Source of the DNA: Candidatus Harrisonbacteria bacterium | GTDB taxonomy: Bacteria > Patescibacteriota > Minisyncoccia > UBA6257 > 1-14-0-10-40-38 | Direction: 5' to 3' | Length of the DNA: 64,000 nucleotides | Assembly: GCA_023245035.1 (NCBI GenBank) | Contig: JAHFLD010000002.1 | Coordinates: 1,501-65,500, forward strand | In this document: positions 1 to 64,000 of the stretch, piece after piece | Numbering within the stretch: the stretch's first letter is position 1 | How the letters are laid out: each line of letters opens with the position of its first letter | The notes under the pieces: generated by a model | Told to the model about the DNA's origin: nothing | The model's database searches: none | Seen by the model: the letters and a program-made list of their open reading frames with translations, nothing else | Position numbers and translations under genes: made by a program

Positions 1-3000
1 GCGGTTTCGGGACTCCTCACGCTCTACTCGGGATTTATCTCGAGTGCCTCTTCGAGCGTCTCATCAAACCTTAATGTCTCGGGGGCCTTGAACGCCTCCT
101 CGACCTTGGCTGTTGGCGGCATCGCGACCTTAACCGGACTCGTCTCAACCGCCTCGAGCACGCTGCTCAACGTCAGCAACTTGAGCGGAACGAACGCGAC
201 TACGACCAATCTTTATGTTACAGATGTAGCCTCGCTCAACGGCGCTTCAACCACAATTACCAATCTGGTGACCGTCAATGCCTCAAGCACTAATTCAACA
301 ACGACTAATTTTTATATTGGAAATGGATTCGTATCCAATGGCAGCACGTCGGCCTCGTCCACGATTTTGGGCCGATTGAACATTCCTCAATCCGGTTCGG
401 CGGTTGGAGTTAGTATTTCCGGAGTGAGTACCGGCAGTGGTTTGCTTTTGGGGGCGCCGACAACCGGGAAGAGCATTGATGTTACGGCGGGATCTCTCAC
501 TTCAGGAAGCGTTCTTAGTTATAGCGGAAATACTAATGGCACTTTCGGAACGAGAAGTGGTAACTATATTAATATTGTGCCAACAAGAAATTTGACTTCC
601 AGTGATTCAACCAATTCTGGAAGCTTTATCAACTTGGAGGAGCGTTTACAAAATACCGGAACCGGTATAATGAGTATTACCGGGACGCTGATTACCGCCT
701 CTTCAACTTGTTTTGGTTCCGGACAATGCTATGACGGCGGCGGTTTGATTCTTTTGCGACAAAACAACGCGAACGCGACCGGAACGGTGGCGCGTCTTAT
801 CAGTAACGCATCATCAACGGTGCTCTTGTCGCTTGAGAATGCGGCGAATGTTCTTTATTCAATTGCTCCAACAACCAGTTCGTCCACGTCAATCACTATT
901 AGAACCGGTGGGGCGGCGACGACGACGATTCCGGATCTCTACACTAATATTTGGTCAATCGCAACCAACACCGCTTCCACTCCAGTCTTTACGATTTCAA
1001 CGCTTTCCGGTCCGCGGATTGGAATTGGTACGACGACGCCAAGCGCCGCGCTCGCGGTCAATGGCAGTTTTTACGTAACTGGAAGAAGCATAGCCGATGT
1101 TTTGCTCGCAACCTCAATTGGTATCGGCACCTCTTCACCGGCAGCGACATTTTCTATTCATGGTAATGAGTTGATTTCCGGCACGACGACAGTTGGCGGA
1201 ATTGTGGCGACATCATCAATCGATACCAGCAACAAGTCCGGCTTTACCTGGCTGACTGCCAGCGGTTTGAATGCCCTAGTTTTTGCCACCAATACGCAGG
1301 GAACCTCGGGACAGTATCCAATCTTTTCGATTGGAGCGACGACGACGTCTAACGGTGGTTTGGACTACGCGCGCGTGGCCGTTGGTACGACTACCGATGC
1401 TTTAAACAATGGATTGCGAGAGCAATTTACGGTTGCCGGTCGTCTGCGGCAGACGTGGGCGGTTTACGATAACGACTTCATGTCGGTTGGTGGAGGCAAC
1501 CCGGGCGCGGCAATCGCGAACTCGGATACGGCCAACGTTATTAACGGGGCCTTCCACTTTGATTCCGAAGGTCAGTGTCAATTGACTCAAATCCCGTCAA
1601 CAAATACAGTTGGTAATTCCAAAGGTATTATCGGGCTTCGGGCGTCTTCCGGAACGGGTACCACGGCTCCGGGAAATGGCTGTATTCTTTCGGCCGCCGC
1701 CAATACCGGGGCGACATCAAGTCCGGTTTTTGAGACCAAAGTGGCGATGAGTGCTACCAATAATTCACACGCTTTTGTTGGTTTGGGCTATGTTTCTGCG
1801 GTTGGCGGCGATGCCAATGCCAGTTCTACATTTGAGGTTGGTTTCAAATATGGAACTTCCAGTAACTGGTTTGCCGAGGCGAACGACAATGGCACGGCGA
1901 CGATGGTGGATACCGGAGTTGTGCCGTCAACTTCAGCTTTTCAGACTTTGAGGTTTGAGTTTGATTCCAATAGCAAGGTTTCTTTCTTTATTGATGGAGT
2001 TTTACGGGGTGTTATTACAACCAATATTCCTTCAGGAAGTATGGGGATGCTGTTTAAGTTGGAGCAGACGATTGATACATCTAACCCCGGTATGAGCATT
2101 GATTATGTTAAGTTGTGGGCGGACGATCCACCAGGCGGCAACGGACCCAATAGCGGTGGCGGCGGTAACGATCCGAACTTTAACTTACCACCAAACTTGT
2201 CATCGCTGGACATGATTTATCAGAGCGCGGTAGTTGAGCGTTACAACACCGCGGTGAATGCCCTTAACTATCCGCTTGGCACAGTGATGGCTTTTGATGC
2301 CACTAGTTCGCCGGTCTATGCCGGAGTTTATGTGAAACCAGCGGCTACGACTTATGGCGATTTGGTGATGGGGGTGGTAGCGCATAACGAGGCGGCCAAA
2401 ATTGAACTTGGTTTCGGTAACTTGCCACTGGTTAAAAGTGGTCGAGGGTATGTTCGAGTTCAGGGTCAAGTTAATGCCGGCGATTTGTTGACGATCTCTA
2501 CCACGCCAGGTGTTGCCGAAAAGGCGAATAATTCAAATCTTTTGCTGGGTCGCGCTTTGACTGCCGTGGGTAATAGCGGGTTAGTTTTGGCCGATATAGA
2601 GATTAAACATGAGTCGTCCACAACGACATATTCCAATGCGGTTTTCACGCAATCGAGCTTTACAAGTGCCACGACAACTAATGCCACCTCGACCTCCTTG
2701 TATGTTTCGGGTGCTTTGCGAGTAGCGACCACAACCGCCGGACTTGGTTCAGTTTTTGCCTTGCAGGGCAACGCGCTTTTCTCCGGCGATCTCTCTTTGG
2801 CTAACTTGATTGCGACCGGTACGACCAGATTTGGCGGAATTACATATACCTGGCCGACGACGCAGTCGGCGGCGTGTTTGAAAAATGACGGCGCCGGAGT
2901 TTTGAGCTGGGGCTCGTGCGGTGGAGCCTCCGGATCACAGACGCCGTGGGCGCAAAACATTGATGCCTCCGGCTTCAGCCTTTCCAATGTAACCAACATT

Positions 3001-6000
3001 ACCGCAACCGGAAGTTTGTTGGTTGCGAACGCGACTTCCACCATCACTAATCTGACGACGGTCAATGCCACTTCCACCAACGCGACCTCGACGACTCTTT
3101 ACGTTTCCGGTTCGGCGATATTTGCCGGCGCCTCGACCACGATCACCAACCTCAATGCCACCTTCGCCTCGCTTGTCTCCACAGGCGGCGTCTTCGCTTC
3201 GGGCACTGGCGCGGTTTCGGGACTCCTCACGCTCTACTCGGGCTTTATATCCTCGGCCTCCTCGAGTATCTCTTCGAACCTGAACGTCTCGGGGGCGCTC
3301 AACGCCTCCTCAACTCTGGCCGTAGGCGGACTTGCGACCTTGACCGGTCTGCAGTCAACCGCCTCGAGCACGCTGCTCAATGTGACCAACTTCAGCGGAA
3401 CGAACGGCACCACGAGCAATGAGGCGATTACCGGTTCGCTGGCCGTGACCGGAGCCTCCTCGAGCATCGCCAATCTCAATTTGGTGAACGCGACCTCGAC
3501 GACGCTCTACACCTCCGGACAGTTCCTCGCCGGGGGCGCCAGCAACACGATCTTGGGGACGCTCTACGGCTCAACCTTCAATCCGCAGACCTTGACCTCG
3601 ACTGGGAGTGTCAACGCCTCGGGCACCTTGGCCGTCTCGGGACTGGCCTCGCTCTACTCGGGCTTTATATCCTCGGCCTCCTCGAGCGTCTCCTCGAACC
3701 TGAACGTCTCGGGGGCGCTCAATGCCTCCTCAACTCTGGCCGTAGGCGGACTTGCGACCTTGACCGGTCTGCAGTCAACCGCCTCGAGCACGCTGCTCAA
3801 TGTCAGCAACTTTACCGCGACCAACGGCACCACGACCTCGGCCACCTCGACCTCCTTGTATGTTTCGGGCTCCTTGGGTGTCAACGGCGCCTCGACCACT
3901 ATCACGAACCTTGTAACCGTGAACGCCACGACAACTAATGCCACCTCGACCTCCTTGTATGTTTCGGGTGCTTTGCGAGTAGCGACCACAACCGCCGGAC
4001 TTGGTTCAGTTTTTGCCTTGCAGGGCAACGCGCTTTTCTCCGGCGATCTCTCTTTGGCTAACTTGATTGCGACCGGTACGACCAGATTTGGCGGAATTAC
4101 ATATACCTGGCCGACGACGCAGTCGGCGGCGTGTTTGAAAAATGACGGCGCCGGAGTTTTGAGCTGGGGCTCGTGCGGTGGAGCCTCCGGATCACAGACG
4201 CCGTGGGCGCAAAACATTGATGCCTCCGGCTTCAGCCTTTCCAATGTAACCAACATTACCGCGACGAATAGCATTCTAATCGCGGCTTCTGGTGGGAATA
4301 TTGGAGGACAACTCTCGGTAGTGGCGACTTCGACCGATAGCATGTTATTCATGGGCAGAGCCGCCTCTGGGCAAACGGGGCATTTGTTTGCTTTGCAAGA
4401 TTCAAGCGGGGTTAATTTGTTCAGTGTGAGCGCTACCGGCAATACCTTTGCTTCATCGTCATTGCAAGTTTCGGCGACGACGACCTTGTATGGCGATATT
4501 GTTTTGGACTACACGACGACCGACAGACCGCGTGTTTTGAAGATTGGCGCGCCTAACGGAAATCCCCGAGGTTTGTGGATTGCCACTACGACTGGTGCGG
4601 CCTTAAATACTCCAGGAACTTGGCCATTACTTGTGGTGCAGTCAACTACGACTGGGATGTTGGATTACGCACGAGTTGGGATCGGTACTTCTACAACCTG
4701 GGGTGAGGCGGGCTTGCGGGATCAGTTGACTGTTGCCGGAAGAGCCTACACAACTTGGCAGTACGCGTCGTGTGACTTTGCGGGAGCGTCGCTTACAGCC
4801 GCCGTCGCCGCGGCAACGAGCAATGTTTGCGGTCCCTTTGGATTCTTTATCCATCAAGCCGGTTCGTTGAGTCCTGGTACCACGACACCAACATATGTGA
4901 AGCTCAATTCTACGGGAGGCAGTATTGGTCAGGGGGCGATGCTTGGTACCGTGCCAAACTTTATTTCGGCGACCACCAGTCCGGTACTTGAGGCCTGGGT
5001 TTCGGTGACGAGTATTACAAACGGACATTATCAAGTTGGTTTCTTCGGTGCCACGAGCACGACTTGGGATCCGGCTTGGCAGATGAATAACGGCATCTTC
5101 TTTGTGGCGGAACAAAACTTGAATGGTGGTAACTGGACGGCGGTTAACAAGCGGACGAATATTGATGGCACGGTGGCGAGTACCACAATCGATACCGGCA
5201 TTCCCGGGGCGAGTGGTTTTTCGGCGAGTGGCGTGGCCCAGTATCGGCGCCTTAGAATTGAGGTTAGTACCAGCACAATTTATTACCTGATCAATGGGAG
5301 AATTGTGGCACAGTTGAGTACCACAACTCCGTCCAGGAATTTAACCCCGGCGGTAACGGTGGCCAGTGTTTACGCCGCTGCTAGAAAGGATCTCAACTTA
5401 AGATTGTTGCGCCTATGGAATGACGATCCGGTTGGGGGCGAGGTTGTCGGGGCTCCAGCTTTGGACGACTCAACTCCGGAAGTTTCCGATTTGGATCGCA
5501 ATCATACCGCCGGCAAGTTCTTCTTTACCGGAACTACGACGCCACCCGAGGGCAGTCTGGTTTCCTATGATTACGGGGCATCGACTCATAAGAGTGGATT
5601 GTGGGTAGGTTACGCCACAACAACTTACGAATCCGGTTTGGCTGGCGTCGTGGCCAGTGAGGGTAATTCGGCTCTGCGCTTTGGTTCGGGCGATATTGAT
5701 GTGGCTTTGAGTGGCAAGGCGATGGTGCGAGTAAGCGCTGTGAACGGTGAAATTCATGCCGGGGATTATCTGACTTCGAGCGAGGTTCCAGGTGTGGCGG
5801 TTAAGGCGACGCAATCGGGCTGGATTATTGGTCAGGCCTTTGAGAGTTATTCCGGAGGCGGCGAAGGGGCGGTCTTGGCGAATATCGCCCCCGAATTTAT
5901 GACGGTTGATAAACAGTCAGCTTCCGGCGTGATTGATTCTATTACCGAGACGGTTTCGGAATTGGCGGATTTTGTGGCGCAGAATAGCGCGAAGCTAGTG

Positions 6001-6729
6001 AAGGTTTTTTACGGTAAAATTGTGGCCGCGATCGCGGTGGTTAATAACCTTTTTGTGCACACGGTTACCATCTTGCCGGATGGCGAGCTTGCGGTGCCCG
6101 AGGGCGCGAATCAGATTTCCGGAACTGCGACTATTCAGTCCGGCGCTTCGGAGGTGACGATTTACAACACCAAGGTTACTTCTACTAGCAAGATATTTAT
6201 TACTCCGACAACATTGACCAGTTTGCCGCTTTCGGTGACCAATAAGACGTCGGGGCAGAGCTTTACGGTTAGCGTTCAGGGTACCTTGGTTAATTCGATA
6301 GACTTTGATTGGCTGATAATCGGAGCCTATCCTGCTGGTTTGGGAAATCCGCAGACGCAGCAGAATCAGGCGCCCAATAATTCGGGTGGACAGAGCGGTA
6401 ATTCCGGAGGCCTGGCTCCAGATCAGAATCTTGGCAATGGTTCAGGCGGGGATTCTACCGGTGGAACCGGGGCGGTGATTGTTCCGCCGCCGGATTCGCC
6501 CTTAACGCCACCGGATAGTGGATTAAATAATTCTTCGGGAGACGGTTCTTTGCCGATAATTCCGCCTCCAGATGCCGGACAAGTTAATTCACCGCCAGAT
6601 GCGGGAGTTTCAGCGCCGCCCCCAGATAATGGTTCGGGGCAAGTAACTCCACCACCGGACGCGGGAGTGAATAGCGGTGGCGCTGGCAGCGGGGAGCCGC
6701 CGGATGCCGGTTCGGCGCCGAATCCGTAA
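1..6729 (+). CDS. Very large repetitive S/T/N/G-rich cell-surface protein, 5'-truncated; two ConA/LamG-like lectin modules and a proline-rich C-terminal tail
   Basis: The reading frame is open from base 1, and bases 1-190 repeat bases 3211-3400, so the protein starts upstream of the window. The listed TTG at 88 is probably not the true start. It has ~22-aa periodic repeats (ASTTITNLxTVNATSTNATSTSLYVSG) and IGIGTTTPSAALAVNGS-type motifs. Two blocks end in DYVKLWADDP / LRLWNDDP, resembling ConA-like lectin/LamG folds. The C-terminus carries PPDAG repeats. Antisense ORFs in the track are low-complexity artefacts. Confidence 0.8.
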   Translation, partial: AVSGLLTLYSGFISSASSSVSSNLNVSGALNASSTLAVGGIATLTGLVSTASSTLLNVSNLSGTNATTTNLYVTDVASLNGASTTITNLVTVNASSTNSTTTNFYIGNGFVSNGSTSASSTILGRLNIPQSGSAVGVSISGVSTGSGLLLGAPTTGKSIDVTAGSLTSGSVLSYSGNTNGTFGTRSGNYINIVPTRNLTSSDSTNSGSFINLEERLQNTGTGIMSITGTLITASSTCFGSGQCYDGGGLILLRQNNANATGTVARLISNASSTVLLSLENAANVLYSIAPTTSSSTSITIRTGGAATTTIPDLYTNIWSIATNTASTPVFTISTLSGPRIGIGTTTPSAALAVNGSFYVTGRSIADVLLATSIGIGTSSPAATFSIHGNELISGTTTVGGIVATSSIDTSNKSGFTWLTASGLNALVFATNTQGTSGQYPIFSIGATTTSNGGLDYARVAVGTTTDALNNGLREQFTVAGRLRQTWAVYDNDFMSVGGGNPGAAIANSDTANVINGAFHFDSEGQCQLTQIPSTNTVGNSKGIIGLRASSGTGTTAPGNGCILSAAANTGATSSPVFETKVAMSATNNSHAFVGLGYVSAVGGDANASSTFEVGFKYGTSSNWFAEANDNGTATMVDTGVVPSTSAFQTLRFEFDSNSKVSFFIDGVLRGVITTNIPSGSMGMLFKLEQTIDTSNPGMSIDYVKLWADDPPGGNGPNSGGGGNDPNFNLPPNLSSLDMIYQSAVVERYNTAVNALNYPLGTVMAFDATSSPVYAGVYVKPAATTYGDLVMGVVAHNEAAKIELGFGNLPLVKSGRGYVRVQGQVNAGDLLTISTTPGVAEKANNSNLLLGRALTAVGNSGLVLADIEIKHESSTTTYSNAVFTQSSFTSATTTNATSTSLYVSGALRVATTTAGLGSVFALQGNALFSGDLSLANLIATGTTRFGGITYTWPTTQSAACLKNDGAGVLSWGSCGGASGSQTPWAQNIDASGFSLSNVTNITATGSLLVANATSTITNLTTVNATSTNATSTTLYVSGSAIFAGASTTITNLNATFASLVSTGGVFASGTGAVSGLLTLYSGFISSASSSISSNLNVSGALNASSTLAVGGLATLTGLQSTASSTLLNVTNFSGTNGTTSNEAITGSLAVTGASSSIANLNLVNATSTTLYTSGQFLAGGASNTILGTLYGSTFNPQTLTSTGSVNASGTLAVSGLASLYSGFISSASSSVSSNLNVSGALNASSTLAVGGLATLTGLQSTASSTLLNVSNFTATNGTTTSATSTSLYVSGSLGVNGASTTITNLVTVNATTTNATSTSLYVSGALRVATTTAGLGSVFALQGNALFSGDLSLANLIATGTTRFGGITYTWPTTQSAACLKNDGAGVLSWGSCGGASGSQTPWAQNIDASGFSLSNVTNITATNSILIAASGGNIGGQLSVVATSTDSMLFMGRAASGQTGHLFALQDSSGVNLFSVSATGNTFASSSLQVSATTTLYGDIVLDYTTTDRPRVLKIGAPNGNPRGLWIATTTGAALNTPGTWPLLVVQSTTTGMLDYARVGIGTSTTWGEAGLRDQLTVAGRAYTTWQYASCDFAGASLTAAVAAATSNVCGPFGFFIHQAGSLSPGTTTPTYVKLNSTGGSIGQGAMLGTVPNFISATTSPVLEAWVSVTSITNGHYQVGFFGATSTTWDPAWQMNNGIFFVAEQNLNGGNWTAVNKRTNIDGTVASTTIDTGIPGASGFSASGVAQYRRLRIEVSTSTIYYLINGRIVAQLSTTTPSRNLTPAVTVASVYAAARKDLNLRLLRLWNDDPVGGEVVGAPALDDSTPEVSDLDRNHTAGKFFFTGTTTPPEGSLVSYDYGASTHKSGLWVGYATTTYESGLAGVVASEGNSALRFGSGDIDVALSGKAMVRVSAVNGEIHAGDYLTSSEVPGVAVKATQSGWIIGQAFESYSGGGEGAVLANIAPEFMTVDKQSASGVIDSITETVSELADFVAQNSAKLVKVFYGKIVAAIAVVNNLFVHTVTILPDGELAVPEGANQISGTATIQSGASEVTIYNTKVTSTSKIFITPTTLTSLPLSVTNKTSGQSFTVSVQGTLVNSIDFDWLIIGAYPAGLGNPQTQQNQAPNNSGGQSGNSGGLAPDQNLGNGSGGDSTGGTGAVIVPPPDSPLTPPDSGLNNSSGDGSLPIIPPPDAGQVNSPPDAGVSAPPPDNGSGQVTPPPDAGVNSGGAGSGEPPDAGSAPNP

Positions 6730-6829
6730 GTCTTGCCGATGGGGATGGCTTGGCTTGAACTCTGTTTCCGATCTGTTAAACTTTATCCATTGAAGCTATT
6801 TTGGTTCACATAAATTATTTAATAAACTT

Positions 6830-7249
6830 ATGAAAAAAGATAAAATTATTTTTTCGCTGGTTCTTTTAGTGGTCGTGATTATGCTTGGTATTTTTTGGAA
6901 GACAGGTTCAATCTCTTTGACCGGGGATGAGGCGGTGAAGGCGGTTTTTTTGGCGAACGGGCAGGTTTATTTCGGCAAGGTCAGCGCCCAGAACAGCCAG
7001 TTTCTTCGCTTGACCGATATTTTTTATTTACAGGTTAGTCAGACGTTGCAGCCGCCGCAATCCGGCGTTCAGCCCCAGCAGAAAATTGATCTGGTGAAGT
7101 TGGGCAATGAGTTGCATGGGCCGCAGGATTTGATGGAGATTAACCGCGACCAGATATTATTTATTGAGAAGCTTCGCGATGATTCTAAAATTCTTAAGGC
7201 CATCCATGATTTTAAGAATCCTGGTACAAGTGGCCAGCCGGCTAATTAG
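6830..7249 (+). CDS. Hypothetical membrane-anchored protein (N-terminal TM helix)
   Basis: 139-aa ORF with N-terminal hydrophobic helix FSLVLLVVVIMLGIFW. No recognisable catalytic motif. Confidence 0.5.
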   Translation: MKKDKIIFSLVLLVVVIMLGIFWKTGSISLTGDEAVKAVFLANGQVYFGKVSAQNSQFLRLTDIFYLQVSQTLQPPQSGVQPQQKIDLVKLGNELHGPQDLMEINRDQILFIEKLRDDSKILKAIHDFKNPGTSGQPAN

Positions 7250-8036
7250 TGTTTTTCGCCGATCAGTTTTCGGAACAGGGGGGTTGTGGTTAATCCCTCT
7301 GTTTCTTGTTTTTTGGTTGGTGACACCGGTTTTGGCCACGGACTTTTCGGGAACGAATTTTATTATCAAGGATCCCGTGTTGAACGGTTCTTCCGGCTCG
7401 GCCACTTCCAGCAGTTTTGGTTTGCGGGGAACAATCGGGGAGCTTGGCGTGGGGCTTGGAACTTCAACTAACTTTGGTCTTCGCTCCGGTTCGCTTTATT
7501 TTCCGACACCGCCAAGCCCAAGCCCATCACCAACGCCGAGCCCATCGCCATCGCCAAGTACCGGCGGCAGTCCGTTTATTCCCCAGGTAGGAGTCGTGCC
7601 GCCGCTTTCGGCTAATATTTTGGTGAACTTGGCGAATATTATTCCGGTTTCCAATTGCAAGAATCCGGCTTTGAGGCGTTCGGATTATAATTGCGACGGC
7701 AAGGTAAATTTGAGAGATTTAAGCATTCTTTTTTCGGCTTCAGTTAAAAACGTGGCGCGCAATTTGAGCTTCTTGTTCTCTGACTGGACCGAGATTTTGC
7801 CGCGCTTTGCCACGCCGGAGACCTCCTCGCCAAAACAAATTGCCACGACACCGACGAATTTTGGCCGCGGGGTTTCGCCGACATCCCAGTTGGCGCAAGT
7901 GGGCGGAGCCGCTCAACGACCGGTTGATCTTCCTTCCTCTGGTGTGCAGTCTTTTTTTGGTAAGGTTAAGCAGTTGGTTAAGGATGTCTTATCTTTAGTA
8001 TTAACTGTTTTTCGCCTGTTGCCATTTCGGTTTTAG
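7164..8036 (+). CDS. Secreted Pro/Thr-linker protein with a single dockerin-like calcium-binding repeat; start uncertain
   Basis: Signal-peptide-like segment LWLIPLFLVFWLVTPVLA, then a PSPSPSPTPSPSPSPS linker and the motif DYNCDGKVNLRDLSILF, which matches the dockerin D-x-N-x-D-G-x-V-N-x-x-D consensus. The ATG at 7164 overlaps the previous ORF; TTG 7284 is an alternative start. Confidence 0.5.
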   Translation: MRSFAMILKFLRPSMILRILVQVASRLISVFRRSVFGTGGLWLIPLFLVFWLVTPVLATDFSGTNFIIKDPVLNGSSGSATSSSFGLRGTIGELGVGLGTSTNFGLRSGSLYFPTPPSPSPSPTPSPSPSPSTGGSPFIPQVGVVPPLSANILVNLANIIPVSNCKNPALRRSDYNCDGKVNLRDLSILFSASVKNVARNLSFLFSDWTEILPRFATPETSSPKQIATTPTNFGRGVSPTSQLAQVGGAAQRPVDLPSSGVQSFFGKVKQLVKDVLSLVLTVFRLLPFRF

Positions 8037-8082
8037 TCTTTTTCTCACAGGCCGAGATCGGCAGATACTATATACTAGTGGG

Positions 8083-9339
8083 GTGGCTATTCGTCGGATT
8101 GTTTTGGTTGGGTGTTGTTCTTTAATGTTTTTTGCCGCGCCCTTAGCTTTGGCGGCTACTATGCGGCTGACTCCGGCTACGGGAAGCTTTATTTTGGGCA
8201 GCACTTTTGACTTAGCGGTCGTAATGAATACCGGCGGAGTAGCGGTTAACACCATTGAGGCCGACTTGCGTTTTCCTCCGGATAAACTTCAACTGGTTAA
8301 TCCATCGCTCGGAAAATCAATCGTACAGATTTGGGCCAGTCCGCCGACCTATTCCAATCAAGAGGGGCGAATTTATTTTATCGGCGGGATTCCGTCGCCG
8401 GGAATTACGACCTCGGAGGGCATTGTTCAGTCGTTTACCTTTCGGGTAACGGCTCCCGGAGCGGCACAGATTGATTTCGGCAAAAATAATTCTATTTTGG
8501 CGAACGATGGGTTGGGGACTAATGTTCTACAGCAAACTTCGCCAGCTTCGTTTCGGCTGTTGTTGCCACCGGCGCAGGGTCCGAAGATTTTTTCGCCATC
8601 GCATCCGGAGCAGGGCAAGTGGTACAAGGATCCCAATCCAATTTTTCAATGGGAGGCTTCGCCGGGAACCAATGGTTTTAGCTATGCTTTGGATCATGAT
8701 CCCAATGGCGCGCCGGATAACGTGGTGGAGACTGCCGAGGCGCAGGCATCGTTTACCGCCATCGAAAGCGGGGTTTGGTATTTTCATGTCAAAGAGCGGG
8801 CGGGTAACAGCTGGAGCGGGGTCAGCCATTTTTTTGTTAATCTGGACACATTGCCTCCGGCAGAGTTTGGCGTTAAGGCTTCGCCGGGATTGCGGACTTC
8901 CAACAAGAGTCCGATTCTGCGATTTTTTACCACGGATTCGTTGTCGGGATTTGATCATTTTGAGTTGAAGTCGGTGGCGCTAAAAGACGGCCCGAGCCAG
9001 TCTTCGTTTTTCTTTGAGGCATCCAGTCCATATCAACTTTCCGGTTTAAAAAGCGGGCGTTATGAAATTGTGGTCCGGGCTTACGACAAGGCCGGCAACT
9101 TTCGCGATGAATCGGTGACAATGAATATTCTTTCTTCGCTTGTCCAATTTGTGAGTCCGGAGGGAGTGGATTTTGTCTTGTTCTTTGTGCCCTGGGCCAG
9201 ATTCATCCCGACGCTCTTGGTGTTTTTGGTTTTCTTAGTCGGTTTTGTGATTTTTGTGTTGCACCGGCATCATCACCACCTACGGCATATTATTCGCGAG
9301 GATTTGCAGATTAAAAAACCTCGCCCCGGAAGGCGATAA
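8083..9339 (+). CDS. Membrane-anchored cohesin-like / FN3-like surface protein with C-terminal TM helix and His-rich tail
   Basis: Signal peptide MFFAAPLALAA. The N-terminal ~140 aa (TGSFILGSTFDLAVVMNTGGVAVNTIEADLRFPPDKLQLVN...) resemble a cohesin beta-sandwich. FN3-like repeats follow, then a C-terminal TM helix (LLVFLVFLVGFVIFVL) and HRHHHH. Confidence 0.5.
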   Translation: MAIRRIVLVGCCSLMFFAAPLALAATMRLTPATGSFILGSTFDLAVVMNTGGVAVNTIEADLRFPPDKLQLVNPSLGKSIVQIWASPPTYSNQEGRIYFIGGIPSPGITTSEGIVQSFTFRVTAPGAAQIDFGKNNSILANDGLGTNVLQQTSPASFRLLLPPAQGPKIFSPSHPEQGKWYKDPNPIFQWEASPGTNGFSYALDHDPNGAPDNVVETAEAQASFTAIESGVWYFHVKERAGNSWSGVSHFFVNLDTLPPAEFGVKASPGLRTSNKSPILRFFTTDSLSGFDHFELKSVALKDGPSQSSFFFEASSPYQLSGLKSGRYEIVVRAYDKAGNFRDESVTMNILSSLVQFVSPEGVDFVLFFVPWARFIPTLLVFLVFLVGFVIFVLHRHHHHLRHIIREDLQIKKPRPGRR

Positions 9340-9343
9340 AATT

Positions 9344-10075
9344 ATGCGACGATTTTCAATCATCTTATTCTTGGTGTTGCTATTGTCCGCTCGTGACGTT
9401 CCGTTTGTTTTGGCGGAGGATCGAGAGATTCCGCAGCCGTCGGTGACGGTAGTGCCGGATTACTACTATCCCTTTGAGGAATTTTTGCATTTAGAGGGAC
9501 GAGCGGAGCCACGAGCGATTGTGAGCGTGGAGCTCGAGAGACAGGCCGAAAAGCCGGTTAAGTTTACGGTTTCCGCCGATTCAGCCGGGGAATGGGTAGT
9601 GTGGCCGACCAGCCGAGTTTACCTCTCCGCCGGTTCCTGGGTGGTTCGGGCGCGCCAGCAAGTAGGGACTTCAACCGGTTTTTCTGATTGGTCTAATCCG
9701 CAAGTTATTCAATCGGTGATCACCGGATTTACGATTTTTGGAATCAACGTGCGCTATGCCTTGATCGGGGTTATCTTATTCGTCTTTGTTCTTATTTTGG
9801 CTTTTGTTTTCTTTTACTTCGCGAGAAAGATTCGCCGTTTAAAGCGCCAGGTTTTTGAGAAGCGCTTGCGGGAGACGACGGATCAAGTGCGGCGAGGTTT
9901 TTCGGAAATTCATAAAGATTTGATGCAGGAGCTTTTAATGCTGACCACGAAGGCGCAGACTCAGCCATTGTCCCCGGAAGAAATTCAACGCAAAGATCAT
10001 GTGTTGCGCGAGCTGGAAGAGTTGGAAAAAAATGTCAGTGACGGCATGGCGAACATGAATCGCGATATTGATTGA
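9344..10075 (+). CDS. Hypothetical secreted protein, single-pass membrane, cytoplasmic coiled coil
   Basis: Internal ATG at 9344 gives MRRFSIILFLVLLLSARDVPFVLA (signal peptide). A TM helix (IGVILFVFVLILAFVFFYF) follows, then a basic stretch and a coiled-coil tail. Confidence 0.55.
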   Translation: MRRFSIILFLVLLLSARDVPFVLAEDREIPQPSVTVVPDYYYPFEEFLHLEGRAEPRAIVSVELERQAEKPVKFTVSADSAGEWVVWPTSRVYLSAGSWVVRARQQVGTSTGFSDWSNPQVIQSVITGFTIFGINVRYALIGVILFVFVLILAFVFFYFARKIRRLKRQVFEKRLRETTDQVRRGFSEIHKDLMQELLMLTTKAQTQPLSPEEIQRKDHVLRELEELEKNVSDGMANMNRDID

Positions 10076-10198
10076 TTTCGGTTAATCGGGTATGGTTTTT
10101 TTAGTAGTGTTTTTTTTGGTGGAGTAGCGGAATGGTTTGAGACGACAGTTTTGCTTTTCTGTAGTGGTCTCCTACAGGAGAAACTTACCGATCAGCGC

Positions 10199-10285
10199 GG
10201 AGGGGTGGCAGAGCGGTCTAACGCGCCGCACTTGAAATGCGGTATACCCGAAACGGTATCGTGAGTTCGAATCTCACCCCCTCCG
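10199..10285 (+). tRNA. tRNA-Ser (anticodon TGA), CCA not encoded
   Basis: GGAGGGG acceptor pairs with CCCCTCC. Anticodon stem-loop CCGCA-CTTGAAA-TGCGG, long variable arm, T-arm GTGAG-TTCGAAT-CTCAC. Confidence 0.85.
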
Positions 10286-10323
10286 CGCTGGGCAGTAAAC
10301 TAATACATTTTGGGTTGATCTCG

Positions 10324-10827
10324 TTATGTCGTTGAGTTTTTTTCCGACTTTATATCCACGGCATCTTGCAAAATACCTTCCAATACATTGGCGGTGGCGG
10401 CAGTAACGAAAGAGATAAAAATTATCAAAAGACCAATAAAAACACCGCCTGCGATGTCATCGCCAGGCCGAACTATAAATAGATAAGCTTCTGTCGTCGC
10501 ATCAAAACCGATAATAGTCATCGCGCAGTATTTTATGGTGCGCAGGGCTTTTACGGAGTTTTGGGAAAATACTTTATTTTTTGCTACGTATCCCAAAAGC
10601 TTGAGCGCCTGATAAATCGCTATGAAAAAGGCGATAGAGGCAGCGTAGGCGTAGGCCAAAAATGGATCGTTGAAGTAAATTTCAAAAAGCGTGGCTTGGG
10701 CGTTTCTGCCTTCGATGTGCGGTTCCCAAAGCATAAAAGCCAGAGCGCCGATGCCGATGAGAACTATGACTATTCGAAGAAATATAATAGAACTTCGTTT
10801 TGTAAATCCCGATTTTAGGATGATCAT
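10324..10827 (-). CDS. Hypothetical polytopic membrane protein
   Basis: 167 aa with four hydrophobic helices. No catalytic motif. Confidence 0.55.
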   Translation of the reverse strand: MIILKSGFTKRSSIIFLRIVIVLIGIGALAFMLWEPHIEGRNAQATLFEIYFNDPFLAYAYAASIAFFIAIYQALKLLGYVAKNKVFSQNSVKALRTIKYCAMTIIGFDATTEAYLFIVRPGDDIAGGVFIGLLIIFISFVTAATANVLEGILQDAVDIKSEKNSTT

Positions 10828-10940
10828 AATTTAATCTTAATTTAGTGCTTGTCGTTTATCAATTTAGAGGTGGTTTGCTTAAGAGCTGGTTTGATGTTAC
10901 GATTCGGGCGTCTACGGTTTTTGATTTTTGGGGGAGTCGA

Positions 10941-11219
10941 ATGACCAAGGAACAAATCGGTGCCTTGTTGCGTCTTTATCTCGAAAAGTTGCAGGGGATG
11001 CATATCCCGCGGAGAAGTCTTTCGCTCACCGCGGTGCTGGGTCCAGATTCAGCAGGGGCGGCGCTGGCTCATTGCCACCAGATGCTTACCGAAATGCAAG
11101 TTTTTCTGGCCGAAGATCGGATGGATAAGCTTTTTCGCTGGTTGGGTTTTGTGCAGGGATGTTTTTGGTCAGCCGGACTTTTTACGATTGATGAGATGAG
11201 AGAACACAACCGCTCTTAG
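10941..11219 (+). CDS. Hypothetical small protein
   Basis: ATG at 10941 preceded by GGGGAG. Product MTKEQIGALLRLYLEKLQG... The longer track ORF from 10845 is probably 5' over-extension. Confidence 0.45.
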   Translation: MTKEQIGALLRLYLEKLQGMHIPRRSLSLTAVLGPDSAGAALAHCHQMLTEMQVFLAEDRMDKLFRWLGFVQGCFWSAGLFTIDEMREHNRS

Positions 11220-11233
11220 GAGCGGTTCTTTTT

Positions 11234-11295
11234 AATGACTACGAATTTACGAATTTTTACGAATATACGAATAGGATTGCATCAACGAACCCGCC
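11234..11295 (+). repeat. Direct repeat copy 1: tandem TACGAAT heptamer array (gactacgaatttacgaatttttacgaatatacgaatagg...catcaacgaa)
   Basis: Near-identical to 13249-13315. Four TACGAAT heptamers at 8-10 bp spacing. Lies 190 bp upstream of the 11482 CDS. Confidence 0.8.
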
Positions 11296-11481
11296 TCCGC
11301 TTGACCTGCCTTCCGGCAGGCAGGGCTACGGGCGGGCAAGTTTACGACTAAAACAATATACTCATTGTTCGTCCGGCCAAATGAGTACATTTTTGGCCAA
11401 AAAACTTGCTTTTCGTGAGGTTTTCCTCATATACTGCGCTTGGTTCGTTGACATATCAGCGGTTTTTAATTTGGAGATACC

Positions 11482-13212
11482 ATGTTCTTGGATAAGGCGT
11501 TTCTGGATCGGGCAATACCGATTGCTCGACAGTTCGTAAGAGCCCCAGTTCCGTATCAGTTTTCGGTTCGCGAGACTGAAGCCCTGAAATTGTTTTTTAC
11601 CAGTGCGACTTCGAGAGTTTTTTTCTTCCGGAATATGCCGCCGAATTTTTCGGCGGCGCTGCTCGCGATGTATTCGCGGCTCAAGAATCAGCGAGGGATT
11701 CGCGGTCATTTTGTTGATACGCTCTTGCCGCTTTTGCTAACGGGGCTTTTGGAGAATTTCTCCGAAGTTTCGCCAAGCGGAGCGATTCATGCCTATCAGG
11801 CTTATCTGACCGGATTGGGCATTAGGTCGCTTGATCAGTTCTGCGAAGCCAAGATAGAGCATCTGGCGGTATTTAAGGATTTCGTGGCGAATGCCACGGG
11901 CGATCCACGACTTGAAAAACAGTTGGCGGATTCACCGAAGATGAAGGCGTTGCTTGATGTGTTTTTGGACAAGTACGGGCACAATTCCATCGCGCGCGGA
12001 GCGGCTCTCACGTTCGCAGTGGAAGACATTTCCATTCTCGCGGCCAAGTCCATTGAGTGGAATCGTCCGGGTTCGGGGTTTATTGAGTTGAGCACGCGGT
12101 TTGTGGATATTTCGCGCGCCAGACAGTATCCAATCTGGGACGAGATTGCCTTAGTTTGCGAAGAGGCGGCGTGCGCGGCCAGAGAGGCGATTGTTCAGGC
12201 GAGCGCGGCTTATCGAACCTTGATTGGTGTGGCGTTTGACGGAATCTTGCCGAAGTTTTTTGAGCAACACTTCGCCCCGCTTTTGCCGGTCAAGGACTTG
12301 AAGTCCGCGGTTCAGGGCGAGGCGTGCGACGTGGCGGGCAATGTTTTGCCGTGCGCGACTTTGACTTCGGTTGGGGTGGCGATTTCCGGCGAGGCTTTTG
12401 ACTCTCTGCTTAAGCATCTGTTGCTTGACGCGACTCCGGAGAACTTTGCTCTGGTTGAATTGATTTTGGCCGAAGCCGCGAAGGTTGGCGGGGATCAGTT
12501 TGCCCGACACTACGAGCCGTCGCCGTGGGAAGTTGAGGGGTGGAGATACTTATCCTCGCAGAATATCATCCAAGGTTTCGGCACGACTTCGCTCTTGATT
12601 GCCGAGGATGTTTTGTGGAATTATTTTCGTTCCGATGGCACGTCCAACGGTTCCGCGGTGTTTGAAGATGTGCTGAGAAAGTTGCCGTTTGAAGAGAGGG
12701 GAGAACACGATCGCTTGCCCTATCATTTTGAAACGGTTTTTGGCACTAGCTTTGGAAAGATGTCTTTTCGTGGTTGGCGAGATTTGCAGAGGCATGTGCT
12801 CGCGACTCACGCGCGGACATTGGTTGATCCGAGTCTCGGTTTTTACCATTACGACAAGCCGGCACCCACCGAATTGGCCGACGTGTTTGACGAGATTCAC
12901 CTGATGAATCGAGCCACGTGGACGGCACTCTGCGGTCGCGGAGTCGCTCCGCTTATCGCGCAGTATGCCATGGCGATGGGTAATCTGGTTGGATTCCTGT
13001 GCGGTGCCAATTTGCGCGAATGGGAGTTCATCCTGTGGCAGAGAAGCGACTTTCAAGTGAATCACGAGGTGCGACAGGTGGCGCTGGGGATTGATCGCGC
13101 CCTGCAGATTCAGTTTCCGTGGTGGCGAAAAATTTCCCGTACCGATCTGACTCCGGCTTATGTGGCCGCTCGTAGTGAAGTTGGCGTGCCGTTGCCGACA
13201 AGTGTTGGTTGA
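11482..13212 (+). CDS. Hypothetical 576-aa protein, bracketed by TACGAAT direct repeats; weak tandem ThyX-like signature (speculative)
   Basis: GGAG RBS 5 nt upstream of the ATG. Two halves carry faint TFAVEDIS...ELSTRF and SFRGWRDLQRHVLATHART segments, reminiscent of the ThyX TFxxEGxS...RHR...SQRY signature. No confident assignment. Confidence 0.5.
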   Translation: MFLDKAFLDRAIPIARQFVRAPVPYQFSVRETEALKLFFTSATSRVFFFRNMPPNFSAALLAMYSRLKNQRGIRGHFVDTLLPLLLTGLLENFSEVSPSGAIHAYQAYLTGLGIRSLDQFCEAKIEHLAVFKDFVANATGDPRLEKQLADSPKMKALLDVFLDKYGHNSIARGAALTFAVEDISILAAKSIEWNRPGSGFIELSTRFVDISRARQYPIWDEIALVCEEAACAAREAIVQASAAYRTLIGVAFDGILPKFFEQHFAPLLPVKDLKSAVQGEACDVAGNVLPCATLTSVGVAISGEAFDSLLKHLLLDATPENFALVELILAEAAKVGGDQFARHYEPSPWEVEGWRYLSSQNIIQGFGTTSLLIAEDVLWNYFRSDGTSNGSAVFEDVLRKLPFEERGEHDRLPYHFETVFGTSFGKMSFRGWRDLQRHVLATHARTLVDPSLGFYHYDKPAPTELADVFDEIHLMNRATWTALCGRGVAPLIAQYAMAMGNLVGFLCGANLREWEFILWQRSDFQVNHEVRQVALGIDRALQIQFPWWRKISRTDLTPAYVAARSEVGVPLPTSVG

Positions 13213-13214
13213 TA

Positions 13215-13248
13215 GCAGAGCCCTGATTTACACTCGGGGCTTTTTTAT
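13215..13248 (+). terminator. Rho-independent terminator (agcccc...ggggct + T-run)
   Basis: GC stem agagccc/gggcttt followed by ttttt, immediately after the stop of the 11482 CDS. Confidence 0.55.
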
Positions 13249-13360
13249 ATGATTACGAATTTACGAATTTTTACGAATATACGAATGGGTACAGGGTGGA
13301 TTACATCAACGAATAACGAATCCTTTGCGAATGTACGAATGGGGAAAAAGATAAGGGTTA
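13249..13360 (+). repeat. Direct repeat copy 2: extended TACGAAT/ACGAAT array (8 CGAAT units)
   Basis: gattacgaatttacgaatttttacgaatatacgaatggg ... aacgaataacgaat ... gcgaatgtacgaatgggg. Matches copy 1 over ~55 bp. Confidence 0.8.
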
Positions 13361-13459
13361 CGAGGTACTGCTTGCTCCTAGCCCACGCCTTGAACTACGC
13401 CTAAATACGGAGGTTTTCTAGCAGACCCACATGTTTATTAAAAGACGCATTTTGGTTTT

Positions 13460-14194
13460 TTAAGCTCTGGCGGCGACGAGAGCGATAATGTTTTTTCCGC
13501 CGGCGCGTTTGATGGTGAGCGCGGCTTCGCGCAGAGTGGCGCCGGAGGTCGTGACGTCATCTACAAGAATTATATTTTTTCCGCGAACTTGTTCCGGTTT
13601 TTTTATGAGAAAGCTGTGCTGAATGTTTAGGACGCGTTCGGCGCGACTTACGCATTCGGCTTGGGGCTTGATGTAGCGAACTCGCCGGAGGGTGGAAGAG
13701 TTTATCGGCAAGCCGGTTTTCTGCGCAAAGCGGCGGGCCAAAAGTTCCGCCTGGTTGAAGCCCCGGATCTTGAGGCGGCGGCGATGCAGGGGGAGTGGGA
13801 TGACTAGCGGGTTTTTTGTTTGATTAGCGACTTCCTTCCAGTAGCGGGACATCAGGTGCGCCAAAGGGCGGGCCGCGACTGTCTGGCCCCGATATTTTAA
13901 TTGCCAGATTAGTCTTTGAACAGTCTCGTTTTCATATTTAGCGGCGGCGGCGAGCAGGTAGGGGCTTTCGGGGTGGCAGATTTTTTTACCGTCGGGGAGG
14001 CGGGCGCCGCAGATGGCGCATTCAAGCGCGTCGCCAAGTTTAATGTTTTCTTCGCAGGCCGCGCAAAGATTGTAGGTTTTGCGAAGATCCGCGACGACGG
14101 TTTCGCAGACTACGCAAAGTGGCGGGAAGATCAGATCAACGGCTGTTGCGGCGAGGCGCCGGAAGACGCTCATGGTATACTTTGAATATATCAT
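13460..14194 (-). CDS. comFC: Competence protein ComFC (phosphoribosyltransferase-type, N-terminal zinc finger)
   Basis: N-terminal CxxC...CxxC pairs and C-terminal PRTase motif ILVDDVTTSGATL. Divergent from pilM with only 8 bp between start codons. Confidence 0.8.
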   Translation of the reverse strand: MIYSKYTMSVFRRLAATAVDLIFPPLCVVCETVVADLRKTYNLCAACEENIKLGDALECAICGARLPDGKKICHPESPYLLAAAAKYENETVQRLIWQLKYRGQTVAARPLAHLMSRYWKEVANQTKNPLVIPLPLHRRRLKIRGFNQAELLARRFAQKTGLPINSSTLRRVRYIKPQAECVSRAERVLNIQHSFLIKKPEQVRGKNIILVDDVTTSGATLREAALTIKRAGGKNIIALVAARA

Positions 14195-14202
14195 TTTGAG
14201 CT

Positions 14203-15276
14203 ATGTCATTTTTGGAATCGCTAATTCACCACAAGCAGTTTTTTAGTTTGGATATCGGCACCACTTCCATGAAGGCGGTTGAGATGACCCGCCAGGGAGA
14301 GACGTTTGCTTTGAAAAATTACGCGATTCTGGAAACTTTCGGTTATTTGGAGCGTTCCAACAACGCTTTGCAAACCAGCAATCTGAAACTTTTGGAAAAT
14401 GAAGTGGCTTTGTATTTGTCGCTGCTTTTAAAGCGCTTGAATCCGACTTCCGGCGCGGCGGTGCTGTCGGTGCCGACTTTTTCCACTTTTTCCACTTTGG
14501 TAGAATTGCCGGCGGTGCAGGAGCATGAGATCGCTAAGATTATGCAGTACCAAGCGCAGCAATATATTCCGTTGCCGATTGCTTCAGTGACGGTGGACTG
14601 GATTAAGGTCGGGGAGCGAGTTGATGATTCGGGGGCGCGCAAGTTGCAGATTTTGCTAATGTCGATTGTTAACGATCACATTGAGAAGTATCGCAAGATT
14701 TTGCAGTCAGTTGGGATTAGGATGTTGGGAGTGGAGGTTGAGGGTTTGAGCTTGGCAAGAGCGCTGACATCCGGATCTAAAGAGCCGACCTTGATTTTGG
14801 ACATTGGCGGGCGTTCTACCGGTATTTTTGTGGCCCAGGAGGGTTTTTTGAAGTTTGCCGGACAGACTGATTTTTCCGGCGGATCGCTCACGCAGACCAT
14901 TTCCACCGGGCTCACGATCTCACCGCGCCGTTCCGAGGATCTGAAGCGAGAGCGCGGTTTGCTGGGTTCCGGCGGGGAGCAGGAGTTATCCACACTAATT
15001 GAGCCGATTTTGGATGTTATAATTGCCGAAGGAGTGCGGGTTCGGACGAATTACGAAAAGGCCTATCAGCAAACCGTAACCAGGGCGATTCTTTCCGGCG
15101 GCGCTTCCAATCTTTTGGGTATTGAGGAATATTTTACCCGAGAGCTTGGGTTGCCGACGACCAAGGCCGATCCTTTTAAATTCGTGACTTATAACCAGGC
15201 ACTGGCTCCGGTGGTCAAAGATCTGGGTCCGCATCTTTCGGTAGCCGTGGGTCTTGGCATGAAGGATCTCCGTTAG
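14203..15276 (+). CDS. pilM: Type IV pilus assembly ATPase-fold protein PilM
   Basis: Actin-like fold motifs FSLDIGTTSMKAV and LILDIGGRSTGIFV. Sits upstream of PilN/PilO-like genes. Confidence 0.8.
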   Translation: MSFLESLIHHKQFFSLDIGTTSMKAVEMTRQGETFALKNYAILETFGYLERSNNALQTSNLKLLENEVALYLSLLLKRLNPTSGAAVLSVPTFSTFSTLVELPAVQEHEIAKIMQYQAQQYIPLPIASVTVDWIKVGERVDDSGARKLQILLMSIVNDHIEKYRKILQSVGIRMLGVEVEGLSLARALTSGSKEPTLILDIGGRSTGIFVAQEGFLKFAGQTDFSGGSLTQTISTGLTISPRRSEDLKRERGLLGSGGEQELSTLIEPILDVIIAEGVRVRTNYEKAYQQTVTRAILSGGASNLLGIEEYFTRELGLPTTKADPFKFVTYNQALAPVVKDLGPHLSVAVGLGMKDLR

Positions 15277-15284
15277 CTTTTCAC

Positions 15285-15836
15285 ATGCCCCTTCCACAAA
15301 ATAATTTTAATATTAATTCCGGCGTCGCGCCGGCCGCGAGTGGCGGAACCTGGCGGCTTTTTTTGTTTTTTTTCTCCATCCTGATGCTTTTGGTGCTGGG
15401 TTATGTCGGCTTACTGTTCGGTTACAAGCCATATTTGAAGCGCGAGATCGTGGCGCGGGAGCAATCGCTGGCCGATTTGGCGGCCCAGGTTTCGCAAGCC
15501 GAACAGGAAGATTTTTTGAGTTTTTATTTTCAGCTGGTTGATATCAAAAATTTGCTTGCTTCGCATGTGATGTCTTCGCGGGCGCTTGGTCTGTTGCAGG
15601 CCAGGGTCGTACCGAGGGTTTATTTTTCCAATCTCACTTTTAGCTCGCTTGAAAGCAAGTTGACGATTGAGGCCTTTGCCGATTCTTACGATTCTTTCAC
15701 CGAACAGTTGCAGGCTTTTGCCACCACTAAGGAGATTGCTTCATACGCGGTCAGCAACGCGGTGCAAGACAAGGGGTTGGTTAAGTTTCAAGCGGTGCTA
15801 ACACTTAAGCCGGAGGCCTATAAAAATAAGAATTGA
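15285..15836 (+). CDS. pilN: Type IV pilus assembly protein PilN-like (single TM)
   Basis: N-terminal TM helix then periplasmic coiled-coil domain. Position between pilM and pilO. Confidence 0.6.
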   Translation: MPLPQNNFNINSGVAPAASGGTWRLFLFFFSILMLLVLGYVGLLFGYKPYLKREIVAREQSLADLAAQVSQAEQEDFLSFYFQLVDIKNLLASHVMSSRALGLLQARVVPRVYFSNLTFSSLESKLTIEAFADSYDSFTEQLQAFATTKEIASYAVSNAVQDKGLVKFQAVLTLKPEAYKNKN

Positions 15837-15839
15837 TAT

Positions 15840-16424
15840 ATGCGCGCTTCAACCCAACGGATCTACGTTTTTCTTTTAAGCCTGTTTTGCTTCGTGGCCT
15901 CGTTTGTGGTCTACGCTCTTTTGCTCAAGCCGGCTTATGCCGATTTGAATATGTTGCGCGGTATTTTGAGTTCCAAAACCGAGGCGCTGGACGTACATGG
16001 ACAGATCGCCCTAAAAGTTAAGGATCTCATCGCCAACTACAAGGGAGTCCAAAATCTGCAGGAAAATATTTCGCTCGCTCTGCCCAAAGAGCAGTCCCTC
16101 GCGACGCTTTATAATCAGTTTTATGCCTTGGCCAGCGATACCAATCTAAATTTGAAGTCACTTTCCGCTGGCGCGGGAACTTTGCGGGCGACCTCCGAGG
16201 ATCGCAGTACTTCACAGACTCCGGCCAAGGTCGGAACCGTGCAGGTGACTCTGACTCTTGCCGGAACTTACGAAGCTTTTAGAAATTTTTTGGAGAAACT
16301 GGAGACTAATATTCGCATTTTGGATGTGGCCAGTTTTACCGTGGCGGCGCCACAGGGGCAATCAAGGAGCGCTAATTCATTCGATTTTACAGCGATCGTC
16401 GTTGCTTATTACCAATCGAGATAA
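15840..16424 (+). CDS. pilO: Type IV pilus assembly protein PilO-like
   Basis: N-terminal TM helix (YVFLLSLFCFVASFVVYALLL). Position in the pilMNO cluster. Confidence 0.55.
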   Translation: MRASTQRIYVFLLSLFCFVASFVVYALLLKPAYADLNMLRGILSSKTEALDVHGQIALKVKDLIANYKGVQNLQENISLALPKEQSLATLYNQFYALASDTNLNLKSLSAGAGTLRATSEDRSTSQTPAKVGTVQVTLTLAGTYEAFRNFLEKLETNIRILDVASFTVAAPQGQSRSANSFDFTAIVVAYYQSR

Positions 16425-16429
16425 ATATT

Positions 16430-16723
16430 ATGGCCATTGTCTTTGAAAAAGAAAAAAAGAGATTTAACTGGTTCGCGATTCTGCTGACGCTGGTGGTTTT
16501 GGTTTTTGTCGGCGCCGCGGCTTATTATCTTTTTTTCGCCCCGTCCCCGAAAATTGAGGCGATTATTCCCAAGGAGTTGCAGCGCGCGGGCGAGGTGTCG
16601 CAGATTGATTTTACCGACCCGTCGTTTGTGATTAACAGCCAGGCTTATCGCAATCTTCGGCTTTATGTCGGTACGCCGGTTTTGGGGAGTCTAGGACGGA
16701 ATAATCCATTTTTGCCGTTATGA
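16430..16723 (+). CDS. Small membrane protein in pilus cluster (possible PilP-like)
   Basis: 97 aa, single TM helix (FAILLTLVVLVFVGAAAYYLFF). Located between pilO and pilB. Confidence 0.45.
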   Translation: MAIVFEKEKKRFNWFAILLTLVVLVFVGAAAYYLFFAPSPKIEAIIPKELQRAGEVSQIDFTDPSFVINSQAYRNLRLYVGTPVLGSLGRNNPFLPL

Positions 16724-16786
16724 TCAGTCCCTGGTATTTGCCACATTTTTGCCTACGCCGGACAGGTCTTTATTCATAACTTATTC

Positions 16787-18520
16787 ATGGACGACAAGGC
16801 ACTTTTTGACGCGTTGGTTTCGCAAGGGTCGCTCAAGCGGGAGGCGGCCGATTTATTATTGCGGGAGGCGCAGTCTATCAAACGGCGGCCGGAGGATTTG
16901 CTTTATAGCCGCCGGCTGGTAGATGACGGTGAAGTGGCTCGACTGAAGAGCGCTTTGCTAAAAATCCCGTATAAAAAAGTTGATCTTGACGCGGTTACGC
17001 CCGAGGTTTTGAAATCAATTCCGGGAGAAACCGCGCGAACTTATCGGATTGTTCCGATTGCCCGAAGCCAGGATTTGCTGGTGGCGGGGATGTTGAATCC
17101 CGACGACAACGCGGCGCGAGAGGCGTTGCGTTTTTTGGCCAAACAACAGCGAATCAATTTGGGCGTTTATGTTGTCTCCGCGTCGGATGTTGAATCGGTC
17201 CTCAAAAAATACTTCTTGTTTGGCGAAGATATCGCGGCGGCCCTTCAGTCAATGAACCTGAAGCCGGGAGAGGGTCTGACGGATATTCAAAGAATCGTAA
17301 AATTAGAGGAGGGAATGACCGAAAACGACAAGGCGCCGGTTATCCGCATCGTAAGCTCATTGCTCAAAGAGGCGGTAAATATCGGAGCGTCTGATATTCA
17401 TATTGAACCGGGGCGATCCAAACTGCGAGTGCGTTTTAGGATTGATGGCAGTTTGCGTGAAGTCTCGGCCTTGCCGGTGGAATTGCAGCAGCCAGTTATT
17501 TCCAGGGTAAAAGTTTTATCCAGCTTGAAATTGGACGAGAATCGAATGCCCCAGGACGGACGTTTTCGCAGTATTATTTTTGACCGCGAGATTGATTTTC
17601 GCGTGGCGACTTTTCCGACGCCGAATGGCGAGAAGGTGGCCTTGCGCGTGCTCGATCCCACGACCGGACTTAAGAGTCTGGATGATTTGGGCGTGGCCGG
17701 CAGGAATTTGGAAATTTTAAAGGCGGGGCTAGCCAAGCCTTATGGCGCGGTTTTGCTGACCGGTCCGACCGGTTCGGGAAAGACCACAACGCTTTATGCT
17801 TTGATGCAGATTCTAAACAAGCAGGAGGTTAACATTGTGAGCTTGGAGGATCCGGTGGAGTACACGCTCGACGGAGTTAACCAATCACAGGTTAAGCCGG
17901 AGATTGGTTATGATTTTGCTTCGGGTTTGAGGGAGATCTTGCGCCAAGATCCGGATATTATCATGGTTGGTGAAATCCGAGACAAGGAGACCGCCGAGCT
18001 TTCGGTGCACGCCGCTTTAACCGGACACATTGTGCTGGCCACCTTGCACACTAACAGCGCGGCCGGAGTCATTCCGCGTTTGGTGGACATGGGCGTGGAG
18101 CCGTTCTTGTTGCCGTCGGCGCTCAACCTGATGGCCGCTCAGCGTTTGGTTGGTCGATTGTGTTCCAAATGCCGCAAGGCCGAAGACCCATCGCCGCAGC
18201 TTTTGGAAATAATCAAAACAGAGCTCAAGCTAATACCGCCAGAGGCGGTGTCTAGCTTGGCAACGCCATATAAGATTTATCACGCGCCGGGTTGCAGCGC
18301 GTGCGGTGGCAAGGGAATCGTGGGACGCGTCGCGATCTTTGAAGTTTTCCAGATGACGCCCCAACTGGCCGATGTTCTGAATTCTGGAATCAATGAAAAT
18401 AAGATTTTGGAAGAGATGCGCCGCCAGAAGACGGTTTTTCTGCGATCCGATGGAATTCTTAAGGCTTTGCAGGGTTTGGTGCCGATTGAAGATGTGCTCA
18501 AGGAAACCAAGGAGTCTTAA
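16787..18520 (+). CDS. pilB: Type IV pilus assembly ATPase PilB (GspE family)
   Basis: Walker A GPTGSGKTTT. Asp/His boxes. C-terminal tetracysteine CSKC...CSAC. Confidence 0.9.
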   Translation: MDDKALFDALVSQGSLKREAADLLLREAQSIKRRPEDLLYSRRLVDDGEVARLKSALLKIPYKKVDLDAVTPEVLKSIPGETARTYRIVPIARSQDLLVAGMLNPDDNAAREALRFLAKQQRINLGVYVVSASDVESVLKKYFLFGEDIAAALQSMNLKPGEGLTDIQRIVKLEEGMTENDKAPVIRIVSSLLKEAVNIGASDIHIEPGRSKLRVRFRIDGSLREVSALPVELQQPVISRVKVLSSLKLDENRMPQDGRFRSIIFDREIDFRVATFPTPNGEKVALRVLDPTTGLKSLDDLGVAGRNLEILKAGLAKPYGAVLLTGPTGSGKTTTLYALMQILNKQEVNIVSLEDPVEYTLDGVNQSQVKPEIGYDFASGLREILRQDPDIIMVGEIRDKETAELSVHAALTGHIVLATLHTNSAAGVIPRLVDMGVEPFLLPSALNLMAAQRLVGRLCSKCRKAEDPSPQLLEIIKTELKLIPPEAVSSLATPYKIYHAPGCSACGGKGIVGRVAIFEVFQMTPQLADVLNSGINENKILEEMRRQKTVFLRSDGILKALQGLVPIEDVLKETKES

Positions 18521-18566
18521 GGCGCGCCCATGTGGTTGACGAGTGGCGCGGGTGTGAAGAACGTCT

Positions 18567-19667
18567 TTGGCCAGTCTGATATATACTTTAACTATGGATG
18601 CAATACAACAAAAATTAAGCGACTTGCTTTTGACCACGGCGCGGCAGAACGCTTCCGATTTGCATATTTCCGTTGGGCGCAAGCCGACCTTGCGGATTGA
18701 TGGAGTTTTGATTCCGCTCCAGAAGGAGCCGGCGATTACGCCCGAGGTTGCCGAGGGGCTGATTATGGCGCTTTTGACGCCGGAACAAAAGGAGCTTTTT
18801 TTGCAAAACAAGGAGTTTGATTTTTCTTTTGCTTTTGAAGATAAGGCCAGGTTTCGGGTGAATGTTTATAACCAGCGCGGATTTAAGGCGGCGGCTTTGC
18901 GTTTAATTCCGGCGGAGGTGCGAACCGTTGAGGCCTTGGGTTTGCCGCCGGTATTGCATGATTTTACCAAGTTATCGCAGGGCTTTATCTTGGTTGTCGG
19001 TCCGGCCGGACACGGAAAATCAACCACGCTCGCGGCTTTGCTTGACGAAATAAATCATAACCGGATGGATCATATTATTACCATTGAGGATCCGATTGAG
19101 TATTTATTCGTTCAGGATCGGGCGATTATTTCGCAACGCGAAGTAGGGGCGGACACGATGTCTTTTACGGCCGGGCTGCGATCTATTCTGCGACAGGATC
19201 CAGACGTGATTATGGTGGGCGAGATGCGCGATCCGTCTTCAATCGCGACGGCGATGACGGCGGCGGAGACCGGGCATTTGGTTTTTTCCACTCTGCATAC
19301 TAATTCGGCGGCGCAGACGATTGACCGGATTATTGATACTTTTCCAGCGGATCAACAAAGCCAGGTGACCTCGCAGTTGGCGGCGACCTTGGTAGCCATT
19401 GTTTCCGAGCGGTTGGTGCCGAGAGTAAACGGCGGACGGGTTCCGGCGTGCGAGATTATGATCGTCAATTCGGCGATTCGCAACTTAATTCGCGAGCGCA
19501 AGGCGTATCAGATTGATTTGGTGATTGAGACTTCTTTGCAAGAGGGCATGGTGACACTCAACCGCTCGCTTGCGACGCTCGTCAAGCGCAAAGAGATATC
19601 GCTGGAGAACGGGGAGCTTTACTCGATGAATCCATCCGAGCTTAAAATCTTGCTGGATAGAGTATAA
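18567..19667 (+). CDS. pilT: Twitching motility / pilus retraction ATPase PilT
   Basis: Walker A GPAGHGKSTT. Motifs IITIEDPIEY and MVGEMRD, ~360 aa. Confidence 0.9.
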   Translation: MASLIYTLTMDAIQQKLSDLLLTTARQNASDLHISVGRKPTLRIDGVLIPLQKEPAITPEVAEGLIMALLTPEQKELFLQNKEFDFSFAFEDKARFRVNVYNQRGFKAAALRLIPAEVRTVEALGLPPVLHDFTKLSQGFILVVGPAGHGKSTTLAALLDEINHNRMDHIITIEDPIEYLFVQDRAIISQREVGADTMSFTAGLRSILRQDPDVIMVGEMRDPSSIATAMTAAETGHLVFSTLHTNSAAQTIDRIIDTFPADQQSQVTSQLAATLVAIVSERLVPRVNGGRVPACEIMIVNSAIRNLIRERKAYQIDLVIETSLQEGMVTLNRSLATLVKRKEISLENGELYSMNPSELKILLDRV

Positions 19668-19756
19668 ATATAAGTTACTAATGTGCGAATAATTAAGAAT
19701 ATACGAATGTACTTTTTTCGCATCATTCGCATTATCAATTTTCGCATCGGTCTTCT

Positions 19757-20965
19757 ATGAAATTCCGTTACAGCGCCAGAACTAAATCAGGTGAGCTCCA
19801 AGTGGGTTATGTGGAGGCGCTCCATCAAGACGCGGCCTCCAATATTTTGACCGGCCACGGCCTATACGTGCTGTCACTCGAGAGCATTCGCGAGCATCGC
19901 ACCTTTAGGGCGTTTTTCAACTTTTTGAATCGGGTTAAGGCCAAGGATTTGGTGATTTTTACCCGCCAGTTTGCCACCATGTTGGAGGCGAAGGTGCGGA
20001 TTGACGAGGGTTTGCGGACGCTCTTTTCTCAGACCAAAAATCCCATTCTTAAAGAGGCGATTTTTGAGGTTTCCGCGGATATTGACGCCGGTTTGTCGCT
20101 GTCGCAGGCAATGGAGCGGCAGAGCGCCGTGTTTTCCGAATTCTACGTTAATTTAATTCGCTCGGCGGAGGTGACAGGTAGAATTGAGGAGGCGATGCAA
20201 TTTTTGGCGGATCACTTGGAAAAAGAATTTGTCCTGACGACCAAGGTCAAAAACGCCATGATTTATCCGGTATTCGTCATCTTGCTGTTTTTTGTGGTCG
20301 GCGGAATTCTTATCGGTTTGGTTTTTCCTCAAATCACCCCAATTTTTACCGAATCGCAGGTAGAGCTGCCCTTTTTGACCAAGATATTACTTAATTCCGG
20401 TATATTTTTGAGCCATTGGTGGGTAGCGGTTGTAGCTACGGCTGGTTTTTTGGGGGCGGGGCTCTATGCCTACATTAAGACCGCCGAGGGCCGGGCGCTG
20501 GTTGATCAGTTTTCGCTCCAGGCGCCGGTTATGGGCAATTTGTTTAAAAAATTGTATTTGGCCAGATTTTCGGAGACGGCGAGCGTTTTGATCAAGGGTG
20601 GAATTCCAATCGCGCAGGCGATGGAGATTACCAGCCGGACAATCGGGAGCACTTTTTATGGCGAGATGCTTCACGATGTGGCCGAGGGGGTTCGGCGGGG
20701 CGAGCTGCTGTCGCAGGCTCTCGAAAAAAATCCACGTTATTTTTTGCCGCTCTTGACGCAGATGGTGGCGGTGGGGGAGAAGACCGGTAAGTTGGAGGAG
20801 ATGTTTATTCGGGTTTTTAGATTTTATTCCCGCGAGGTGGATACGGTGATTGATAACCTAGTGGAGTTTATTCAACCGGCTTTGATTGTGGTAATCGGCG
20901 GGGCGGTGGGGGCGCTGTTTGCGTCGGTGTTGTATCCCCTCTACTCCCTCATCCAGAAGTTCTAG
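19757..20965 (+). CDS. pilC: Type IV pilus inner-membrane platform protein PilC (GspF family)
   Basis: Two T2SS-F-like repeats, three TM segments, 402 aa. Follows pilT. Confidence 0.85.
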   Translation: MKFRYSARTKSGELQVGYVEALHQDAASNILTGHGLYVLSLESIREHRTFRAFFNFLNRVKAKDLVIFTRQFATMLEAKVRIDEGLRTLFSQTKNPILKEAIFEVSADIDAGLSLSQAMERQSAVFSEFYVNLIRSAEVTGRIEEAMQFLADHLEKEFVLTTKVKNAMIYPVFVILLFFVVGGILIGLVFPQITPIFTESQVELPFLTKILLNSGIFLSHWWVAVVATAGFLGAGLYAYIKTAEGRALVDQFSLQAPVMGNLFKKLYLARFSETASVLIKGGIPIAQAMEITSRTIGSTFYGEMLHDVAEGVRRGELLSQALEKNPRYFLPLLTQMVAVGEKTGKLEEMFIRVFRFYSREVDTVIDNLVEFIQPALIVVIGGAVGALFASVLYPLYSLIQKF

Positions 20966-21279
20966 GTTAAAACATCCGCATTCGGCGCATTTTTTTGTTG
21001 CGAGCTGTGGTGCTCAACGCAGTACTTGAATAAAGTACAGCTTATTCCGCTCCTCGCCTGCGCCTCAAACTGCGCACGAATGCGGATGTTTCAAGTCACG
21101 ATTGTCGTTCGCGCCTCGTATTTGTTCTTTTTAAATTAAGATACAGTATGCGAAAACTTTTTAGCCTGCCAAGCTTTCCATTCATTCTCCTCGCCCGCGC
21201 CTCAAACTGCATGCCCGAACGATTATATTTAGTCGGGCGGGCGCACGAACGCGGATGTTTCGAGACAACTCTTATTTTT

Positions 21280-21385
21280 CGCGAATTATTTTGTTGTTCG
21301 TTCCGTTACTCAGTCGGCGCACTTGGTTAAAGCGCGCCTTCCTCCTTACTCGCTCACTCCTTGTACTTCGCGAAAAATCTAGAAA
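21280..21385 (+). repeat. Conserved ~90-bp intergenic module, copy A (upstream of pilin genes)
   Basis: Aligns with 41725-41825 and 56598-56695: ...gtcgg-[hairpin]-cttcctcctt(t)actcg-ttactcct-gaact...aaaat. The hairpin sequence differs but base-pairing is preserved. Confidence 0.7.
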
Positions 21386-21662
21386 ATTCTTTGCTGTGTG
21401 TGTGTCGATTAGTAGATTATCTTTGCTTCTTGTCTTGTGTTTTATATTACAAACATAGGATTTGTTCATTATCTAAACCCTGTACCCTTCACCCTAGACC
21501 CTACCCAATGCCCTGTGAATATCTTAATTGCGGTGTTGGGTTTTTAGCGTGCTATAATTGGGTCAAATCTTTGAAAGGTCGGTTTCTCTTGTTTTGAGAA
21601 AGTTTAATTTCCAAAGATATAAAGATATTTTGATTATTCCGGTAAAAATTACTTAACTTACA

Positions 21663-22094
21663 ATGAATACAACATCCAAGAAAGGTTTTACGATTATTGA
21701 GCTTTTGGTGGTTATCGCCATCATTGGCCTTTTGGCTTCGGTGGTTTTGGTTGGTTTGGGTGGCGCGCGCCGATCAGGAAGAGATGCGAAAAGAATTGCT
21801 GATTTGAGGCAATTGCAGGTTGGTTTGGAGGCTTATTTTACCAAGAATGGAGTCTACCCAGCGACGCTTAGCGCTTTGACCACTGCTGGTGTCGGCGTGA
21901 CTGTAGTTCCTACTGATCCTGCTGGTGCGGCCTATGGCTATGGAGTAGCTAGCCCGGCAACTACCTATACTCTTAGTGCTCAACTTGAAGATGCGGGAAA
22001 CCAGGCGTTAAATAACGACATCGATGGTACTTCGAATGGTCTTAGCTGTGGAACGGCTGGTCCGACCGATCTCACGTATTGTGTTTCTCTCTAA
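21663..22094 (+). CDS. pilA: Type IV pilin (class III signal peptide G|FTIIELLVVIAIIGLLA)
   Basis: Prepilin leader KKGFTIIELLVVIAIIGLL. C-terminal Cys pair (CGTAG...YCV). Confidence 0.85.
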   Translation: MNTTSKKGFTIIELLVVIAIIGLLASVVLVGLGGARRSGRDAKRIADLRQLQVGLEAYFTKNGVYPATLSALTTAGVGVTVVPTDPAGAAYGYGVASPATTYTLSAQLEDAGNQALNNDIDGTSNGLSCGTAGPTDLTYCVSL

Positions 22095-22118
22095 GTTTTT
22101 ACTTGATTCCTTGGTCTG

Positions 22119-22580
22119 ATGTCTCTAATTTCTTACAGACGAGGTTTTACACTCATAGAACTACTGGTTGCCATTGCTATTGTTGGGCTTTTGGCTTCGG
22201 TAGTTCTTTTGGGTTTGGGAGGTGCGCGTCTCAAGGGTCGGGATGCGCGACGAATTGCCGATTTGCGGACGGTGCAAAATGCTTTGGAGTTTTATATCAA
22301 CCGGAATGGAGTCTATCCCAACAATACCGGCAACTGGATTGCGCTAACTACGGCTCTAAATAACGCCGGCGCGGGTCGTATTCCAACCGATCCGCTAAAT
22401 AGCGGTGTTAATGTTTATAGTTATTACACGAATTCAGGAACGCAGGATTTTTATGTCTTAAAGGCGATGCTGGAGGATATTTCTAATCCGGCTTTGCAAA
22501 ATGACACTGATGGAACTTTTGGTTCTCTAACTTGTGACGATACGGTGACCGCTGCCTATTGTGTTCGTGGTGGCTTATGA
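22119..22580 (+). CDS. pilA: Type IV pilin paralog
   Basis: RRGFTLIELLVAIAIVGLLASVVLLGLGGAR shares the GARxxGRDAxRIADLR motif with the upstream pilin. C-terminal Cys pair. Confidence 0.85.
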   Translation: MSLISYRRGFTLIELLVAIAIVGLLASVVLLGLGGARLKGRDARRIADLRTVQNALEFYINRNGVYPNNTGNWIALTTALNNAGAGRIPTDPLNSGVNVYSYYTNSGTQDFYVLKAMLEDISNPALQNDTDGTFGSLTCDDTVTAAYCVRGGL

Positions 22581-23467
22581 GCTTTTTTATTTTATTATTG
22601 CTTTTTTTTATCGGCTTGGCGGTTGGCAGTTTTTTAAACGTACTGGCGGTTCGATATGATCCCGAGCGGCCTATTTTTTCCGGGCCATCGCTCCTAGGTC
22701 GCTCTCACTGTCCGCATTGCGGTAAGACGCTTTCGGCTTTTGAACTTATTCCACTGGTCAGCTTTTTGTGGCAGAGGGGAAGATGTCGCGGTTGTCGGCA
22801 TTCAATTTCCAGTCAATATTTTTTGGTGGAGTTGTTTACGGGCATTTACTTTGTTGCGGTGCCTTTGTTTTTGACTTCTTTTTACGCGCTCACGCCAAAA
22901 CTGGCGCTTCATGGAGGTCCGTTTGTTTTTGCCGCTGGTTTATGGATTTTAGTCGGCCTGACCCTGCTTTTAATGTCGCTAATTGATTTGCGTCTGATGC
23001 TGATTCCGGATCAGCTGACGGTGTTTATCGGCCTTGTTGGTTTAGTTCAGGTTTTCTTTCTTAGACGTTACGGACTTTTTGGCTCGTTCGACGGGTCCTT
23101 TTTGGGAAGCGCCGCCGGTATATTTGCTTTTCGCGAGAATATTTTTTGGAATCATATTTTGGCGGCATTGGTTGGAGGAGGGGTATTCGGTTTGGTTTGG
23201 GCCTTGTCGCGGGGTCGCGGCATGGGTTTTGGCGACGTCAAGCTGGCGGCGGCGCTCGGTTTTCTTTTTGGCTGGCCGGATGTCTTATTGATCTTGATGC
23301 TGGCGGTCGTCATCGGCGCGGGTTTCGGGTTGGGACTTATTTTTTCTCGCAAAAAGGGTTTTAGGGATGGGATCCCGTTCGGGCCATTTTTGGCCCTCGG
23401 CGCGATGTTGGTGTTTTTCTGGGGTGAGACGATTTTTACCGGCTACCTGAAATTTTTCGGACTTTGA
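22577..23467 (+). CDS. pilD: Prepilin peptidase PilD (A24 family) with N-terminal zinc-binding CxxC...CxxC
   Basis: CPHCGKTLSAFELIPLVSFLWQRGRCRGCRHSIS. Multiple TM helices. Conserved GFGDVKL and GPFLALG motifs. The ATG at 22577 overlaps the pilin stop (ATGA). Confidence 0.85.
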   Translation: MSFFILLLLFFIGLAVGSFLNVLAVRYDPERPIFSGPSLLGRSHCPHCGKTLSAFELIPLVSFLWQRGRCRGCRHSISSQYFLVELFTGIYFVAVPLFLTSFYALTPKLALHGGPFVFAAGLWILVGLTLLLMSLIDLRLMLIPDQLTVFIGLVGLVQVFFLRRYGLFGSFDGSFLGSAAGIFAFRENIFWNHILAALVGGGVFGLVWALSRGRGMGFGDVKLAAALGFLFGWPDVLLILMLAVVIGAGFGLGLIFSRKKGFRDGIPFGPFLALGAMLVFFWGETIFTGYLKFFGL

Positions 23468-23605
23468 TCTAGAGTTTGCGAACCAGCCTTTGTTCTGGGA
23501 GCTGTGGCGGGCAGGTTTAAAAAATAGAAATGGCAAGACGGATGGGTGCAGACTTGTACGATGCTGTGTTTTGGTCTTTTGACCGGCGAGGATTATACTT
23601 AAGCT

Positions 23606-24229
23606 ATGCGTTTTTTGCCAAATAAATCCAGTTTTGGATTTTCTACAGTTGAGATTTTAGTGGTGGCGGCGGTTTTGGGAATGTTGATTACGATTTCCAT
23701 CCAATATTCGCGGCGAAGCGAACAGCAAATCGTCTTGTCCACCGCTCGGGCGGCTTTGGTGCAGACGATTTTACGCAGTAAGGCGCTGACGATTCAAACT
23801 TTTCGAGACGGCTTGCCGGTATGTGGTTACGGAGTGCGTTTTACTTCTACCGGCTACACGCTTTTTCGCGATTTTCCCGCTCCGCAACCGCCGCTCTCAA
23901 GCGGAGCGCCGCCGCCGATTGACTGCAGTGGTTCATTGGCTTTTGGGCCAAAGTATTCCGGTTCCGATGAGGATTTTTCGGTAACCGTGCTTGATCCAAG
24001 ATTGCAGATTCAGGTTTGTTTTCCGCCGGATGTGAGCGGTGGTTTTACCACTAATATCTTGTCGTGCCCCGGTGTTGAAGGCGAGGTGCTTTTTGTGCCG
24101 CCAGATCCAACGGTGTTTTTTGACCCCGGTTTGTCAGGGGATTACATGTCGTTGGTTCTTTCGCTGGTTGATGGAAGCGCGTCATCGCAAATCGATATCG
24201 GTTCCGGCGGTCAAGTTTCTATCCAGTAG
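23606..24229 (+). CDS. Minor pilin / pseudopilin-like protein (prepilin-type N-terminus)
   Basis: N-terminus FGFSTVEILVVAAVLGMLITISI resembles a class III signal peptide. Confidence 0.55.
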   Translation: MRFLPNKSSFGFSTVEILVVAAVLGMLITISIQYSRRSEQQIVLSTARAALVQTILRSKALTIQTFRDGLPVCGYGVRFTSTGYTLFRDFPAPQPPLSSGAPPPIDCSGSLAFGPKYSGSDEDFSVTVLDPRLQIQVCFPPDVSGGFTTNILSCPGVEGEVLFVPPDPTVFFDPGLSGDYMSLVLSLVDGSASSQIDIGSGGQVSIQ

Positions 24230-24235
24230 GCAGAT

Positions 24236-24817
24236 ATGACATTTTTCAAAAACAAATTAGGCGATCGGCGGGGGCAATTAATTGTGGAGTCTATGGTGGC
24301 TATCGCGGTTATGGTGACTGGCATCTTGGGTCTTTTTGTCTTGCTTTCTAAATCACTGGCCGCGACGAAGCTGGTTTCCAGCCAATATGTCGCCGTTCAT
24401 TTAGCCGGAGAGGGAATTGAATTGGTTAAAAATTTGCTGGATAAAAACGCCATTACGCGCCGAGCGACCGGCGGGGCTAATTCACTCACTCCCTGGAATC
24501 AAAATATGGGACCGGGAACTTTTGAGATGGATTTTAACGATGGGGCGCTGACGCCGGTTGTGCCCGGGCAGGCTCATTTGCTGTCGTTTGATGAACAAAG
24601 CGGCCACTATTTTTATGCTTCAAGCGCCGGTGGCACTGGTATTGATGAAGGGCAATCACTCACAACACCGTCAATCTACAAGCGAGAAATCGCCATTACT
24701 TGGTTGCCGGCGGCGAGCCCTAATTCTATGAGTGTTGTTTCCACGGTGTGGTGGTCAATTCGCGGTACTGATTATTCGGTGGTGTTGGAAGATGTCTTTA
24801 CCAATTGGCGTCCTTAA
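24236..24817 (+). CDS. Minor pilin-like protein
   Basis: GQLIVESMVAIAVMVTGILGLFVLL N-terminal helix. Confidence 0.5.
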   Translation: MTFFKNKLGDRRGQLIVESMVAIAVMVTGILGLFVLLSKSLAATKLVSSQYVAVHLAGEGIELVKNLLDKNAITRRATGGANSLTPWNQNMGPGTFEMDFNDGALTPVVPGQAHLLSFDEQSGHYFYASSAGGTGIDEGQSLTTPSIYKREIAITWLPAASPNSMSVVSTVWWSIRGTDYSVVLEDVFTNWRP

Positions 24818-24826
24818 ATTAAGACC

Positions 24827-25348
24827 ATGATTCTTTTTGCTAAAAATTCAGAGGCGCGTCGAGGATTTACCCTGGTTGAACTGATTGTGGCAGTCGGTAT
24901 TTTTGGCATGGTGATGGCTTTGGCAGTCGGTATTTTTGTGAAGCTGTTGCGAACTCAGCGGGCGGTAGTGGCCTTGATTGCCATGAATGATAACGCGAGC
25001 TTGGCGTTGGAGCAGGTGGCGCGCGAGATTCGTACTGGTTCTGGTTTTTCTTTGACGCAGGGAGGATTGAATTTTTTTAACGCGAAGGGGGAGGCGGTGA
25101 GATATGCGTTGGATCAAAATGCCATAGGACGATCCGTGGCTCAGGGTCCGATACGTCATATTACCGGCAACAATGTTATGGTTGATCGGCTGGATTTTAC
25201 CTTGACCGGATCCGCGCCGAATGGTTTGCCCGACGGGTTGCAACCCAGAATCGTCATCGTGCTTAGCGTGAGCGCGGTGGCTTCGGAGGCTGCTGGCGTC
25301 GTCAATCATTATCAAACCGCGGTCAGTCCGCGTTTACTGGATTCTTAG
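24827..25348 (+). CDS. Minor pilin / pseudopilin (prepilin-type cleavage/methylation N-terminus)
   Basis: RRGFTLVELIVAVGIFGMVMALAVGIF. Confidence 0.65.
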   Translation: MILFAKNSEARRGFTLVELIVAVGIFGMVMALAVGIFVKLLRTQRAVVALIAMNDNASLALEQVAREIRTGSGFSLTQGGLNFFNAKGEAVRYALDQNAIGRSVAQGPIRHITGNNVMVDRLDFTLTGSAPNGLPDGLQPRIVIVLSVSAVASEAAGVVNHYQTAVSPRLLDS

Positions 25349-25356
25349 TTTTTATT

Positions 25357-25827
25357 ATGAGACGACTTATTTTTAATAAATTTTTTAGACGCTCGGCGGA
25401 AAGCCGGGTCTCGGGGCAAAGTGGCCAGGTGCTTTTGTTCTCGGTTTTGATTCTCTCCGGAGCGCTTTTAAGCGTTACCGTTATCGCCGGATTGTTGACG
25501 CTTTATCAGTTGAGGCAGGCGGGGGACGTGGCGCGTTCGGCGCAGGCGATTTATGCCGCGGATGCCGGACTCGAGATGGAGTTTTATCGCTGGTTTAAAG
25601 ATTTTGATAATTGCCATGCTCCTTCGGCGGATCTTTTTGTGGTTCCCGGCTCTTATCCCACGACGCCGGCTTGCTTTACGATTGCGAATCCGCTAATAAA
25701 CGGCGCCCAGTTTGTGACTTTGATAGAGTATCGACCAGGCTCCGGTTCGTTGCCGGTTACGCTTGGGGTGATTCGCTCCACCGGACAATCAGCCAGATCA
25801 TTCCGCGCTTTTCGGGCGGATTTTTAG
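25357..25827 (+). CDS. Pilus-associated PilX-like hypothetical protein
   Basis: N-terminal TM helix (VLLFSVLILSGALLSVTVIAGLL). Last gene of the pilin block. Confidence 0.45.
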   Translation: MRRLIFNKFFRRSAESRVSGQSGQVLLFSVLILSGALLSVTVIAGLLTLYQLRQAGDVARSAQAIYAADAGLEMEFYRWFKDFDNCHAPSADLFVVPGSYPTTPACFTIANPLINGAQFVTLIEYRPGSGSLPVTLGVIRSTGQSARSFRAFRADF

Positions 25828-25953
25828 ATGATATTTAGCGCAAGGTTTTTGGCGTTTAGAATGGCCAAAGATGAGGCTTGTTGCTGAATTCGGCGTTTAC
25901 GGCATCCAGGCAGGGCCGTTTTTCGGCGTGGCTTTTGCTGATATACTTTCCCT

Positions 25954-28017
25954 ATGTCGTTTTCGACCACAAAAAAAGCCGCCGCGGAGCGAATCGCTGT
26001 TTTGCGCGAGGCCATCAATAAGTTTCGCTATCATTATCATGTTTTGAACGAATCGCTGATTTCCGATGAGGCTTTGGATACGCTCAAAAAAGAACTGTTT
26101 GATTTGGAGGGGCGTTTTCCAGAGCTCGTGACGCCGGATTCGCCGACTCAAAGAGTGGCGGGCGAGCCGCTCCAGAAGTTTAATAAGGTGAGCCACGAGG
26201 TGAGAATGATTTCGTTAAACGACGCTTTTTCGGAGGCCGATCTTCGCGCCTGGTTTGAGCGTCTGGCTAATTTTTTGGGACGCGAGCCAAAGCCTGAATT
26301 TTATTGCGAGCTTAAAATTGACGGCTTAGCGATTGAATTAATATATGAAAATGGCGTTTTGGCGCGGGCTTCCACTCGGGGCGATGGGCTGGTCGGCGAG
26401 GAGGTGACGCAAAACTTAAAAACGGTGGAGGCGATTCCACTCCGTTTGCGCGGTAATTATCCAAAAAAATTAACGGTTCGCGGAGAAGTTTTTTTGACCA
26501 GGCAGGAGTTTGAGCGCATTAACCGAGAACAAGTTGCTCGTGGTGAAAAGCCGTATGCCAATCCGCGAAATGTGGCGGCGGGGGCGGTGCGCCAGCTTGA
26601 TCCGAGGATTACCGCCTCGCGCCGTTTGGATTCTTTCGCTTATTCCATAGTAACCGACTTAGGGCAAGCGACACATGAAGAAGAGCATCGCTTATTGCAT
26701 TCGTTTGGTTTTAAGACAAACCAGCACAACGCGTTAGCCGGCTCGCTGGAGAAGGTGATTGCTTTTCGCAACCACTGGGAATCGCATCGGGAAAAATTGG
26801 CTTATGAGATTGACGGGGTGGTGGTTATTTTGAACGACAACGAACTTTTCGCGCGAGCGGGGATTATCGGCAAGTCGCCGCGAGCAGCCATGGCTTATAA
26901 GTTTGCTTCACGGGAAGCGACGACGATAGTTCGGGAAATTGTCGTTCAGGTTGGAAGAACCGGAGTTTTGACGCCAGTCGCGATTTTGGATCCGGTGAAT
27001 GTTGGCGGAGTTACCATTACTCATGCCACTTTGCATAATGCCGATGAGATTGAGCGATTAGGGTTGAAGCTTGGAGATACGGTGGTAGTAAGCCGAGCCG
27101 GAGATGTGATTCCGAAAATTATTAAGGTTTTGCCGGAATTGCGAACCGGCAAGGAGCATGGTTTTAAGATGCCGCAAGTTTGTCCGGTTGACGAGTCTCC
27201 GGTTTTGCGCGACGGGGCTTTATATCGTTGCGGTAATCCGGTTTGCGGAGGGCGACATCGCGAGGCTCTTTATCATTTTGTGGGACGATCCGCTTTTAAT
27301 ATTGAAGGCATGGGGCCGAAGATTATTGACCGTTTTCTGGATGAGGGCTTGGTGGCCGATGCCGCTGATATTTTTTCGTTGCGTGAGGGTGATATCGCGG
27401 CCTTGCCGAGATTTGGCGAGAAGTCCGCGGCTAATTTGATTAATGAAATCGCCGGACGCAAGCAGATCACCCTGACCCGTTTTTTGTTCGCGTTGGGCAT
27501 TCTTCATGTGGGCGAAGAAACGGCTAGGGTTTTGGCCGAATGGCTGGTATCCCGTTTGCCGAAGCGAGGCACGACTTTTAATCCGGAGGTCTTAGGGTCC
27601 TTGATGAAGGAAATCAGCGTGGATGATTTGCAAATGATTCCCGATGTTGGTCCGGCGGTGGCGCAGAGCATTGCTTTGTGGTTTACGCAGTCGCGAAACC
27701 AAACCCTGCTGAAGCGACTGGGAGGGGTTGGCGTGGTGTTTCAAGTTTCCTCGCCCAAAGAAAAAGGAGCGCTTACTGGGAAGTCATTTGTGATTACCGG
27801 TACCTTGTCTCAAATGAGCCGTCAAGAAGCCAAAGAGCGAATTCGGAATTTGGGAGGAGTGGTTCACGAGTCGGTTTCAAAGGCGACGAGCTATGTGGTT
27901 GTTGGCGCGGATCCAGGTTCAAAGGCTCGCAAGGCCGGGGAGTTGGGACTTACGATACTTTCCGAGGAGGAGCTGGGATCATTGCTTAACGTTGCCCAAA
28001 AGAAGAACGCGTCGTAA
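25954..28017 (+). CDS. ligA: NAD-dependent DNA ligase LigA
   Basis: KxDG adenylation motif (ELKIDGLAIEL). Zn finger CPVDESPVLRDGALYRCGNPVCGG. C-terminal BRCT. Confidence 0.92.
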   Translation: MSFSTTKKAAAERIAVLREAINKFRYHYHVLNESLISDEALDTLKKELFDLEGRFPELVTPDSPTQRVAGEPLQKFNKVSHEVRMISLNDAFSEADLRAWFERLANFLGREPKPEFYCELKIDGLAIELIYENGVLARASTRGDGLVGEEVTQNLKTVEAIPLRLRGNYPKKLTVRGEVFLTRQEFERINREQVARGEKPYANPRNVAAGAVRQLDPRITASRRLDSFAYSIVTDLGQATHEEEHRLLHSFGFKTNQHNALAGSLEKVIAFRNHWESHREKLAYEIDGVVVILNDNELFARAGIIGKSPRAAMAYKFASREATTIVREIVVQVGRTGVLTPVAILDPVNVGGVTITHATLHNADEIERLGLKLGDTVVVSRAGDVIPKIIKVLPELRTGKEHGFKMPQVCPVDESPVLRDGALYRCGNPVCGGRHREALYHFVGRSAFNIEGMGPKIIDRFLDEGLVADAADIFSLREGDIAALPRFGEKSAANLINEIAGRKQITLTRFLFALGILHVGEETARVLAEWLVSRLPKRGTTFNPEVLGSLMKEISVDDLQMIPDVGPAVAQSIALWFTQSRNQTLLKRLGGVGVVFQVSSPKEKGALTGKSFVITGTLSQMSRQEAKERIRNLGGVVHESVSKATSYVVVGADPGSKARKAGELGLTILSEEELGSLLNVAQKKNAS

Positions 28018-28028
28018 GATGTTAGAGT

Positions 28029-28661
28029 ATGTTGCGCGAAGGAGGTTTTTTATTGCCAGAGAAAAAATACAGTGGCCATGAACTGGAGTGGGATTTATTG
28101 GGTTATGGCGTGCCACGCGAGGCTCGCTATGATGGGCGCTATCTTAATTTTAGGGAGGCGATGAGGCTTGTTCGCGAGCATCAGCCGGAGGGTTGGGATC
28201 CGGCTGATCCGCCGGCGCATCCGACTTCGTTTCCTAATGATTTACACTTTGCTGTGGGCGAGGAGATCACTCAACGGCTCGCGGAGCGATCGGATGACTT
28301 GTCGCCGGAGGTCGCGGCAACGTTAAGCGAGGCTTTAGAACGTCACGGCCTGCAACTTTTTAACGCGCTTGGCAGCCACTTAGACCGGCTTCACGGAGTT
28401 GACGCGTTTTTTGACTTTACTATCCCCGTGGCGCGTGGCGCCGGTTTGGCGGGTGAAAAGCGAATCACCATCACTCTGGATTTAACGCAAAATCCGGAAA
28501 AGGCGGAGCGAGGCGCCAAGGCTAACGCGGTTTTGTATATTCCTTCGTTTGAAGATTATACCGCGATGAATCCGGAGGAGCGGACTAATTTTATGAAACG
28601 CCAGGCGGAAGGCGTTGTCAGCAGTTTGATATTTGAGTTAAAATATTCACACGCCGCTTAG
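28029..28661 (+). CDS. Hypothetical protein (alternative TTG start at 28053 with GGAGG RBS)
   Basis: 210-aa ORF with no recognised motif. GAAGGAGG at 28038-28045 favours TTG 28053 as the start. Confidence 0.5.
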   Translation: MLREGGFLLPEKKYSGHELEWDLLGYGVPREARYDGRYLNFREAMRLVREHQPEGWDPADPPAHPTSFPNDLHFAVGEEITQRLAERSDDLSPEVAATLSEALERHGLQLFNALGSHLDRLHGVDAFFDFTIPVARGAGLAGEKRITITLDLTQNPEKAERGAKANAVLYIPSFEDYTAMNPEERTNFMKRQAEGVVSSLIFELKYSHAA

Positions 28662-28666
28662 TTCTT

Positions 28667-28960
28667 ATGGCCGAAATAACCGCTCAATCTTTGGCGCACT
28701 TGGCGAAGCTTGCCCGCCTACATCTTAATCCGGAGGAATCCGGAGTTTTGTTGCGTGATCTAAAAAAGATTCTAGATCATTTCGCGGAGCTGACGGCCAT
28801 ACCCACCGAAGGCGTGATTCCGGTTGCGGGCGGCACTGATTTGAAAAACGTGTTTCGGGAAGATGTCGCGGCTGATGCGCCGTTTTCGTCCGAGATTTTA
28901 AGACAAGCTTTTTCGGAAAGGCGTGATGATTTTTTGGCGGTTCCGCCGGTTTTTGAGTAA
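28667..28960 (+). CDS. gatC: Asp-tRNA(Asn)/Glu-tRNA(Gln) amidotransferase subunit C
   Basis: 97 aa immediately upstream of gatA. Motif LAHLAKLARLHLNPEE. Confidence 0.8.
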   Translation: MAEITAQSLAHLAKLARLHLNPEESGVLLRDLKKILDHFAELTAIPTEGVIPVAGGTDLKNVFREDVAADAPFSSEILRQAFSERRDDFLAVPPVFE

Positions 28961-29005
28961 GCTACGGATTTACGAACAGAGCGAGTGTAAAAAAATAGGG
29001 ATTCT

Positions 29006-30466
29006 ATGACTACTCTCCACAATTTAACCATTAAAAAATTTCATGAAGGGCTTAGACTTAAGGACTTTAGCGCGCTAGAAATTACCAAGGCTTATTTGGA
29101 CCATATTGACGCTCGCGATTCGGAGATTGGCGCCTATCTTTCGCTTAGCGCGAAAGAGGCATTACTACAGGCGGAGCAGGCAGATCTTGTTTTGGCGCGC
29201 GGAGAGAATCTAGCTCCGCTGGCCGGAGTGCCGTTTGGAATTAAGGACGCGATCTTGGTTCAAGGTGAGCCGGCGACATCAGGTTCAAAAATTTTGGCTG
29301 ATTATCGCGCGGCATATGACGCGACGGTGACTTCCAAGATGCGTTTGAGCGGGGCTGTTTTTTTGGGTAAGACCAATATGGATGAATTTGCCATGGGATC
29401 TTCTACCGAAAATTCGGCTTTTAAGAAGACCAAAAATCCTCATGACACATCGCGAGTTCCGGGCGGTTCTTCCGGTGGTTCGGCGGCGGCGGTGGCCGCG
29501 CACATGGCGCTCGCGGCTTTGGGATCGGATACCGGCGGATCAATTCGCCAGCCGGCGGCTTTTTGCGGAGTGGTCGGATTGAAACCGACTTACGGCGCGG
29601 TTTCTCGTTACGGTCTGACAGCGATGGCCTCCAGCTTGGATCAGATTGGTCCTATTACGCGGACGGTGGCCGATGCCGGTATTGTTTTTCGCGCCATAGC
29701 AGGACGAGATGTTAAGGACGCTACTACTGCCGACGTTTCGTATTCGGCCGAGGACTTTGAGCCAAATTTTGAAAAGTTGCGGAACATGACTTTTGGTCTT
29801 CCCGATGAGTATTTTATTGATGGTCTCGCGACTTCGGTTCGGGAGGCGATTGATCGAGTTGTCCAAATCTATAACAGTTTTGGCGTGAAGTTTAAAAAGA
29901 TTTCTTTGCCACATACCAGGTACGCGCTTTCGGATTATTACATCATTATGCCGGCGGAGGTTAGCGCCAATTTGGCTCGGTTTGATGGCTTGCGTTACGC
30001 GCCGGTCTCGGGTGTCGATCGCCATTCAAAACTGGAGGAGCTTTACGTGGCGAATCGCAGTCAGGGATTTGGGCGCGAGGCCAAGCGGAGAATTATTTTG
30101 GGAACTTTTGTGCTGTCATCGGGATATTACGACGCTTATTACGGCAAGGCGCAAAAAGTTCGCCGGTTGATTAAAAATGATTTTCTGGAGGCTTTTCGCG
30201 GGGTTGATTTGATTTTGGCGCCAACTACACCCACGCCGGCCTTTAAGCTTGGCGAGAAGGTTGAGGATCCGCTCGCGATGTATCTTTCCGATGTTTTTAC
30301 CATTCCGGCTAGTTTGGCCGGGATTCCGGCAATTTCCATTCCGGCCGCTTTGTCGCCTGGAGATTTGCCAATTGCTTTTCAGTTAATGGCGCCGCATTTT
30401 GGCGAGGCGAAACTGATTAACGCCGGCAATTATTATGAGCAGGCGGTTAGCGGTCAAGCCATATGA
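29006..30466 (+). CDS. gatA: Glutamyl-tRNA(Gln) amidotransferase subunit A (amidase signature)
   Basis: GGSSGGSAAAVAA amidase signature. Ser-cisSer-Lys triad context. 486 aa. Confidence 0.92.
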   Translation: MTTLHNLTIKKFHEGLRLKDFSALEITKAYLDHIDARDSEIGAYLSLSAKEALLQAEQADLVLARGENLAPLAGVPFGIKDAILVQGEPATSGSKILADYRAAYDATVTSKMRLSGAVFLGKTNMDEFAMGSSTENSAFKKTKNPHDTSRVPGGSSGGSAAAVAAHMALAALGSDTGGSIRQPAAFCGVVGLKPTYGAVSRYGLTAMASSLDQIGPITRTVADAGIVFRAIAGRDVKDATTADVSYSAEDFEPNFEKLRNMTFGLPDEYFIDGLATSVREAIDRVVQIYNSFGVKFKKISLPHTRYALSDYYIIMPAEVSANLARFDGLRYAPVSGVDRHSKLEELYVANRSQGFGREAKRRIILGTFVLSSGYYDAYYGKAQKVRRLIKNDFLEAFRGVDLILAPTTPTPAFKLGEKVEDPLAMYLSDVFTIPASLAGIPAISIPAALSPGDLPIAFQLMAPHFGEAKLINAGNYYEQAVSGQAI

Positions 30467-30987
30467 TTCTTCTAAATTTTTTAATCAGGATTCGTGTTTT
30501 TTTTGAGCTGATTCTCGGTCCGGCTTTGCCGACGTTGAAATTAATTTCGATTTTGCTGTCGCTGGCTTTTTTGATCGCGATTATCTGGATTAGCGTTAAA
30601 GCAAAATATGTTTTCGATCTATATGATGTCTATACTCAAATTTTTCGCGGTGGGAATCTGCATCGCAAGGATTCAATTCGCGGTTGGAAAAAGGTTTTGC
30701 GTTTGATCCGCTCAAATGATTCCGCAGAATGGCGAAAGGCCTTAGAGTTGTCGGTTAGGATTTTTGACGAGGTGTTGAAATTGGCCGGTTACCGCGGAAC
30801 CAGTTTGTACGAACGTTTGGAGCAAGTCACCCCAGAGGTGGTTAAAAACATTGAGGCGCTACGGCAAGCGCATGCTTTTGCCGAGCGGGTTAGCGCCGAT
30901 CCGGCAGTAGTGATTACCAAAAAGGAGGTGGTAGGCGCGTTGCGGTCTTATCGCGAGGCCTTTCGCGATTTGCAATTACTGGATTAA
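30463..30987 (+). CDS. Hypothetical membrane protein
   Basis: N-terminal TM helix ISILLSLAFLIAIIWI. Confidence 0.45.
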   Translation: MILLNFLIRIRVFFELILGPALPTLKLISILLSLAFLIAIIWISVKAKYVFDLYDVYTQIFRGGNLHRKDSIRGWKKVLRLIRSNDSAEWRKALELSVRIFDEVLKLAGYRGTSLYERLEQVTPEVVKNIEALRQAHAFAERVSADPAVVITKKEVVGALRSYREAFRDLQLLD

Positions 30988-31706
30988 ATTCCGGCGAGTT
31001 TAATGGCGATATAGAGGACGGCAACTCCCAAAATAGTCATGAAGGTGGTCAGATGGCGCGGGTGATTGTGATAGCTTTCGGGGAGCAGGTCGCTGGTTCC
31101 AATATAAAGAAAGAAGCCACAAAAAATAGCCAGAATGACGCCCAAGATTTCCGCCGGGACACTCCAAAAAAGAGTGGAGACGGCGCCAACAACCGGAGTT
31201 ACGGCATCAATCATTAGCCAGCGAATCGCCTTGGCGCGACTACCTTGATTTTTGAGCACCAGATTTACGGTGTTGAGGCCGTCCGAAAAATCATGGACTA
31301 AAACCGCGGTGGCGATGACCGCGCCGACGGCGTTTGAAACCTGAAAAGCAAGACCGATCGCGATACCATCTAGCAGGCTGTGAATAGAGAGGCTACCGGC
31401 GCCGAGAGTTCCGCGGTGGCTGTGGTGTTTTTCTCCCTCTTCGTCGTGATGGGCATAGAGCATCACGACGCGATCCAAGACCATGAAGACCAAATAGCCC
31501 AGGGCGATGATGGAGGTGATGGCGCTGACACCAAATCGTTCGCCACCCAATTCTATGGCTTCGGGCAGGAGGTCAAAAAAAGTAACGCCGATAATGGCGC
31601 CGGCGCTGAATCCAAGAACCAAGTGAAGCTTGTCTTTAAATTTTAGGGCAAACAGGCCGCCTAAAAAGGTGGTGACGACCGTGGCTAAGCCGAGAATAAT
31701 AACCAT
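30984..31706 (-). CDS. zupT: ZIP-family divalent metal transporter (ZupT-like)
   Basis: Eight hydrophobic segments. His-rich loop HHDEEGEKHHSHRG. Conserved HSLLDGIAIG and HDFSDGL motifs. Confidence 0.75.
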   Translation of the reverse strand: MVIILGLATVVTTFLGGLFALKFKDKLHLVLGFSAGAIIGVTFFDLLPEAIELGGERFGVSAITSIIALGYLVFMVLDRVVMLYAHHDEEGEKHHSHRGTLGAGSLSIHSLLDGIAIGLAFQVSNAVGAVIATAVLVHDFSDGLNTVNLVLKNQGSRAKAIRWLMIDAVTPVVGAVSTLFWSVPAEILGVILAIFCGFFLYIGTSDLLPESYHNHPRHLTTFMTILGVAVLYIAIKLAGI

Positions 31707-31765
31707 GGGTTTTGTCTTTAGCTTCTAAATATTTTGCCTTTTTTGGGCGCGGACGACCGGATTTT

Positions 31766-31896
31766 CACCTCACTTCGTTCTTTAAGAACCCACGGTTCTT
31801 AATCTTTTCCTTCACGGAGGGGACGCAGTTGCTTCCCCTCCGACCCACCCCTCTTTCAAATTCGGTCGACTTTTGCTTTGTGATTTTGTCTTTTTT
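31766..31896 (-). mobile_element. Structured ~130-bp insertion downstream of tRNA-Asp (family copy 1), flanked by a duplicated tRNA 3' end
   Basis: A copy of the tRNA-Asp 3' end (gggcgcggacgaccggatttt) occurs at 31744-31765. In minus-strand reading the order is target end, degenerate reverse-complement of the target end (cgaccgaatttgaa), core aggggtgggtcgg + hairpin ggaggggaagcaactgcgtcccctcc + hairpin ttaagaaccgtgggttcttaa, then the direct copy. Confidence 0.6.
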
Positions 31897-31973
31897 GGCG
31901 CGGACGACCGGATTTGAACCGGCGATCTCTACCGTGACAGGGTAGCGCTTTGGACCAGCTAAGCTACGTCCGC
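31897..31973 (-). tRNA. tRNA-Asp (anticodon GTC), CCA encoded
   Basis: Minus-strand sequence GCGGACGTAGCTTAGCTGGTCCAAAGCGCTACCCTGTCACGGTAGAGATCGCCGGTTCAAATCCGGTCGTCCGCGCCA. Confidence 0.85.
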
Positions 31974-32066
31974 ATAGATGATAGTATTGCAGTATTGGAA
32001 TATTTTTTCAATTCTTGGCATTGCGTATCAGAATATCGTAGCTATAAGTCCATGGATTGGTTGCCT

Positions 32067-33392
32067 TCAACTGAGATTTTTTACCAGTTTTTTGAAATAA
32101 AGGCCGCGTTCTTTAGCGTTGTGAAATTCGTCAAAACTGGCCGAGGCGGGGGAGAGCAGGACGACAATGTTAGAATTTTTGGGGTTTAGGGCGATTTCTT
32201 TTTTAGCCAGGGCATAACCAGAGACGAGGGCGGCGGCTAGATTTTTGCGCGAGCTGATTTTTTGCGACAACCTGGCGGCGGTGAGTTCTTTTAAGATTTT
32301 TTGCTGATTTTCTCCATAGAGTATGATTTTTGAGACTGAGCTTTTTTTAATCACTCGCGCCAATTCTAGGTAGCTAAGATTTTTGTCTTTGCCGCCGAGA
32401 AGTAGAATCGTCGACTGATTTTGAGCGCGGATGGCGGCCATGGTACTACCCGGGTTGGTGGCGGCCGAGTCGTTGATGAATTTTATCGCGCTGTTTTTGG
32501 TTTTGATTTGACGGACAAGTTCCAGCCGGTGCTCCAGTCCTTTGAAGTTTTCAACGACCCTTTGAATCGTGGTTTCCGGAACATTTAAATAACGGCAGAC
32601 TGCCGCGGCAAGAGTCAGATTTTTTCGCGGAGTGTTTTCATCGGGTGTTATCGGATGGCGTTCGGCCGGACTTTGCTTCAAAACCCGGATGACATTTTTA
32701 TTGTCGGCGAAGAAAAAGACCGGCTGATTGGTGGATTGAAAGGCGGTGAGGTTTGATTTGGCTTTAAAATATTCCCCAAGGCTTCGGTGATTGTCTAGGT
32801 GATCGGGAAATATATCCACGAAGACCGCGATATCGGGCGAGGTTTGGAGATCCTGAAGTTGAAAGCTAGAGAGTTCCAAGACGATGATTTTTGGAACTGG
32901 CTTGGCTTGCAGGAGATCCAGCATGGGGATTCCGATGTTGCCGGCGAGCGCGGATTTTTTGCCGGCGCTCCGCAGTATTTGGTGAATAACAGTGCTTGTG
33001 GTGCTCTTGCCCTTGGTGCCGCTCACGCCAATTAAAAGCGGTTGGGGATTTTTCCGGCGAATTTCCTCAAAAAATATTTTGGTGGCGCTGGTCAGGGTCG
33101 CGCCGTTTTTTGCGGCCGCTTGAAGCTCCGGCGTGTTGAACGGAAGACCAGGCGAGCGGATGATTAGGTTATAGTTAGCGATGTCGGAGAGATAGTCTTT
33201 GCCGACGCGCAGTTTTATTTTTTTGGCCAGGGCCGGCGGAATTGCTTTGGATATTTTGGGGTCTCGGTCAAGAATAAAAATTTCGGCCGGGCGGTAGATC
33301 GGATGAGACAAGAGAAAACGCAGAGCTGATTTTCCTTCGGCGCCGAAGCCGGCGATAGCTATTTTCATGGGTTTAGTATAGGTGCTCCACAC
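32067..33392 (-). CDS. murD: UDP-N-acetylmuramoyl-L-alanine--D-glutamate ligase MurD
   Basis: Mur ligase P-loop GVSGTKGKSTT. N-terminal Rossmann IAIAGFGAEGKS. 441 aa. Confidence 0.85.
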   Translation of the reverse strand: MWSTYTKPMKIAIAGFGAEGKSALRFLLSHPIYRPAEIFILDRDPKISKAIPPALAKKIKLRVGKDYLSDIANYNLIIRSPGLPFNTPELQAAAKNGATLTSATKIFFEEIRRKNPQPLLIGVSGTKGKSTTSTVIHQILRSAGKKSALAGNIGIPMLDLLQAKPVPKIIVLELSSFQLQDLQTSPDIAVFVDIFPDHLDNHRSLGEYFKAKSNLTAFQSTNQPVFFFADNKNVIRVLKQSPAERHPITPDENTPRKNLTLAAAVCRYLNVPETTIQRVVENFKGLEHRLELVRQIKTKNSAIKFINDSAATNPGSTMAAIRAQNQSTILLLGGKDKNLSYLELARVIKKSSVSKIILYGENQQKILKELTAARLSQKISSRKNLAAALVSGYALAKKEIALNPKNSNIVVLLSPASASFDEFHNAKERGLYFKKLVKNLS

Positions 33393-33529
33393 TCAAGGTT
33401 TCAAGGTTTGGGATTATCTTGCATGGGTATTTTGGAATACCCCTCGACTACGCTCGGGGTTATATGCGCTTCATCCCCGGCCTAAAACGGCCGGAGTTTG
33501 CTGATGTTGCGCATATAAAAAAACCCGGC

Positions 33530-34294
33530 TTAAAGCCGGGTTGAGCGACGACTGAGTCGTACTCTTTCTAACCAACCTTCAATTTCTCGCAGAGCGACGA
33601 ACTCCGGCGTGTTCGGGTTGACGCCATCTTCGTGAGTTCCAAAAATGCTCTTGTGGGTGAAGTTTTGAGCCGTGATCAGAGTTCTTCCTTGCGCCTTAGT
33701 GGCGGCATCAAAATACATTTGCGGTATTTCGCGCGGAACCACTTCATCGGCGCCCCACTGGAGAACGAGCAATTTTCCATTGAACCCGGCCATGTTGTCC
33801 CAGGCATCAGAATCTTGCCAGCTTCCTTCTCGCCGAATGGCTTCGGTGAACTTGGAGCCGAACGGAATTTTCTCCGCCACAACTTTTTTGTCGTAGGCGG
33901 CCGGCGCCACCAGAATCAGGGTGTCGTCTTTTCCCAGAAGATCAACTAAGTGACTCGCGATATAGCCGCCCATGCTTTCGGCCACGATTACGACTTCGGG
34001 GGGATCGTATTCGTCTTGGAGTTTGGTCAAGTTGGCGCGGGCATCATCAACCCGCGTGTGCAGTCCGCTAACCGAGAAATCTTCGCCTTGGTTCATGCCT
34101 CGAAAATCAAAGGCCGCGATTAAGCCGCCCTTGGTTAACCTTGCGATCTCCATCATGGTCGGCAGAGTCTTGCCACGCCGATTATTGCGCGATCCACCGT
34201 AAAGCGGTACCAGCAAACGAGTGACCTTCTTCGGACTGACGTTGTCAAACATGAGCAACAACTGACCGTTCTTTTCCACTCCCTGGATTTGCAT
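33530..34294 (-). CDS. Alpha/beta-hydrolase fold protein
   Basis: GxSxG nucleophile elbow (AESMGG). 254 aa. Confidence 0.6.
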   Translation of the reverse strand: MQIQGVEKNGQLLLMFDNVSPKKVTRLLVPLYGGSRNNRRGKTLPTMMEIARLTKGGLIAAFDFRGMNQGEDFSVSGLHTRVDDARANLTKLQDEYDPPEVVIVAESMGGYIASHLVDLLGKDDTLILVAPAAYDKKVVAEKIPFGSKFTEAIRREGSWQDSDAWDNMAGFNGKLLVLQWGADEVVPREIPQMYFDAATKAQGRTLITAQNFTHKSIFGTHEDGVNPNTPEFVALREIEGWLERVRLSRRSTRL

Positions 34295-34429
34295 GCGTTA
34301 GCTCCCGATGAGGACGGCGCGCATTCATTTTGAAAGAGCCACGTGCATTCTTCCATATCGTTTACACGATGTCAAAATTAAGATATACTCCTGGCTGTCG
34401 CCAAGCTTAGTTTTTGGCGGCGCTTTTAT

Positions 34430-34503
34430 CCCGGGGTAGAGCAGCCCGGTAGCTCGTCTGGCTCATAACCAGAAGGTCGCAGGTTCAAATCCTGCCCCCG
34501 GAA
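34430..34503 (+). tRNA. tRNA-Met (anticodon CAT), probably initiator (C1 x A72 mismatch)
   Basis: CCCGGGG...CCCCGGA acceptor with an unpaired 1-72 position. CTCATAA anticodon loop. Confidence 0.8.
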
Positions 34504-34590
34504 CAAGGGATAAGTTTTCGCACAGGCGGTTTTTTGGATCGGCGCTATGCTGGGCGTAGGACTTTAAAATTTTTATGAAGGAGTTTTGGA

Positions 34591-35514
34591 ATGAGACTTT
34601 TTAAAACTCGCGCCGCGAAGTGGCTTTTGGTTTTTTTTATTGGTTTGGGGTTTGTTGCTTTGTGCGGAGTTCGTTTTTTTACGGTTGATGCTCGGACTCC
34701 GGTGAGCGTGGCCGCGGGTTATATTCAAGCCAAGCGCGGGGACAGTTGGTGGCTTACTTTGGCTCCAACGCTTTTCTCTGACGAGGATATTTTAAGGTTG
34801 CGGTCACGGCATCAGGGAATTGTGGACGCCATGCATAAATTTCGAGATCTTTCGCCGCAGACGCGAGAGTTGGCGGGGCTTTTACCGCGAGTTGTGCCGA
34901 TGGTGGCGTTAGCCGGTGGTTCGGCCGAATGCTTGCTTCGCGGGGAGAAGGATGGCTTGTTGCCGGCTGGAGCGATTGAGTTTTGCTATATTCCGCGAGA
35001 TTTTGTTGGGGAACATGCCTATCGGTTTTATTGCCGACATGATTGGCCGGCGGTTATAGCTGTCGCACTGGACTATCCGCAATTAGTGGCCGCGGCGCTT
35101 TTTTTCCACGAATTGGGACATTTGGCTTCGAAGTTCGATTGGCATATTTCCAGTTTGGAAGCGGAGCTCAATCCCAAGGTATTAAGCGAGGAGGTTCGGC
35201 TCTACGAGTTGGAGACATTAATTTTTGACGCGGGGACTGGCGGATCTTTTAGCCGTTTTTTGGATGAGGTGCTGGCGCGAGAGCCGATAAGTAGCAAGCG
35301 CGAAGCAGTTCTCGCGCTGACTGCTTCCGACATGAAGCATCTGGATCAATTGTTGGCCGCGGGTGATTCGGGTTACTTGATGGGAGCGATACTGGCGTTT
35401 CGTTATCAGATGGCGATTGGTTTGCGTTATTTGCGAGTAGCAGGAGTGGGGGATTTTGATAGCGAAGCGCTGGCTCTTTACCGCTGGATCGCGGGTGCAG
35501 TTGAGCAGAAATAA
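34591..35514 (+). CDS. Membrane-anchored putative zinc metallopeptidase (HExxH)
   Basis: N-terminal TM helix. HELGH motif in FFHELGHLASKF. Confidence 0.5.
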   Translation: MRLFKTRAAKWLLVFFIGLGFVALCGVRFFTVDARTPVSVAAGYIQAKRGDSWWLTLAPTLFSDEDILRLRSRHQGIVDAMHKFRDLSPQTRELAGLLPRVVPMVALAGGSAECLLRGEKDGLLPAGAIEFCYIPRDFVGEHAYRFYCRHDWPAVIAVALDYPQLVAAALFFHELGHLASKFDWHISSLEAELNPKVLSEEVRLYELETLIFDAGTGGSFSRFLDEVLAREPISSKREAVLALTASDMKHLDQLLAAGDSGYLMGAILAFRYQMAIGLRYLRVAGVGDFDSEALALYRWIAGAVEQK

Positions 35515-35583
35515 ACCGGTCTTAATGGGCCGGTTTTTTGCGCGTTTTCCAAAAATCTAATATGCTGTTCTGGTGCTTAATTT

Positions 35584-35655
35584 GCCGACGTAGCTCAGTG
35601 GTAGAGCGGACGTTTCATAAGCGTTAGGTCGCAGGTTCGATCCCTGCCGTCGGCA
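35584..35655 (+). tRNA. tRNA with CAT anticodon (elongator Met or Ile2/lysidine), CCA not encoded
   Basis: GCCGACG acceptor. D-arm GCTCAGTGGTAGAGC. Anticodon loop TTCATAA. T-arm GCAGGTTCGATCCCTGC. Confidence 0.8.
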
Positions 35656-35656
35656 C

Positions 35657-35801
35657 AAAAAGAAAATTGGGTAGCTTGTCTACCCGGTTTTCTTTTTAAT
35701 GTTTTGAGGCAGGGATCGAACGGGAAAGGGGTCGGGAAACGGTAGTTTCCCGTGGTGGAAATATTAAAACCGCATGGTTTTAAAAGCGAAGCGCGTGAGA
35801 T
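35657..35801 (+). mobile_element. Structured ~145-bp insertion downstream of the CAT tRNA (family copy 2), flanked by a 16-bp duplication of the tRNA 3' end
   Basis: tccctgccgtcggcac occurs at 35641-35656 and again at 35802-35817, the second copy followed by cca. Between them lie a terminator hairpin, the reverse-complement of the tRNA T-arm (ggcagggatcgaac), and the core aaggggtcgggaaacggtagtttcccgtggtggaa...aaaaccgcatggtttt, which has two hairpins. Confidence 0.7.
35669..35698 (+). terminator. Rho-independent terminator after the tRNA (gggtagcttgtctaccc + T-run)
   Basis: Perfect 6-bp GC-rich stem followed by ggttttcttttt. Confidence 0.7.
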
Positions 35802-35913
35802 TCCCTGCCGTCGGCACCACGTAGGGAAGATTGATGCCTCGCGCGGGCTTTGCCTTGTATAGCGCACTGAAGTTGTGTGTATTCTTCAAGCTTTGCGTAC
35901 ATTCTTCAAGCGT

Positions 35914-35948
35914 TGTTGACAATCAGGCATTTATTTGCTATCCTACAA
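35914..35948 (+). promoter_or_regulatory. Sigma70-like promoter (TTGACA-17-TATCCT) for the 36030 ORF
   Basis: ttgacaatcaggcatttatttgctatcct. An AAGGAG RBS lies 10 nt before the GTG start at 36030. Confidence 0.5.
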
Positions 35949-36029
35949 AAGGATAAGCCATAGTGGCTTATTCGCTTCACTTAGCGATCTTGGGACCACT
36001 CAAGACGCAAAGAAGAAAGGAGCAGAGTC

Positions 36030-36476
36030 GTGTCAAGTCTAGTTCTTTTGAATCGCGACGGAAACGTTGCCCGCAAGCTCCAGCTGGTCTCTCTGCCGAA
36101 CGATTACGTCGTTCCGGAGGGGATGATTGTAAGCTGGAAAACGGAGCTTCGCGCTTCTTCCACGGATCCGTTTGCTCGATGGCGCGCTCCTTCTGAGCCG
36201 ATTGAGGCTTTTTTCTATCTTGGCAACGCGCAAGGGCAAGTGTCTCGGAGCGGATTCAGGGAGGTTGAGCGTGGTGCGGAAAACCGTCCCACGAGATTCT
36301 GTGTTCGGGATCTGGTCGTCACCGTGCAGGGCGTTTCCGCGAAGAACGTGATGGAGTTGCGTGACCGCGTCATGGACATCATCAATTCGGGAATCGGCTG
36401 GAATGTCAGCAACGACCTGAATCCCAAGCCGAAGCTTGGAATTTTGTCGAGGTTCAAGAAGTTGTTGGGGCATTAG
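36030..36476 (+). CDS. Hypothetical protein (GTG start, strong RBS)
   Basis: 148 aa. AAGGAG at 36014-36019. The antisense ORF 36039-36473 is judged spurious. Confidence 0.55.
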   Translation: MSSLVLLNRDGNVARKLQLVSLPNDYVVPEGMIVSWKTELRASSTDPFARWRAPSEPIEAFFYLGNAQGQVSRSGFREVERGAENRPTRFCVRDLVVTVQGVSAKNVMELRDRVMDIINSGIGWNVSNDLNPKPKLGILSRFKKLLGH

Positions 36477-36636
36477 ACCGCCACTCCCAACCGGGCCGCT
36501 TAGTAGCGAAAGCGAACAGCGGCCTTTTTTTGAATTTCAAGAAAATTGGCACAATTCTGGACAAGTTCCTTTCTTGACTTTTTTACTATCTATAACGTAC
36601 TATCGTTCTTAGTTCCTTTTTTCAATGGAGGTTTCT

Positions 36637-36993
36637 ATGTGGCAGATGACTTACCTCGTTGCGAAAACTCGGGAAGGATTCAAGAAGGATTGGCCGAGCA
36701 AGTTTTTTGTTGCCGTGCTTTTAGTCGCCTACTATTTTCCGGTTTTCAAGCTGATTGACGCCGGGGTTCTGGCCAAGGACTCGCTTTTGCAACTAGGCCT
36801 AACCTTTAGCATCATGGTTGGCTTTGTAGCCTACTTGGCCCTCGCCTACATCCTAGGGATCGGTTTTCCGCGGTCGCTGAAGACTTTGCGTAATCATCTT
36901 GTGACCTTAGTCTACGGCGTTATTTCTCCGGTTGCTCTTTTCGCCTGGCTTGTGTTTTTTTGCCGCGATGGTTATTACGTGAACAGAGTTTAG
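36637..36993 (+). CDS. Hypothetical membrane protein
   Basis: GGAGG RBS 5 nt before ATG 36637. Three hydrophobic helices. Confidence 0.5.
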   Translation: MWQMTYLVAKTREGFKKDWPSKFFVAVLLVAYYFPVFKLIDAGVLAKDSLLQLGLTFSIMVGFVAYLALAYILGIGFPRSLKTLRNHLVTLVYGVISPVALFAWLVFFCRDGYYVNRV

Positions 36994-37071
36994 TCGGTGG
37001 TTCGCGTGTGCCCGCTTTCGTAGCGGGCGCTTTTTTTGCTTTTTTATGATAGTCTTTTCCTGCGGATTAGA

Positions 37072-37374
37072 ATGAAAATACTTATTAATTCATCGGCGCA
37101 GAAGCCGAAAAATATCAATCTGATTTTGCGCCAAGCCGGTTATCATCCGGAAGTTAAACAGCGCACCGGCGAGTTGTCTTTTGTGCGGAGCGCCACCGGA
37201 CGGCCGTTTCCCAGATTCCATGTTTATGTGGACGAGGTGCCCGAAGGCTGGATGGTGAATTTGCATTTGGATCAAAAACAGCCGACTTACGAGGGAAGTT
37301 CGGCGCATAATGGCGAATATGAGGGGGTGATTATAGAGGAGGAGGCGAGGCGCATTAAATGGGCGGGGAGGTAG
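37072..37374 (+). CDS. Hypothetical small protein
   Basis: MKILINSSAQKP... About 100 aa with no recognised motif. The upstream ATG at 37036 is also possible. Confidence 0.4.
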   Translation: MKILINSSAQKPKNINLILRQAGYHPEVKQRTGELSFVRSATGRPFPRFHVYVDEVPEGWMVNLHLDQKQPTYEGSSAHNGEYEGVIIEEEARRIKWAGR

Positions 37375-37495
37375 TCTTTTTGGTTTGGTGCTCGGCTTTG
37401 TCTCGAATCTCAACTCGCGCAATTCAAAGGCAAAATCTGGTTTGCCAAGCTTTCGCTTTGGCCGATTTTTTGCTAGGTTTTATGGATAGAGTTTT

Positions 37496-38719
37496 ATGGC
37501 ACAGATTATGAAAGACAATTCGGCGGAAAATTACCCTTTCAAGATTGAAGTTGATTCAAAACCAGCTCTGACCGGTGGGGAATTGATTTCTTATAGCGAT
37601 CCGGCGGAGCAGGAAGTTCTGGCCAAGCTAAAGGGGCGCGATGATTTTGAGGCGCAAAGATTGCAGCGCATTTTGGCCTTGCCGGATTTGACGCGGACTA
37701 AAAACTCGCCGGTCAAGTTGGTTATAGACAAGATTCTGACTGTGCCGGATTTGCGCGGTTTTGACGTGGTGAGCATTCCCGAGACTATTAGTCCGGCGAA
37801 TAATTTTGATCTTTTTGATTTTCCGGCTGATCATCCAACGCGGAGACCGACCGATAGTTATTTTTTGACTCCGGAGCGAATGTTGCGCACACAGACAACT
37901 TCCATGTGGATGTATCACCTAAAAAATCCGGCGACGGTTAAAAAAATGGAGTCGCGGGGTTTTATGGGCCTTCTTTCCTACGGCAAGGTTTATCGCAAGG
38001 ACGAGATTGATCGCAAGCACTTTCCGGTTTTTCATCAGATTGACGGCTTGTATCTCGTCAAAAAAAGCCAGAAGGTTTTGACTTTGCAAGATTTGCATAA
38101 TGTTCTGACTTCAATAGTCGGGGCGGTTTTTGGCCAGGCGGCGGTGACCAGGTTTTTGCCGGACGCCTTTCCCTATACCGATCCGAGCACGCAAATGGAG
38201 GTGAAGTTCGGCGAAGACTGGCTGGAGATTTTGGGGGCGGGAATGGCGCGGGGAAGCACCTTGGCCAAACTCGGAATTGATCCTTCGGTTTATGGGGGTT
38301 GGGCTTTTGGTTTTGGGGTGGAGAGGTTAGCTATGCAAAAAATGCAAATTCCGGACATTCGAATCCTATGGTCAACCGATCCGCGAATCACCGGGCAATT
38401 TACAAGCATTGATAGTGTTTACGCGCAGGTTAGCCGCTATCCGGAAATTATTCGCGATATTTCTTTTATTGTTCCTCGAGATGTTGTGCCAAATCGGTTT
38501 TATGAAATTGTCCGCGAGCTTGGCGGCGACTTGGTGGAGGAGGTGAAGTTGATTGATGAGTACGAAAATGAGGCGAAGCTGGGGCCACAGAATAAGAGTT
38601 ACACCTTCCGCACGATTTATCGTTCTTTTGAACGGACTTTGACCGGAGAAGAGGTAAGCAAGATTCACGCGGCGGTGGAGGATTTTTTGAGGCGGGAACT
38701 GGGGGCGGGGATTAGGTGA
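37496..38719 (+). CDS. pheS: Single-chain phenylalanyl-tRNA synthetase-like class II aaRS (PheS-type catalytic core fused to FDX-ACB-like anticodon-binding domain)
   Basis: Motif 1 region DHPTRRPTDSYF. Motif 2 YRKDEIDRKHFPVFHQIDGL. Motif 3 GWAFGFGVERLAM. The C-terminal YPEIIRDISFIVP segment resembles the FDX-ACB domain of mitochondrial-type monomeric PheRS and of PheT. No pheT is adjacent in this window. Confidence 0.7.
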   Translation: MAQIMKDNSAENYPFKIEVDSKPALTGGELISYSDPAEQEVLAKLKGRDDFEAQRLQRILALPDLTRTKNSPVKLVIDKILTVPDLRGFDVVSIPETISPANNFDLFDFPADHPTRRPTDSYFLTPERMLRTQTTSMWMYHLKNPATVKKMESRGFMGLLSYGKVYRKDEIDRKHFPVFHQIDGLYLVKKSQKVLTLQDLHNVLTSIVGAVFGQAAVTRFLPDAFPYTDPSTQMEVKFGEDWLEILGAGMARGSTLAKLGIDPSVYGGWAFGFGVERLAMQKMQIPDIRILWSTDPRITGQFTSIDSVYAQVSRYPEIIRDISFIVPRDVVPNRFYEIVRELGGDLVEEVKLIDEYENEAKLGPQNKSYTFRTIYRSFERTLTGEEVSKIHAAVEDFLRRELGAGIR

Positions 38720-38782
38720 GCGCCTTTGCTTTTGAGGCGGCTTTTTGCTATAATTTGGGTGTAATCGAGTGATGATTTTTAG

Positions 38783-40849
<2,067 letters not shown>

Positions 40850-40937
40850 GCTTGGGGTATGAGCGATTGCGTTTTTTGCTTTTTATTGACCGGATATTAT
40901 TTTACTGATATACTCCAATCCATTAAAGATTCAGCCC

Positions 40938-41126
40938 ATGACTATTCGGTTAAAAAACTTTTGGGAGTCGGCTAAGCAGGAGTTTCGGCGGGTTAATTGG
41001 CCGAACTGGAATGAGACGCGATCACTAACACTGGTAGTGATTGTTTTTTCCGTTGGAACGGCCTTGTTTTTGGGCGTGTTAGATTTTGTGTTTACCTACT
41101 TATTGCAGGTTTTCTTTTTGAGTTAA
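40938..41126 (+). CDS. secE: Preprotein translocase subunit SecE
   Basis: 62 aa, single C-terminal TM helix. Conserved position before nusG. Confidence 0.75.
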   Translation: MTIRLKNFWESAKQEFRRVNWPNWNETRSLTLVVIVFSVGTALFLGVLDFVFTYLLQVFFLS

Positions 41127-41138
41127 CAGCTCGCTTTT

Positions 41139-41705
41139 ATGGATTCATCCTCAAAACAAAAACTTTCCGCAGGAAACAACGAGCGCCATTGGTACGCGAT
41201 TCATACCTATTCCGGCTACGAGGACGCGGTGGTGCGTTACTTGCGCCAGCGCGTGGATTCGCTGGGCATGAACGACAAGATTTTTAACATCATTGTGCCT
41301 TTGGAGAAAAAGGTAAAGATTAAAAACGGCAAGCGTCGCGAGGTTTCCGAGAAAATTTATCCCGGATATGTTTTAGTAGACATGGCCTTGACCGACGATT
41401 CTTGGTACGTGGTGCGCAATACGCCAAGGGTGACCGGTTTTGTTGGGTCTGATAGCACGACACCAGTTCCGCTTTCCAAGTCGGAGATAGACCTTCTGAT
41501 GTCTCGCATGGGCAATCAAGAGACGAAGTTTAAGATTGATCTTCAGGTTGGCGAGTCGGTTAAGATTACCGATGGGCCGTTTAAGGATTATGACGCCAAG
41601 GTTTCGGAAGTTGACGAGGAGAAGGGCAAGGTGAAGGTGTTGGTGCCGATTTTTGGGCGCGACACGGTGGTGGAGTTAGACTCACTTCAAGTCCAGAAGC
41701 TCTAA
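41139..41705 (+). CDS. nusG: Transcription termination/antitermination factor NusG
   Basis: NGN domain WYAIHTYSGYEDAV. C-terminal KOW (GESVKITDGPFKDYDAKV). Confidence 0.9.
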   Translation: MDSSSKQKLSAGNNERHWYAIHTYSGYEDAVVRYLRQRVDSLGMNDKIFNIIVPLEKKVKIKNGKRREVSEKIYPGYVLVDMALTDDSWYVVRNTPRVTGFVGSDSTTPVPLSKSEIDLLMSRMGNQETKFKIDLQVGESVKITDGPFKDYDAKVSEVDEEKGKVKVLVPIFGRDTVVELDSLQVQKL

Positions 41706-41724
41706 GGCGCCCTATCTTTTCTTC

Positions 41725-41825
41725 GCATTTCGTTGTCGTAACCTGCGTCAGTCGGTCGCGGTACTGTGACTTAAGTACCGCTTCCTCCTTTACTCGGTTA
41801 CTCCTAGAACTGCAAAGAAAATACA
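41725..41825 (+). repeat. Conserved ~90-bp intergenic module, copy B (between nusG and rplK)
   Basis: ttcgttgtcgtaacctgcgtcagtcggtcgcggtactgtgacttaagtaccgcttcctcctttactcggttactcctagaactgcaaagaaaatac. Aligns with copies A and C. Confidence 0.75.
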
Positions 41826-41976
41826 CGGGCGGTGTGGGGCGTTGCAAGTTCATTAGTTCTGTCACATATTTTGTTTAGCGAGTTGGAAATTGTAGCTGTC
41901 TTGTTTTTTGCTCGTATTTGTTGGAGTTTGCATTTTTACCCTAAACCCTATAAGCTAATCGCTAAACGCTATTTAT

Positions 41977-42399
41977 ATGGCCAAACCAATCAAAACCGTA
42001 TTAAAACTTCAGCTGGATGCGGGCAAGGCGAATCCCGCGCCGCCAGTCGGAACAGCTTTGGGACCTCACGGCATTAATATCGCCGATTTTTGCAAGAAAT
42101 TTAACGAAGCTACCAAGGACATGATGGGGGATGTGGTTCCGGCGGAAATCACGATTTTCGAGGACCGCACTTTTACTTTTAAGCTCAAAACTCCTCCGGC
42201 GTCTTCGCTTTTAAAAAAGGCGGCGGGAATCGAGAAGGGATCTGGTGAGCCAAACAAGAAAAAAGTGGGAACAGTGACTAAGGCTCAAGTTCGGGAGATT
42301 GCGGAGAAAAAAATGATAGATTTGAATACGACCAACTTGGAGGCGGCGGAGAAGATTATCGCCGGCACGGCGAGAAACATGGGGATCGAAGTTAAATAG
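41977..42399 (+). CDS. rplK: 50S ribosomal protein L11
   Basis: [34 protein letters not shown]. 140 aa. Confidence 0.93.
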
Positions 42400-42571
42400 A
42401 CCCCCATGTTTCTGTGAAGGGGTCGGGAAACGGTAGTTTCCCGTGGCGGAATTATTCAAACCGAGGGGTTTGAAGGAGGAGTGAAGCGACGACGAAACAT
42501 GGGTCTAAACGTTACCGAGTAACGTCGCCCGATCTTTGCTAGGCAAAGATTTAGGGATCGAAGTTAAATAG
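42400..42571 (+). mobile_element. Structured insertion downstream of rplK (family copy 3), with a duplicated rplK 3' end and a 31-nt core identical to copy 2
   Basis: The rplK end agaaacatgggg is followed by its reverse complement ccccatgtttct (42402-42413). The core aaggggtcgggaaacggtagtttcccgtggcgga...caaaccgaggggtttg follows. Direct copies of the rplK end then recur as gaaacatggg (42494-42503) and gggatcgaagttaaatag (42553-42570). rplA does not follow. Confidence 0.65.
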
Positions 42572-42575
42572 GCTC

Positions 42576-42709
42576 GGACTCTTCTTTTGCGGGGACCGGC
42601 TTTGATTTTTTTCCAGCGAAAAATCAAGCCTTCCTCTCGCGCTTCGCAATTCCTGACGGAATACCAAGCTGCGAAGCGCTCCGAGAGCTCCCCGCACAAA
42701 GAAGAGTCC
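42576..42709 (+). repeat. 134-bp nested palindrome (outer arms ggactcttcttttgcgggga / tccccgcacaaagaagagtcc; inner gcgcttcgca / tgcgaagcgc)
   Basis: Read directly from the sequence. Potential long hairpin RNA or cruciform. Confidence 0.7.
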
Positions 42710-42900
42710 TCGCTGGTTAGGGGAGAGAACTAGCGTTTAGGGTTCAGGGTCAAGCGTTTAGGCTTCAAAGCACAAAAGTCCTCGCTGGTGGGGGAATGAA
42801 TAGCGTTTGGCGGTTAGCGTTTAGGTGAATAGCATTAAGCGATTAGTGAGTAGGTCTTAAAATATGAAAGTCCTTGCGGTTCGAGGGTTGGGCTAGCGTT
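42700..42900 (+). repeat. Three degenerate tandem repeats of ~90 bp (unit begins aagtcctcgctggtgggg...tagcgtttagg)
   Basis: Units start at about 42700, 42790 and 42868. The related motif tcctcgctgggtgg recurs at 61872 and 61964. Confidence 0.6.
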
Positions 42901-42972
42901 GAGCGTTTACGGTAAGAAGTGTTTTTTAAATTTTTTGTACACAGCTTGGTTGGGCTTGGTTTATGATATAGT

Positions 42973-43923
42973 TTGGCTATGATCCATAAAAACTTTTGGC
43001 ATTATTTTGGGGTTTTGATGGCGATTATTGTGGTTAATGTGGGGTTTCTTAATTTTTCAACCAGTAAGATTGCCAGCGAGGTTGATACCTTGTCGAGTGT
43101 AATTACATCTACCGGTTCTTCGCCAACAGCGGCGGCTCCGGCCGAAGAAGTCGGTGGAACTTCGGGTGGCGGGTCTTCTCTAACTCAAAGAATTTGCGTT
43201 GACGATCCAAGTCCGGAAAATGACGGAATGAAGCCGGAGTTCGGTAAGGATGGCAAGATAGCCGGCGCCACTTATTCTTTAGAGTTCCAAAATGGAATAC
43301 CAGCCGATCATCGCAATCCAAATGGGACTCCTTTTACAATTGGTCAATATATTGCCGGGGTTAGTGTGTTTGGCGTTGACAGAAGTGAAGCGGGGGGTCT
43401 GGCCGATAGTGATTATAGCTATGACAACAACGATTCGGCTAAATGTGATGGAGTGCAATTAGATAAGGGTCGTCTCTTTAGTCCATCTTCCTACTATGGT
43501 GGTGTCGCTGGCAAGGTAAATGGCAAACCTTTTAGAGCTACCCTTTCCGTTGGTGTTGACCAGGGCAGAGATTGCAAAGAGTTAGGGCCCATTACAGCGG
43601 CAGAAAGCAAGCCGGTAAATACGAGTGGGAGTGCGAATCCAGTACTTAATCCAAATTCTTCGGCGGTAGTAGTTACCGAACAGGGTGGATCTTCCGGACA
43701 GCAGGGTGCGGTTATTAGCTCTGAATCCGGGGCGGTGGTATTGGAATATTTCTGCGGTTCAGATAATCACATCAAGGCGAAATACGTGGCCAAGGTAAAT
43801 AAGAGCGTTAATAAGAGAAAATATGCCCCAACTTTTCCCGCGAGTTCGGGCTTGAACAATCTGCTTAGTGATTTTGGATGGGGTCGGTTATTGGGTAGTT
43901 ATGCTTTTGGTTTTAAGGATTAA
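42973..43923 (+). CDS. Hypothetical secreted/membrane-anchored protein
   Basis: N-terminal TM/signal helix FGVLMAIIVVNVGFLNF. Paralogous N-terminus to the next gene. Confidence 0.55.
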   Translation: MAMIHKNFWHYFGVLMAIIVVNVGFLNFSTSKIASEVDTLSSVITSTGSSPTAAAPAEEVGGTSGGGSSLTQRICVDDPSPENDGMKPEFGKDGKIAGATYSLEFQNGIPADHRNPNGTPFTIGQYIAGVSVFGVDRSEAGGLADSDYSYDNNDSAKCDGVQLDKGRLFSPSSYYGGVAGKVNGKPFRATLSVGVDQGRDCKELGPITAAESKPVNTSGSANPVLNPNSSAVVVTEQGGSSGQQGAVISSESGAVVLEYFCGSDNHIKAKYVAKVNKSVNKRKYAPTFPASSGLNNLLSDFGWGRLLGSYAFGFKD

Positions 43924-43946
43924 ATTCTTTTTGTTCGGTTTTTTTT

Positions 43947-44654
43947 ATGATCCATTCCAGATTTTTAATCTTTTTTAGTATTTTGCTGGGAATTGTGGTT
44001 TTGAATGTTGTTAGTCTTAACATTTTGGTTGATAAAGTGGCGATGCGAGTGAGTGAGGTTAAAAGCGAAGTTTCTTTGGCAAGTGCCAGTTCGGCAGTGT
44101 CTGGACAGGTAGTTAGATTTTGTGCCGATACGGATCATGCGATTGATTACGCGGTGTCGGGGGCGACGATGGAGGTCAGCATTCCGAGTCAAGGAATTTT
44201 TGGCGGGGCGAGTTATCCAAGAAATCCAACTCGGGTAACCGATGCCTTATCGTTGATTCGCGCCGGTCAGCCGACGGTTAGCAATCCCACCAATATTGGC
44301 CCTTGTACGCAGGCTGGCGGCTATTTTACCGATTCAGCCGGGAGGAGGCAGAGTTTTTATTTTCAGCTGTGCCGAGATCAGGGAATTAATACCGGATCTG
44401 GTTCGGTTAAACCCGGCGAGCCGCCGATTCAGGGTTCTGGAATTAAACGCCTTACGGAATTTTATTGCAGTCGTAATTCTTTGACTTCCGTTGATAAAAC
44501 GGTGCCAAACTTCGCGAGCGCAAAAGTGCCTTTGTTCTTTGGTTTTTTTGGGCGATTGGCTGATGCTTTGGGAATTACCTATGCCAATCCGCCGGTGGCT
44601 TCCGGCAATTTGACGACGCAGTGGTTTGTGAATGCCGATCACGAGACGCAGTAG
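43947..44654 (+). CDS. Hypothetical secreted/membrane-anchored protein (paralog of upstream gene)
   Basis: MIHSRFLIFFSILLGIVVLNVVSLNILVDKV parallels MIHKNFWHYFGVLMAIIVVNVGFLNFSTSKI. Cys-containing extracellular domain. Confidence 0.55.
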   Translation: MIHSRFLIFFSILLGIVVLNVVSLNILVDKVAMRVSEVKSEVSLASASSAVSGQVVRFCADTDHAIDYAVSGATMEVSIPSQGIFGGASYPRNPTRVTDALSLIRAGQPTVSNPTNIGPCTQAGGYFTDSAGRRQSFYFQLCRDQGINTGSGSVKPGEPPIQGSGIKRLTEFYCSRNSLTSVDKTVPNFASAKVPLFFGFFGRLADALGITYANPPVASGNLTTQWFVNADHETQ

Positions 44655-44743
44655 ATTTTTTGCCAGACTTGCGTGGTTGGAATTAGTGGAGGAATTGGAT
44701 AATTGCTTAGGAGCTTTTGGCTTGGTAAGATTGCAATATAGTT

Positions 44744-46204
44744 ATGCCTTATATCCCAACAATCGGGCTGGAGATTCATGCCGAGCTTAAGACCAAGACT
44801 AAGATGTTTTGTGATTCGTTGAACGATCCGCTGGAGCGGCGTCCGAACGTAAACATTTGCCCGATTTGTACCGGCCATCCGGGAACTTTGCCGGTCATTA
44901 ACCGTGTGGCGGTGGAATCCATTATTCGCGTTGGTATGGCACTGGGCGGGGATTTGCCGGTGATTTCCAAGTTTGACCGGAAGAATTATTTTTATCCGGA
45001 TATTCCCAAGGCCTATCAAATTTCTCAATATGATCTGCCTTTGGTTTTCGGCGGGATTTTGAATGGCGTTCGGCTGACGAGAGTTCATCTGGAAGAAGAC
45101 ACGGCGAGATTACAGCACGCGGATGGAGGTGATTCTGCTAAAAAATCAGAGCGGCGAGTTTCACTGGTTGATTTTAACCGGGCGGGAGTTCCGCTGATGG
45201 AGCTGGTAACCGAGCCGGATATCAAAAATGCCGACGAGGCCGTGTCTTTTGCCAAGGAATTGCAGTTGCTTTTGCGTTATCTTGGCGTATCGGACGCCGA
45301 TATGGAAAAAGGGCAGATGAGGGTGGAGGCCAATGTTTCCATTCATCCTGATTTTCCCGGGAGTCCTTTGGGAACCAAAGTGGAGGTTAAAAATATCAAT
45401 TCTTTTAAGGCGGTGCATGGAGCGATTCAATACGAGCTTAAACGGCAGGCAGAGGTTTTGGATTCCGGAAAAAAGGTAGTCCAAGAAACGCGCGGTTGGG
45501 ACGATGTTGACCAGGTGACCGTGAGTCAACGCGTTAAGGAGTCGGCTCACGATTATCGTTATTTTCCCGAGCCGGATTTGCCGCCGCTTGATTTGGGCAA
45601 GATAGACTTGAAGGCCTTAAAGATTTCTTTGCCGGAGTTGCCGTGGGAGAAGCGGGCGCGATTTTTGAAGGAGTTTGGACTTTCGGCTGTTGAGACCGAG
45701 TCTTTGATTCAAGATCGCCGGGCGGCGCAATTTTTTGAGGAGGCTTTTTCGGAATTTAAATTAGAACACCGAACTCCGGGGTCGCGCGAAATTAAGCTGC
45801 TGATTAATTATTTGAACACCGATTTGCGGGGGCTTTTGGCGGAGAAGGAATCCAACTGGGATGATTCAAAAATAAGCCCCGAGCACTTCGCGGATTTAAT
45901 AGTTCTCATCTCGGAAAATAAAATCACCAGCCGATCGGCGAAGGATATTTTGCGCCGGATGAGTGAAACCGGACTTGATCCGCACGCCATCTTGGCTACG
46001 GAGGGATTGGAACAAGTTTCGGACGCGGAGGTGCTTCGGGGAATGGCGATGGGGATTATTGCCGCTCATCCACAGCCGGTCGCGGATTTTAAAAAAGGCA
46101 AGGAGAATGCCCTGCAGTTTTTAGTTGGCAAGGCGATGGCGGAGTTAAAAGGCAAGGGAAATCCGGCGGTTTTGCAAAAGGTGTTTAGGGAGTTGCTTGG
46201 GTAA
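44744..46204 (+). CDS. gatB: Asp-tRNA(Asn)/Glu-tRNA(Gln) amidotransferase subunit B
   Basis: MPYIPTIGLEIHAELKTKTKMFC. Motifs CPICTGHPGTLPV and YDLPL. 486 aa. Confidence 0.92.
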   Translation: MPYIPTIGLEIHAELKTKTKMFCDSLNDPLERRPNVNICPICTGHPGTLPVINRVAVESIIRVGMALGGDLPVISKFDRKNYFYPDIPKAYQISQYDLPLVFGGILNGVRLTRVHLEEDTARLQHADGGDSAKKSERRVSLVDFNRAGVPLMELVTEPDIKNADEAVSFAKELQLLLRYLGVSDADMEKGQMRVEANVSIHPDFPGSPLGTKVEVKNINSFKAVHGAIQYELKRQAEVLDSGKKVVQETRGWDDVDQVTVSQRVKESAHDYRYFPEPDLPPLDLGKIDLKALKISLPELPWEKRARFLKEFGLSAVETESLIQDRRAAQFFEEAFSEFKLEHRTPGSREIKLLINYLNTDLRGLLAEKESNWDDSKISPEHFADLIVLISENKITSRSAKDILRRMSETGLDPHAILATEGLEQVSDAEVLRGMAMGIIAAHPQPVADFKKGKENALQFLVGKAMAELKGKGNPAVLQKVFRELLG

Positions 46205-46298
46205 AGGGTTTTGATTTGTATTTGACGTTTTAAGCTTTAATCTGTTATGGTGTTTAAAGTTCTTTGATCTATCTGGAGAGTTTTTTTAGGAGATTCAG

Positions 46299-46742
46299 AT
46301 GACCGAAGAGGTAAAGAAGCTGGCTTGCCGGGTTTGCGAACGCGCAACCGACGAGGCGGGCTATTGCGATGTTTGCGATATTACCACCGTGGAGGCGTGG
46401 GATTGTGTTCGGTGCGGTTTTAGCAACAACGCTCTGGCTTGCGAAAATTGCGGTTTAGCCAAGGCGCCGGAAGATACCACAGCTGGCGTCAAAGAAGAGC
46501 TGCTTTTTGAAGAGGACGATGGCACGCCGACTTCCGGTTTCGGCTGGAAGTGCCCCGAGTGCGGCAGAATGAACTTTGAGAACTATGAAAGCAGGGTTTG
46601 CATATATCCTCACGGGGAAGATTTTAGAGGCGAGGGAATTTTCAAGAAAGACCGCTTTTTGGGTATGAATATTCAGGCTTTGTTCTGGGGTTTGTTTGCA
46701 GTCGGCATGTTCATCCTTTGGTTCGTGATGGCGTCGGTCTAG
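46299..46742 (+). CDS. Multi-zinc-ribbon protein with C-terminal TM helix
   Basis: Four CxxC pairs (CRVCE, CDVCD, CVRCG...CENCG, CPECG). C-terminal hydrophobic helix. A terminator follows at 46762-46790. Confidence 0.55.
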   Translation: MTEEVKKLACRVCERATDEAGYCDVCDITTVEAWDCVRCGFSNNALACENCGLAKAPEDTTAGVKEELLFEEDDGTPTSGFGWKCPECGRMNFENYESRVCIYPHGEDFRGEGIFKKDRFLGMNIQALFWGLFAVGMFILWFVMASV

Positions 46743-46820
46743 GATCTTCTGGCTTAAGTAGTTTTCGGCTTGCCTTTGGCAGGCCGTTTTTTTAACTGAC
46801 GGAGAGAGACGGATTAGAAC

Positions 46821-48563
46821 CTAAGAGGTTTTAGCTTCAATTTCTGATTTTATTTTGGTGATAAATTCTTCTAGCGCAAGCGGTTCCAGATTTTTTCCGT
46901 CTTTGCGCGGGGTAGCGGTCTTATTGGCCATTTCTTTTTCACCGACAACGAGAATGTAGGGGATTTTTTGAAGCTCGGCGTTGCGAACTCTTTTACCGAG
47001 AGTTTCGCTCGCAAGATTGACTTCAACGCGAATGTTTTTTTGGTTGAGCAGATTTTGAATTTCTTTCGCGTAGTCGGCCTGTTTTTCACTGACCGGAACT
47101 ATGGCGACTTGCACCGGAGCGAGCCAGACCGGGAAGCGCCCGGCGTAGTGTTCGATAAGAAAGCCAAAGACGCGTTCAAGGCTTCCTATGGTTGAGCGAT
47201 GAATCATCACCGGGCGCTTTTTTTGACCTTCGGCATCTATGTATTCAACGCCAAATTTTTCCGGCAGTAGAAAGTCGATTTGAGCGGTGAACAAGGTGTC
47301 CTCTTTGCCGTTGACATTTTTTGCTTGGACATCTAGTTTTGGTCCGTAAAACGCCGCTTCATCTTCGGCTTCGACATATTGCAGATCTAGTTCGTCGAGG
47401 GCTTTTTCCATCAGACTTTCGGCGTTGTTCCAAAGAGTGTCGTCGGGATAATATTTGCTCTTGTTTTTTGGATCACGCTTAGAAAAGCGATAAGAAACGA
47501 TGTCGAGTAATCCGAGACCTTTCATGCCCTCAACAATCATCTGGCAAGTTTTTTTAAACTCGTCTTTGAGTCCTTCCGGTGCCACAAAAAGATGGCCATC
47601 GGTGAGTTGAAACTTTCGTACCCGCATCATGCCCATAAGCTCTCCTGATTTTTCGTAACGATTATAGTCGGCAATCTCGGCGTACCGCGCCGGAAGTTCT
47701 TTGTAACTCCACTGACGTCGCTGATACATGCGAATATGGTGCGGGCAGGCCATTGGGCGGAGATAAAATTTATCACCGTCCATGTTTATTGGCGCATACA
47801 TGTTTTGCGAGTAATGTTCGAGATGACCAGAGGTGCGATAAAGTTCTTCGCCACCAAGATAAGGTGTTGTAACATGCTCGTAGCCATATTTCTTTTCGAG
47901 CGAGCGAGTGAATTCTTCCAGGGCGAATTTAACCGCGGTGCCTTTTGGTGTCCACATCGGCAATCCTTTACCAACTTTTTCGTCAATGAAAAACAAATCC
48001 AATTCCGGGCCGAGTTTTTTGTGATCGCGTTTTTTGGCTTCTTCTAGTTGCGCGAGCCGGGCCATAAGTTCTTCCTTGGTATTGAAGGCAAGGGCGTAGA
48101 TGCGGGTCAGCATTGGATTTTTTTCACTGCCTCGCCAATAGGCGCCGGCCAGTCGAGTCAACTTGAAGGCGTTCGGATTTATTTCTTGAGTGTTCTCCAC
48201 ATGACCGCCGCGACAGAGATCTATAAAATTTGCACCGGTTTGGTAGGTGGTCAGTTCTTTGCTTTCTTTGGAAAACTCGTCAACGAGTTCCAGCTTGAAT
48301 GGTTGGTCTTGGAATAGTTTAATGGCTTCGTTCGAGGTAATCTTTTTTCCGGAGAAGGGGAGGTTTTGCTTGATGAGATTTTTCATCTCCGCTTCGAGTT
48401 CCGGCAAGATCTCTTCGGAGATCTGTTCCGAAAACTTAAAGTCATAGTAAAACCCGTCATCAATAACTGGACCAATGCCGAGTTTGACGTCGGGAAACTT
48501 TTTTTGGACAACGGCGGCTAGGACGTGGGCTAGTGAATGGCGGATGTGGTCTAGGTTTGGCAT
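46821..48563 (-). CDS. thrS: Threonyl-tRNA synthetase (lacks N-terminal TGS extension)
   Basis: Class II motifs. Zinc-binding HxxxH. C-terminal anticodon-binding domain. 580 aa. Confidence 0.9.
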   Translation of the reverse strand: MPNLDHIRHSLAHVLAAVVQKKFPDVKLGIGPVIDDGFYYDFKFSEQISEEILPELEAEMKNLIKQNLPFSGKKITSNEAIKLFQDQPFKLELVDEFSKESKELTTYQTGANFIDLCRGGHVENTQEINPNAFKLTRLAGAYWRGSEKNPMLTRIYALAFNTKEELMARLAQLEEAKKRDHKKLGPELDLFFIDEKVGKGLPMWTPKGTAVKFALEEFTRSLEKKYGYEHVTTPYLGGEELYRTSGHLEHYSQNMYAPINMDGDKFYLRPMACPHHIRMYQRRQWSYKELPARYAEIADYNRYEKSGELMGMMRVRKFQLTDGHLFVAPEGLKDEFKKTCQMIVEGMKGLGLLDIVSYRFSKRDPKNKSKYYPDDTLWNNAESLMEKALDELDLQYVEAEDEAAFYGPKLDVQAKNVNGKEDTLFTAQIDFLLPEKFGVEYIDAEGQKKRPVMIHRSTIGSLERVFGFLIEHYAGRFPVWLAPVQVAIVPVSEKQADYAKEIQNLLNQKNIRVEVNLASETLGKRVRNAELQKIPYILVVGEKEMANKTATPRKDGKNLEPLALEEFITKIKSEIEAKTS

Positions 48564-48719
48564 GTAATTATATTCCGCTCTCTAACAGTCATCTGCTTTG
48601 TTGCGTCCTTCGATCCTCCCTCACAGTACCAAAATGGTACAGCTCGGTTCGGTACTTGGACGCGCCTCGCATCTGAATTGTTATAGAGCGGAATTATTTT
48701 TAATTGCTTATTTCATTTA

Positions 48720-51700
48720 TCACACTTCGCGGACGCTGTCGCAGATCAGCTTGGTTTCGCCGTCGCGGGTAGACATCTTGCCGGCGACCAGGATGACCTT
48801 GTTTTCTTCCCAAACTTTTCGGGTTTCATCCAATTTTTCGGGGAAGACGATGACCTCCATAGTATTCCAAAAATCTTGGATTTTCGCAAAGGCCATGGCT
48901 TTGCCAGTTTTGGTGACGATATGCTGAACGCTGGTAATAATTCCGCCGGTAATGACGCTTCGCCGGTTGGGAGTTAACAAGGCATCCTTGATTGGTTTGG
49001 CTTTGATCTTTTCAAACTTTTCGCGATGCTGGTTGAGCGGATGGTCGCTTACATAGAGGCCGAGCAGTTCTTTTTCCCAAATTAGCTTTTGGGCCGAGGG
49101 TGCCGGTTCGGCTGGCTTTAATTGCAGAGCCTGCTTGGAAGTACTGGCGCCGAAGAGTCCCATCTGATTTTGATTGGCTTGTTTTTTGTAGGCGCTGGCG
49201 AATTTGAGGATGTCATCCATATTGGCCAGGGCCGCGGCGCGCTCCACGCCCAAAGAATCAAGAGCGCCACATTTAATCAAACTTTCCAGCGATTTTTTGT
49301 TGAGGTCTTTGTGTTGAACACGGCTTAAGAATGATGGCAAATCCACAAAGTCGCCGGCGCGGTTTCGTTCTTCTATCATGGCTTCCACGATTTTTTGACC
49401 CACGTTTTTGATAGCCGCCAGACCAAAGCGAATTTTGTCGCCTTCCGGCGTAAAATCGGCGTCGCTGCGGTTGATGTCCGGCGCCAAGATTTCGATGTGT
49501 TGTTTTTTGGCTTCGGCGACGAGATAGGTGATTCGGTCAATGTCTTTGGATTCGGCGTTCAAGAGACTCGTCATAAATTCCACCGGATAGTGGGCGCGAA
49601 GATAGGCGGTCTGATAGGCGATCATGGCATAGCAGGCGGCGTGCGAGCGATTGAAGCCATAACGGTCAAACGGTTCCACCAACGCCCAGAACTCATTGGC
49701 GGTTGATTCGGGTATGCCGTTTTTAATACAGCCGTTAATCAGCTTTTCTTTTTGCTCCAGCAGGAGCTTGCGAATTTTTTTACCAACCGCTTTGCGCAGA
49801 ACGTCGGCTTCCGAGAGGGTGAAGTTGGCCAGGGTTCTAGCTCCATTCATCAGCTGCTCCTGATAAATCATGATGCCGTAGGTTTTGTTGAGTACCGGCT
49901 CCAGCTTGGGGTGCAGATAAGTTATGGTTTTCTTGCCGTGCTTGCGAGCGATGTATTCGGGGATGAGTTCCATCGGTCCGGGGCGATAGAGGGCGACCAT
50001 GGCGATTAAGTCTTCAATTTCCGTCGGCTTAAGCTCTTTTAGGTAGCGCGTCATGCCGGAGGATTCAAATTGAAAGACGCCGCTGGTTTCGCCGCGCTGG
50101 AGCATCAGGAAGGTCGGCTTGTCGCCCAGCGGAATTCTATTAATATCGATTTCTTCTCCCTTAACGCTACGGACGAGACGCAGAGTGTTTTCGATAATAG
50201 TCAGGTTGCGCAGACCCAGGAGATCGATTTTAAGCAGTCCCAAGCTTTCCACCGCGTGCATCTCAAATTGCGAGACGATGACGTTGTCGTCTTGCGGAGC
50301 GCGCTGGAGCGGGAGAAAGTTGACCAGCGGTTCGCTCGAGATAACCGTGCCGCAGGCGTGCACCGAGGCGTGGCGAGCGACGCCTTCCAGATGCATGGCC
50401 GCATCCAGGATTTTTTTGGCGTCGGGATTGTTTTCGTAGAGTTCGTGCAGTTCGCGAACTTCTTTAATCGCGCCTTCAAGTCCGGTTTTAACCGATTGGA
50501 CGAAGGGAATTAGTTTGGCGATTTGATCGCAGAAGCTGTAGCTGATACCCAAGGCGCGGCCAACGTCGCGAACCGCGGCGCGCGCCGCCATGGTTCCAAA
50601 GGTAATAATGTTGGCGACGTGATCCTCGCCGTAGGTTTCTTTGAGATAGCCCATGACTTCGTCGCGGCGCGCGTCGGTGATGTCGACATCGATATCCGGC
50701 ATTTGAATTCGGTCGGGATTTAAGAAGCGTTCAAAGATTAAGTCATAGGCAATCGGATCCAAGTTGGTGATGCCCAAAATGTAAGAGACGATACTACCGG
50801 CGGCCGAGCCGCGGCCGGGACCGACGACGATTCCGCGATTTTTGGCCCAGTTGATGAAGTCTTGAACGATCAAGAAGTAATCGGCAAAGCCCATGCGCTC
50901 AATGACACCTTTTTCAAACTCAATGCGAGAGATGACTTCGGCCGATGGATCCGGGTACCGCCATTTGAGCCGATCTTCCAGTAATTTTTTTAGATAAGTG
51001 GTGGCGGTGTAACCTTCGGGGGTGTTGAATTTTGGAATGCGAATCTTATCCAGTTCCAGCTTAACCGAGCAGGCCTCGGCGATTTTGGCCGTGTTTGAGA
51101 CGGCTTCGGGGGTTTCTTTAAAAAGTTCCGCCATTTCCTCCGGACTGCGCATGGAGAAGTCGTCGTTTTTCAAGGTGAGGCGATCGGGATCGTCTAACTT
51201 GTTGCCGGTTTGAACCGCGAGCAAGATGTCGTGGTAGTAGGCGTCATCTTTTTTGAGGTAGTGAATGTCTTGGGTGGCGACCAAGGGAATGCCGGTTTGG
51301 CGAGAGAGAGCGATTAGGTCTTCTTTTACTTGAATGGTTTCTTTAATGCCCGGATGATGGCCGATTTCAAGGTAAAAGTTTTCAGGGCCGAAAATTGATT
51401 GATACTCCAGCGCGGATTTGGCGGCTTCGTCTTTACGGTTGGCCATGAGGTGGCGCGAAACTTCACCGGCAAGACATGCGGAGAGGGCAATCAAGCCTTC
51501 GTGATGGGCGCGAAGCAACTCCTTGTCCATCCGTGGCTTGTAGTAGAAGCCTTCAAGATAGGAGGCGGTTATAAGCTTGAGCAGATTTTTCCAGCCGGTC
51601 TCGTTTTTGGCGAGCAGAATCAGGTGATAATATTTTTCACCGCCGTTTAAACTTTTTTCGAAACGACTGCCGGGGGCGATATAGGCCTCCACGCCAAGTA

Positions 51701-51887
51701 TGGGTTTGATGCCGCTCGCGCTGGCTTTTTTGTAGAACTCAACGGCGGCGTAAAGATTGCCGTGATCGGTGACGGCGAGCGAGGTCATGCCGAGTTCTTT
51801 GGCTCGCTCCACCAGTTCCGGAATTTTTGGCAGGCCGTCGAGTAGAGAATAATGACTATGTGTATGAAGATGAACAAAATTTTCCAT
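48720..51887 (-). CDS. dnaE: DNA polymerase III alpha subunit
   Basis: N-terminal PHP domain HLHTHSHYSLLDGL. Pol III core motifs. 1055 aa. Confidence 0.93.
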   Translation of the reverse strand: MENFVHLHTHSHYSLLDGLPKIPELVERAKELGMTSLAVTDHGNLYAAVEFYKKASASGIKPILGVEAYIAPGSRFEKSLNGGEKYYHLILLAKNETGWKNLLKLITASYLEGFYYKPRMDKELLRAHHEGLIALSACLAGEVSRHLMANRKDEAAKSALEYQSIFGPENFYLEIGHHPGIKETIQVKEDLIALSRQTGIPLVATQDIHYLKKDDAYYHDILLAVQTGNKLDDPDRLTLKNDDFSMRSPEEMAELFKETPEAVSNTAKIAEACSVKLELDKIRIPKFNTPEGYTATTYLKKLLEDRLKWRYPDPSAEVISRIEFEKGVIERMGFADYFLIVQDFINWAKNRGIVVGPGRGSAAGSIVSYILGITNLDPIAYDLIFERFLNPDRIQMPDIDVDITDARRDEVMGYLKETYGEDHVANIITFGTMAARAAVRDVGRALGISYSFCDQIAKLIPFVQSVKTGLEGAIKEVRELHELYENNPDAKKILDAAMHLEGVARHASVHACGTVISSEPLVNFLPLQRAPQDDNVIVSQFEMHAVESLGLLKIDLLGLRNLTIIENTLRLVRSVKGEEIDINRIPLGDKPTFLMLQRGETSGVFQFESSGMTRYLKELKPTEIEDLIAMVALYRPGPMELIPEYIARKHGKKTITYLHPKLEPVLNKTYGIMIYQEQLMNGARTLANFTLSEADVLRKAVGKKIRKLLLEQKEKLINGCIKNGIPESTANEFWALVEPFDRYGFNRSHAACYAMIAYQTAYLRAHYPVEFMTSLLNAESKDIDRITYLVAEAKKQHIEILAPDINRSDADFTPEGDKIRFGLAAIKNVGQKIVEAMIEERNRAGDFVDLPSFLSRVQHKDLNKKSLESLIKCGALDSLGVERAAALANMDDILKFASAYKKQANQNQMGLFGASTSKQALQLKPAEPAPSAQKLIWEKELLGLYVSDHPLNQHREKFEKIKAKPIKDALLTPNRRSVITGGIITSVQHIVTKTGKAMAFAKIQDFWNTMEVIVFPEKLDETRKVWEENKVILVAGKMSTRDGETKLICDSVREV

Positions 51888-52206
51888 GGTATTTCCTCGA
51901 ATTAGACGAGCGATCTACGGCGTTGCCGCCTCCGTTCCTGGTCACTGTATCTTGCTAGATACAGCTTCGGCGGATACTCGGCGGCGCCTTGTATCTCATC
52001 CCGCCTAATTCGAGGAGTGCTTAAAATTATTTTTTTATTATTCTTTGCCGGTTAATTATCTTGCCTTATTATACTTCGTAGCTAGCGGAAAAGACATCAG
52101 TTGACACTATTTATATTTCGTGTATAATTGGGTTAATCCATCTTTGGTGGAGGCTGGCTTCTCGGCAGTTCCGGGAAGGTGTTCTTTGAAAAGCGAGGAG
52201 ATTGTC

Positions 52207-52833
52207 ATGGCGGGAATACCTGTCGCTGGCGATCTGTACCACCGTCTCGACGGCAAGCTTTTTGAGATCAAGCGACAACTTCGTCAACCTGGCGGGTATC
52301 CGTTTGATCCTCGGGATCTTGATGTGGCGCTTCAGCGGGTGATTGAGGGAATGTTTGGAGTAGCCGGAGCAGATGGATTTTATCCAGTTACTCTCAACTA
52401 CGATCTTCCATTTGGCGAGATGGTTCAGGCGGGAAGATTTGACTGGGTGTCTGATCTTGTGAACAGGAGAAGCTTTCCGATTATTGGCCGTGGAACGGAG
52501 GAGGTTCGCCTTGAACTTTTTCATTGCAACTCCGCTCTCTCCATCCGAGGTGCTAGGAGTAAGATTGCGGAACGTGGCTTGATTTGCGCGCGGATTGAAC
52601 ACCTGCTGGCTTTTGCCGCCGCCTATCCAGATGTTCAGTCTAGGTTTCCGGTGATCGCTCTAGATTCCATCTCGCCGGAAGTTGATGCGTGGCATGTGCC
52701 TCTTCTTGGCAGGGATCATCAAGGGCGTACCTTGAGCACGCAAACCTACCTCACTGATTCTGATGAGCTTTGCCCCGGAAGGTTCCGTTTTCTGGCCTAC
52801 CAAATGCCGGCTGTTGCCAAGGGATGGTATTGA
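52207..52833 (+). CDS. Hypothetical protein
   Basis: GAGGAG RBS before ATG 52207. No recognised motif. The minus-strand ORF 52111-52602 is judged antisense noise. Confidence 0.5.
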   Translation: MAGIPVAGDLYHRLDGKLFEIKRQLRQPGGYPFDPRDLDVALQRVIEGMFGVAGADGFYPVTLNYDLPFGEMVQAGRFDWVSDLVNRRSFPIIGRGTEEVRLELFHCNSALSIRGARSKIAERGLICARIEHLLAFAAAYPDVQSRFPVIALDSISPEVDAWHVPLLGRDHQGRTLSTQTYLTDSDELCPGRFRFLAYQMPAVAKGWY

Positions 52834-52969
52834 CCGATAGTTTAGTTCGCTCGCCCCCGACTTGTCTGTCTCTGGCAGATTGCATCGGGGGTGTTTTTTT
52901 ATCTTTATAATCGCGAGTGTAGGTGGTTGACCATTTTTTGGGCCTGCGTTAGTATGGAGAAACTAAATT

Positions 52970-53125
52970 ATGGGAGGCGTACCAGTAAAACATCATTCAA
53001 AATCCAAGGTTGGCCGGCGGCGGTCGCATTTGGCGTTGAAGCCACTCAAACTCATGGTTTGTCCAAAGTGCAAGGCTCCGCGGGTTCCGCATCGAGCCTG
53101 TGCCAGTTGTGGCGTTTATAAGTAA
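52970..53125 (+). CDS. rpmF: 50S ribosomal protein L32 (below the ORF-track length cut-off)
   Basis: Translation MGGVPVKHHSKSKVGRRRSHLALKPLKLMVCPKCKAPRVPHRACASCGVYK has the L32 signature (KRRxSH, CPxC...CxxCG). GGAG lies 10 nt upstream. The track ORF 52891-53121 is in another frame and rejected. Confidence 0.85.
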   Translation: MGGVPVKHHSKSKVGRRRSHLALKPLKLMVCPKCKAPRVPHRACASCGVYK

Positions 53126-53203
53126 CAGGAGTTTTTGGTCGGATTGTGGTATTATTTTTCTGATGGTTGATTTGTCGGCACGTTCGTTTTTTTAGTCGCT
53201 TGT

Positions 53204-53674
53204 ATGGCAACTCGACAACTCGCTCGCTCGGTCGTTTTACAGTCCCTCTACGAATGGGATTTTTATGGTCGCAAAAGCGATTTAGTTTCTTTTTTAGAGA
53301 GAAATCTGGCCGAGTTTGCCCCGGGTCTCGACGAGCCGCAGTTTGCCCGAGATTTGGCTAATGGGGTTGTGGCCAGACAGGAAGAAATTGACATCATTAT
53401 CAGCCGAGCCGCGCCCGACTGGCCGCTTCAACAAATTTCCATCGTTGATCGCAACGCCTTGCGCATCGGTCTTTACGAGTTGCTGTTCGCCAATCCCGAA
53501 GAGGTTCCACCCAAGGTGGCGATTAACGAGGCGATTGAATTGGCTAAAAATTATGGCGGACCGAATTCGGGGAAGTTTATTAACGGGGTTTTGGGCACTG
53601 TTTATAAAGAAGTGGCCAAGGCCAAAGCCGATCAGTTTCCGACGAATAATCAAGATACCAAAGAAACATCCTGA
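53204..53674 (+). CDS. nusB: Transcription antitermination factor NusB
   Basis: [17 protein letters not shown]... All-helical ~150 aa. Sits upstream of rnc. Confidence 0.75.
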
Positions 53675-53679
53675 TATTT

Positions 53680-54366
53680 ATGCCCGACTTGGCTTTGTTT
53701 CAACGCAGTATCGGTTTTTCTTTTTCGAATAACGCGCTGTTGCGCGAGGCGTTGACACACCGCTCGTATTTGAATGAGCGTCCGGACTGGGATGTTCCGA
53801 ACAATGAGCGATTGGAATTTTTGGGCGACGCCGTGCTGGAGCTTGCGGTTACTGAGGAGCTGTTTCATCGCTTTCCGGATCAGCAAGAGGGGATTTTGAC
53901 GAGCTATCGCGCCGCGCTGGTCAATTATCAAATTTTGGCGAAAATTGCCGGCGAGATTCAACTGGAGGCATTTATTTTTTTGTCGCGCGGTGAGGCCAAG
54001 GATACCGGCAAGGCGCGAGAAGTTATTTTGGCCAATGCTTTTGAGGCTTTGGTTGGGGGGCTGTATTTGGATCGCGGTTATGCCGAGGTAAAAAAGTTTA
54101 TTTTGACGAGAGTAATGGTTCACTTGGCGGAAATTATCGCCGAGGGAAGTTTTAAAGACGCCAAAAGTCTATTACAAGAGAAGGCGCAGAGTGTTTTTAA
54201 ATTGACTCCGAAGTACAAGGTTTTGCGGGAAACCGGTCCGGATCACGACCGGATTTTTACCATGGGAGTTTATTTCGGCGAGAAGTTGATTGCTGAAGGA
54301 TTTGGTCCTTCCAAACAGGACGCGGAACTTGAGGCGGCCAAGAGGGCGCTTGAAGGAATGAATTGA
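53680..54366 (+). CDS. rnc: Ribonuclease III
   Basis: Signature ERLEFLGDAVLELAV. C-terminal dsRBD. Confidence 0.92.
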   Translation: MPDLALFQRSIGFSFSNNALLREALTHRSYLNERPDWDVPNNERLEFLGDAVLELAVTEELFHRFPDQQEGILTSYRAALVNYQILAKIAGEIQLEAFIFLSRGEAKDTGKAREVILANAFEALVGGLYLDRGYAEVKKFILTRVMVHLAEIIAEGSFKDAKSLLQEKAQSVFKLTPKYKVLRETGPDHDRIFTMGVYFGEKLIAEGFGPSKQDAELEAAKRALEGMN

Positions 54367-54442
54367 AGCGCAGGGAAGTCGGTCGTTTTTCCGGCGGAGA
54401 AGCGACATGATTCTCTTTGTCGTATATTATTTAAGAGATTAC

Positions 54443-56578
54443 ATGAAACTTAAACGACTGGAGCTCGCGGGTTTTAAATCTTTTGCCAACAAGACCGTTT
54501 TGGATTTTACCGGCGGGATTACCGCGGTTGTGGGTCCCAACGGTTCCGGCAAGTCCAACATCATTGACGCTTTTCGCTGGATTTTGGGCGCGCGCGAGGC
54601 TAAAAATGCCCGCAGTTTGCGAGCCGAGGATGTAATTTTTGCCGGTACTCAAACGGCCTCGCGGATGAGCTTGGCGCAAGTCGCCGTGACTTTTGATAAT
54701 GCCGACCATTTTTTTCCCGTGGATTTCGCGGAGGTTACGGTTCGGCGCAAGATCAGCCGTGACGGCGAGGCGCGCTTTTATTTAAATGACGCCGAAGTTC
54801 GGCTAAAGGATGTTTTGGATTTTTTTGCCAAGTCGCGTCTGGGTTCCAAGGGTTTTTCCATCATTAACCAAGGAGAGAGCGATCTTTTTGTGAGGTCTCT
54901 GCCCAGAGAGCGGCGGATGATGCTGGAGGAAATATTGGGTTTGCGCCAGTTTCATATTAAAAAACACGATGCGGAGTTAAAGCTTGCGACGACGCGCGCT
55001 AATTTGGATAAGGCCAAAGCTCTGATTGAAGAGATGTTGCCTCACGTGCGTTTGTTGCGGCGCCAGACGGCGAAGCTCGCGCGGTTGGATGAGCTTAAAA
55101 GCGAGCTCGACGAAGTCAGCAAGCAATATTTTGGCAAGCGGTTGTCGGCGGCCTTGCACGAGGTCGCGCAGTTTGAACCGCGTTTTAAGATTTTGGATGA
55201 AAAAATGGCCGAGGCCAGGATTGTTTTCAAGGAGGCCGAGGGAGTTTTGCGCAAAGCCGAGGGCTTGGCTTCGCCGCGCGCCGTCTCCGGCGTTGATCAC
55301 TCGCGCGATAGAAAATTTTTAGATGAAAAACTTTTGGCGATGGAGAAGGAACTGAGCCGGATTGAGGCGCAAATTGAGTTTGCCGGAGTCCAAAAATCCG
55401 GAAGGCTTGATGCCGATGAGCTGGCCGATTTTTTGCGTGATTTTAAGATGAACGCGGAAGAGATTTTGGCCGCGGAAGATTTGGATGACTTGCACGCCTA
55501 TATCTTGCAGGTAGTGAAGGAGGTGGAGGCTTTGCTGGAGGCGGAGCAGGAAGTTCGGGGAAGCAACACCGGCGAGCTTAAATCAAAACGGGATAAGATC
55601 GCTATTTCGATTGAGGAGCTAAAGCGGCAGATCGCGCGTTTGGCCGTGGAAGATGAGTCGCGAACAGAGCAACTTCAGACATTTCAAAAAACTTTCAAGG
55701 AGGCTTTTACTTCTTTTGAGGTGGCGAAGGACCGGACGATAGTTTTAGAGAGAGAGCGGCGCGAGTTGGAATTTGCCCGCGAGAGGGTGCTTGGCAAGAT
55801 GCGGGATATTGAGTCCGAGATTGAAACTTTTGGCGGGCGGATAGATGAGTTTAAAACTTTTGCTTTTGATCCGCATTTTGATTTGGTTTCTGGCGAGCGA
55901 CGATTGGCCAAGCTTCGGATGGAGCTTGCGGCGGCGGGCGAGGTTGATCCCAGCTTGGTTCGGGAGGCGGAAGAGGCGGAGAAGCGCTACTCTTTTTTGG
56001 AGCGCGAGTTTGGCGACTTGGAAAAGGCGGCGGGGGATTTGCAGGCCTTGATCGCCGAGCTGGACGCGCGGATTCAGACGCAATTTAACGATTCGCTTAC
56101 GGCGATAAATCGGGAGTTGCAACAATATTTTCACCTGTTGTTTGGCGGCGGCAAGGCGCGTTTGGTGCTGACCAATCGCGAGGCTTTATCGAGCGATGGC
56201 GAGTCCGCCGAAGGTTCGGCTGATTCCGCGGGATCCGCGGATTTGGGCGGACTGGAAGTTGAGCTTTCGATTCCGCGTAAAAAAATTCATGGCTTGGAGA
56301 TGCTTTCCGGCGGGGAGCGCAGTTTGGTTTCGCTCGCCGTTTTATTTGCTTTGATTTCGGTCAGCCCGCCGCCGTTTATAGTTTTGGACGAAGCCGATGC
56401 GGCGCTTGATGAGCAAAACAGCCGCAAGTTTGGCCAGCTAGTTAAAAATTTTTCGGCGGGAACGCAATTTTTGGTGGTAACTCACAATCGCGCGACGATG
56501 GAGTCGGCGGATGCGTTGTATGGGGTTACTATGAGAGAAGATGGAACGTCCCGAATCCTATCGCTGAAGCTCAACTAA
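54443..56578 (+). CDS. smc: Short SMC-family chromosome segregation ATPase (~712 aa)
   Basis: Walker A GPNGSGKSNIIDA. Long coiled coil. Signature LSGGERSLVSLAVLFAL. Walker B FIVLDEADAALD. Confidence 0.8.
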   Translation: MKLKRLELAGFKSFANKTVLDFTGGITAVVGPNGSGKSNIIDAFRWILGAREAKNARSLRAEDVIFAGTQTASRMSLAQVAVTFDNADHFFPVDFAEVTVRRKISRDGEARFYLNDAEVRLKDVLDFFAKSRLGSKGFSIINQGESDLFVRSLPRERRMMLEEILGLRQFHIKKHDAELKLATTRANLDKAKALIEEMLPHVRLLRRQTAKLARLDELKSELDEVSKQYFGKRLSAALHEVAQFEPRFKILDEKMAEARIVFKEAEGVLRKAEGLASPRAVSGVDHSRDRKFLDEKLLAMEKELSRIEAQIEFAGVQKSGRLDADELADFLRDFKMNAEEILAAEDLDDLHAYILQVVKEVEALLEAEQEVRGSNTGELKSKRDKIAISIEELKRQIARLAVEDESRTEQLQTFQKTFKEAFTSFEVAKDRTIVLERERRELEFARERVLGKMRDIESEIETFGGRIDEFKTFAFDPHFDLVSGERRLAKLRMELAAAGEVDPSLVREAEEAEKRYSFLEREFGDLEKAAGDLQALIAELDARIQTQFNDSLTAINRELQQYFHLLFGGGKARLVLTNREALSSDGESAEGSADSAGSADLGGLEVELSIPRKKIHGLEMLSGGERSLVSLAVLFALISVSPPPFIVLDEADAALDEQNSRKFGQLVKNFSAGTQFLVVTHNRATMESADALYGVTMREDGTSRILSLKLN

Positions 56579-56597
56579 GCAACTGGTCTTTTTTGAA

Positions 56598-56695
56598 TAT
56601 TTCTTTGTCGTAATCTCCGTCACTTGTCGCCGTACTTAGTAAAGTACGCCTTCGGCGTTTACTCGCTTACTCCTCGAACTATTCAAAAAATCTTG
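56598..56695 (+). repeat. Conserved ~90-bp intergenic module, copy C (between smc and rpsP)
   Basis: tttctttgtcgtaatctccgtcacttgtcgccgtacttagtaaagtacgccttcggcgtttactcgcttactcctcgaactattcaaaaaatct. Confidence 0.75.
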
Positions 56696-56868
56696 CGTTG
56701 CCGAAGATTTTCGTTCTATAATCTGCCGCGAATTTGACTCCGAAATAAACCGAGGAGAGATTGCTGTATGAACTCTTCATTTTAATTACTCGTAGTGCGA
56801 TGTTGACGAAACTATTCTTGATTTTGGATTCCTTGCCTTTTTTTGGGTCTTTGCTATACTCTTTCTCT

Positions 56869-57159
56869 ATGTTACGGATTAAGTTCAGCCGAATAGGACG
56901 TAAGCGCCAGCCGAATTATCGGCTAGTTGTGGCCGAACGGAAGAGCAAGCTTAATGGCCAGCCGGTGGAGGATATTGGTTGGTACAATCCTAAGGATGAC
57001 AGTAACTTGGTGCAAAAGGATCGTTTGGCTCACTGGATGCAGAAGGGCGCTTTGCCAACCGATACGGTGCACAACTTTTTGGTGCGAGTCGGTATAATCG
57101 CGGGACCGAAGCGTTCCGTGCATTCGGTCAAGAAAGCATCGGCCGAAGCCAAAGCCTAG
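56869..57159 (+). CDS. rpsP: 30S ribosomal protein S16
   Basis: MLRIKFSRIGRKRQPNYRLVVAE. The track ORF starts 108 nt upstream in unlikely sequence. A TATACT -10 lies 9 nt before the ATG, with no SD. Confidence 0.88.
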   Translation: MLRIKFSRIGRKRQPNYRLVVAERKSKLNGQPVEDIGWYNPKDDSNLVQKDRLAHWMQKGALPTDTVHNFLVRVGIIAGPKRSVHSVKKASAEAKA

Positions 57160-57233
57160 CTTTGACATTTATTGATTTGTCGTGCTATTGTTTTTAGACA
57201 AAGGTCGTTTTCTGCCGTGATATTATTTTTCTG

Positions 57234-57542
57234 ATGTCGAATTCTGGACCGGATAAGGATTTTTTGGAATTTTTGGTAAAGGCGATCGTTGATCATCCGG
57301 ATGACGTAGTGACTAAGCGCACCGTTGATGAGATGGGTGTTTTGCTCTCCTTGAGAGTGAATCCCAAAGATATGGGTCAAGTTGTCGGAAGGCAGGGCGC
57401 GACGGCGAAGGCGATTCGCTCGCTATTGCGGATTGTTGGCATTAAAAACAATGCCCGAGTCAATTTGAAGATTGAGGAGCCCGAAGGATCAACTCGCGAG
57501 CCAAGGTTGGAGACGCCTAACGATGGGGCGATGCAACAGTAG
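57234..57542 (+). CDS. KH-domain RNA-binding protein (KhpA/YlqC-like)
   Basis: GxxG KH motif VVGRQGATAKAIRSL. Conserved rpsP-KH-trmD neighbourhood. Confidence 0.8.
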   Translation: MSNSGPDKDFLEFLVKAIVDHPDDVVTKRTVDEMGVLLSLRVNPKDMGQVVGRQGATAKAIRSLLRIVGIKNNARVNLKIEEPEGSTREPRLETPNDGAMQQ

Positions 57543-57717
57543 ACGGCCAGCTGTTCTAGTGTTCGTATCTTTTGCTTCTATCTTTGAAGTTTTTTTGTAG
57601 TATTAATTTCTTCTTTCCCTAATTAGCGCGAATAGTGATATGGGCAATAGGCAATAGATGTGGGGTATGGGGTTTGGAATGCTGCTTTTTTGATGGTGGG
57701 TTTATTGTTTAAATTTT

Positions 57718-58404
57718 ATGCAATTTCATATTATTTCTCTTTTCACCAAACCGCTCAAAGCCTACTTTGGTGAGAGTATTTTAAAACGCGCCCAGGATAA
57801 AGGTTTGATTTCGGTGGTTTTGCATAATTTGCGGGATTTTTCTCCGGATTTGAAGCATCACAAGGTTGACGCGCCGCCTTATGGCGGGGGGCCGGGCATG
57901 GTTTTGCAATTTGAGCCAATGGCAAAAGCCGTTGCTTTCGCGATGGGCGGGGTGGCTGGAGCCGAGGGTAGAAAAAAGGAAAAATCAAAAGTGAGAGTGA
58001 TTCTATTTTCCACCCGTGGAAAAAAATTGGACGCCAAAATGGCGCAGCGATTGGCTAAATACGACTCGCTTGTTTTGCTTTGTGGGCGCTATGAGGGTGT
58101 GGACGAGCGAGTGGCGAAATATTTAGCCGACGAAGAGGTTTCGCTTGGCGATTTCGTGCTTTCCGGGGGAGAGATTCCGGCTATGGCTTTAGTTGACGCG
58201 GTGGCTAGATTTCTGCCCGAAGTTTTGGGCAAAAGAGAGTCTTTGGAGGAGGTTAAGGGCTCGTATCCAACCTACACCCGACCGGAGGTTGTTGAGTATC
58301 TGATTGGCGCGAGAAGTAAAAAACTTAAGGTTCCAGCAGAACTTTTAACTGGCAACCACGCCAAGATTGCCGAGTGGCGGAAGAGGCACAAAATGTCTTT
58401 TTAA
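57718..58404 (+). CDS. trmD: tRNA (guanine37-N1)-methyltransferase
   Basis: SPOUT fold motifs LLCGRYEGVDERV and SLGDFVLSGGE. 228 aa. Confidence 0.9.
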   Translation: MQFHIISLFTKPLKAYFGESILKRAQDKGLISVVLHNLRDFSPDLKHHKVDAPPYGGGPGMVLQFEPMAKAVAFAMGGVAGAEGRKKEKSKVRVILFSTRGKKLDAKMAQRLAKYDSLVLLCGRYEGVDERVAKYLADEEVSLGDFVLSGGEIPAMALVDAVARFLPEVLGKRESLEEVKGSYPTYTRPEVVEYLIGARSKKLKVPAELLTGNHAKIAEWRKRHKMSF

Positions 58405-58775
58405 ATTGGAATATTGACCTTTAAAACCGTCTTGTGCTAATGTTTCCGTAGCTCTTATTAACGGTACGAGGGATGGGTAGGGCCCTCGGCACTGCAAGTG
58501 TATCGACAAAAGGAACTCTCGAAGTTCTCCTGGCGTTACGCGTTGTACTGCACACCTTTTTGGTACTTACTCGATTTGTAGGGGAGGCGATCGGTTTTGG
58601 CTTGGCTCTTCGGGTCCTTCTTGAGAACACGGTCTTTCGCTGGTCATGTGGCTCTGCTTCCTTCGGGTCATTCACGACCGTCGCCTTCCCTGCATTTTCT
58701 TCCAATGACCACGGGTTCCGTTGAGGAATAAATCCCGTCGAGGAATTATCTGCGAGATTTTTAGAAGTCTCGCGC

Positions 58776-58810
58776 TATTTCTGTGGCTCATTGGTGAGCC
58801 ACTTTTTTTT
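58776..58810 (+). terminator. Hairpin + T8 immediately upstream of rplJ (candidate L10-leader attenuator)
   Basis: ctgtggctcattggtgagccac followed by tttttttt, 40 nt before the rplJ ATG. Confidence 0.6.
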
Positions 58811-58848
58811 GCTTCTGGAACGCCCGCGGTCGAGCGGCGCGAGAAAAT

Positions 58849-59379
58849 TTGATTTTTACCATGCTTACAAAACAACAAAAGAAAGAGGAAGTTTCCGCGG
58901 ATAGAACTTTGATTGCCGGAAGCGCCAATCTGATTTTTGCGGATTTTACCGGCGTGCCGACGCTTGCCATTCATAAGTTGAAGACGGCGCTTAAAGCGTC
59001 CGGAGCCAAGTATCGAGTAATTCGCAAGCGACTTTTTGCCGTGGCGCTAAAAGAACAGGGGATTGAGTTTGATCCTTTGCAATTTTCCGCTCAGTTCGGA
59101 GTGGTGTTCGTGCCAAGCGAACTTGGCCCGGCGGCTTCGGCGGTTTATAAGTTTAGCAAGGAGTTGTTAAAAGACGCCAAGAAGGAGTTCAAAGTTTTGG
59201 GCGCGTATGACACTGTGTCGCGTGCGTTTGTGCCGGTCGCGCAGTTTAACGTGATTGCCCAGTTGCCGTCGCGCGAGGTATTGCTTGGTCAGGTGGTTGG
59301 TACGATGATTGCTCCGCTTAAGGCCTTCATGAATATTGTCGATCAGCTGGCGAAACGCGAGGTCGCGCCACAGAATTAA
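58849..59379 (+). CDS. rplJ: 50S ribosomal protein L10
   Basis: 176 aa, conserved L10 N-terminal region. Followed by rplL. Confidence 0.9.
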
Positions 59380-59408
59380 AAGCAAAATTAGAAAATAATA
59401 ATAAAAAT

Positions 59409-59777
59409 ATGGATCAAAAAATGCAGGACATTATAGGGATGGTGGAGAAATTGACCGTGACGGAATTAGCGGCCCTAGTTAAGGCCATGGAGGAGAAGTT
59501 CGGTGTTTCGGCGGCGATGCCGATGGCGGCCGCGGGAGCGGCGGTGGCGGCCGAGGCCGAAGAGAAGACTGCTTGGGATGTGATGCTTAAGGAGGGAGGC
59601 GGGCAAAAAATTCAGGTCATTAAGGTTTTGCGCGAGGTGACCGGCTTGGGCCTTAAAGAGGCCAAGGATTTGGTGGATGCCGCGCCAAAAGTGGTGAAGA
59701 CCGGACTCAAGAAAGACGAGGCCGAGGACTTGAAGAAGAAGTTGGAAGCGGCTGGCGCGACGGTGGAATTGAAATAA
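59409..59777 (+). CDS. rplL: 50S ribosomal protein L7/L12
   Basis: Ala-rich hinge and C-terminal [24 protein letters not shown]. Confidence 0.93.
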
Positions 59778-59797
59778 AATTTTGCCGGCCGAGTTGA

Positions 59798-59832
59798 TAA
59801 AAACACCCCGATTTGCTTCGGGGTGTTTTTAT
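59798..59832 (+). terminator. Rho-independent terminator after rplL
   Basis: aaaaacaccccgatttgcttcggggtgttttt. Confidence 0.8.
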
Positions 59833-59856
59833 TTGTATGCTCAAGATTATCTTCCA

Positions 59857-59928
59857 GCGCTTTTAGCTCAGTGGTAGAGCGTTCCGTTCACATCGGAAAG
59901 GTCGCAGGTTCGATCCCTGCAAAGCGCA
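59857..59928 (+). tRNA. tRNA-Val (anticodon CAC), CCA not encoded
   Basis: GCGCTTT acceptor. Anticodon stem-loop TTCCG-TTCACAT-CGGAA. T-arm GCAGGTTCGATCCCTGC. Confidence 0.8.
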
Positions 59929-59934
59929 CAATTT

Positions 59935-60408
59935 CTAATTTTTCTCGCTTTCAAAGGAATTCAAGATAATGTCTCGGATTTTTTGGCCGGAAAATTCCGA
60001 GTTTGCAACTTTTTTGGGGATTGATATTTCAATCGCGCCGTTTGATATTCGGAAGTTGATAATTTCACCACCAGCTGTGTTTTTTTCGGTGAAATAGGGA
60101 ACACCTTGAGGATTGATTGGTTGAGATGGCCAAAATTCCGGAGTTACTTTCATCAGCTTTTCGCGAATGGTTATTTGGCGTGATTCCAATTTTTGGGTGT
60201 AGGTGATGCTGTTGGAGTCCGTGGTAATCGACCAGTTGTCAAAAAGCGGATAATCAAAAGAGAAGGAATTATCTTCACTCACAAAGTGAACAATCTGATT
60301 TTGCATAAATAGGTTTTGTTTTGTGATTAGGCGCTCTATTCCATAAACCAGCGATATGCTGATAGCTAGGATAAAAACTCCTTTTAATGTTTTTAGCCGG
60401 ACATTCAT
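59935..60408 (-). CDS. Hypothetical secreted protein
   Basis: Signal peptide GVFILAISISLVYG. 157 aa. Confidence 0.5.
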   Translation of the reverse strand: MNVRLKTLKGVFILAISISLVYGIERLITKQNLFMQNQIVHFVSEDNSFSFDYPLFDNWSITTDSNSITYTQKLESRQITIREKLMKVTPEFWPSQPINPQGVPYFTEKNTAGGEIINFRISNGAIEISIPKKVANSEFSGQKIRDIILNSFESEKN

Positions 60409-60519
60409 ATTCTGTTCATCTGTTCTTTATTGTAACACGCGCGTTTTTTGTGCTATTTTCTAAATAGCACTTCTTGATCCACTCATCGACCGGATTTTTC
60501 CAAGCGAAAGGAGTTTGGC

Positions 60520-60855
60520 GTGGCATCAGAAAGTTTTGGTTTTTTTGCTTGGCTGGTGGCGAAGCGAGCGCAACTTTTTTGCCTTGGAGCTTTTTTGTTT
60601 TTGATTCTGGTTGTCGGTTGGGTTGTGGATTCTGATTTGACCGCCAGACGAGAGCGGATGAGCGCCGACATTATCGCTTTGGAGGAGCGAGTTAAAAAAC
60701 TTGATCTACGGATTTTTTCTTTGAAGTTAGCTTTAGATGAGGCGCGGGCCAAGTCGATCACAGCTATTGATGAGACTTACAGCCGAGGATTTGATGAGCT
60801 TCAGAGGCGAATAGCGAAGATGGATTTTGAGCCAAGATTGCCCGAAAGCCGTTGA
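60520..60855 (+). CDS. Hypothetical membrane-anchored coiled-coil protein
   Basis: N-terminal TM helix then heptad region. Confidence 0.45.
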   Translation: MASESFGFFAWLVAKRAQLFCLGAFLFLILVVGWVVDSDLTARRERMSADIIALEERVKKLDLRIFSLKLALDEARAKSITAIDETYSRGFDELQRRIAKMDFEPRLPESR

Positions 60856-61091
60856 GTTGGTGATTGGTCCGCCGGATTGGTTTTCCCGGCGGCTTTTTTT
60901 GGCCAAGAGTTTTTGGTTTGCATTTTTTGGCCAATTTGCTATCCTGGGCTGGCGTTCTAAAAGGGCTCGTTGACATTATGTATAGGTCGCGGTGCTTGAG
61001 TTGGTTTAGTCGGATCGCGGTTTTAGGTTAAGCGTGTCGTTTTCGGAGAAGGTTTACTCATTGAGGGAAGCTCTTTCTAAGGAGGAGGTCT

Positions 61092-61487
61092 ATGAGAAAC
61101 GACTCGTCTGTTGAGGATGGGGTGGATACACTTCATCACAAACGCTACGCGGTTCAGATTTCGGCCAAGGGTACGTTGAAGGTGAATTCGGTTCCGGATG
61201 CGAGCAATAGTCAGAATTCCGATTCGCGGGGTCGGTTGTTCGCCATCAAGGCAAGCAATGTGGATGAACTGGCTCGGCCGAATGGGAAAGATTCCAAGTT
61301 TGGCCCGGGGGATGTTCTGGACGTGGAGTTGGATCGCGCTCAGGTTAGGATTGTGGGTTCGGGCTATGCGATACGCGCTTTGAGCGGTGTTGGCGTTGTG
61401 ATCTACGAAGGCGCTCGTCCTCGTATCCCTCGCCAGCTTGAGGATGCGTGTCCGCGAATCGCGCTTCTGCCTCGTTCTCCGTTTTAG
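61092..61487 (+). CDS. Hypothetical small protein (strong RBS)
   Basis: AAGGAGGAGG 5 nt before the ATG. Terminator hairpin ccacaggtttttaacctgtgg + T-run at 61516-61548. Confidence 0.55.
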   Translation: MRNDSSVEDGVDTLHHKRYAVQISAKGTLKVNSVPDASNSQNSDSRGRLFAIKASNVDELARPNGKDSKFGPGDVLDVELDRAQVRIVGSGYAIRALSGVGVVIYEGARPRIPRQLEDACPRIALLPRSPF

Positions 61488-61684
61488 GGAGTTTAGTACT
61501 TTTTGCCACAGGTTTTTAACCTGTGGCTTTTTGTATTTAGGGGTAAGAGAGTAATCTTGGGTGTGTATAACTTTTTATTTTCTTCTATTTCTGCTTATTT
61601 AGAGCCATTTTTTTGTTGATTTGCCTTGCTTGCTTGATGTTTTTGACCCAATGGGGAGCGGGGTATATACTTGGTGAAGAGTGG

Positions 61685-61775
61685 TGGGTTGTGGATAAGG
61701 GTGGGGATAAGTCCGGAATCTGGGGATAAGTGGGCGCTCGGACACATCTCTCTCAAGAGACGGGATAACATCTTT
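61685..61775 (+). promoter_or_regulatory. Cluster of GGATAAG boxes (TTGTGGATAAGG, TGGGGATAAGT x2, GGGATAACA) upstream of mraZ: candidate MraZ operator direct repeats or DnaA boxes
   Basis: TGTGGATAA matches the DnaA box consensus. TGGGGATAAGT repeats twice at 18-bp spacing. GTGGG-type repeats are the known MraZ operator type. Nested inverted repeats follow at 61741-61869. Confidence 0.45.
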
Positions 61776-62008
61776 TCCAACGAAGCTGTTTCCCTGTCTC
61801 TCGGCGAAATGATTTTGTTATTCAGCAAAAACCCAGCTCATTTCGCCTGCGAGAACCTCTTGAGGAGAGATGTGTCCTCGCTGGGTGGTTGAGCGGAAAA
61901 CCGATCTTTTTAAGTTTCCGAGAGTTGCCCGCCTGTTCGGCGGGCAAGTCCCAAAATACAAGAATCCTCGCTGGGTGGAAGCCAATCCTTATTTTTTAAA
62001 AAATCAAA

Positions 62009-62440
62009 ATGTTCATCGGGGAATATCAACACAATATAGACGACAAGGGGAGAATGGCGTTGCCGGTAAAGTTTCGCAAGGATTTGACCGATGGCGCGAT
62101 TATCACCAAGGGATTGGATGCTTGTCTTTTTGTTTTTACCAAAGCCGAATGGGCCACTTTGGCGGCAAAATTGGCGCAGATGCCTTTGGCCAACGCTCCG
62201 GCCAGAGCTTTTGCCCGTTTAATGCTGGCCGGCGCGATGGATGTTGATATTGACGCGCAAGGCCGAGTGTTGGTGCCGGATTATCTTCGTAAATACGCGG
62301 GACTCAAGAAAGCCACGGTGATTGCCGGTGTGTATAGCCGACTGGAGATTTGGGACGAGGAAGCTTGGAATCGCTACAAGGGCAAGACGGAGTCGGCGTC
62401 GGATGAGATTGCCGAACAGCTTGGCGGTCTTGGTATCTAA
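62009..62440 (+). CDS. mraZ: Transcriptional regulator MraZ
   Basis: MFIGEYQHNIDDKGRMALPVKFR. Two DXXXR-containing halves. Position before rsmH. Confidence 0.9.
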   Translation: MFIGEYQHNIDDKGRMALPVKFRKDLTDGAIITKGLDACLFVFTKAEWATLAAKLAQMPLANAPARAFARLMLAGAMDVDIDAQGRVLVPDYLRKYAGLKKATVIAGVYSRLEIWDEEAWNRYKGKTESASDEIAEQLGGLGI

Positions 62441-62446
62441 AAAAAT

Positions 62447-63364
62447 ATGCACACTCCAGTTTTAACCAATGAAGTTCTTGGTTTGCTTGATCCGAGGCCG
62501 GGACAATTTGTACTGGATGGAACCGTCGGTTCCGGCGGACACGCGCTTGAGTTGCTAAAAAAAATTCTTCCGGATGGAAAACTTTTGGCAATTGACGCGG
62601 ATCGATATTCTATTTTAGCGGCGGAACGGACGCTGGTCGCCGCCTTCGGGCGCGAGATTGTCGGCAGTCATGTGATTTTTGAACACGACACTTACGCGCG
62701 GGCGGCGCAGGCCGTTAGCCGTCATGGGTTTCCTTTGGTGCACGCCGCCTTGTTGGATCTGGGTTTTTCTTCCGATCAGATTGATTCGGCTGATCGTCCG
62801 CCACGCGGTTTTTCTTTTTTGTCTGATGAGCCATTGCTGATGACTTACAATGACGAGACGGTGGCGGTGCGGGATTTTTTACCGGAGTTGAGCGTTGCCG
62901 ACCTGGTAAAAATTCTTCGCGAATTTGGCGAAGAGAGGTACGCGATGAAAATCGCGACAGCGATCAAAGAACGCGAGCGAGTGCGCCCCTTTTTAACCAC
63001 GCGCGATTTGTCGGAAACCATTACCGCCGCGATTCCTCCGCGTTACGCGCGTGGCCGGATTCATCCGGCGACGCGAACTTTTATGGCTTTGCGGATTTAC
63101 GCCAACCAGGAGCTTAATCAGTTAAAACTTTTCTTGGCCGACATTTCTTTGATTGTGGCCACCGGAGGCCGGGTCGGAGTCATCTCCTTTCATTCATTGG
63201 AAGATCGCCTTGTAAAGCGCGACTTTTTGGCATTGGCAAAGGAAAATCGCGGGCGAATTATTACTAAAAAACCGGTAACCGCTTCGGCTAACGAGATCAG
63301 ACAAAATGCTCGCGCCCGTTCGGCAAAATTCCGCGTCTTGGAACTTGGTTCAAACACTTTATGA
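62447..63364 (+). CDS. rsmH: 16S rRNA (cytosine1402-N4)-methyltransferase RsmH
   Basis: PVLTNEVLGLL and DGTVGSGGHA SAM motif. Confidence 0.92.
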   Translation: MHTPVLTNEVLGLLDPRPGQFVLDGTVGSGGHALELLKKILPDGKLLAIDADRYSILAAERTLVAAFGREIVGSHVIFEHDTYARAAQAVSRHGFPLVHAALLDLGFSSDQIDSADRPPRGFSFLSDEPLLMTYNDETVAVRDFLPELSVADLVKILREFGEERYAMKIATAIKERERVRPFLTTRDLSETITAAIPPRYARGRIHPATRTFMALRIYANQELNQLKLFLADISLIVATGGRVGVISFHSLEDRLVKRDFLALAKENRGRIITKKPVTASANEIRQNARARSAKFRVLELGSNTL

Positions 63365-63678
63365 CCATCATGGCTTCAACTAAAAATCGATTTTGGCATT
63401 CGCCATTTATTCTTGGGCTTTTTGGCTTACTTATCCTCATCCTGATTACGGGAATTTCCTTGTATAATAGCAATGTTGATCTTAAACATCGGATCGCGGT
63501 GGCGGAAAAATCAACCGAACGCTTGCGAGTCGACAATGCCGATCTTAAGAATCAACTTTATCGTCTTCTCGATGCCTCCCATCTTTCCGCGGTGGCAGCC
63601 GATTCCGGTTTAGTGATTGAATCTTATCCCAGATATCTTACCGCTTTTCCAAAGCAGACTGCTTCGATTGGGCTATGA
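63361..63678 (+). CDS. ftsL: Cell division protein FtsL-like (TM + coiled coil)
   Basis: 105 aa, single TM helix then leucine-zipper-like region. Between rsmH and the PBP gene. Confidence 0.6.
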   Translation: MTIMASTKNRFWHSPFILGLFGLLILILITGISLYNSNVDLKHRIAVAEKSTERLRVDNADLKNQLYRLLDASHLSAVAADSGLVIESYPRYLTAFPKQTASIGL

Positions 63679-64000
63679 AGTGGCGATTTTCTCTTATTTA
63701 TTTTGTTTTCTTTGCCTCGTTTGCGTTTCTGGCGTTTCATATATACAACCTGCAGATTGAGCAGGGTTCTTATTATCGCGCCAAGGCCGCGCAAAGAAAC
63801 ATTCCGGGTTTTCGTGACGACAGTCGCGGAACTATTTTTTTTAGGGATAAGTTTGATAATTTAATTCCGGTGGCGCTAACTAAAGAGTATCCGGTGGTGT
63901 ACGCCGTGCCAAAAGAAGTTGTGAATCCAAAAGCGACCGCCAAGAATTTGGCCCCGATTCTTGACATTGACGCGGAGCGACTGGCCGTGATGCTTGGCAA
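63675..64000 (+). CDS. ftsI: Penicillin-binding protein (FtsI/PBP2-type), 3'-truncated at window end
   Basis: ATG at 63675 overlaps the ftsL stop. Product MKWRFSLIYFVFFASFAFLAFHIYNLQIEQGSYYRAKAAQRNIPG matches a PBP dimerisation-domain N-terminus. Confidence 0.7.
   Translation, partial: MKWRFSLIYFVFFASFAFLAFHIYNLQIEQGSYYRAKAAQRNIPGFRDDSRGTIFFRDKFDNLIPVALTKEYPVVYAVPKEVVNPKATAKNLAPILDIDAERLAVMLG

Follow-up and report, generated by a model that had tools for sequence, protein, structure and literature searches.

A dispersed family of co-oriented long-hairpin intergenic repeats in one genus-level lineage of uncultured CPR bacteria

A repeat family hidden in the spacers of a CPR genome

The stretch of DNA analyzed here (hereinafter the window) comprises 64,000 nucleotides of a Candidatus Harrisonbacteria contig. 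Three of its intergenic stretches, here called copies A, B and C, belong to a dispersed, co-oriented family of long-hairpin intergenic repeats of one genus-level lineage. The 90-nt module shared by the three, which the first-pass annotation described as carrying a small hairpin, is the conserved core of a longer imperfect hairpin of 122–139 nt. Across about 72 kb of the source genome and about 28 kb of a sister genome, we count at least nine full copies, seven in the former and two in the latter, at a density of about one copy per 10 kb. As to transcription, acting strand and molecular role, we infer, with a confidence somewhat short of even, that the repeat acts mainly as a co-transcribed 3′-end RNA hairpin. 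The genomes of the CPR (Parcubacteria/Paceibacterota) are very small and their control of gene expression is little understood; such a family offers a testable handle on post-transcriptional control or strand-specific DNA processes in uncultured bacteria.

Members of the family

A covariance model (CM) search with filters off finds six full copies in the window (A, B, C, D, E and G), alongside two remnants of the 3′ half. A seventh copy of the source genome, H, lies outside the window and was found independently, while C′ and E′ are the sister-species members. The located elements are as follows (coordinates are those of the window unless a locus is named):

Remnant F: 13362..13406, + strand; 3′ half of the module only, between two convergent gene ends; nhmmer E=0.0027
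Copy D: 20970..21091, + strand; diverged full copy; CM 84.9 bits, z=-5.9
Partial copy: 21187..21268, + strand; between D and A, a duplicate of the 3′ half of D with an internal insertion
Copy A: 21262..21391, + strand; full long hairpin, core 21283–21385, following copy D in the spacer that separates pilC from the major pilin gene; CM 80.6 bits, leave-one-out E=3.5e-12
Copy B: 41706..41843, + strand; full long hairpin, core 41725–41830; CM 92.6 bits, z=-3.45
Copy G: 48572..48694, + strand; full-length, diverged; CM 79.2 bits, z=-6.5, leave-one-out E=5.6e-7
Copy E: 51888..52021, + strand; diverged full copy; CM 82.3 bits, z=-5.0, leave-one-out E=4.5e-8
Copy C: 56579..56701, + strand; full long hairpin, core 56597–56698; CM 104 bits
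Copy H: L016:5418-5541, same genome, about 5 kb outside the window, directly after rplU; E=2e-17
Copy C′: L019:9758-9880, sister species; ortholog of C at the same smc–rpsP site

The three stretches that gave rise to this study lie where the first-pass annotation had placed them, with 75–81% column identity across about 100 nt. The motif CTAAACCCTNTA that it noted after both A and B does occur, at positions 21473 and 41941, and the weak fourth copy that it suspected at 48640–48680 proved to be the genuine, full-length but diverged copy G. Copy D was found by an HMM of three sequences (E=1.5e-6). The partial copy that follows it matches D at CTCCTCGCCCGCGCCTCAAACTGC ... GCGCACGAACGCGGATGTTTCGAG when read directly, with an nhmmer match at 21188–21213 (E=0.44). 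Copy B occurs in identical form in contigs of two other samples (L005 and L006).

Chance similarity or a larger segmental duplication, the two mundane origins for such a resemblance, can practically be discounted. The degenerate 22-nt core TTACTCGNTNACTCCTNGNACT has three exact matches as against 0.01 expected, and in leave-one-out nhmmer searches each of the nine copies is recovered by an HMM made from the other eight, with E-values from 6e-7 to 2e-21. The first-pass annotation would have abandoned the repeat had the genome held no further copies and no transcript covered the hairpin, or had a larger duplication explained the similarity; neither is the case, as D, E, G, H, C′ and E′ exist, several of them in further loci, and duplication is rejected because the similarity ends within about 130 nt and the flanking sequences are unrelated.

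All copies found are intergenic and occur singly or in same-orientation tandem. They vary by 1-nt indels, fall into subfamilies in their identity matrix, and include truncated and tandem partial copies. A coding reading was rejected on the indels between copies and the stop codons in the + strand frame through copy B. Likewise, no similarity was visible that would make copy B a remnant of the PDDEXK_3 gene found in the same spacer in relatives.

A covarying long hairpin

The element consists of an outer stem P0, helices P1, P2 and P3, and a conserved, pyrimidine-rich internal loop of about 14×14 nt. RNAalifold recovers three nested helices from the nine copies, all of which take the same long hairpin fold (z-scores -1.2 to -6.5). 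In the CM alignment 89.7% of the cells are paired, as compared to 24–42% in slid controls. Covariation strongly supports the hairpin: 15 of the 21 pairs show double changes and 40 cells are compensatory, against 12.4+-2.7 in shuffles, with compensatory differences even between the orthologs C and C′ in P2, P3 and the outer helix. This bears out the earlier observation that the apical hairpin differs in sequence between A, B and C while its pairing persists (in A, the apical stem is GGCGCACTT/AAGCGCGCC).

The outer stem is largely copy-specific. The termini pair in every copy, with mostly different sequences (TTTTTTGAATA, TTTTTCGCGAA, CATCCGCATTCGGCGCA, CCGCTCTCTAACA and CCTCGAATTAG); thus, the outer stem of A is TTTTTCGCGAA/TTCGCGAAAAA, and that of D, copy-specific and 17 bp long, is CATCCGCATTCGGCGCA/TGCGCACGAATGCGGATG. 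The only shared terminal feature is a T-run/A-run pair that recurs in six of the nine copies. An intrinsic terminator was also considered. On either strand the T-run precedes the hairpin and the A-run follows it, the two pairing together; the reading was rejected since a terminator would carry its U-run after the hairpin.

The unpaired segments are conserved, the sequence conservation of the loop being orientation-specific. The main hairpin has 32 G.U pairs when read on the + strand and 15 on the - strand (p=0.02), but the asymmetry is not significant for helix-internal G.U pairs (12 versus 7), and the core helices hold four G.U and five A.C cells. The minus-strand fold is the more stable one in all nine copies.

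Conservation and distribution

Copies C and C′ are 84–86% identical, as compared to 54% and 40% at the four-fold sites of the adjoining smc and rpsP genes, and the remainder of the smc–rpsP spacer, the rpsP promoter excepted, is unalignable between the two species. Purifying selection clearly acts on this orthologous site. Presence is nevertheless patchy between the sister species: the sister has no copies at the nusG|rplK and thrS|dnaE sites, where other genes fill the spacers and leave no clean empty site, and hence no individual copy is indispensable. The hosts are uncultured groundwater bacteria of a single small group. The neighboring genes nusG, rplK, smc, rpsP, dnaE, thrS, rplU and pilC show synteny conserved with distant relatives. 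No copy was found in the more distant relatives L012 (L11 86% identical), L142 (S16 68%), L143 (SMC 53%) and L144 (SMC 47%). A lone 20-bit match in the distant relatives falls within dnaE and was treated as spurious.

Searches against known families and other sequence collections returned no counterpart. Rfam 15 at gathering thresholds yields only five tRNAs in the window, a permissive Rfam scan of copy C gives a best E=1.3, and blastn against plasmid and phage records recovers no similar sequence. The matches listed by exact core-pattern scans of genome and metagenome contigs are chance ones in Acinetobacter-like coding genes, and none of the more than 120 loci that a hairpin-centered pattern picks out in viral contigs fits the family HMM. 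The L11 strain variants (P0002 and P0003) and the left window edge contributed no further spacer sequence, and a full-text literature search found no paper on interspersed structured repeats in Parcubacteria, Patescibacteria or CPR.

Genomic setting

In five of the nine hairpins (B, C, C′, D and H), the stop codon of the gene upstream precedes the base by 0–4 nt. Copies B and C begin at the first base past the stops of nusG (TAA 41703–41705) and of an smc-like gene (TAA 56576–56578), respectively, and D begins 4 nt past that of pilC (TAG 20963–20965). Accordingly, the consistent positional feature is the gene on the 5′ side and not the downstream gene. Other copies are placed differently: E and E′ have no preceding + strand gene, and G, itself on the + strand, is flanked by the minus-strand genes thrS and dnaE and ends 8 nt from the start codon of thrS. 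Copy E adjoins the start codon of the minus-strand dnaE, whose Shine-Dalgarno sequence GAGGA sits inside the outer stem of this copy (CCTCGAATTAG/CTAATTCGAGG).

The next start codon follows the end of the module after 278 nt (A), 147 nt (B) or 171 nt (C); measured from the full hairpin of B, the rplK ATG is 134 nt downstream. Promoters of downstream genes are predicted between the module and the gene. Upstream of the pilin gene there is a predicted extended -10 (TGCTATAAT, 21550–21558), while the predicted rpsP promoter, TTGCCT-N16-TATACT, ends 8 nt before the ATG and is kept in the sister species. About 80 nt beyond the 3′ end of copy E, a perfect sigma-70-type promoter, TTGACA-N16-TATAAT, is predicted at 52101–52128. 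The spacing from module to predicted promoter varies between about 80 and 135 nt. A terminator scanner predicted no canonical terminator in the copy-bearing spacers but found good ones after other genes of the window.

The G-rich strand, presumed to be the leading one, carries every one of the nine copies, including G, which is antisense to both its neighbors; GC skew is +0.10 to +0.18 over the whole window and all related loci. About 85% of the genes also lie on the + strand. A gene for RNase III, assigned by synteny with the sister-species locus, is located at 53680–54366.

Relationship to known repeats

In kind, the family appears to resemble the ERIC, Correia and RPE elements. ERIC elements (about 127 bp) are co-transcribed with flanking genes, and their effect on the stability of the upstream mRNA depends on orientation and ribosome access (PMC2229807). 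Like these ERIC/IRU elements, the repeats described here are dispersed, non-coding imperfect palindromes of about 125 nt, intergenic beside gene ends and forming a long stem-loop, and an effect of orientation and ribosome access on upstream mRNA would fit hairpins 0–4 nt past a stop codon. There is, however, no sequence similarity between the two. Moreover, our family lacks a conserved terminal inverted repeat, a TA and a consistent target-site duplication; its copies are all co-oriented, confined to one genus-level CPR lineage, and have a large, conserved, symmetric internal loop. The Correia/NEMIS elements of Neisseria are small multi-copy intergenic repeats whose long transcript hairpins are RNase III targets that modulate neighboring mRNAs (PMC2229807), but their own features, namely 24-bp conserved inverted repeats, TA duplications and an IHF site, are absent here. 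The RPEs are lineage-specific repeats of 105–146 bp for which long stem-loops are predicted, again from a reduced genome (PMC2229807), and they match in length range, lineage restriction and stem-loop; they differ in also inserting in-frame into coding and RNA genes, while the copies here are all intergenic.

Bacterial MITEs of the Correia/ERIC/RUP type have been defined as small, non-coding, multi-copy elements (PMC2229807), and with nine full copies of 122–139 nt our family lies below their 200-bp limit. It departs from them in having no sequence-conserved terminal inverted repeats. As to the ends, there is no TA, and around six of the nine copies direct repeats do not exceed chance; G, E and E′ are flanked by AT-rich words of 6–8 nt, as judged by a null model that is lenient for AT-rich spacers. 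Even if these were ordinary ERIC-like repeats, they would warn annotators that such spacers are not promoter leaders.

Several better-known hairpin systems share individual traits with the family. REPs are GC-rich elements of 20–40 nt, often in inverted pairs and linked to RAYT transposases. As with REP/BIME elements, the present repeats are intergenic palindromes at gene 3′ ends, where REPs stabilize the upstream mRNA; unlike them, they are 122–139 nt long and uniformly oriented, with no RAYT or transposase-like Pfam domain in the gene lists. The attC sites are imperfect palindromes of 57–141 nt that conserve structure over sequence, lie co-oriented at gene 3′ ends and are read as ssDNA. However, neither strand of any copy has RYYYAAC/GTTRRRY boxes, no integrase was found, and in contrast to cassettes the neighbors are core housekeeping genes of conserved synteny, with the copies spaced about 10 kb apart. 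As a comparison of mechanism only, the RNase III signals of phage T7 are intercistronic stem/internal-loop/stem hairpins between separately needed messages; they are about half the size, not homologous, phage-borne and without a genomic repeat family.

Possible function

Our best, if tentative, explanation is that transcription of the gene on the 5′ side would run on through the element, which would make up the 3′ untranslated or intercistronic tail of that message. The tail would fold into an interrupted stem of about 40 bp that forms or protects the mRNA 3′ end, either as a block to 3′ exonucleases or as an RNase III substrate. It would thereby set the upstream message apart from the gene that follows, which would have its own promoter, and the conserved internal loop might serve as a protein recognition platform. 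What argues for this are the gene-end position, the selection on C and C′, the excess of G.U pairs on the + strand and the presence of an RNase III gene; the co-transcription of ERIC and the targeting of Correia elements by RNase III offer possible precedents. On the other side stand the more stable minus-strand fold, the absence of a significant asymmetry in helix-internal G.U pairs, the near-equal A.C and G.U counts of the core and the copies missing from the sister species. Furthermore, G, E and E′ lie off the + strand gene ends, so that + strand RNA from them would fall outside any mRNA, and the orientation-specific conservation of the loop speaks against a generic hairpin role, which does not require it.

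The less probable but still weighty alternative is a feature acting at the DNA level, namely a palindromic repeat, either selfish or linked to recombination or replication, whose ssDNA hairpin is read on one replication strand. The pairing would then be kept by the needs of the machinery or by intrastrand template switching, with any RNA effects incidental. IS200/IS605-type ends, attC sites and single-strand initiation signals follow such a logic. The strand placement of all nine copies, the antisense G included, is as this predicts, although the bias comes down to that one discriminating copy, since most genes also lie on the + strand. The truncated and tandem partial copies, the patchy presence in the sister species, the subfamilies, the balance of G.U and A.C cells and the AT-rich direct words around G, E and E′ are also consistent with it. 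Against this, C and C′ evolve far more slowly than synonymous sites, unlike neutral selfish DNA; the termini are unconserved in sequence, with no TA and, in six of the nine copies, no consistent target-site duplication; there are no attC R boxes; and the Pfam families listed for genes called in the related loci include no transposase or integrase domain. A further reading, which we consider unlikely, is that the hairpin is a host-selected, replication-strand-specific ssDNA signal, such as a priming, recombination or chromosome-organization site, with the 14×14 loop as its protein recognition site, and not decayed mobile DNA or a generic RNA hairpin; the sole observation that currently speaks for it is again the G-rich-strand placement with one copy antisense to both neighbors.

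Two further RNA- or promoter-centered proposals strike us as improbable. The first-pass annotation suggested, among other options, a 5′ leader or promoter-proximal binding module regulating the downstream pilin, rplK and rpsP genes. Indeed, A, B, C and C′ are in the sense orientation and stand 123–280 nt upstream of pilin, L11 and S16 genes, and the 3′ A-tract could be UP-like where a -35 hexamer directly follows, as in C. Both the same-strand upstream placement and the tie to highly expressed genes hold for A, B and C; the former fails for G, between two minus-strand genes, and the latter for G and E, with E′ and H likewise not ahead of known highly expressed genes, while rplJ–rplL, tRNA genes and secE–nusG have no copy. 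The predicted promoters sit between the module and the downstream genes, the conserved rpsP promoter almost abutting its ATG, and hence the module is probably not their leader. The putative promoter adjoining C is not conserved in C′, the variable module-to-promoter distance does not suit a promoter-proximal operator, and covarying stems point to a nucleic acid that folds, not to an operator in duplex form. Equally doubtful are stable small RNAs, arising from their own promoters or by 3′ UTR processing, whose pyrimidine-rich loops would base-pair in trans with purine-rich targets, for example ribosome-binding sites. In favor of this, the unpaired segments show conservation, and the 3′ loop of A and B carries CCUCCUUU, which resembles an anti-Shine-Dalgarno sequence. 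This mimic was dropped, however, as the other seven copies lack it; in addition, the gap from stop codon to hairpin is too short to hold a promoter, no terminator comes after the hairpin, and about one copy per 10 kb would be unusual for a trans-acting RNA. The CM built in this analysis can be applied to complete genomes of the lineage.

Distribution and genomic position of the hairpin family

The three stretches of about 90 nt first singled out in this region (A, B and C), which form the cores of much longer hairpins, are genuine: they align at 75–81% column identity, and a 22-nt degenerate core pattern has 3 matches as against 0.01 expected. Since their flanks are unrelated and the similarity stops within ~130 nt, a segmental duplication is excluded as its source. 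Searching with an nhmmer profile of A, B and C recovers a diverged copy, D (E=1.5e-6), and gives weaker matches at 51925-51993 (copy E) and 13364-13405; a weak candidate noted earlier at ~48.6 kb turns out, by comparison with D, to be a full copy, G. A six-copy profile independently matches copy H (E=2e-17) on L016, a contig from this organism that extends the window rightward, with a partial copy lacking the hairpin coming after it. Two more copies, C′ and E′, are present in the sister species GCA_964367145.1. In a covariance model (CM) scan with filters off, exactly six full copies are found in the window and nothing else rises above noise; leave-one-out HMMs, each made from eight of the nine copies, recover the ninth in every case (E 6e-7 to 2e-21). 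This census covers ~72 kb of this genome, which belongs to the Parcubacteria/Paceibacterota by its L11 homologues, and ~28 kb of the sister genome.

Positions of the copies
D (20990-21077, plus strand), a half copy and A (plus strand): type IV pilus operon, between pilC and the major pilin gene
B (plus strand): nusG–rplK spacer
G (~48.6 kb, plus strand): thrS–dnaE spacer, both neighbours on the minus strand
E (51925-51993, plus strand): spacer between divergent dnaE and a gene of unknown function
C (plus strand): spacer between an smc-like gene and rpsP
H (L016:5437-5537, plus strand): directly after rplU, in the spacer before an unknown gene
C′ (L019:9779-9878, plus strand): sister species, same smc–rpsP site as C
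E′ (L019:5946-6043, plus strand): sister species

For B, C, C′, D and H, the hairpin base is found 0-4 nt past the stop codon of the upstream plus-strand gene; for E and G, 0-8 nt separate it from a minus-strand gene's start codon. On the opposite side is a spacer of 30-390 nt. Canonical intrinsic terminators are predicted after several other genes of the window (e.g., 13217-13243, 37008-37030, 46766-46786 and 58783-58802), and none in the module-bearing spacers. The dnaE Shine-Dalgarno sequence GAGGA (7 nt before the ATG, minus strand) falls within the outer stem of copy E (51888-51900/52010-52021); were this region transcribed on the minus strand, the copy could occlude the dnaE ribosome-binding site. 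As noted in the first-pass annotation, the A and B spacers share a motif akin to a CCCTAAA repeat, CTAAACCCTNTA; its only two occurrences, 21473-21484 and 41941-41952, are close to where the promoters of the pilin gene and of rplK are predicted.

Structure and covariation

The covariation proposed earlier holds, but the single small hairpin to which it was ascribed does not: RNAalifold on nine sequences yields three nested helices, namely P1, P2 and the apical P3. On the CM-based alignment, which is fitted to the model and so somewhat favors the structure, pairing holds in 89.7% of the cells, and at 15 of 21 pairs both sides have changed, with 40 compensatory cells as compared to 12.4±2.7 in shuffles; the uncorrected MAFFT alignment already agreed for P3. 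When the 3′ partner is slid by 1-3 columns as a control, only 24-42% pairing is retained. Extending each copy by ~22 nt reveals an outer stem, P0, which in A, B, C, H, C′ and E′ comprises a T-run paired with an A-run, along with a segment peculiar to each copy, and in D, G and E is a wholly different sequence of 11-20 bp. The entire hairpins span 122-139 nt with 29-51 pairs and folding z-scores of -1.2 to -6.5. P2 and P3 are separated by an internal loop of ~14×14 nt, conserved in size and at several bases and pyrimidine-rich on both plus-strand sides.

All nine copies occupy the plus strand as oriented here, which is G-rich throughout (GC skew +0.10 to +0.18). Most genes are also on this strand, and only G, antisense to both neighbors, separates co-orientation with replication from that with transcription. 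G·U pairs in the main hairpin favor the plus strand (32 vs. 15, p=0.02), but helix-internal ones show no strand preference (12 vs. 7), and the core helices hold four G·U and five A·C cells. The minus strand gives the more stable fold in every copy, probably due to its purine-rich loops. Given this mixed evidence, we lean only weakly toward the plus strand as the acting one.

Conservation in the sister species and relatives

The sister species shares 80% identity with this organism in SMC, 85% in S16 and 96% in L11. C and C′ are 84–86% identical, as against four-fold degenerate sites identical at 54% in smc and 40% in rpsP, and the remaining spacer is unalignable except for the rpsP promoter; this comparison of sequences indicates that the copy is under purifying selection. 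Compensatory changes between the two occur in P2 (A-T to G-C, T·C to C-G), P3 (C·C to C-G) and the outermost helix. The predicted rpsP promoter (TTGCCT-N16-TATACT; window 56833-56871, L019 ~9962-10003), conserved in both species, ends 8 nt before the ATG, implying a near-leaderless mRNA.

E and E′, only 59% identical, may not be orthologous. In the sister species no copy is present at nusG–rplK or thrS–dnaE, where a PDDEXK_3 gene and a small ORF, respectively, are found instead. Both spacers are turnover hot spots: a PDDEXK_3 gene (PF13366, 128-132 aa) occupies the former (window 41705-41977) in two relatives (L009 9516-10001, L012 5347-5954), and the latter holds a 112-aa AT-rich ORF in L009 as against G here. 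At the syntenic sites of more distant relatives no copy is present, so the family appears confined to one genus-level lineage.

Affinities and potential function

In its presumed workings the family resembles the ERIC, Correia, REP and RPE elements, yet it departs from what defines them: its copies have no conserved terminal inverted repeats and no TA ends, show no consistent target-site duplication (AT-rich direct words of 6-8 nt flank G, E and E′), and differ from REP in size and arrangement. No attC boxes are found in them, and Rfam returns no match to the family. Accordingly, we file it as a new family of a known kind, the interspersed palindromic intergenic repeats or structured intergenic RNA motifs. 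An intrinsic terminator is ruled out by a U-tract on the wrong side of the hairpin.

We tentatively favor an RNA role at the 3′ end of the upstream mRNA, which would carry the hairpin as a 3′-UTR or intercistronic segment; the hairpin would form or shield that end as an exonuclease barrier or RNase III substrate. Three observations point this way: the hairpins closely abut stop codons, no canonical terminators are predicted in the module-bearing spacers, and both the pairing and the loop bases are under selection. The documented behavior of ERIC and Correia elements offers a precedent (PMC2229807). The main rival, which we hold to be rather unlikely, is that the element works as single-stranded DNA or is selfish, in keeping with the confinement of all copies to one strand, the occurrence of truncated and tandem partial copies, and a patchy distribution. 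Less likely than either are two roles raised in the first-pass annotation. That of a leader or operator of the downstream gene is improbable: the promoters predicted for the downstream genes are in the spacer past the module, placing it outside their leaders. We similarly regard a trans-acting sRNA as a doubtful prospect.

Other features of the window

Arrays of four tandem TACGAAT heptamers spaced by 8/10/8 nt occur at 11240-11272 and 13254-13286 (also 13334 and 19702), just past canonical terminators, with 14 matches in the window vs. 6.8 expected. Resembling them are TGCGAAT/ATTCGCA arrays on either side of the PDDEXK_3 gene of one relative (L012 5360-5400 and 5790-5940). The TACGAAT arrays may be a second intergenic motif family or a protein-binding array. 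A 58-70-nt repeat, reading AAGGGGTCGGGAAACGGTAGTTTCCCGTGG.GGAA.TATT.AAACCG and containing two small hairpins, is present in two 88% identical copies, after tRNA-Met (35726-35783) and after rplK (42417-42474), with no Rfam match. Downstream of rplK (42973-44654), a 574-nt spacer precedes two ORFs of 316 and 235 aa that have no Pfam match, with no recognizable rplA there. Two tandem paralogous pilin genes (21663-22580) share 71% identity over 177 nt; the first of them matches the family of ComP DNA-uptake-sequence receptors (PF16732) below threshold, at 21.8 bits vs. a cut-off of 27.3. Finally, a 2213-aa ORF (88-6729) is extensively repetitive internally; among its repeats, a 300-nt stretch at 2668-2967 recurs with 100% identity at 3925-4224.

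Follow-up and report, generated by a model that had tools for sequence, protein, structure and literature searches.

Small folded elements flanked by copies of the host gene's end occur behind tRNA and protein genes of Patescibacteria

In the window, that is the whole 64 kb stretch of DNA that was analysed, three homologous elements are located downstream of two tRNA genes and of rplK. Each of them is a folded insertion of roughly 90 nt without a protein, flanked by copies of the last 15-30 bases of the host gene, and the arrangement is always the same: the intact end of the gene (X1), a spacer, this end inverted (X'), a conserved core, and this end once more in direct orientation (X2). About 85 further copies, nearly all of them in Patescibacteria genomes, were detected with a covariance model and by pattern scanning. 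We tentatively explain them as non-autonomous insertion elements of one family that extends across the Patescibacteria and may be spread by snap-back or template-switch copying; the element appears to be of a new kind.

Results

Elements of the window

A covariance model made from 73 family members returned exactly these three copies from the 64 kb, at 60-70 bits, the next best match having 10.7 bits. Together with the exact repeats this confirmed both the positions and the architecture which the initial annotation had given to the three copies. The exact target duplications are 19 nt (31746/31897), 16 nt (35641/35802) and 18 nt (42382/42554) long and lie 151-172 nt apart, and an inverted copy is present in each case (31858-31870 on the minus strand, 35708-35721 and 42401-42412).

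Copy 1
31896-31973, minus strand: tRNA-Asp (GTC), host gene (ARAGORN; Rfam tRNA, 70.5 bits)
31897-31915, minus strand: X1, duplicated 3' end of tRNA-Asp, from T-loop/T-stem to the 3' end (exact 19-nt repeat with 31746-31764)
31871-31895, minus strand: spacer between the tRNA end and X' (from the sequence)
31858-31870, minus strand: X' gtcgaccgaattt, inverted copy of aaatccggtcgtc of the tRNA (from the sequence; predicted to pair with X1 and also with X2)
31767-31857, minus strand: core of a divergent subtype (covariance model 31767-31858, 60.2 bits, E 1e-13), with GGGTC, P2 GGAGGGGA/TCCCCTCC, GTGAAGGAA..ATT and P3 TAAGAACC/GGTTCTTA
31746-31764, minus strand: X2, direct copy of the tRNA-Asp 3' end (exact direct repeat)

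Copy 2
35584-35656, plus strand: tRNA-Met (CAT), host gene, X1 at 35641-35656 (ARAGORN, Rfam, repeat)
35657-35707, plus strand: spacer, built like an intrinsic terminator with A-tract, T-tract and a hairpin (35657-35674 / 35680-35697) between them in order, and forming the tip of the long fold-back (inverted repeat I14, fold)
35708-35721, plus strand: X' ggcagggatcgaac, reverse complement of T-loop and T-stem gttcgatccctgcc
35722-35801, plus strand: core (covariance model 35717-35798, 67.9 bits; three-way junction in the predicted fold), with purine triple strand, GGGGTC, P2 (GGGAAAC-GGTA-GTTTCCC), GTGGTGGAAATATT, P3 (AAAACC-GCAT-GGTTTT), GCGAAGC and GTGAGAT
35802-35819, plus strand: X2, direct copy tccctgccgtcggcac followed by ca (..ACCA)

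Copy 3
41977-42399, plus strand: rplK (ribosomal protein L11), host gene, X1 at 42374-42399 (gaaacatggggatcgaagttaaatag) (ORF; Pfam Ribosomal_L11_N/L11)
42401-42412, plus strand: X' cccccatgtttc, reverse complement of gaaacatgggg in rplK (hairpin fold)
42413-42493, plus strand: core (covariance model 42408-42489, 70.4 bits), P2 as in copy 2, P3 CAAACC-GAGG-GGTTTG, end ..GAAGCGACGAC
42494-42503, plus strand: first part of X2, gaaacatggg (repeat family D11)
42504-42553, plus strand: nested insertion of 50 nt with two hairpins, which splits X2 and otherwise occurs only in L141 of the same species
42554-42571, plus strand: second part of X2, gggatcgaagttaaatag (exact 18-nt repeat)

Copies 2 and 3 have an exact 30-mer in common (35726-35755 = 42417-42446; none is expected by chance), which replaces the identical 31-nt core reported initially and is part of a 58-nt stretch with 88% identity between the two. 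The inverted copy makes no hairpin of its own; it is one arm of a single long hairpin built from gene end, spacer and X'. This fold-back reaches -53.9 kcal/mol (z = -10.9) in copy 2 (35633-35722) and -21.3 kcal/mol (z = -6.4) in copy 3, and it is formed in 63 of 64 tRNA loci of the family with a median z of -7.4. At L147, where we take the target to be rplL, the palindrome is perfect and has the stop codon at its centre. Alternatively, X' is predicted to pair with X2 and thereby to close a three-way junction around the core. In copy 2 the CA behind X2 completes an encoded CCA which is absent from the gene copy; in the whole family the excess of CCA at X2 is not significant (6 observed, about 3 expected).

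Distribution and targets of the family

About 100 loci in many genomes, found with the pattern scan and the covariance model, bear out the proposal of a family of small structured insertions that lack a protein, sit at the 3' ends of genes and duplicate their target. A tRNA gene is situated on the same strand at most 250 nt upstream in 71 of 102 elements and only on the opposite strand in none, and the tRNA targets can be of any isotype, at least 18 so far. The remaining elements are apparently at the ends of conserved protein genes (rplK, rplL, rpmG, gyrB); we also read a DeoC-like aldolase and unknown ORFs, beside gyrB, among the targets. One copy, L163, stands at the 5' end of an opposite-strand gene, presumably rnhA-like from our own translation.

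The breakpoint falls within the gene, namely in the T-loop of tRNAs and 20-85 nt ahead of the stop codon of protein genes. At tRNAs the direct repeat has a median length of 17 nt and usually begins in the T-loop, 15 nt from the tRNA end; in most of the 56 loci examined it ends 0-3 nt from the tRNA end. In eight of the 56 it extends into the unprocessed trailer or terminator, therefore the copied template was DNA or a primary transcript and not the mature tRNA. Repeats of protein genes run from the site matching X' to the stop codon and span 24-77 nt. Additionally, tandem and 1.5-unit copies (L060, L062, L067, L103) were recognized, and extra partial tRNA copies starting from the anticodon arm adjoin some elements (L057, L123, L129).

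In agreement with the initial view that this is no known type of element, no Rfam family matched, ribozyme families included even at E <= 10, and in the literature we found no paper describing it. The scan of viral contigs gave no element; it is chromosomal in Patescibacteria. No protein family was linked to the element among 92 loci (the commonest was present in 8), none of which had an integrase gene nearby, and the five neighbour families scanned (LepA, Hsp20, CCA-adding enzyme, an uncharacterised HTH protein and one without Pfam match) contained neither recombinase nor reverse transcriptase. The suggestion of a retro-element acting at transcript 3' ends is supported as to the gene 3' ends and the target duplication. 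Its retro part is no more than a possibility: these scans linked no reverse transcriptase to the element, and the breakpoint is located inside the gene rather than at the end of the transcript.

Structure of the core

The core of about 85-110 nt, which encodes no protein, is predicted to fold on the gene-sense strand, as RNA or single-stranded DNA, into a three- or four-way junction. P2 often carries a GNRA-type loop and lies beneath a purine third strand forming A.A-U, G.G-C and U.A-U triples; the tip of P3 (AACCGNGGGTT) and the GUC before P2 are invariant, the joining strands are conserved and the P4 hairpin is optional. The core is under structural selection. P2 is paired in 99.3% with 105 double-change cells, and none of 500 shuffles was as good. 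The triples with the upstream purine strand agree in 300 of 340 cells, the shuffle maximum being 238. P2 covaries strongly and P3 covaries as well, which supports the hairpins of the initial annotation. On the sense strand GGAA, GGGA, GTGA, GTAA and GAGA occur as GNRA-type loops, and ten G.U pairs were counted in P2.

The X'/X2 helix has no wobble bias (34 G.U against 28 A.C), which fits a by-product of insertion that later decays. In 44 of 52 loci X1 is the better match to X', ahead of X2. X2 shows a systematic change in its T-loop part, where GTTCGAAT is replaced by GTGAGAT or GTTCGTAGT, and this change looks to be under selection.

Occupied and empty sites

Empty sites, for which the initial annotation had proposed a search, were found at rplK. 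The same codon is occupied in three lineages (the window, L136 and L139) by three different core variants, and the site is precisely empty in two relatives, L015 and L137; the sequence following X2 of copy 3 matches the one directly past the rplK stop codon in L015 (13784). Among near-identical strains no insertion polymorphism was found, all assemblies of the window species being filled. At the tRNA-Asp site core subtype, X' and spacer differ between the window and L015. Furthermore, cores at most three edits apart over about 66 nt are present at unrelated targets (L072, L048 and both L136 copies) with entirely different X'/X2.

Orthologous copies of the window and L015 show compensatory changes in P2 and P3. 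At tRNA-Met X2 follows a double substitution by which the acceptor stem of the tRNA differs between the window and L015; it may therefore be maintained identical to the tRNA end, and this hints at a function.

Discussion

In the mechanism that we tentatively favour, the landing site would be the end of a conserved gene, with the break inside the gene and the gene itself undisrupted. The inserted block would consist of inverted gene-end copy, core and direct gene-end copy, placed behind the intact gene end or its terminator, and snap-back or template-switch (copy-choice) synthesis would produce the target-derived flanks during the insertion. A core-bearing strand may join the terminal segment of the target at a short microhomology, probably the universal T-loop GTTCGAA in tRNAs and GCGA in several protein targets, then fold back over the structured core and copy this segment in reverse orientation; in this way the end of the host gene would be restored. 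Both the polymerase, either a reverse transcriptase or a DNA polymerase, and the RNA or DNA intermediate would have to be supplied in trans. Loss should be easy, since recombination of X1 with X2 would leave a perfect empty site.

Some observations speak against this mobility. The patchy pattern at rplK could come from a single ancient insertion with precise losses, the identical cores at different targets could reflect gene conversion among repeats and not recent movement, and phylum-wide conserved unpaired core nucleotides are unusual for a parasite without a dedicated enzyme. A pure DNA fold-back predicts duplication of the trailer, which was seen in the eight loci mentioned only.

The main rival, which we regard as unlikely, is a cis-acting RNA module of the host, transcribed together with the tRNA or mRNA that precedes it. 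X' would toggle between two partners: pairing with X1 would hide the T-arm and the 3' strand of the acceptor stem, or else the last codons, and pairing with the decoy X2 would close the junction. A ligand or protein bound by the conserved junction would set the toggle and in this way govern maturation of the 3' end, stability or termination in genes of the translation apparatus. The riboswitch-like build, with a variable closing helix round a conserved three-way junction and covarying P2 and P3, the two mutually exclusive pairings predicted for X' and its better fit to X1 are in accordance with this, as are the X2 that stays identical to the tRNA end through its substitutions, the selected-looking change in its T-loop part, targets which are mostly tRNA and ribosomal protein genes with a core conserved throughout the phylum, and the tRNA-Met copies common to the window and L015, which are old, yet intact. 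However, only a minority of tRNAs have the element (two of five in the window, so it is dispensable), rplK exists with or without it among close relatives, and the targets include putative gyrB, the DeoC-like aldolase, the opposite-strand 5' end of the rnhA-like gene and unknown ORFs. Moreover, a strong terminator-like hairpin usually lies between gene and X', therefore most transcripts would exclude the module; the missing wobble bias of X'/X2 and the tandem, nested and decayed copies, typical of selfish repeats, also count against it.

A retro-element based on a ribozyme is quite doubtful. Here a small catalytic core with X' as internal guide would act like an HDV, hatchet or trans-splicing ribozyme: it would cleave or ligate at the 5' border of the target stretch that X' pairs with and acquire the 3' fragment of the target as X2, and the chimeric RNA would be reverse-transcribed and recombined beside the gene. 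The layout is indeed that of an engineered trans-splicing ribozyme, in which guide, structured core and downstream 'exon' follow each other. The sense-strand GNRA-type loops and G.U pairs of P2, the orientation at tRNAs, always that of the host gene (71 to 0), repeats ending mostly at the tRNA 3' end as in a processed RNA, and the invariant GUC with a helix order topologically like that of the type III hammerhead agree with it, and HDV-like theta ribozymes directly 3' of phage tRNAs offer a positional precedent (PMC10879173). Conversely, group II introns are reported to be absent from Patescibacteria (PMC13011429). The element matches no Rfam ribozyme family, lacks the hammerhead core motifs CUGANGA and GAAA, and has no linked reverse transcriptase in the loci and neighbour families scanned; L163 is antisense to its neighbouring gene, unprocessed trailers and terminators are copied in the eight loci mentioned, and the CCA excess is not significant. 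Near-identical cores bear unrelated guides, therefore the guide would have to be re-templated and could not evolve by mutation. Close to refuted is the notion that the repeats are attL/attR scars of since-deleted islands, which tyrosine or serine recombinases had integrated at the 3' ends of tRNAs or other genes; the core would then be a leftover arm region. Integrase-mediated insertion classically duplicates a tRNA from its T-loop to the 3' end and keeps the gene intact, a signature that is seen here as well, and the partial tRNA copies from the anticodon arm would also suit it. But one and the same ~90-nt core occurs at over 18 tRNA isotypes and several protein genes, each time with a matching inverted copy lying ~90 nt from the direct one, while att core sites are 6-8 bp overlaps; the core displays RNA-type covariation and base triples, the elements of 100-170 bp hold no cargo remnant, and integrase genes were missing from the 92 neighbourhoods.

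Comparison with known systems

Tyrosine-integrase islands and prophages likewise target the 3' part of tRNAs from the T-loop or the last codons of protein genes, and a direct repeat of the target segment flanks the insert; in both cases the host gene remains intact because a replacement end is supplied. The present element differs in its size of 100-170 bp, the lack of an integrase, the use of one core for dozens of targets, the extra inverted target copy and a covarying folded core instead of protein-binding arm sites. Non-LTR retrotransposons and SINEs, which insert by target-primed reverse transcription, resemble it in the small non-autonomous form, the variable, rather long target duplication and the junction microhomology suggesting template jumps, but this element is bacterial, has no A-tail and no reverse transcriptase partner was found in our scans; its duplication always reaches the gene end and an inverted target copy is present. 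A further parallel is R2, with its HDV-like 5' ribozyme, where target-derived sequence belongs to the RNA structure of the element (PMC3414825).

As in group I/II introns and trans-splicing layouts, a target antisense stands 5' of the structured core and a copy of the post-break sequence 3' of it. The tRNA genes of Patescibacteria commonly contain group I introns (PMC13011429), but these introns interrupt the gene at the anticodon loop, whereas our element leaves the upstream gene intact, has a far too small core and gave no Intron_gpI or group II match in Rfam. The minimal HDV-like theta ribozymes are also small structured RNAs directly 3' of tRNA genes (PMC10879173); those are of phages, while this element is chromosomal, occurs at protein genes too, has another fold without an HDV family match, and adds target duplication and inverted copy.

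MITEs, REPs and REPINs are similarly short, protein-less, hairpin-forming intergenic repeats which depend on trans factors. Here no terminal inverted repeats are encoded by the element, the 'inverted repeats' being target copies, the duplication is long, variable and gene-end-defined and not of fixed 2-10 bp, and an IS or RAYT transposase as parent is not known. Quasipalindrome or fold-back template switching, which gives rise to inverted duplication or triplication rearrangements with microhomology at the junctions, shares the direct - inverted - direct order of segments and the long hairpin-centred palindromes; those events are sporadic mutations, whereas in the Patescibacteria the same conserved foreign core is found each time and the pattern recurs throughout the phylum.

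Three copies of the element in the window

The element is real, widespread and structurally well supported, and the known families of mobile or structured sequences do not explain it. The window belongs to a Patescibacteria genome of the Paceibacterota type, and the best GyrB relatives all fall in that group. Three copies of this folded, protein-less insertion were located in the window, behind the following host genes:

31896-31973, minus strand, tRNA-Asp, host of copy 1 (ARAGORN and Rfam)
35584-35656, plus strand, CAT tRNA (tRNA-Met), host of copy 2 (ARAGORN and Rfam)
41977-42399, rplK, host of copy 3

The common architecture described in the initial annotation was found behind all three genes: the intact gene end (X1), a spacer, an inverted copy (X'), which in these elements corresponds to the left part of X1, the conserved core, and a direct copy of the gene end (X2). 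The target duplication claimed for the same copies was likewise recovered, as exact direct repeats of 19, 16 and 18 nt standing 151-172 nt apart. Copies 2 and 3 have an exact 30-mer in common, where the chance expectation is none. The elements are 100-170 bp long and ORF-free, and the family covariance model, run with its filters off, detected no further copy in the window.

In copy 3 the X2 segment is split at 42504-42553 by a nested 50-nt insertion consisting of two perfect hairpins; the only other occurrence detected for this insertion is in another assembly of the same species. A short-read Logan contig of this species (L014, 6821 nt) starts inside copy 2 and ends just past rplK at copy 3. 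The elements fragment assemblies, so that the counts obtained from MAGs are probably too low.

Core structure and covariation

According to the predicted fold, X' and X2 on the gene-sense strand are able to close a three-way junction around the core hairpins. The pairing that had been noticed in the hairpins is upheld by covariation in both P2 and P3, and the junction itself is conserved. P2 was paired in 99.3% of cases, with 105 double-change cells and 10 G.U pairs, values that none of 500 shuffles reached, and it frequently carries GNRA-type loops. The outer pairs of P3 covary (C-G, G-C, A-U) while its tip is invariant. Ahead of X2 there is either a short GCGAAGC hairpin or the optional hairpin P4 with tandem G.A pairs.

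Immediately 5' of the invariant GGGGTC lies a purine tract whose bases covary with those of P2 in mirror order, A occurring with A-U, G with G-C and U with A-U. For these triples 300 of 340 cells were identical, compared with a mean of 209 and a maximum of 238 in the shuffles, and the mutual information between the tract and P2 nearly equals that of the Watson-Crick pairs. This pattern agrees with the code of an antiparallel purine-motif triple helix, in which the tract would be the third strand. Watson-Crick pairing of the tract with the 3' strand of P2 could be ruled out, because the covariation is mirror-symmetric and does not follow a direct repeat. Triples of the A.A-U, G.G-C and U.A-U types are known singly in the tRNA core and also as a DNA triplex code; to our knowledge they are rare as a continuous natural motif.

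In the helix between X' and X2, symmetric scoring of the wobble pairs gave 34 G.U vs 28 A.C, and this lack of bias leaves RNA-level selection on the helix unsupported. X' fits X1 better than X2 in 44 of the 52 loci. The expanded P3 loops of three loci (L129, L036 and L041) hold extra hairpins only, and an ORF at these positions was rejected.

Family size and host range

Searching a degenerate core pattern against one genome per prokaryotic species yielded at least 120 loci. Among the matches listed, about 75 possess the hairpins, and these belong nearly all to Patescibacteria MAGs from many named lineages; two hairpin-bearing loci have other taxon labels as recorded. The remaining matches listed come from other phyla, are devoid of the hairpins and are due to chance. 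A metagenome scan with the exact P2 added 24 loci, and the covariance model recognized 85 copies in 77 sources, at times several within 8 kb. No element was found in viral contigs, where the loose core pattern gave 13 matches, all hairpin-less and hence attributable to chance. A divergent member was observed at the rplK site of another genome (L139, 5486-5640), in which P2 differs and an additional hairpin separates GGAA from P3. Its core is too divergent for the covariance model, thus the family is broader than the sample studied here.

Target sites and duplications

A same-strand tRNA ends at most 250 nt upstream in 71 of the 102 elements, an opposite-strand tRNA alone in none, and at least 18 tRNA isotypes are targeted. 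The proposal that copies abut the 3' ends of tRNAs or other genes with target duplication was valid for most loci, but it does not extend to all of them: one copy (L163) adjoins the 5' end of an opposite-strand gene, which we read as rnhA-like from its sequence.

At tRNA targets the exact X1/X2 repeat has a median length of 17 nt (51 tRNA loci). Its usual start lies in the T-loop, 15 nt ahead of the tRNA end, with weaker similarity reaching back to about G53. It mostly ends 0-3 nt past the acceptor stem, although in 8 of 56 tRNA loci it runs on into the trailer or terminator for 7 nt or more. At protein-gene targets the repeat spans 24-77 nt, beginning where X' matches and ending at the stop codon, and for the family as a whole duplication lengths lie between 12 and about 100 nt. 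The rplK gene is targeted at the same codon in three lineages, and a gene ending RAPQW.KR in three genomes; judged by their C-terminal peptides, rplL, rpmG and gyrB are further probable targets, in addition to a DeoC-like gene and others.

In 63 of 64 loci a single long hairpin is made up of the 3' part of the tRNA, the spacer and X' (median z = -7.4), and in 40 of them the tip of this fold-back is a terminator-like hairpin. The fold-back of copy 2 reaches -53.9 kcal/mol (z = -10.9), and the junction at the target read as rplL forms a perfect palindrome with the stop codon at its centre. Considering this long fold-back at the gene ends, the inserted block is in effect the core inside an inverted and a direct copy of the gene end.

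An origin of X2 from mature tRNA received no significant support from the CCA test: CCA is present in X2 and absent from the gene in 6 of 48 loci, where about 3 are expected, the reverse case occurs 5 times, and the excess is not significant. In three loci (L057, about 7300-7620, minus strand; L123; L129), partial tRNA copies that begin in the anticodon arm and reach the 3' end were observed 17-85 nt behind the real tRNA and ahead of the element. An acceptor variant that is mismatched to the 5' strand of the resident tRNA-Ala is shared by X2 and the partial copy of L057, which suggests transfer from another tRNA-Ala gene.

Presence, absence and turnover

Presence/absence variation, which the initial annotation had proposed as a check, exists at rplK: the site is filled in the window, in another assembly of its species (L141) and in two further genomes (L136, L139), and it is empty in L015 and L137. 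L015 is the closest different genome (GyrB 86% identical), and there the rplK stop codon runs straight into the sequence that follows X2 in the window, which makes it a precise empty site. L136 and L139 are filled at the same rplK codon with different core variants. Between near-identical strains no polymorphism was detected, as identical GyrB/L11 proteins led to same-species assemblies, all with the same filled allele.

The tRNA-Asp site is filled in both the window and L015, but spacer, X' and core subtype all differ. At tRNA-Met, by contrast, the elements of the two genomes are orthologous; their P2/P3 differences are compensatory, and X2 tracks a double substitution in the acceptor stem. 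Furthermore, unrelated targets with unrelated flanks can carry near-identical cores. Since the flanks vary with the target and the core is constant, either the flanks are made at insertion or gene conversion homogenises the cores. The family also includes tandem and 1.5-unit copies, as well as nested and decayed ones.

Neighbouring genes and motifs

An uncharacterised HTH protein family (177-228 aa, motif G[LM]xLYWGEG) was encountered directly upstream of tRNA genes, at the following loci:

L038, 5475-6161
L158, 1985-2518
L088, 1053-1290
L144, 1000-1665
L107, 807-1430

In at least three loci its TAG stop codon falls inside the 5' end of the tRNA (GGCGTAGCTCAG), and in L088 a truncated copy follows the X2 of an element. 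Its Pfam matches were to HTH alone, and the solved structures offered no useful match. It looked LAGLIDADG-like to us, and it could, as a guess, be a free-standing homing-endonuclease-like gene; its occurrence beside some elements is treated as an observation separate from the element.

The motif GTCCTCGCTGG occurs in the window in pairs (42706, 42778, 61874, 61964); three of the four copies are exact and one reads ATCCTCGCTGG. Both pairs are found within long structured spacers: the first follows the rplK element, the second stands just upstream of an mraZ-like start (about 62010). Several copies of the motif stand in the same rplK spacer of L015 (13900-14300). An HDV-like reading of the motifs downstream of rplK was rejected, having no Rfam support and a misfit in the P3 pairing.

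Phenylalanyl-tRNA synthetase is encoded in the window (37496-38719) as a single 407-aa chain with a class II core and an FDX-ACB domain. The single-chain form is a layout known from mitochondria; L137 has the usual separate alpha and beta subunits. After rplK, where rplA is expected, the ORF at 42973-43923 matched no Pfam family in our own scan, and the second ORF (43947-44654) has none in the precomputed listing. Ribosomal protein L1 may be absent from this genome, and its absence has been reported for some Parcubacteria. Long direct repeats with a 420-nt period and exact blocks of up to 80 nt at 3079-3940 look like part of a large repetitive coding region.

Possible mechanism and significance

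We tentatively propose that the element might represent a new class of prokaryotic mobile elements, a module of about 90 nt that encodes no protein and could, by its own fold, drive its snap-back or template-switch copying into conserved gene ends throughout the phylum, with inverted and direct copies of the gene end being made. In RNA or in single-stranded DNA, the driving fold would combine the junction with the purine triple helix. The element would target the ends of genes that are essential and conserved, the universal T-loop being a portable landing pad at tRNA genes, and the core would be copied by snap-back or template switch with a polymerase supplied in trans. As both copies of the gene end are made each time, the host gene would survive. 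Copying by snap-back or template switch is suggested by the direct-inverted-direct layout, the palindromes, the microhomologies at the junctions (T-loop; GCGA) and the partial extra units; the mechanism as a whole is what we infer. An RNA intermediate is favoured by the GNRA loops, the G.U pairs, the fixed orientation and the repeat ends at the tRNA 3' terminus; a DNA intermediate is favoured by the copied trailers, the purine triplex code, the GCGAAGC hairpin, the L163 copy and the lack of a reverse transcriptase among the recurrent neighbours at 92 loci.

A serious rival to mobility is that the element may be a 3' RNA switch acting on the host gene for the benefit of the host, given the phylum-wide conservation of the core and an X2 that seems to be maintained identical to the tRNA end. 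However, the position 3' of genes and the presence/absence variation at rplK argue against such a switch.

Patescibacteria genomes are tiny and streamlined, yet they tolerate many copies of the element beside tRNA and ribosomal protein genes. Were the element mobile, it would insert harmlessly into essential genes with no enzyme of its own, and it would account for the partial tRNA duplications of these assemblies and for the places where their contigs break. As a host device, it would amount to an RNA switch in a 3' position that acts on the translation apparatus of organisms lacking many standard regulators. On either reading the core is a compact fold with a covariation-backed run of A.A-U, G.G-C and U.A-U triples, and the element is amenable to direct tests in cultivated Saccharibacteria and in vitro.

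Comparison with known elements

That the element resembles no known family, as was first suspected, is in agreement with the database searches: Rfam had no match to it, and the integrase scar, the MITE, the introns and the known ribozymes each fail a defining test. At the gathering score Rfam recognized only tRNAs in the whole window, and with permissive filters (E <= 10) the regions of copies 2 and 3 gave only unrelated families at chance level. The comparison took in hammerhead, HDV, hatchet, pistol, twister, group I and II introns, tmRNA and YrlA. No description of the element was found in the openly accessible full-text literature.

The direct repeat of the target 3' end and the restored gene recall the attL/attR of integrase-type integrative elements, but a length of 100-170 bp with no ORF, and no recombinase in the five neighbour families scanned, speak against integrase-mediated integration. 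All-against-all clustering of 979 ORFs from 92 loci revealed no linked enzyme and no family in more than 8 loci; the commonest neighbour families scanned were LepA, Hsp20 and the CCA-adding enzyme. Group II introns, retrons and DGRs were rejected, as no reverse transcriptase is among the recurrent neighbours (92 loci, up to 22 kb). The signs of a non-LTR/SINE type are mixed: most repeats end at the tRNA 3' end, trailers are copied in a minority of loci, and the CCA test gave no significant excess. Bridge/seek RNAs of the IS110 type lie as guides in the non-coding end of an IS with a DEDD recombinase gene and have a core duplication of 2 nt only, whereas no recombinase ORF adjoins our element and its target duplications are long. 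A MITE has its own terminal inverted repeats and a short target duplication of fixed length, whereas here the inverted segments vary site by site, equal the local target and accompany duplications of variable length.

A group I intron requires the P3-P8 catalytic core (about 200 nt or more) and interrupts its host gene. Our core contains 2-3 hairpins in only about 85-110 nt, Intron_gpI gave no match, and the host gene stands intact upstream. The group I introns of Patescibacteria tRNAs sit in the anticodon loop and are unrelated to the element (PMC13011429), and HDV-like theta ribozymes have been found behind phage tRNAs (PMC10879173); these two publications come closest to the element but deal with other subjects. 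The element has the topology of a type III hammerhead and GUC before P2; however, a hammerhead needs the NUH cleavage triplet, helices I and II separated by CUGANGA, and helix III preceded by GAAA, while the P2-P3 strand of the element is GUGNNGGAANNAUU and most subtypes have no conserved GAAA after P3. With riboswitches the element has in common a conserved junction, covarying hairpins (P2 and P3) and a segment, X', with two alternative partners.

What the first reader, a model, noticed from the sequence alone, without database searches (positions are those of the whole stretch)
37496..38719. Single-chain (mitochondrial-type) PheRS-like gene without an adjacent pheT
The 407-aa product has PheS class II motifs 1-3 followed by a C-terminal YPEIIRDISFIV-containing block that resembles the FDX-ACB anticodon-binding domain normally contributed by PheT, or found in monomeric mitochondrial PheRS. 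It lacks the usual bacterial PheS N-terminal coiled coil, and no pheT is nearby (canonical bacterial PheRS is an alpha2beta2 tetramer). This may be a monomeric bacterial PheRS.
Basis: partly seen in the sequence, partly recalled or inferred. Interest (0 to 1): 0.6.

Follow-up and report, generated by a model that had tools for sequence, protein, structure and literature searches.

The report
Single-chain mitochondrial-type PheRS in a CPR bacterium
This gene most likely encodes the cell's only phenylalanine-tRNA ligase, in the compact one-chain form known from mitochondria, and the same form is conserved across a large group of tiny-genome bacteria (Paceibacteria/Parcubacteria) that seem to lack the usual second subunit and its proofreading domain.

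Summary
ORF 37496-38719 (+) encodes 407 aa: a PheS-type class II catalytic core (Pfam PF01409, 1e-54) fused to a full-length FDX-ACB domain (PF03147, 6e-23). There is no PheS N-terminal coiled coil and no pheT in the 64-kb window.

The AlphaFold model (pLDDT 92.8) superposes over its whole length on human mitochondrial PheRS (TM 0.74). All ATP- and Phe-pocket residues are invariant in 120 homologs. They match E. coli PheS and organellar PheRS, not the look-alike paralog SrmL.

The organism is a Patescibacteria (CPR) member. At least 561 GTDB species representatives carry the gene, one copy per locus and often directly upstream of gyrB. No PheT editing or core domains occur in 1.24 Mb of flanks.

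Published Parcubacteria tables fit one fused gene per genome: pheS is core, pheT (COG0072) is missing from the core list, and PF01409 and FDX-ACB are each found about once per genome. Absence of pheT from this particular genome, and the monomeric state, could not be tested.

A rough neighbour-joining tree separates all fused forms (CPR, organellar, phage, SrmL) from 11 canonical PheS (100/100).

Verdict: housekeeping single-chain PheRS, a bacterial member of the mitochondrial-type kind. NCBI labels it "hypothetical protein", and I found no paper describing it.

The parts
37496..38719 (+). Complete gene for a 407-aa single-chain PheRS (PheS core + FDX-ACB), stop codon included
   Evidence: ORF list. 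Pfam. An identical protein lies on 6 public contigs. 120 listed homologs at 51-100% identity all carry PF01409+PF03147.
37496..37687 (+). N-terminal extension, residues 1-64: two short strands and two short helices, not the long PheS coiled-coil arm
   Evidence: No PF02912 hit. AF2 secondary structure: E16-19, E30-34, H36-47, H51-61; residues 1-10 have pLDDT below 50. The family is conserved only from about residue 18 onward.
37688..38401 (+). Class II PheS-type catalytic core, residues 65-302, with motifs 1-3. It includes motif 2 Arg167, the F179-H180-Q181-x-D183 stretch, the Phe pocket F225-P226-Y227-T228 and G268-W-A270-F-G272, and motif 3 E276-R277.
   Evidence: PF01409 E 1.1e-54. Residue-by-residue conservation in 120 homologs, aligned to E. 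coli PheS. Comparison with bona fide SrmL.
38402..38431 (+). Linker or hinge, residues 303-312, between the core and the anticodon-binding domain
   Evidence: Lies between the two Pfam domains. No regular secondary structure in the model. Collinear with the human mtPheRS junction.
38432..38716 (+). FDX-ACB (ferredoxin-fold anticodon-binding) domain, residues 313-407, homologous to the PheT B8 domain
   Evidence: PF03147 E 6e-23 over profile 1-94/94. TIGR00472 pheT_bact positions 698-798. The model shows beta-alpha-beta-beta-alpha topology. Foldseek aligns the full length to 3cmq. R320-D321-I322-S323-F324 are invariant.
38721..38749 (+). Terminator-like hairpin and T-run directly after the stop codon
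   Evidence: Consensus scan only; sequence read. Not shown to be functional.
38804..40849 (+). gyrB, the conserved downstream neighbour (context, not part of the enzyme)
   Evidence: ORF. Pfam HATPase_c/DNA_gyraseB/Toprim. gyrB lies directly downstream on the same strand in about 40 of 80 related loci. The same pheS-gyrB adjacency shows in locus tags of published OD1 genomes.

Best explanation
The gene encodes the housekeeping phenylalanyl-tRNA synthetase of a Patescibacteria (Paceibacteria/Parcubacteria) bacterium, in the single-chain form otherwise known from mitochondria and chloroplasts.

Proposed mechanism:
1. The PheS-type class II core binds ATP through the motif 2 and motif 3 arginines (R167, R277).
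2. It binds phenylalanine between F225 and Y/F227. A270, the equivalent of E. coli Ala294, limits the pocket against tyrosine. The product is Phe-AMP.
3. The C-terminal FDX-ACB domain, which in ordinary bacteria is the last domain (B8) of the beta subunit PheT, reads the GAA anticodon of tRNA-Phe.
4. As in human mtPheRS, this domain probably swings on the short linker from a closed to an open state to dock the tRNA.
5. The rest of PheT is missing, including the B3/B4 editing domain. There is therefore no cis-proofreading of Tyr-tRNA-Phe, and accuracy rests on the active site.

Shown here: the domain architecture, the predicted fold, the conserved pocket, the single copy, the conserved housekeeping position, the wide distribution in the clade, and the absence of PheT domains nearby.

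Inferred, not shown: catalytic activity, the monomeric state, the hinge motion, the lack of editing in trans, and the absence of pheT from the rest of this genome.
For: - Architecture: PF01409 1e-54 plus PF03147 6e-23.
- Sequence match: the best PDB sequence match is human mitochondrial PheRS (1e-55), collinear through the fusion junction.
- Fold: the AF2 model has pLDDT 92.8 and pTM 0.89. The top Foldseek hits are 3cmq/5mgu (TM 0.74, rmsd 3.0-3.3 A over about 390 columns). Canonical PheS chains cover only the core (TMq about 0.5).
- Active site: H113, R116, R131, G163, R167, H175, F179-H-Q181, F225-P226, T228, S231, E244, G247, G249, G268, A270-F-G272, G274 and R277 are invariant in 120 homologs and identical to E. 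coli PheS. T132 and W269 are each conserved in 119 of 120, and position 269 is Phe in E. coli. Position 227 is F in 105 and Y in 15.
- Not SrmL: true SrmL proteins (514.7 bits) differ at seven of these positions.
- Context: the neighbours are housekeeping genes (ligA, gatCAB, murD, gyrB, secE, nusG, L11, thrS, dnaE, smc).
- Distribution: at least 561 GTDB species representatives carry a relative. The best 80 include Paceibacteria and the Harrison-, Wolfe-, Nealson-, Staskawicz-, Moran-, Taylor- and Yanofskybacteria groups.
- Copy number and flanks: each of the 80 loci has exactly one PheS-like gene, and none has B3_4, B5 or B6-7 PheT sequence in 1.24 Mb.
- Independent published data on 17 Parcubacteria genomes, one of them closed: pheS (COG0016) is in 16 of 17; COG0072 is absent from the core list (genes in 13 or more of 17); PF01409 is in 17 of 17 (one hit each in 15 of them); FDX-ACB is in 16 of 17, one hit each (PMC4508563).
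Against: - The rest of this genome could not be read, so a canonical pheST elsewhere is not excluded for this organism.
- The protein passes no NCBIfam equivalog cut-off: pheS_mito 222.4 against 258.35; pheS 161.3 against 237.45; SrmL 227.6 against 300.
- The residue equivalent to E. coli Glu210 is Asp in the whole family, and this protein has the minority Y227.
- Activity and oligomeric state are untested.
- A sub-lineage keeps a PheT-derived tRNA_bind mini-protein next to the gene, so a trans-acting partner is conceivable.
- The published Parcubacteria tables were not checked sequence by sequence against this family.
Confidence: 0.8

Rival explanations
1. It is an accessory PheS-like paralog with another job, like the 'PheS-related mystery ligase' SrmL or phage-type copies. 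In this reading the real PheRS (canonical pheS + pheT) sits elsewhere in the genome.
For: The top NCBIfam hit by score is SrmL (227.6 bits). SrmL has the same two-domain architecture and occurs in bacteria that, from general knowledge, also have pheST, for example on an Azotobacter plasmid next to PRTRC/IS elements. The rest of this genome was not searchable. A CPR-like homolog also sits in a non-CPR-looking Oligoflexia MAG.
Against: The score is below the SrmL cut-off of 300. True SrmL differs at the pocket (H113->A/D, F179->P, F225->H, S231->G, G247->E, W269->L, F271->M/L), whereas this family keeps the PheRS residues. The context is housekeeping, not mobile. The gene is single copy and conserved in at least 561 species. 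Published OD1 genomes have one PF01409 hit each in 15 of 17 genomes and one FDX-ACB hit in each of 16, and no core COG0072.
Confidence: 0.07
2. It is the housekeeping PheRS but not a free monomer. It would work as a homodimer, or need a trans-acting partner such as a PheT-derived tRNA_bind mini-subunit or a separate editing factor.
For: Class II synthetases are normally dimeric. In 7 of 80 related loci a 125-160 aa ORF sits immediately upstream. It is 41-47% identical to E. coli PheT residues 7-161 (E down to 1e-28; Pfam tRNA_bind 2e-17). That mini-protein family has at least 537 members, all 207 aa or shorter among those listed.
Against: No such mini-gene lies in this window: the only tblastn hit is a spurious match inside a ComF-like phosphoribosyltransferase. 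It is also absent next to the gene in 73 of 80 loci. The whole-chain model matches the closed form of the monomeric human enzyme.
Confidence: 0.12
3. It is foreign or decaying DNA: a mis-binned eukaryotic organellar gene, a recent phage insertion, or a pseudogene.
For: The closest solved structure is eukaryotic. Related short forms sit on phage-like contigs of 340 kb and 635 kb.
Against: The ORF is intact, with an invariant active site. GC content and GC skew match the flanks. The same position upstream of gyrB recurs in about 40 of 80 species. Identity to animal sequences is only about 30%. The CPR sequences form their own clade, not nested in the organellar/phage clade.
Confidence: 0.01

Closest known systems
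Mitochondrial/organellar PheRS (human FARS2, yeast MSF1; PDB 3CMQ closed, 3TUP open with tRNA; TIGR00469; 'PheRS-M' in AARS Online, PMC11580382)
   Same: One chain with a PheS-type core, a short linker and a C-terminal FDX-ACB domain. It has no coiled-coil arm, beta subunit or editing domain. The fusion junction is collinear. The whole-chain fold matches at TM 0.74. The pocket residues are the same. The catalytic core groups with the organellar forms against 11 canonical PheS (100/100 NJ bootstrap).
   Different: It is encoded in a bacterial chromosome among housekeeping genes. It lacks the roughly 30-aa organellar insertion between motifs 2 and 3. It has its own 64-aa N-terminal extension. 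Asp replaces the conserved Glu after FHQ. It scores 222.4, below the TIGR00469 cut-off of 258.35. It forms a separate clade from the organellar/phage sequences.
Canonical bacterial (alpha-beta)2 PheRS: PheS (TIGR00468) + PheT (TIGR00472), e.g. E. coli 3PCO, T. thermophilus 1PYS
   Same: The catalytic core, motifs and Phe pocket are the same (34.8% identity to E. coli PheS 108-326; residues). The C-terminal domain is homologous to PheT B8.
   Different: There is no N-terminal coiled coil (PF02912), no separate PheT, and none of the B1-B7 domains, so no B3/B4 editing site. Scores fall below both equivalog cut-offs. No pheST operon is present.
SrmL, 'PheS-related mystery ligase' (NCBIfam NF051887), e.g. 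WP_198868198.1 on an Azotobacter chroococcum plasmid
   Same: The two-domain single-chain architecture is the same, and Asp follows the HQ motif in both. In the rough NJ tree SrmL falls on the same side of the single-chain clade as the CPR family (62% support).
   Different: SrmL has a remodelled pocket at seven positions. It sits in mobile-element contexts in hosts that, from general knowledge, have pheST. This protein scores 227.6 against the cut-off of 300, while true SrmL scores 514.7.
Single-chain PheRS genes of huge phages and giant viruses (e.g. uncultured phage LR745206, 635 kb; nucleocytovirus PheRS grouped with organellar PheRS in PMC11304981)
   Same: The PF01409 + FDX-ACB architecture is the same, without the organellar insertion.
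   Different: The phage forms are shorter (345-360 aa), pass the TIGR00469 cut-off, and cluster with the organellar clade rather than with the CPR clade (81% support). They sit among phage ORFans.

Membership tests
Single-chain mitochondrial-type PheRS (PheRS-M / TIGR00469) | PheS-type class II catalytic core with motifs 1-3 and a Phe-specific pocket | tested here: met
   PF01409 1.1e-54. Invariant R167, R277, FHQ, FP[FY]T and A270-F-G272 (W269 in 119 of 120) in 120 homologs, matching E. coli and organellar residues except that E. coli has Phe at position 269.
Single-chain mitochondrial-type PheRS (PheRS-M / TIGR00469) | FDX-ACB anticodon-binding domain fused to the C-terminus of the same chain | tested here: met
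   PF03147 6e-23 over the full profile. Ferredoxin-like topology in the AF2 model. Full-length Foldseek match to 3cmq, TM 0.74.
Single-chain mitochondrial-type PheRS (PheRS-M / TIGR00469) | Whole-protein score at or above the curated TIGR00469 cut-off (258.35 bits) | tested here: not met
   222.4 bits. The 50%-identical family representative P0121 does pass, with 264.3 bits. The model was built on eukaryotic sequences (my own knowledge of TIGRFAMs).
Single-chain mitochondrial-type PheRS (PheRS-M / TIGR00469) | Catalytic core more closely related to organellar PheRS than to canonical PheS | tested here: met
   NJ on 223 core columns with 100 bootstraps: 11 canonical PheS against all 64 single-chain forms, 100/100. 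The CPR clade is separate from the organellar/phage clade. The method is rough (NJ, saturated distances, no CPR canonical PheS sampled).
Single-chain mitochondrial-type PheRS (PheRS-M / TIGR00469) | Active as a monomer, with no beta subunit in the compartment or genome | not testable with these tools
   No PheT in the window or in 80 related loci. Published OD1 tables fit absence. The whole genome and the oligomeric state could not be examined.
Single-chain mitochondrial-type PheRS (PheRS-M / TIGR00469) | Charges tRNA-Phe with phenylalanine | not testable with these tools
   Needs biochemistry. No tRNA-Phe gene is in the window or near the orthologs.
Canonical bacterial PheS (TIGR00468) | N-terminal coiled-coil arm (PF02912) and a score at or above 237.45 bits | tested here: not met
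   No PF02912 hit at E<=1. 161.3 bits, with the match starting at profile position 63. Canonical PheS controls do show PF02912.
Canonical bacterial PheS (TIGR00468) | Partner pheT gene, usually adjacent | tested here: not met
   None in the 64-kb window and none in 80 orthologous loci. Control loci do have pheS-pheT side by side.
SrmL (NF051887) | Score at or above 300 bits | tested here: not met
   227.6 bits. A true SrmL scores 514.7.
SrmL (NF051887) | SrmL-type pocket substitutions | tested here: not met
   SrmL has A/D113, P179, H225, G231, E247, L269 and M/L271. This family has H, F, F, S, G, W and F at those positions. This signature rests on only two SrmL sequences.
PheT (TIGR00472) | B1-B8 multidomain beta subunit with the B3/B4 editing site | tested here: not met
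   Only profile positions 698-798 (B8) match, at 76 bits against the cut-off of 402.65.

The most novel reading that the evidence does not exclude
The PheS-B8 fusion arose once, in bacteria or their phages. The organellar PheRS of eukaryotes (FARS2/MSF1) would then descend from such a pre-existing single-chain enzyme rather than from an in-situ fusion of alphaproteobacterial pheS and pheT. Paceibacteria would preserve the bacterial counterpart of the mitochondrial enzyme, and some of them (Moranbacteria-like lineages with a stand-alone B1-B2 mini-beta gene) would preserve an intermediate stage of PheT reduction.
Probability: 0.3. Interest if true: 0.75.

Novelty: new member of a known kind. 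Interest (0 to 1): 0.55.

Why it matters
- Textbook rule. Bacterial PheRS is described as an (alpha-beta)2 enzyme with an editing beta subunit. A whole, very species-rich bacterial class appears to manage with a 47-kDa one-chain enzyme and no PheRS proofreading. That bears on translation fidelity in ultra-small symbiotic cells.
- Annotation. NCBI labels every named member among the listed homologs 'hypothetical protein', and no NCBIfam equivalog catches the family. These genomes therefore look as if they lack PheRS. From my own knowledge, unverified here, pheS (TIGR00468) and pheT (TIGR00472) are both bac120/CheckM-type markers, so their systematic absence would depress completeness estimates.
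- Origin of mitochondrial PheRS. This has been unclear. A bacterial sister group with the same fusion makes the question testable with proper phylogenetics.
- Practical use. A compact bacterial PheRS could be useful for minimal translation systems or for orthogonal synthetase/tRNA pairs.

Tried and rejected
- Leader or riboswitch control: Rfam finds only five tRNAs in the window and nothing upstream of the gene.
- tRNA-Phe near the gene: none in the window or in 60 related loci. The single 'tRNA-Phe(aaa)' in L074 is an ARAGORN false positive with no Rfam tRNA match.
- Naming distant representatives through cluster look-ups: most carry no names.
- Literature: ten full-text searches found no description of a CPR single-chain PheRS. 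Kantor 2013 has no held supplements. The Anantharaman 2016 bacterial single-copy list contains only PheRS alpha, so it says nothing about pheT.
- Seeds for a CPR PheT: the canonical PheS representatives nearest to the query turned out to be a Gram-negative and a Firmicute, not CPR. I therefore could not test phyletic complementarity (PheT in other CPR classes, the fused form in Paceibacteria).
- Mini-beta in the window: the tblastn hit at 13967-14092 is spurious. That ORF is a double-zinc-ribbon phosphoribosyltransferase.
- Tree: discarded because two GC-rich canonical PheS were extracted in the wrong frame. It was redone.
- Upstream small ORFs (37072-37374, 36637-36993): no Pfam family. The 100-aa ORF is conserved only in the three closest relatives. 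I found no evidence that they belong to the enzyme.

Full report
**Observation.** The ORF is exactly as described: 37496..38719 on the + strand, ATG start, 407 aa.
- Pfam finds a PheS-type class II core (PF01409, residues 65-302, E 1.1e-54) and a complete FDX-ACB domain (PF03147, residues 313-407, profile 1-94 of 94, E 6e-23).
- No PheS N-terminal coiled-coil domain (PF02912) is detected. Canonical PheS controls do carry it.
- The gene ends in a terminator-like hairpin, and gyrB follows 85 bp later.
- No pheT lies in the window. None of the 9 ORFs of 486 aa or more that were scanned is PheT. tblastn with E. coli PheS and PheT hits only this gene. A Firmicute PheT hits nothing at E<0.01.

**Organism and context.** The window is a housekeeping stretch: ligA, gatC/gatA, murD, this gene, gyrB, secE, nusG, L11, gatB, thrS, dnaE and smc. 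GC content is even and GC skew is positive throughout. The 120 best homologs (51-100% identity, 376-428 aa) all have both domains. Where named, they come from Patescibacteria: Paceibacterota, Parcubacteria, Wolfebacteria and Harrisonbacteria. NCBI calls them 'hypothetical protein' and JGI calls them 'PheRS alpha chain'.

**Structure.** An AlphaFold2 model built on a 50-sequence alignment is confident (pLDDT 92.8, pTM 0.89). Its C-terminal domain has beta-alpha-beta-beta-alpha ferredoxin-like topology. The best Foldseek matches in the PDB are the closed form of human mitochondrial PheRS (3cmq, 5mgu; TM 0.74, rmsd 3.0-3.3 A over about 390 columns). The open tRNA-bound form 3tup aligns at TM 0.56, and canonical PheS chains cover only the core. 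By sequence, human mtPheRS is also the best PDB hit (1e-55). It is collinear through the junction and differs by a roughly 30-aa organellar insertion that this protein lacks.

**Is it a PheRS or a look-alike?** No NCBIfam equivalog passes its cut-off: SrmL 227.6 against 300, pheS_mito 222.4 against 258.35, pheS 161.3 against 237.45. I therefore compared residues.
- Across 120 homologs the ATP and Phe site is conserved: H113, R116, R131, G163, R167, H175, F179-H-Q181, F225-P226, T228, S231, E244, G247, G249, G268, A270-F-G272, G274 and R277 are invariant and identical to E. coli PheS. T132 and W269 are each conserved in 119 of 120, and E. coli has Phe at position 269.
- Position 227 is F in 105 sequences and Y in 15, including this protein. 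The Glu after FHQ is Asp in the whole family.
- I recovered two bona fide SrmL proteins from plasmids. The Azotobacter protein scores 514.7 bits and sits among PRTRC/IS elements. Both differ at seven pocket positions.
- So this family looks like a working PheRS, not an SrmL.

**Distribution and the pheT question.** The best 80 include Paceibacteria and the Harrison-, Wolfe-, Nealson-, Staskawicz-, Moran-, Taylor- and Yanofskybacteria groups.
- In those 80 loci (1.24 Mb) there is exactly one PheS-like gene per locus.
- Every PheT-like segment falls either inside the C-terminus of that gene or in a small upstream ORF described below. No B3/B4, B5 or B6-7 sequence occurs.
- gyrB follows directly on the same strand in about 40 of the 80 loci.

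I could not read whole genomes with these tools, so absence of pheT from this genome is untested. Independent published tables help (Nelson & Stegen 2015, PMC4508563). They cover 17 Parcubacteria genomes, including the closed RAAC4 genome.
- pheS (COG0016) is present in 16 of 17 genomes.
- COG0072 (pheT) is not in the list of genes found in 13 or more genomes.
- PF01409 is found in 17 of 17, once each in 15 of them. FDX-ACB is found once each in 16 of 17.
- One FDX-ACB domain per genome without a COG0072 protein is what a fused gene predicts.
- Locus tags in that table also show pheS next to gyrB in several genomes, as here.

The authors did not comment on this, and ten full-text searches found no paper describing it. 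Other CPR groups do have PheRS beta: Microgenomates, often without the B2 domain (PMC5370408).

**An unexpected relic.** In 7 of the 80 loci (L024, L032, L042, L043, L046, L060, L069; Moranbacteria-like), a separate 125-160 aa ORF lies immediately upstream of the fused gene.
- It is 41-47% identical to E. coli PheT residues 7-161 (E down to 1e-28) and has the PheT-type N-terminus.
- Pfam calls it tRNA_bind (2e-17).
- It belongs to a family of at least 537 proteins. All 120 listed members are 207 aa or shorter and have only that domain.
- PheT was therefore dismantled in this lineage: B8 was fused to PheS, B1-B2 was kept as a mini-gene in some lineages, and the rest was lost.
- This window has no such gene. 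The single weak hit is spurious.

**Relationships.** An exhaustive search of 1.84 billion cluster representatives found 228 with E<=1e-30.
- They include eukaryotic organellar PheRS. Some are 64-86% identical to human FARS2 segments, and others share clusters with EukProt members.
- They also include short 345-360 aa forms that pass TIGR00469. At least one of these sits on a 340-kb phage-like contig, and a 635-kb phage record has one too.
- A CPR-like copy sits in a non-CPR-looking Oligoflexia MAG.

I built a neighbour-joining tree on 223 core columns with 100 bootstraps. The outgroup was 11 canonical PheS from Alpha-, Beta- and Gammaproteobacteria, Actinomycetota, Bacteroidota, Bacillota and unlabelled sources.
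- All 64 single-chain forms separate from canonical PheS (100/100).
- Organellar plus phage forms group together (81).
- The CPR family with its two nearest relatives groups together (71).
- The SrmL group is supported at 100.
- The CPR clade is not nested inside the eukaryotic sequences.

This tree is rough. It uses NJ on saturated distances, no ML tool was available, and no canonical PheS from CPR was sampled. It does suggest a single origin of the fusion.

**Mechanism.**
- Shown: the architecture, the fold, the conserved pocket, the single copy, the housekeeping synteny and the lack of nearby PheT domains.
- Inferred from the human and T. thermophilus enzymes (established knowledge; PMC3275996 reviews the three PheRS forms): Phe-AMP formation in the core, anticodon reading by FDX-ACB after a hinge rotation from the closed state seen in the model, monomeric action, and no cis-editing because B3/B4 is absent.

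**Verdict.** It is a bacterial member of the mitochondrial-type single-chain PheRS kind. It is widespread in Paceibacteria, unnamed by NCBI's annotation, and apparently undescribed in the searchable literature. Remaining doubts are whether pheT is absent genome-wide in this organism, the oligomeric state, and catalytic activity.

Noticed in passing
L042:9533-9970, L043:9531-9971, L032:9476-9970, L060:9521-9970, L069:9516-9971, L046:3591-4016, L024:9816-9992: A stand-alone 125-160 aa 'mini-PheT' (B1-B2, Pfam tRNA_bind) is encoded immediately upstream of the single-chain PheRS gene in 7 of 80 related species. In four of them it is flanked by tyrS, and in two of those also by valS. The family has at least 537 members, all 207 aa or shorter among the 120 listed. 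It is not present in this window.
   Followed up: partly
L043:9968-11131, L060:9971-11131, L069:9980-11131: In three of the mini-beta lineages the PheRS has FPYT-[VI]-ES instead of FPFTDPS, and a one-residue deletion in motif 3 (GFGERLAM or GFGDRLAM instead of GFGxERLAM). This hints at a diverging active site in that sub-clade.
   Followed up: no
L083:10001-11047 (ENA ERZ19027398, 340,874-bp contig); phage record LR745206.1:613842-614897: Short (348 aa) single-chain PheRS genes sit on huge phage-like contigs among ORFans (PhageMetallopep, PcfJ, SNF2 helicase). These short forms pass the TIGR00469 'mitochondrial' cut-off and cluster with organellar PheRS in the rough tree.
   Followed up: partly
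L085:5824-6936 (Azotobacter chroococcum plasmid NZ_CP066311.1); L086:2827-3945 (Glutamicibacter plasmid NZ_CP142605.1): Bona fide SrmL ('PheS-related mystery ligase') genes are annotated only as hypothetical proteins. The Azotobacter copy lies near a PRTRC ThiF-family gene, DUF4942, an HNH endonuclease and IS elements. The pocket is remodelled at seven positions.
   Followed up: partly
L095:10001-11245 (GCA_019694465.1, Oligoflexia MAG): A CPR-like single-chain PheRS (48% identical, PheRS-type pocket) sits in a contig whose neighbours look like a larger-genome, non-CPR bacterium: M20 peptidase, enolase-superfamily enzymes, beta-lactamase, TrmO. This could be horizontal transfer or a binning error. 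Several ENA auto-labels on CPR-like loci ('uncultured Gammaproteobacteria', 'Bdellovibrionales', 'Saccharibacteria') also look unreliable.
   Followed up: partly
window 88-6729 (+): A giant 2213-aa ORF with no Pfam domain at E<=1e-5.
   Followed up: no
window 11482-13212 (+): A 576-aa protein whose only Pfam hit is a ThyX (Thy1) domain at residues 150-334. It is much longer than a usual ThyX, with unassigned N- and C-terminal regions.
   Followed up: no
window 1-64000: GC skew is positive in 31 of 32 two-kb bins, and most long ORFs are on the + strand. This fits a single leading-strand replichore segment.
   Followed up: no
window 31896-35656; L003, L004, L005, L006, L013, L028, L035, L049, L059: A tRNA-Asp(GTC) plus two tRNA-Met(CAT) genes recur a few kb upstream of the PheRS gene in this window and in many relatives. 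This looks like a conserved local tRNA cluster.
   Followed up: no
L074:5738-5816: ARAGORN called a 79-nt tRNA-Phe with an AAA anticodon. Rfam finds no tRNA there even at a permissive threshold, so it is a false positive.
   Followed up: yes
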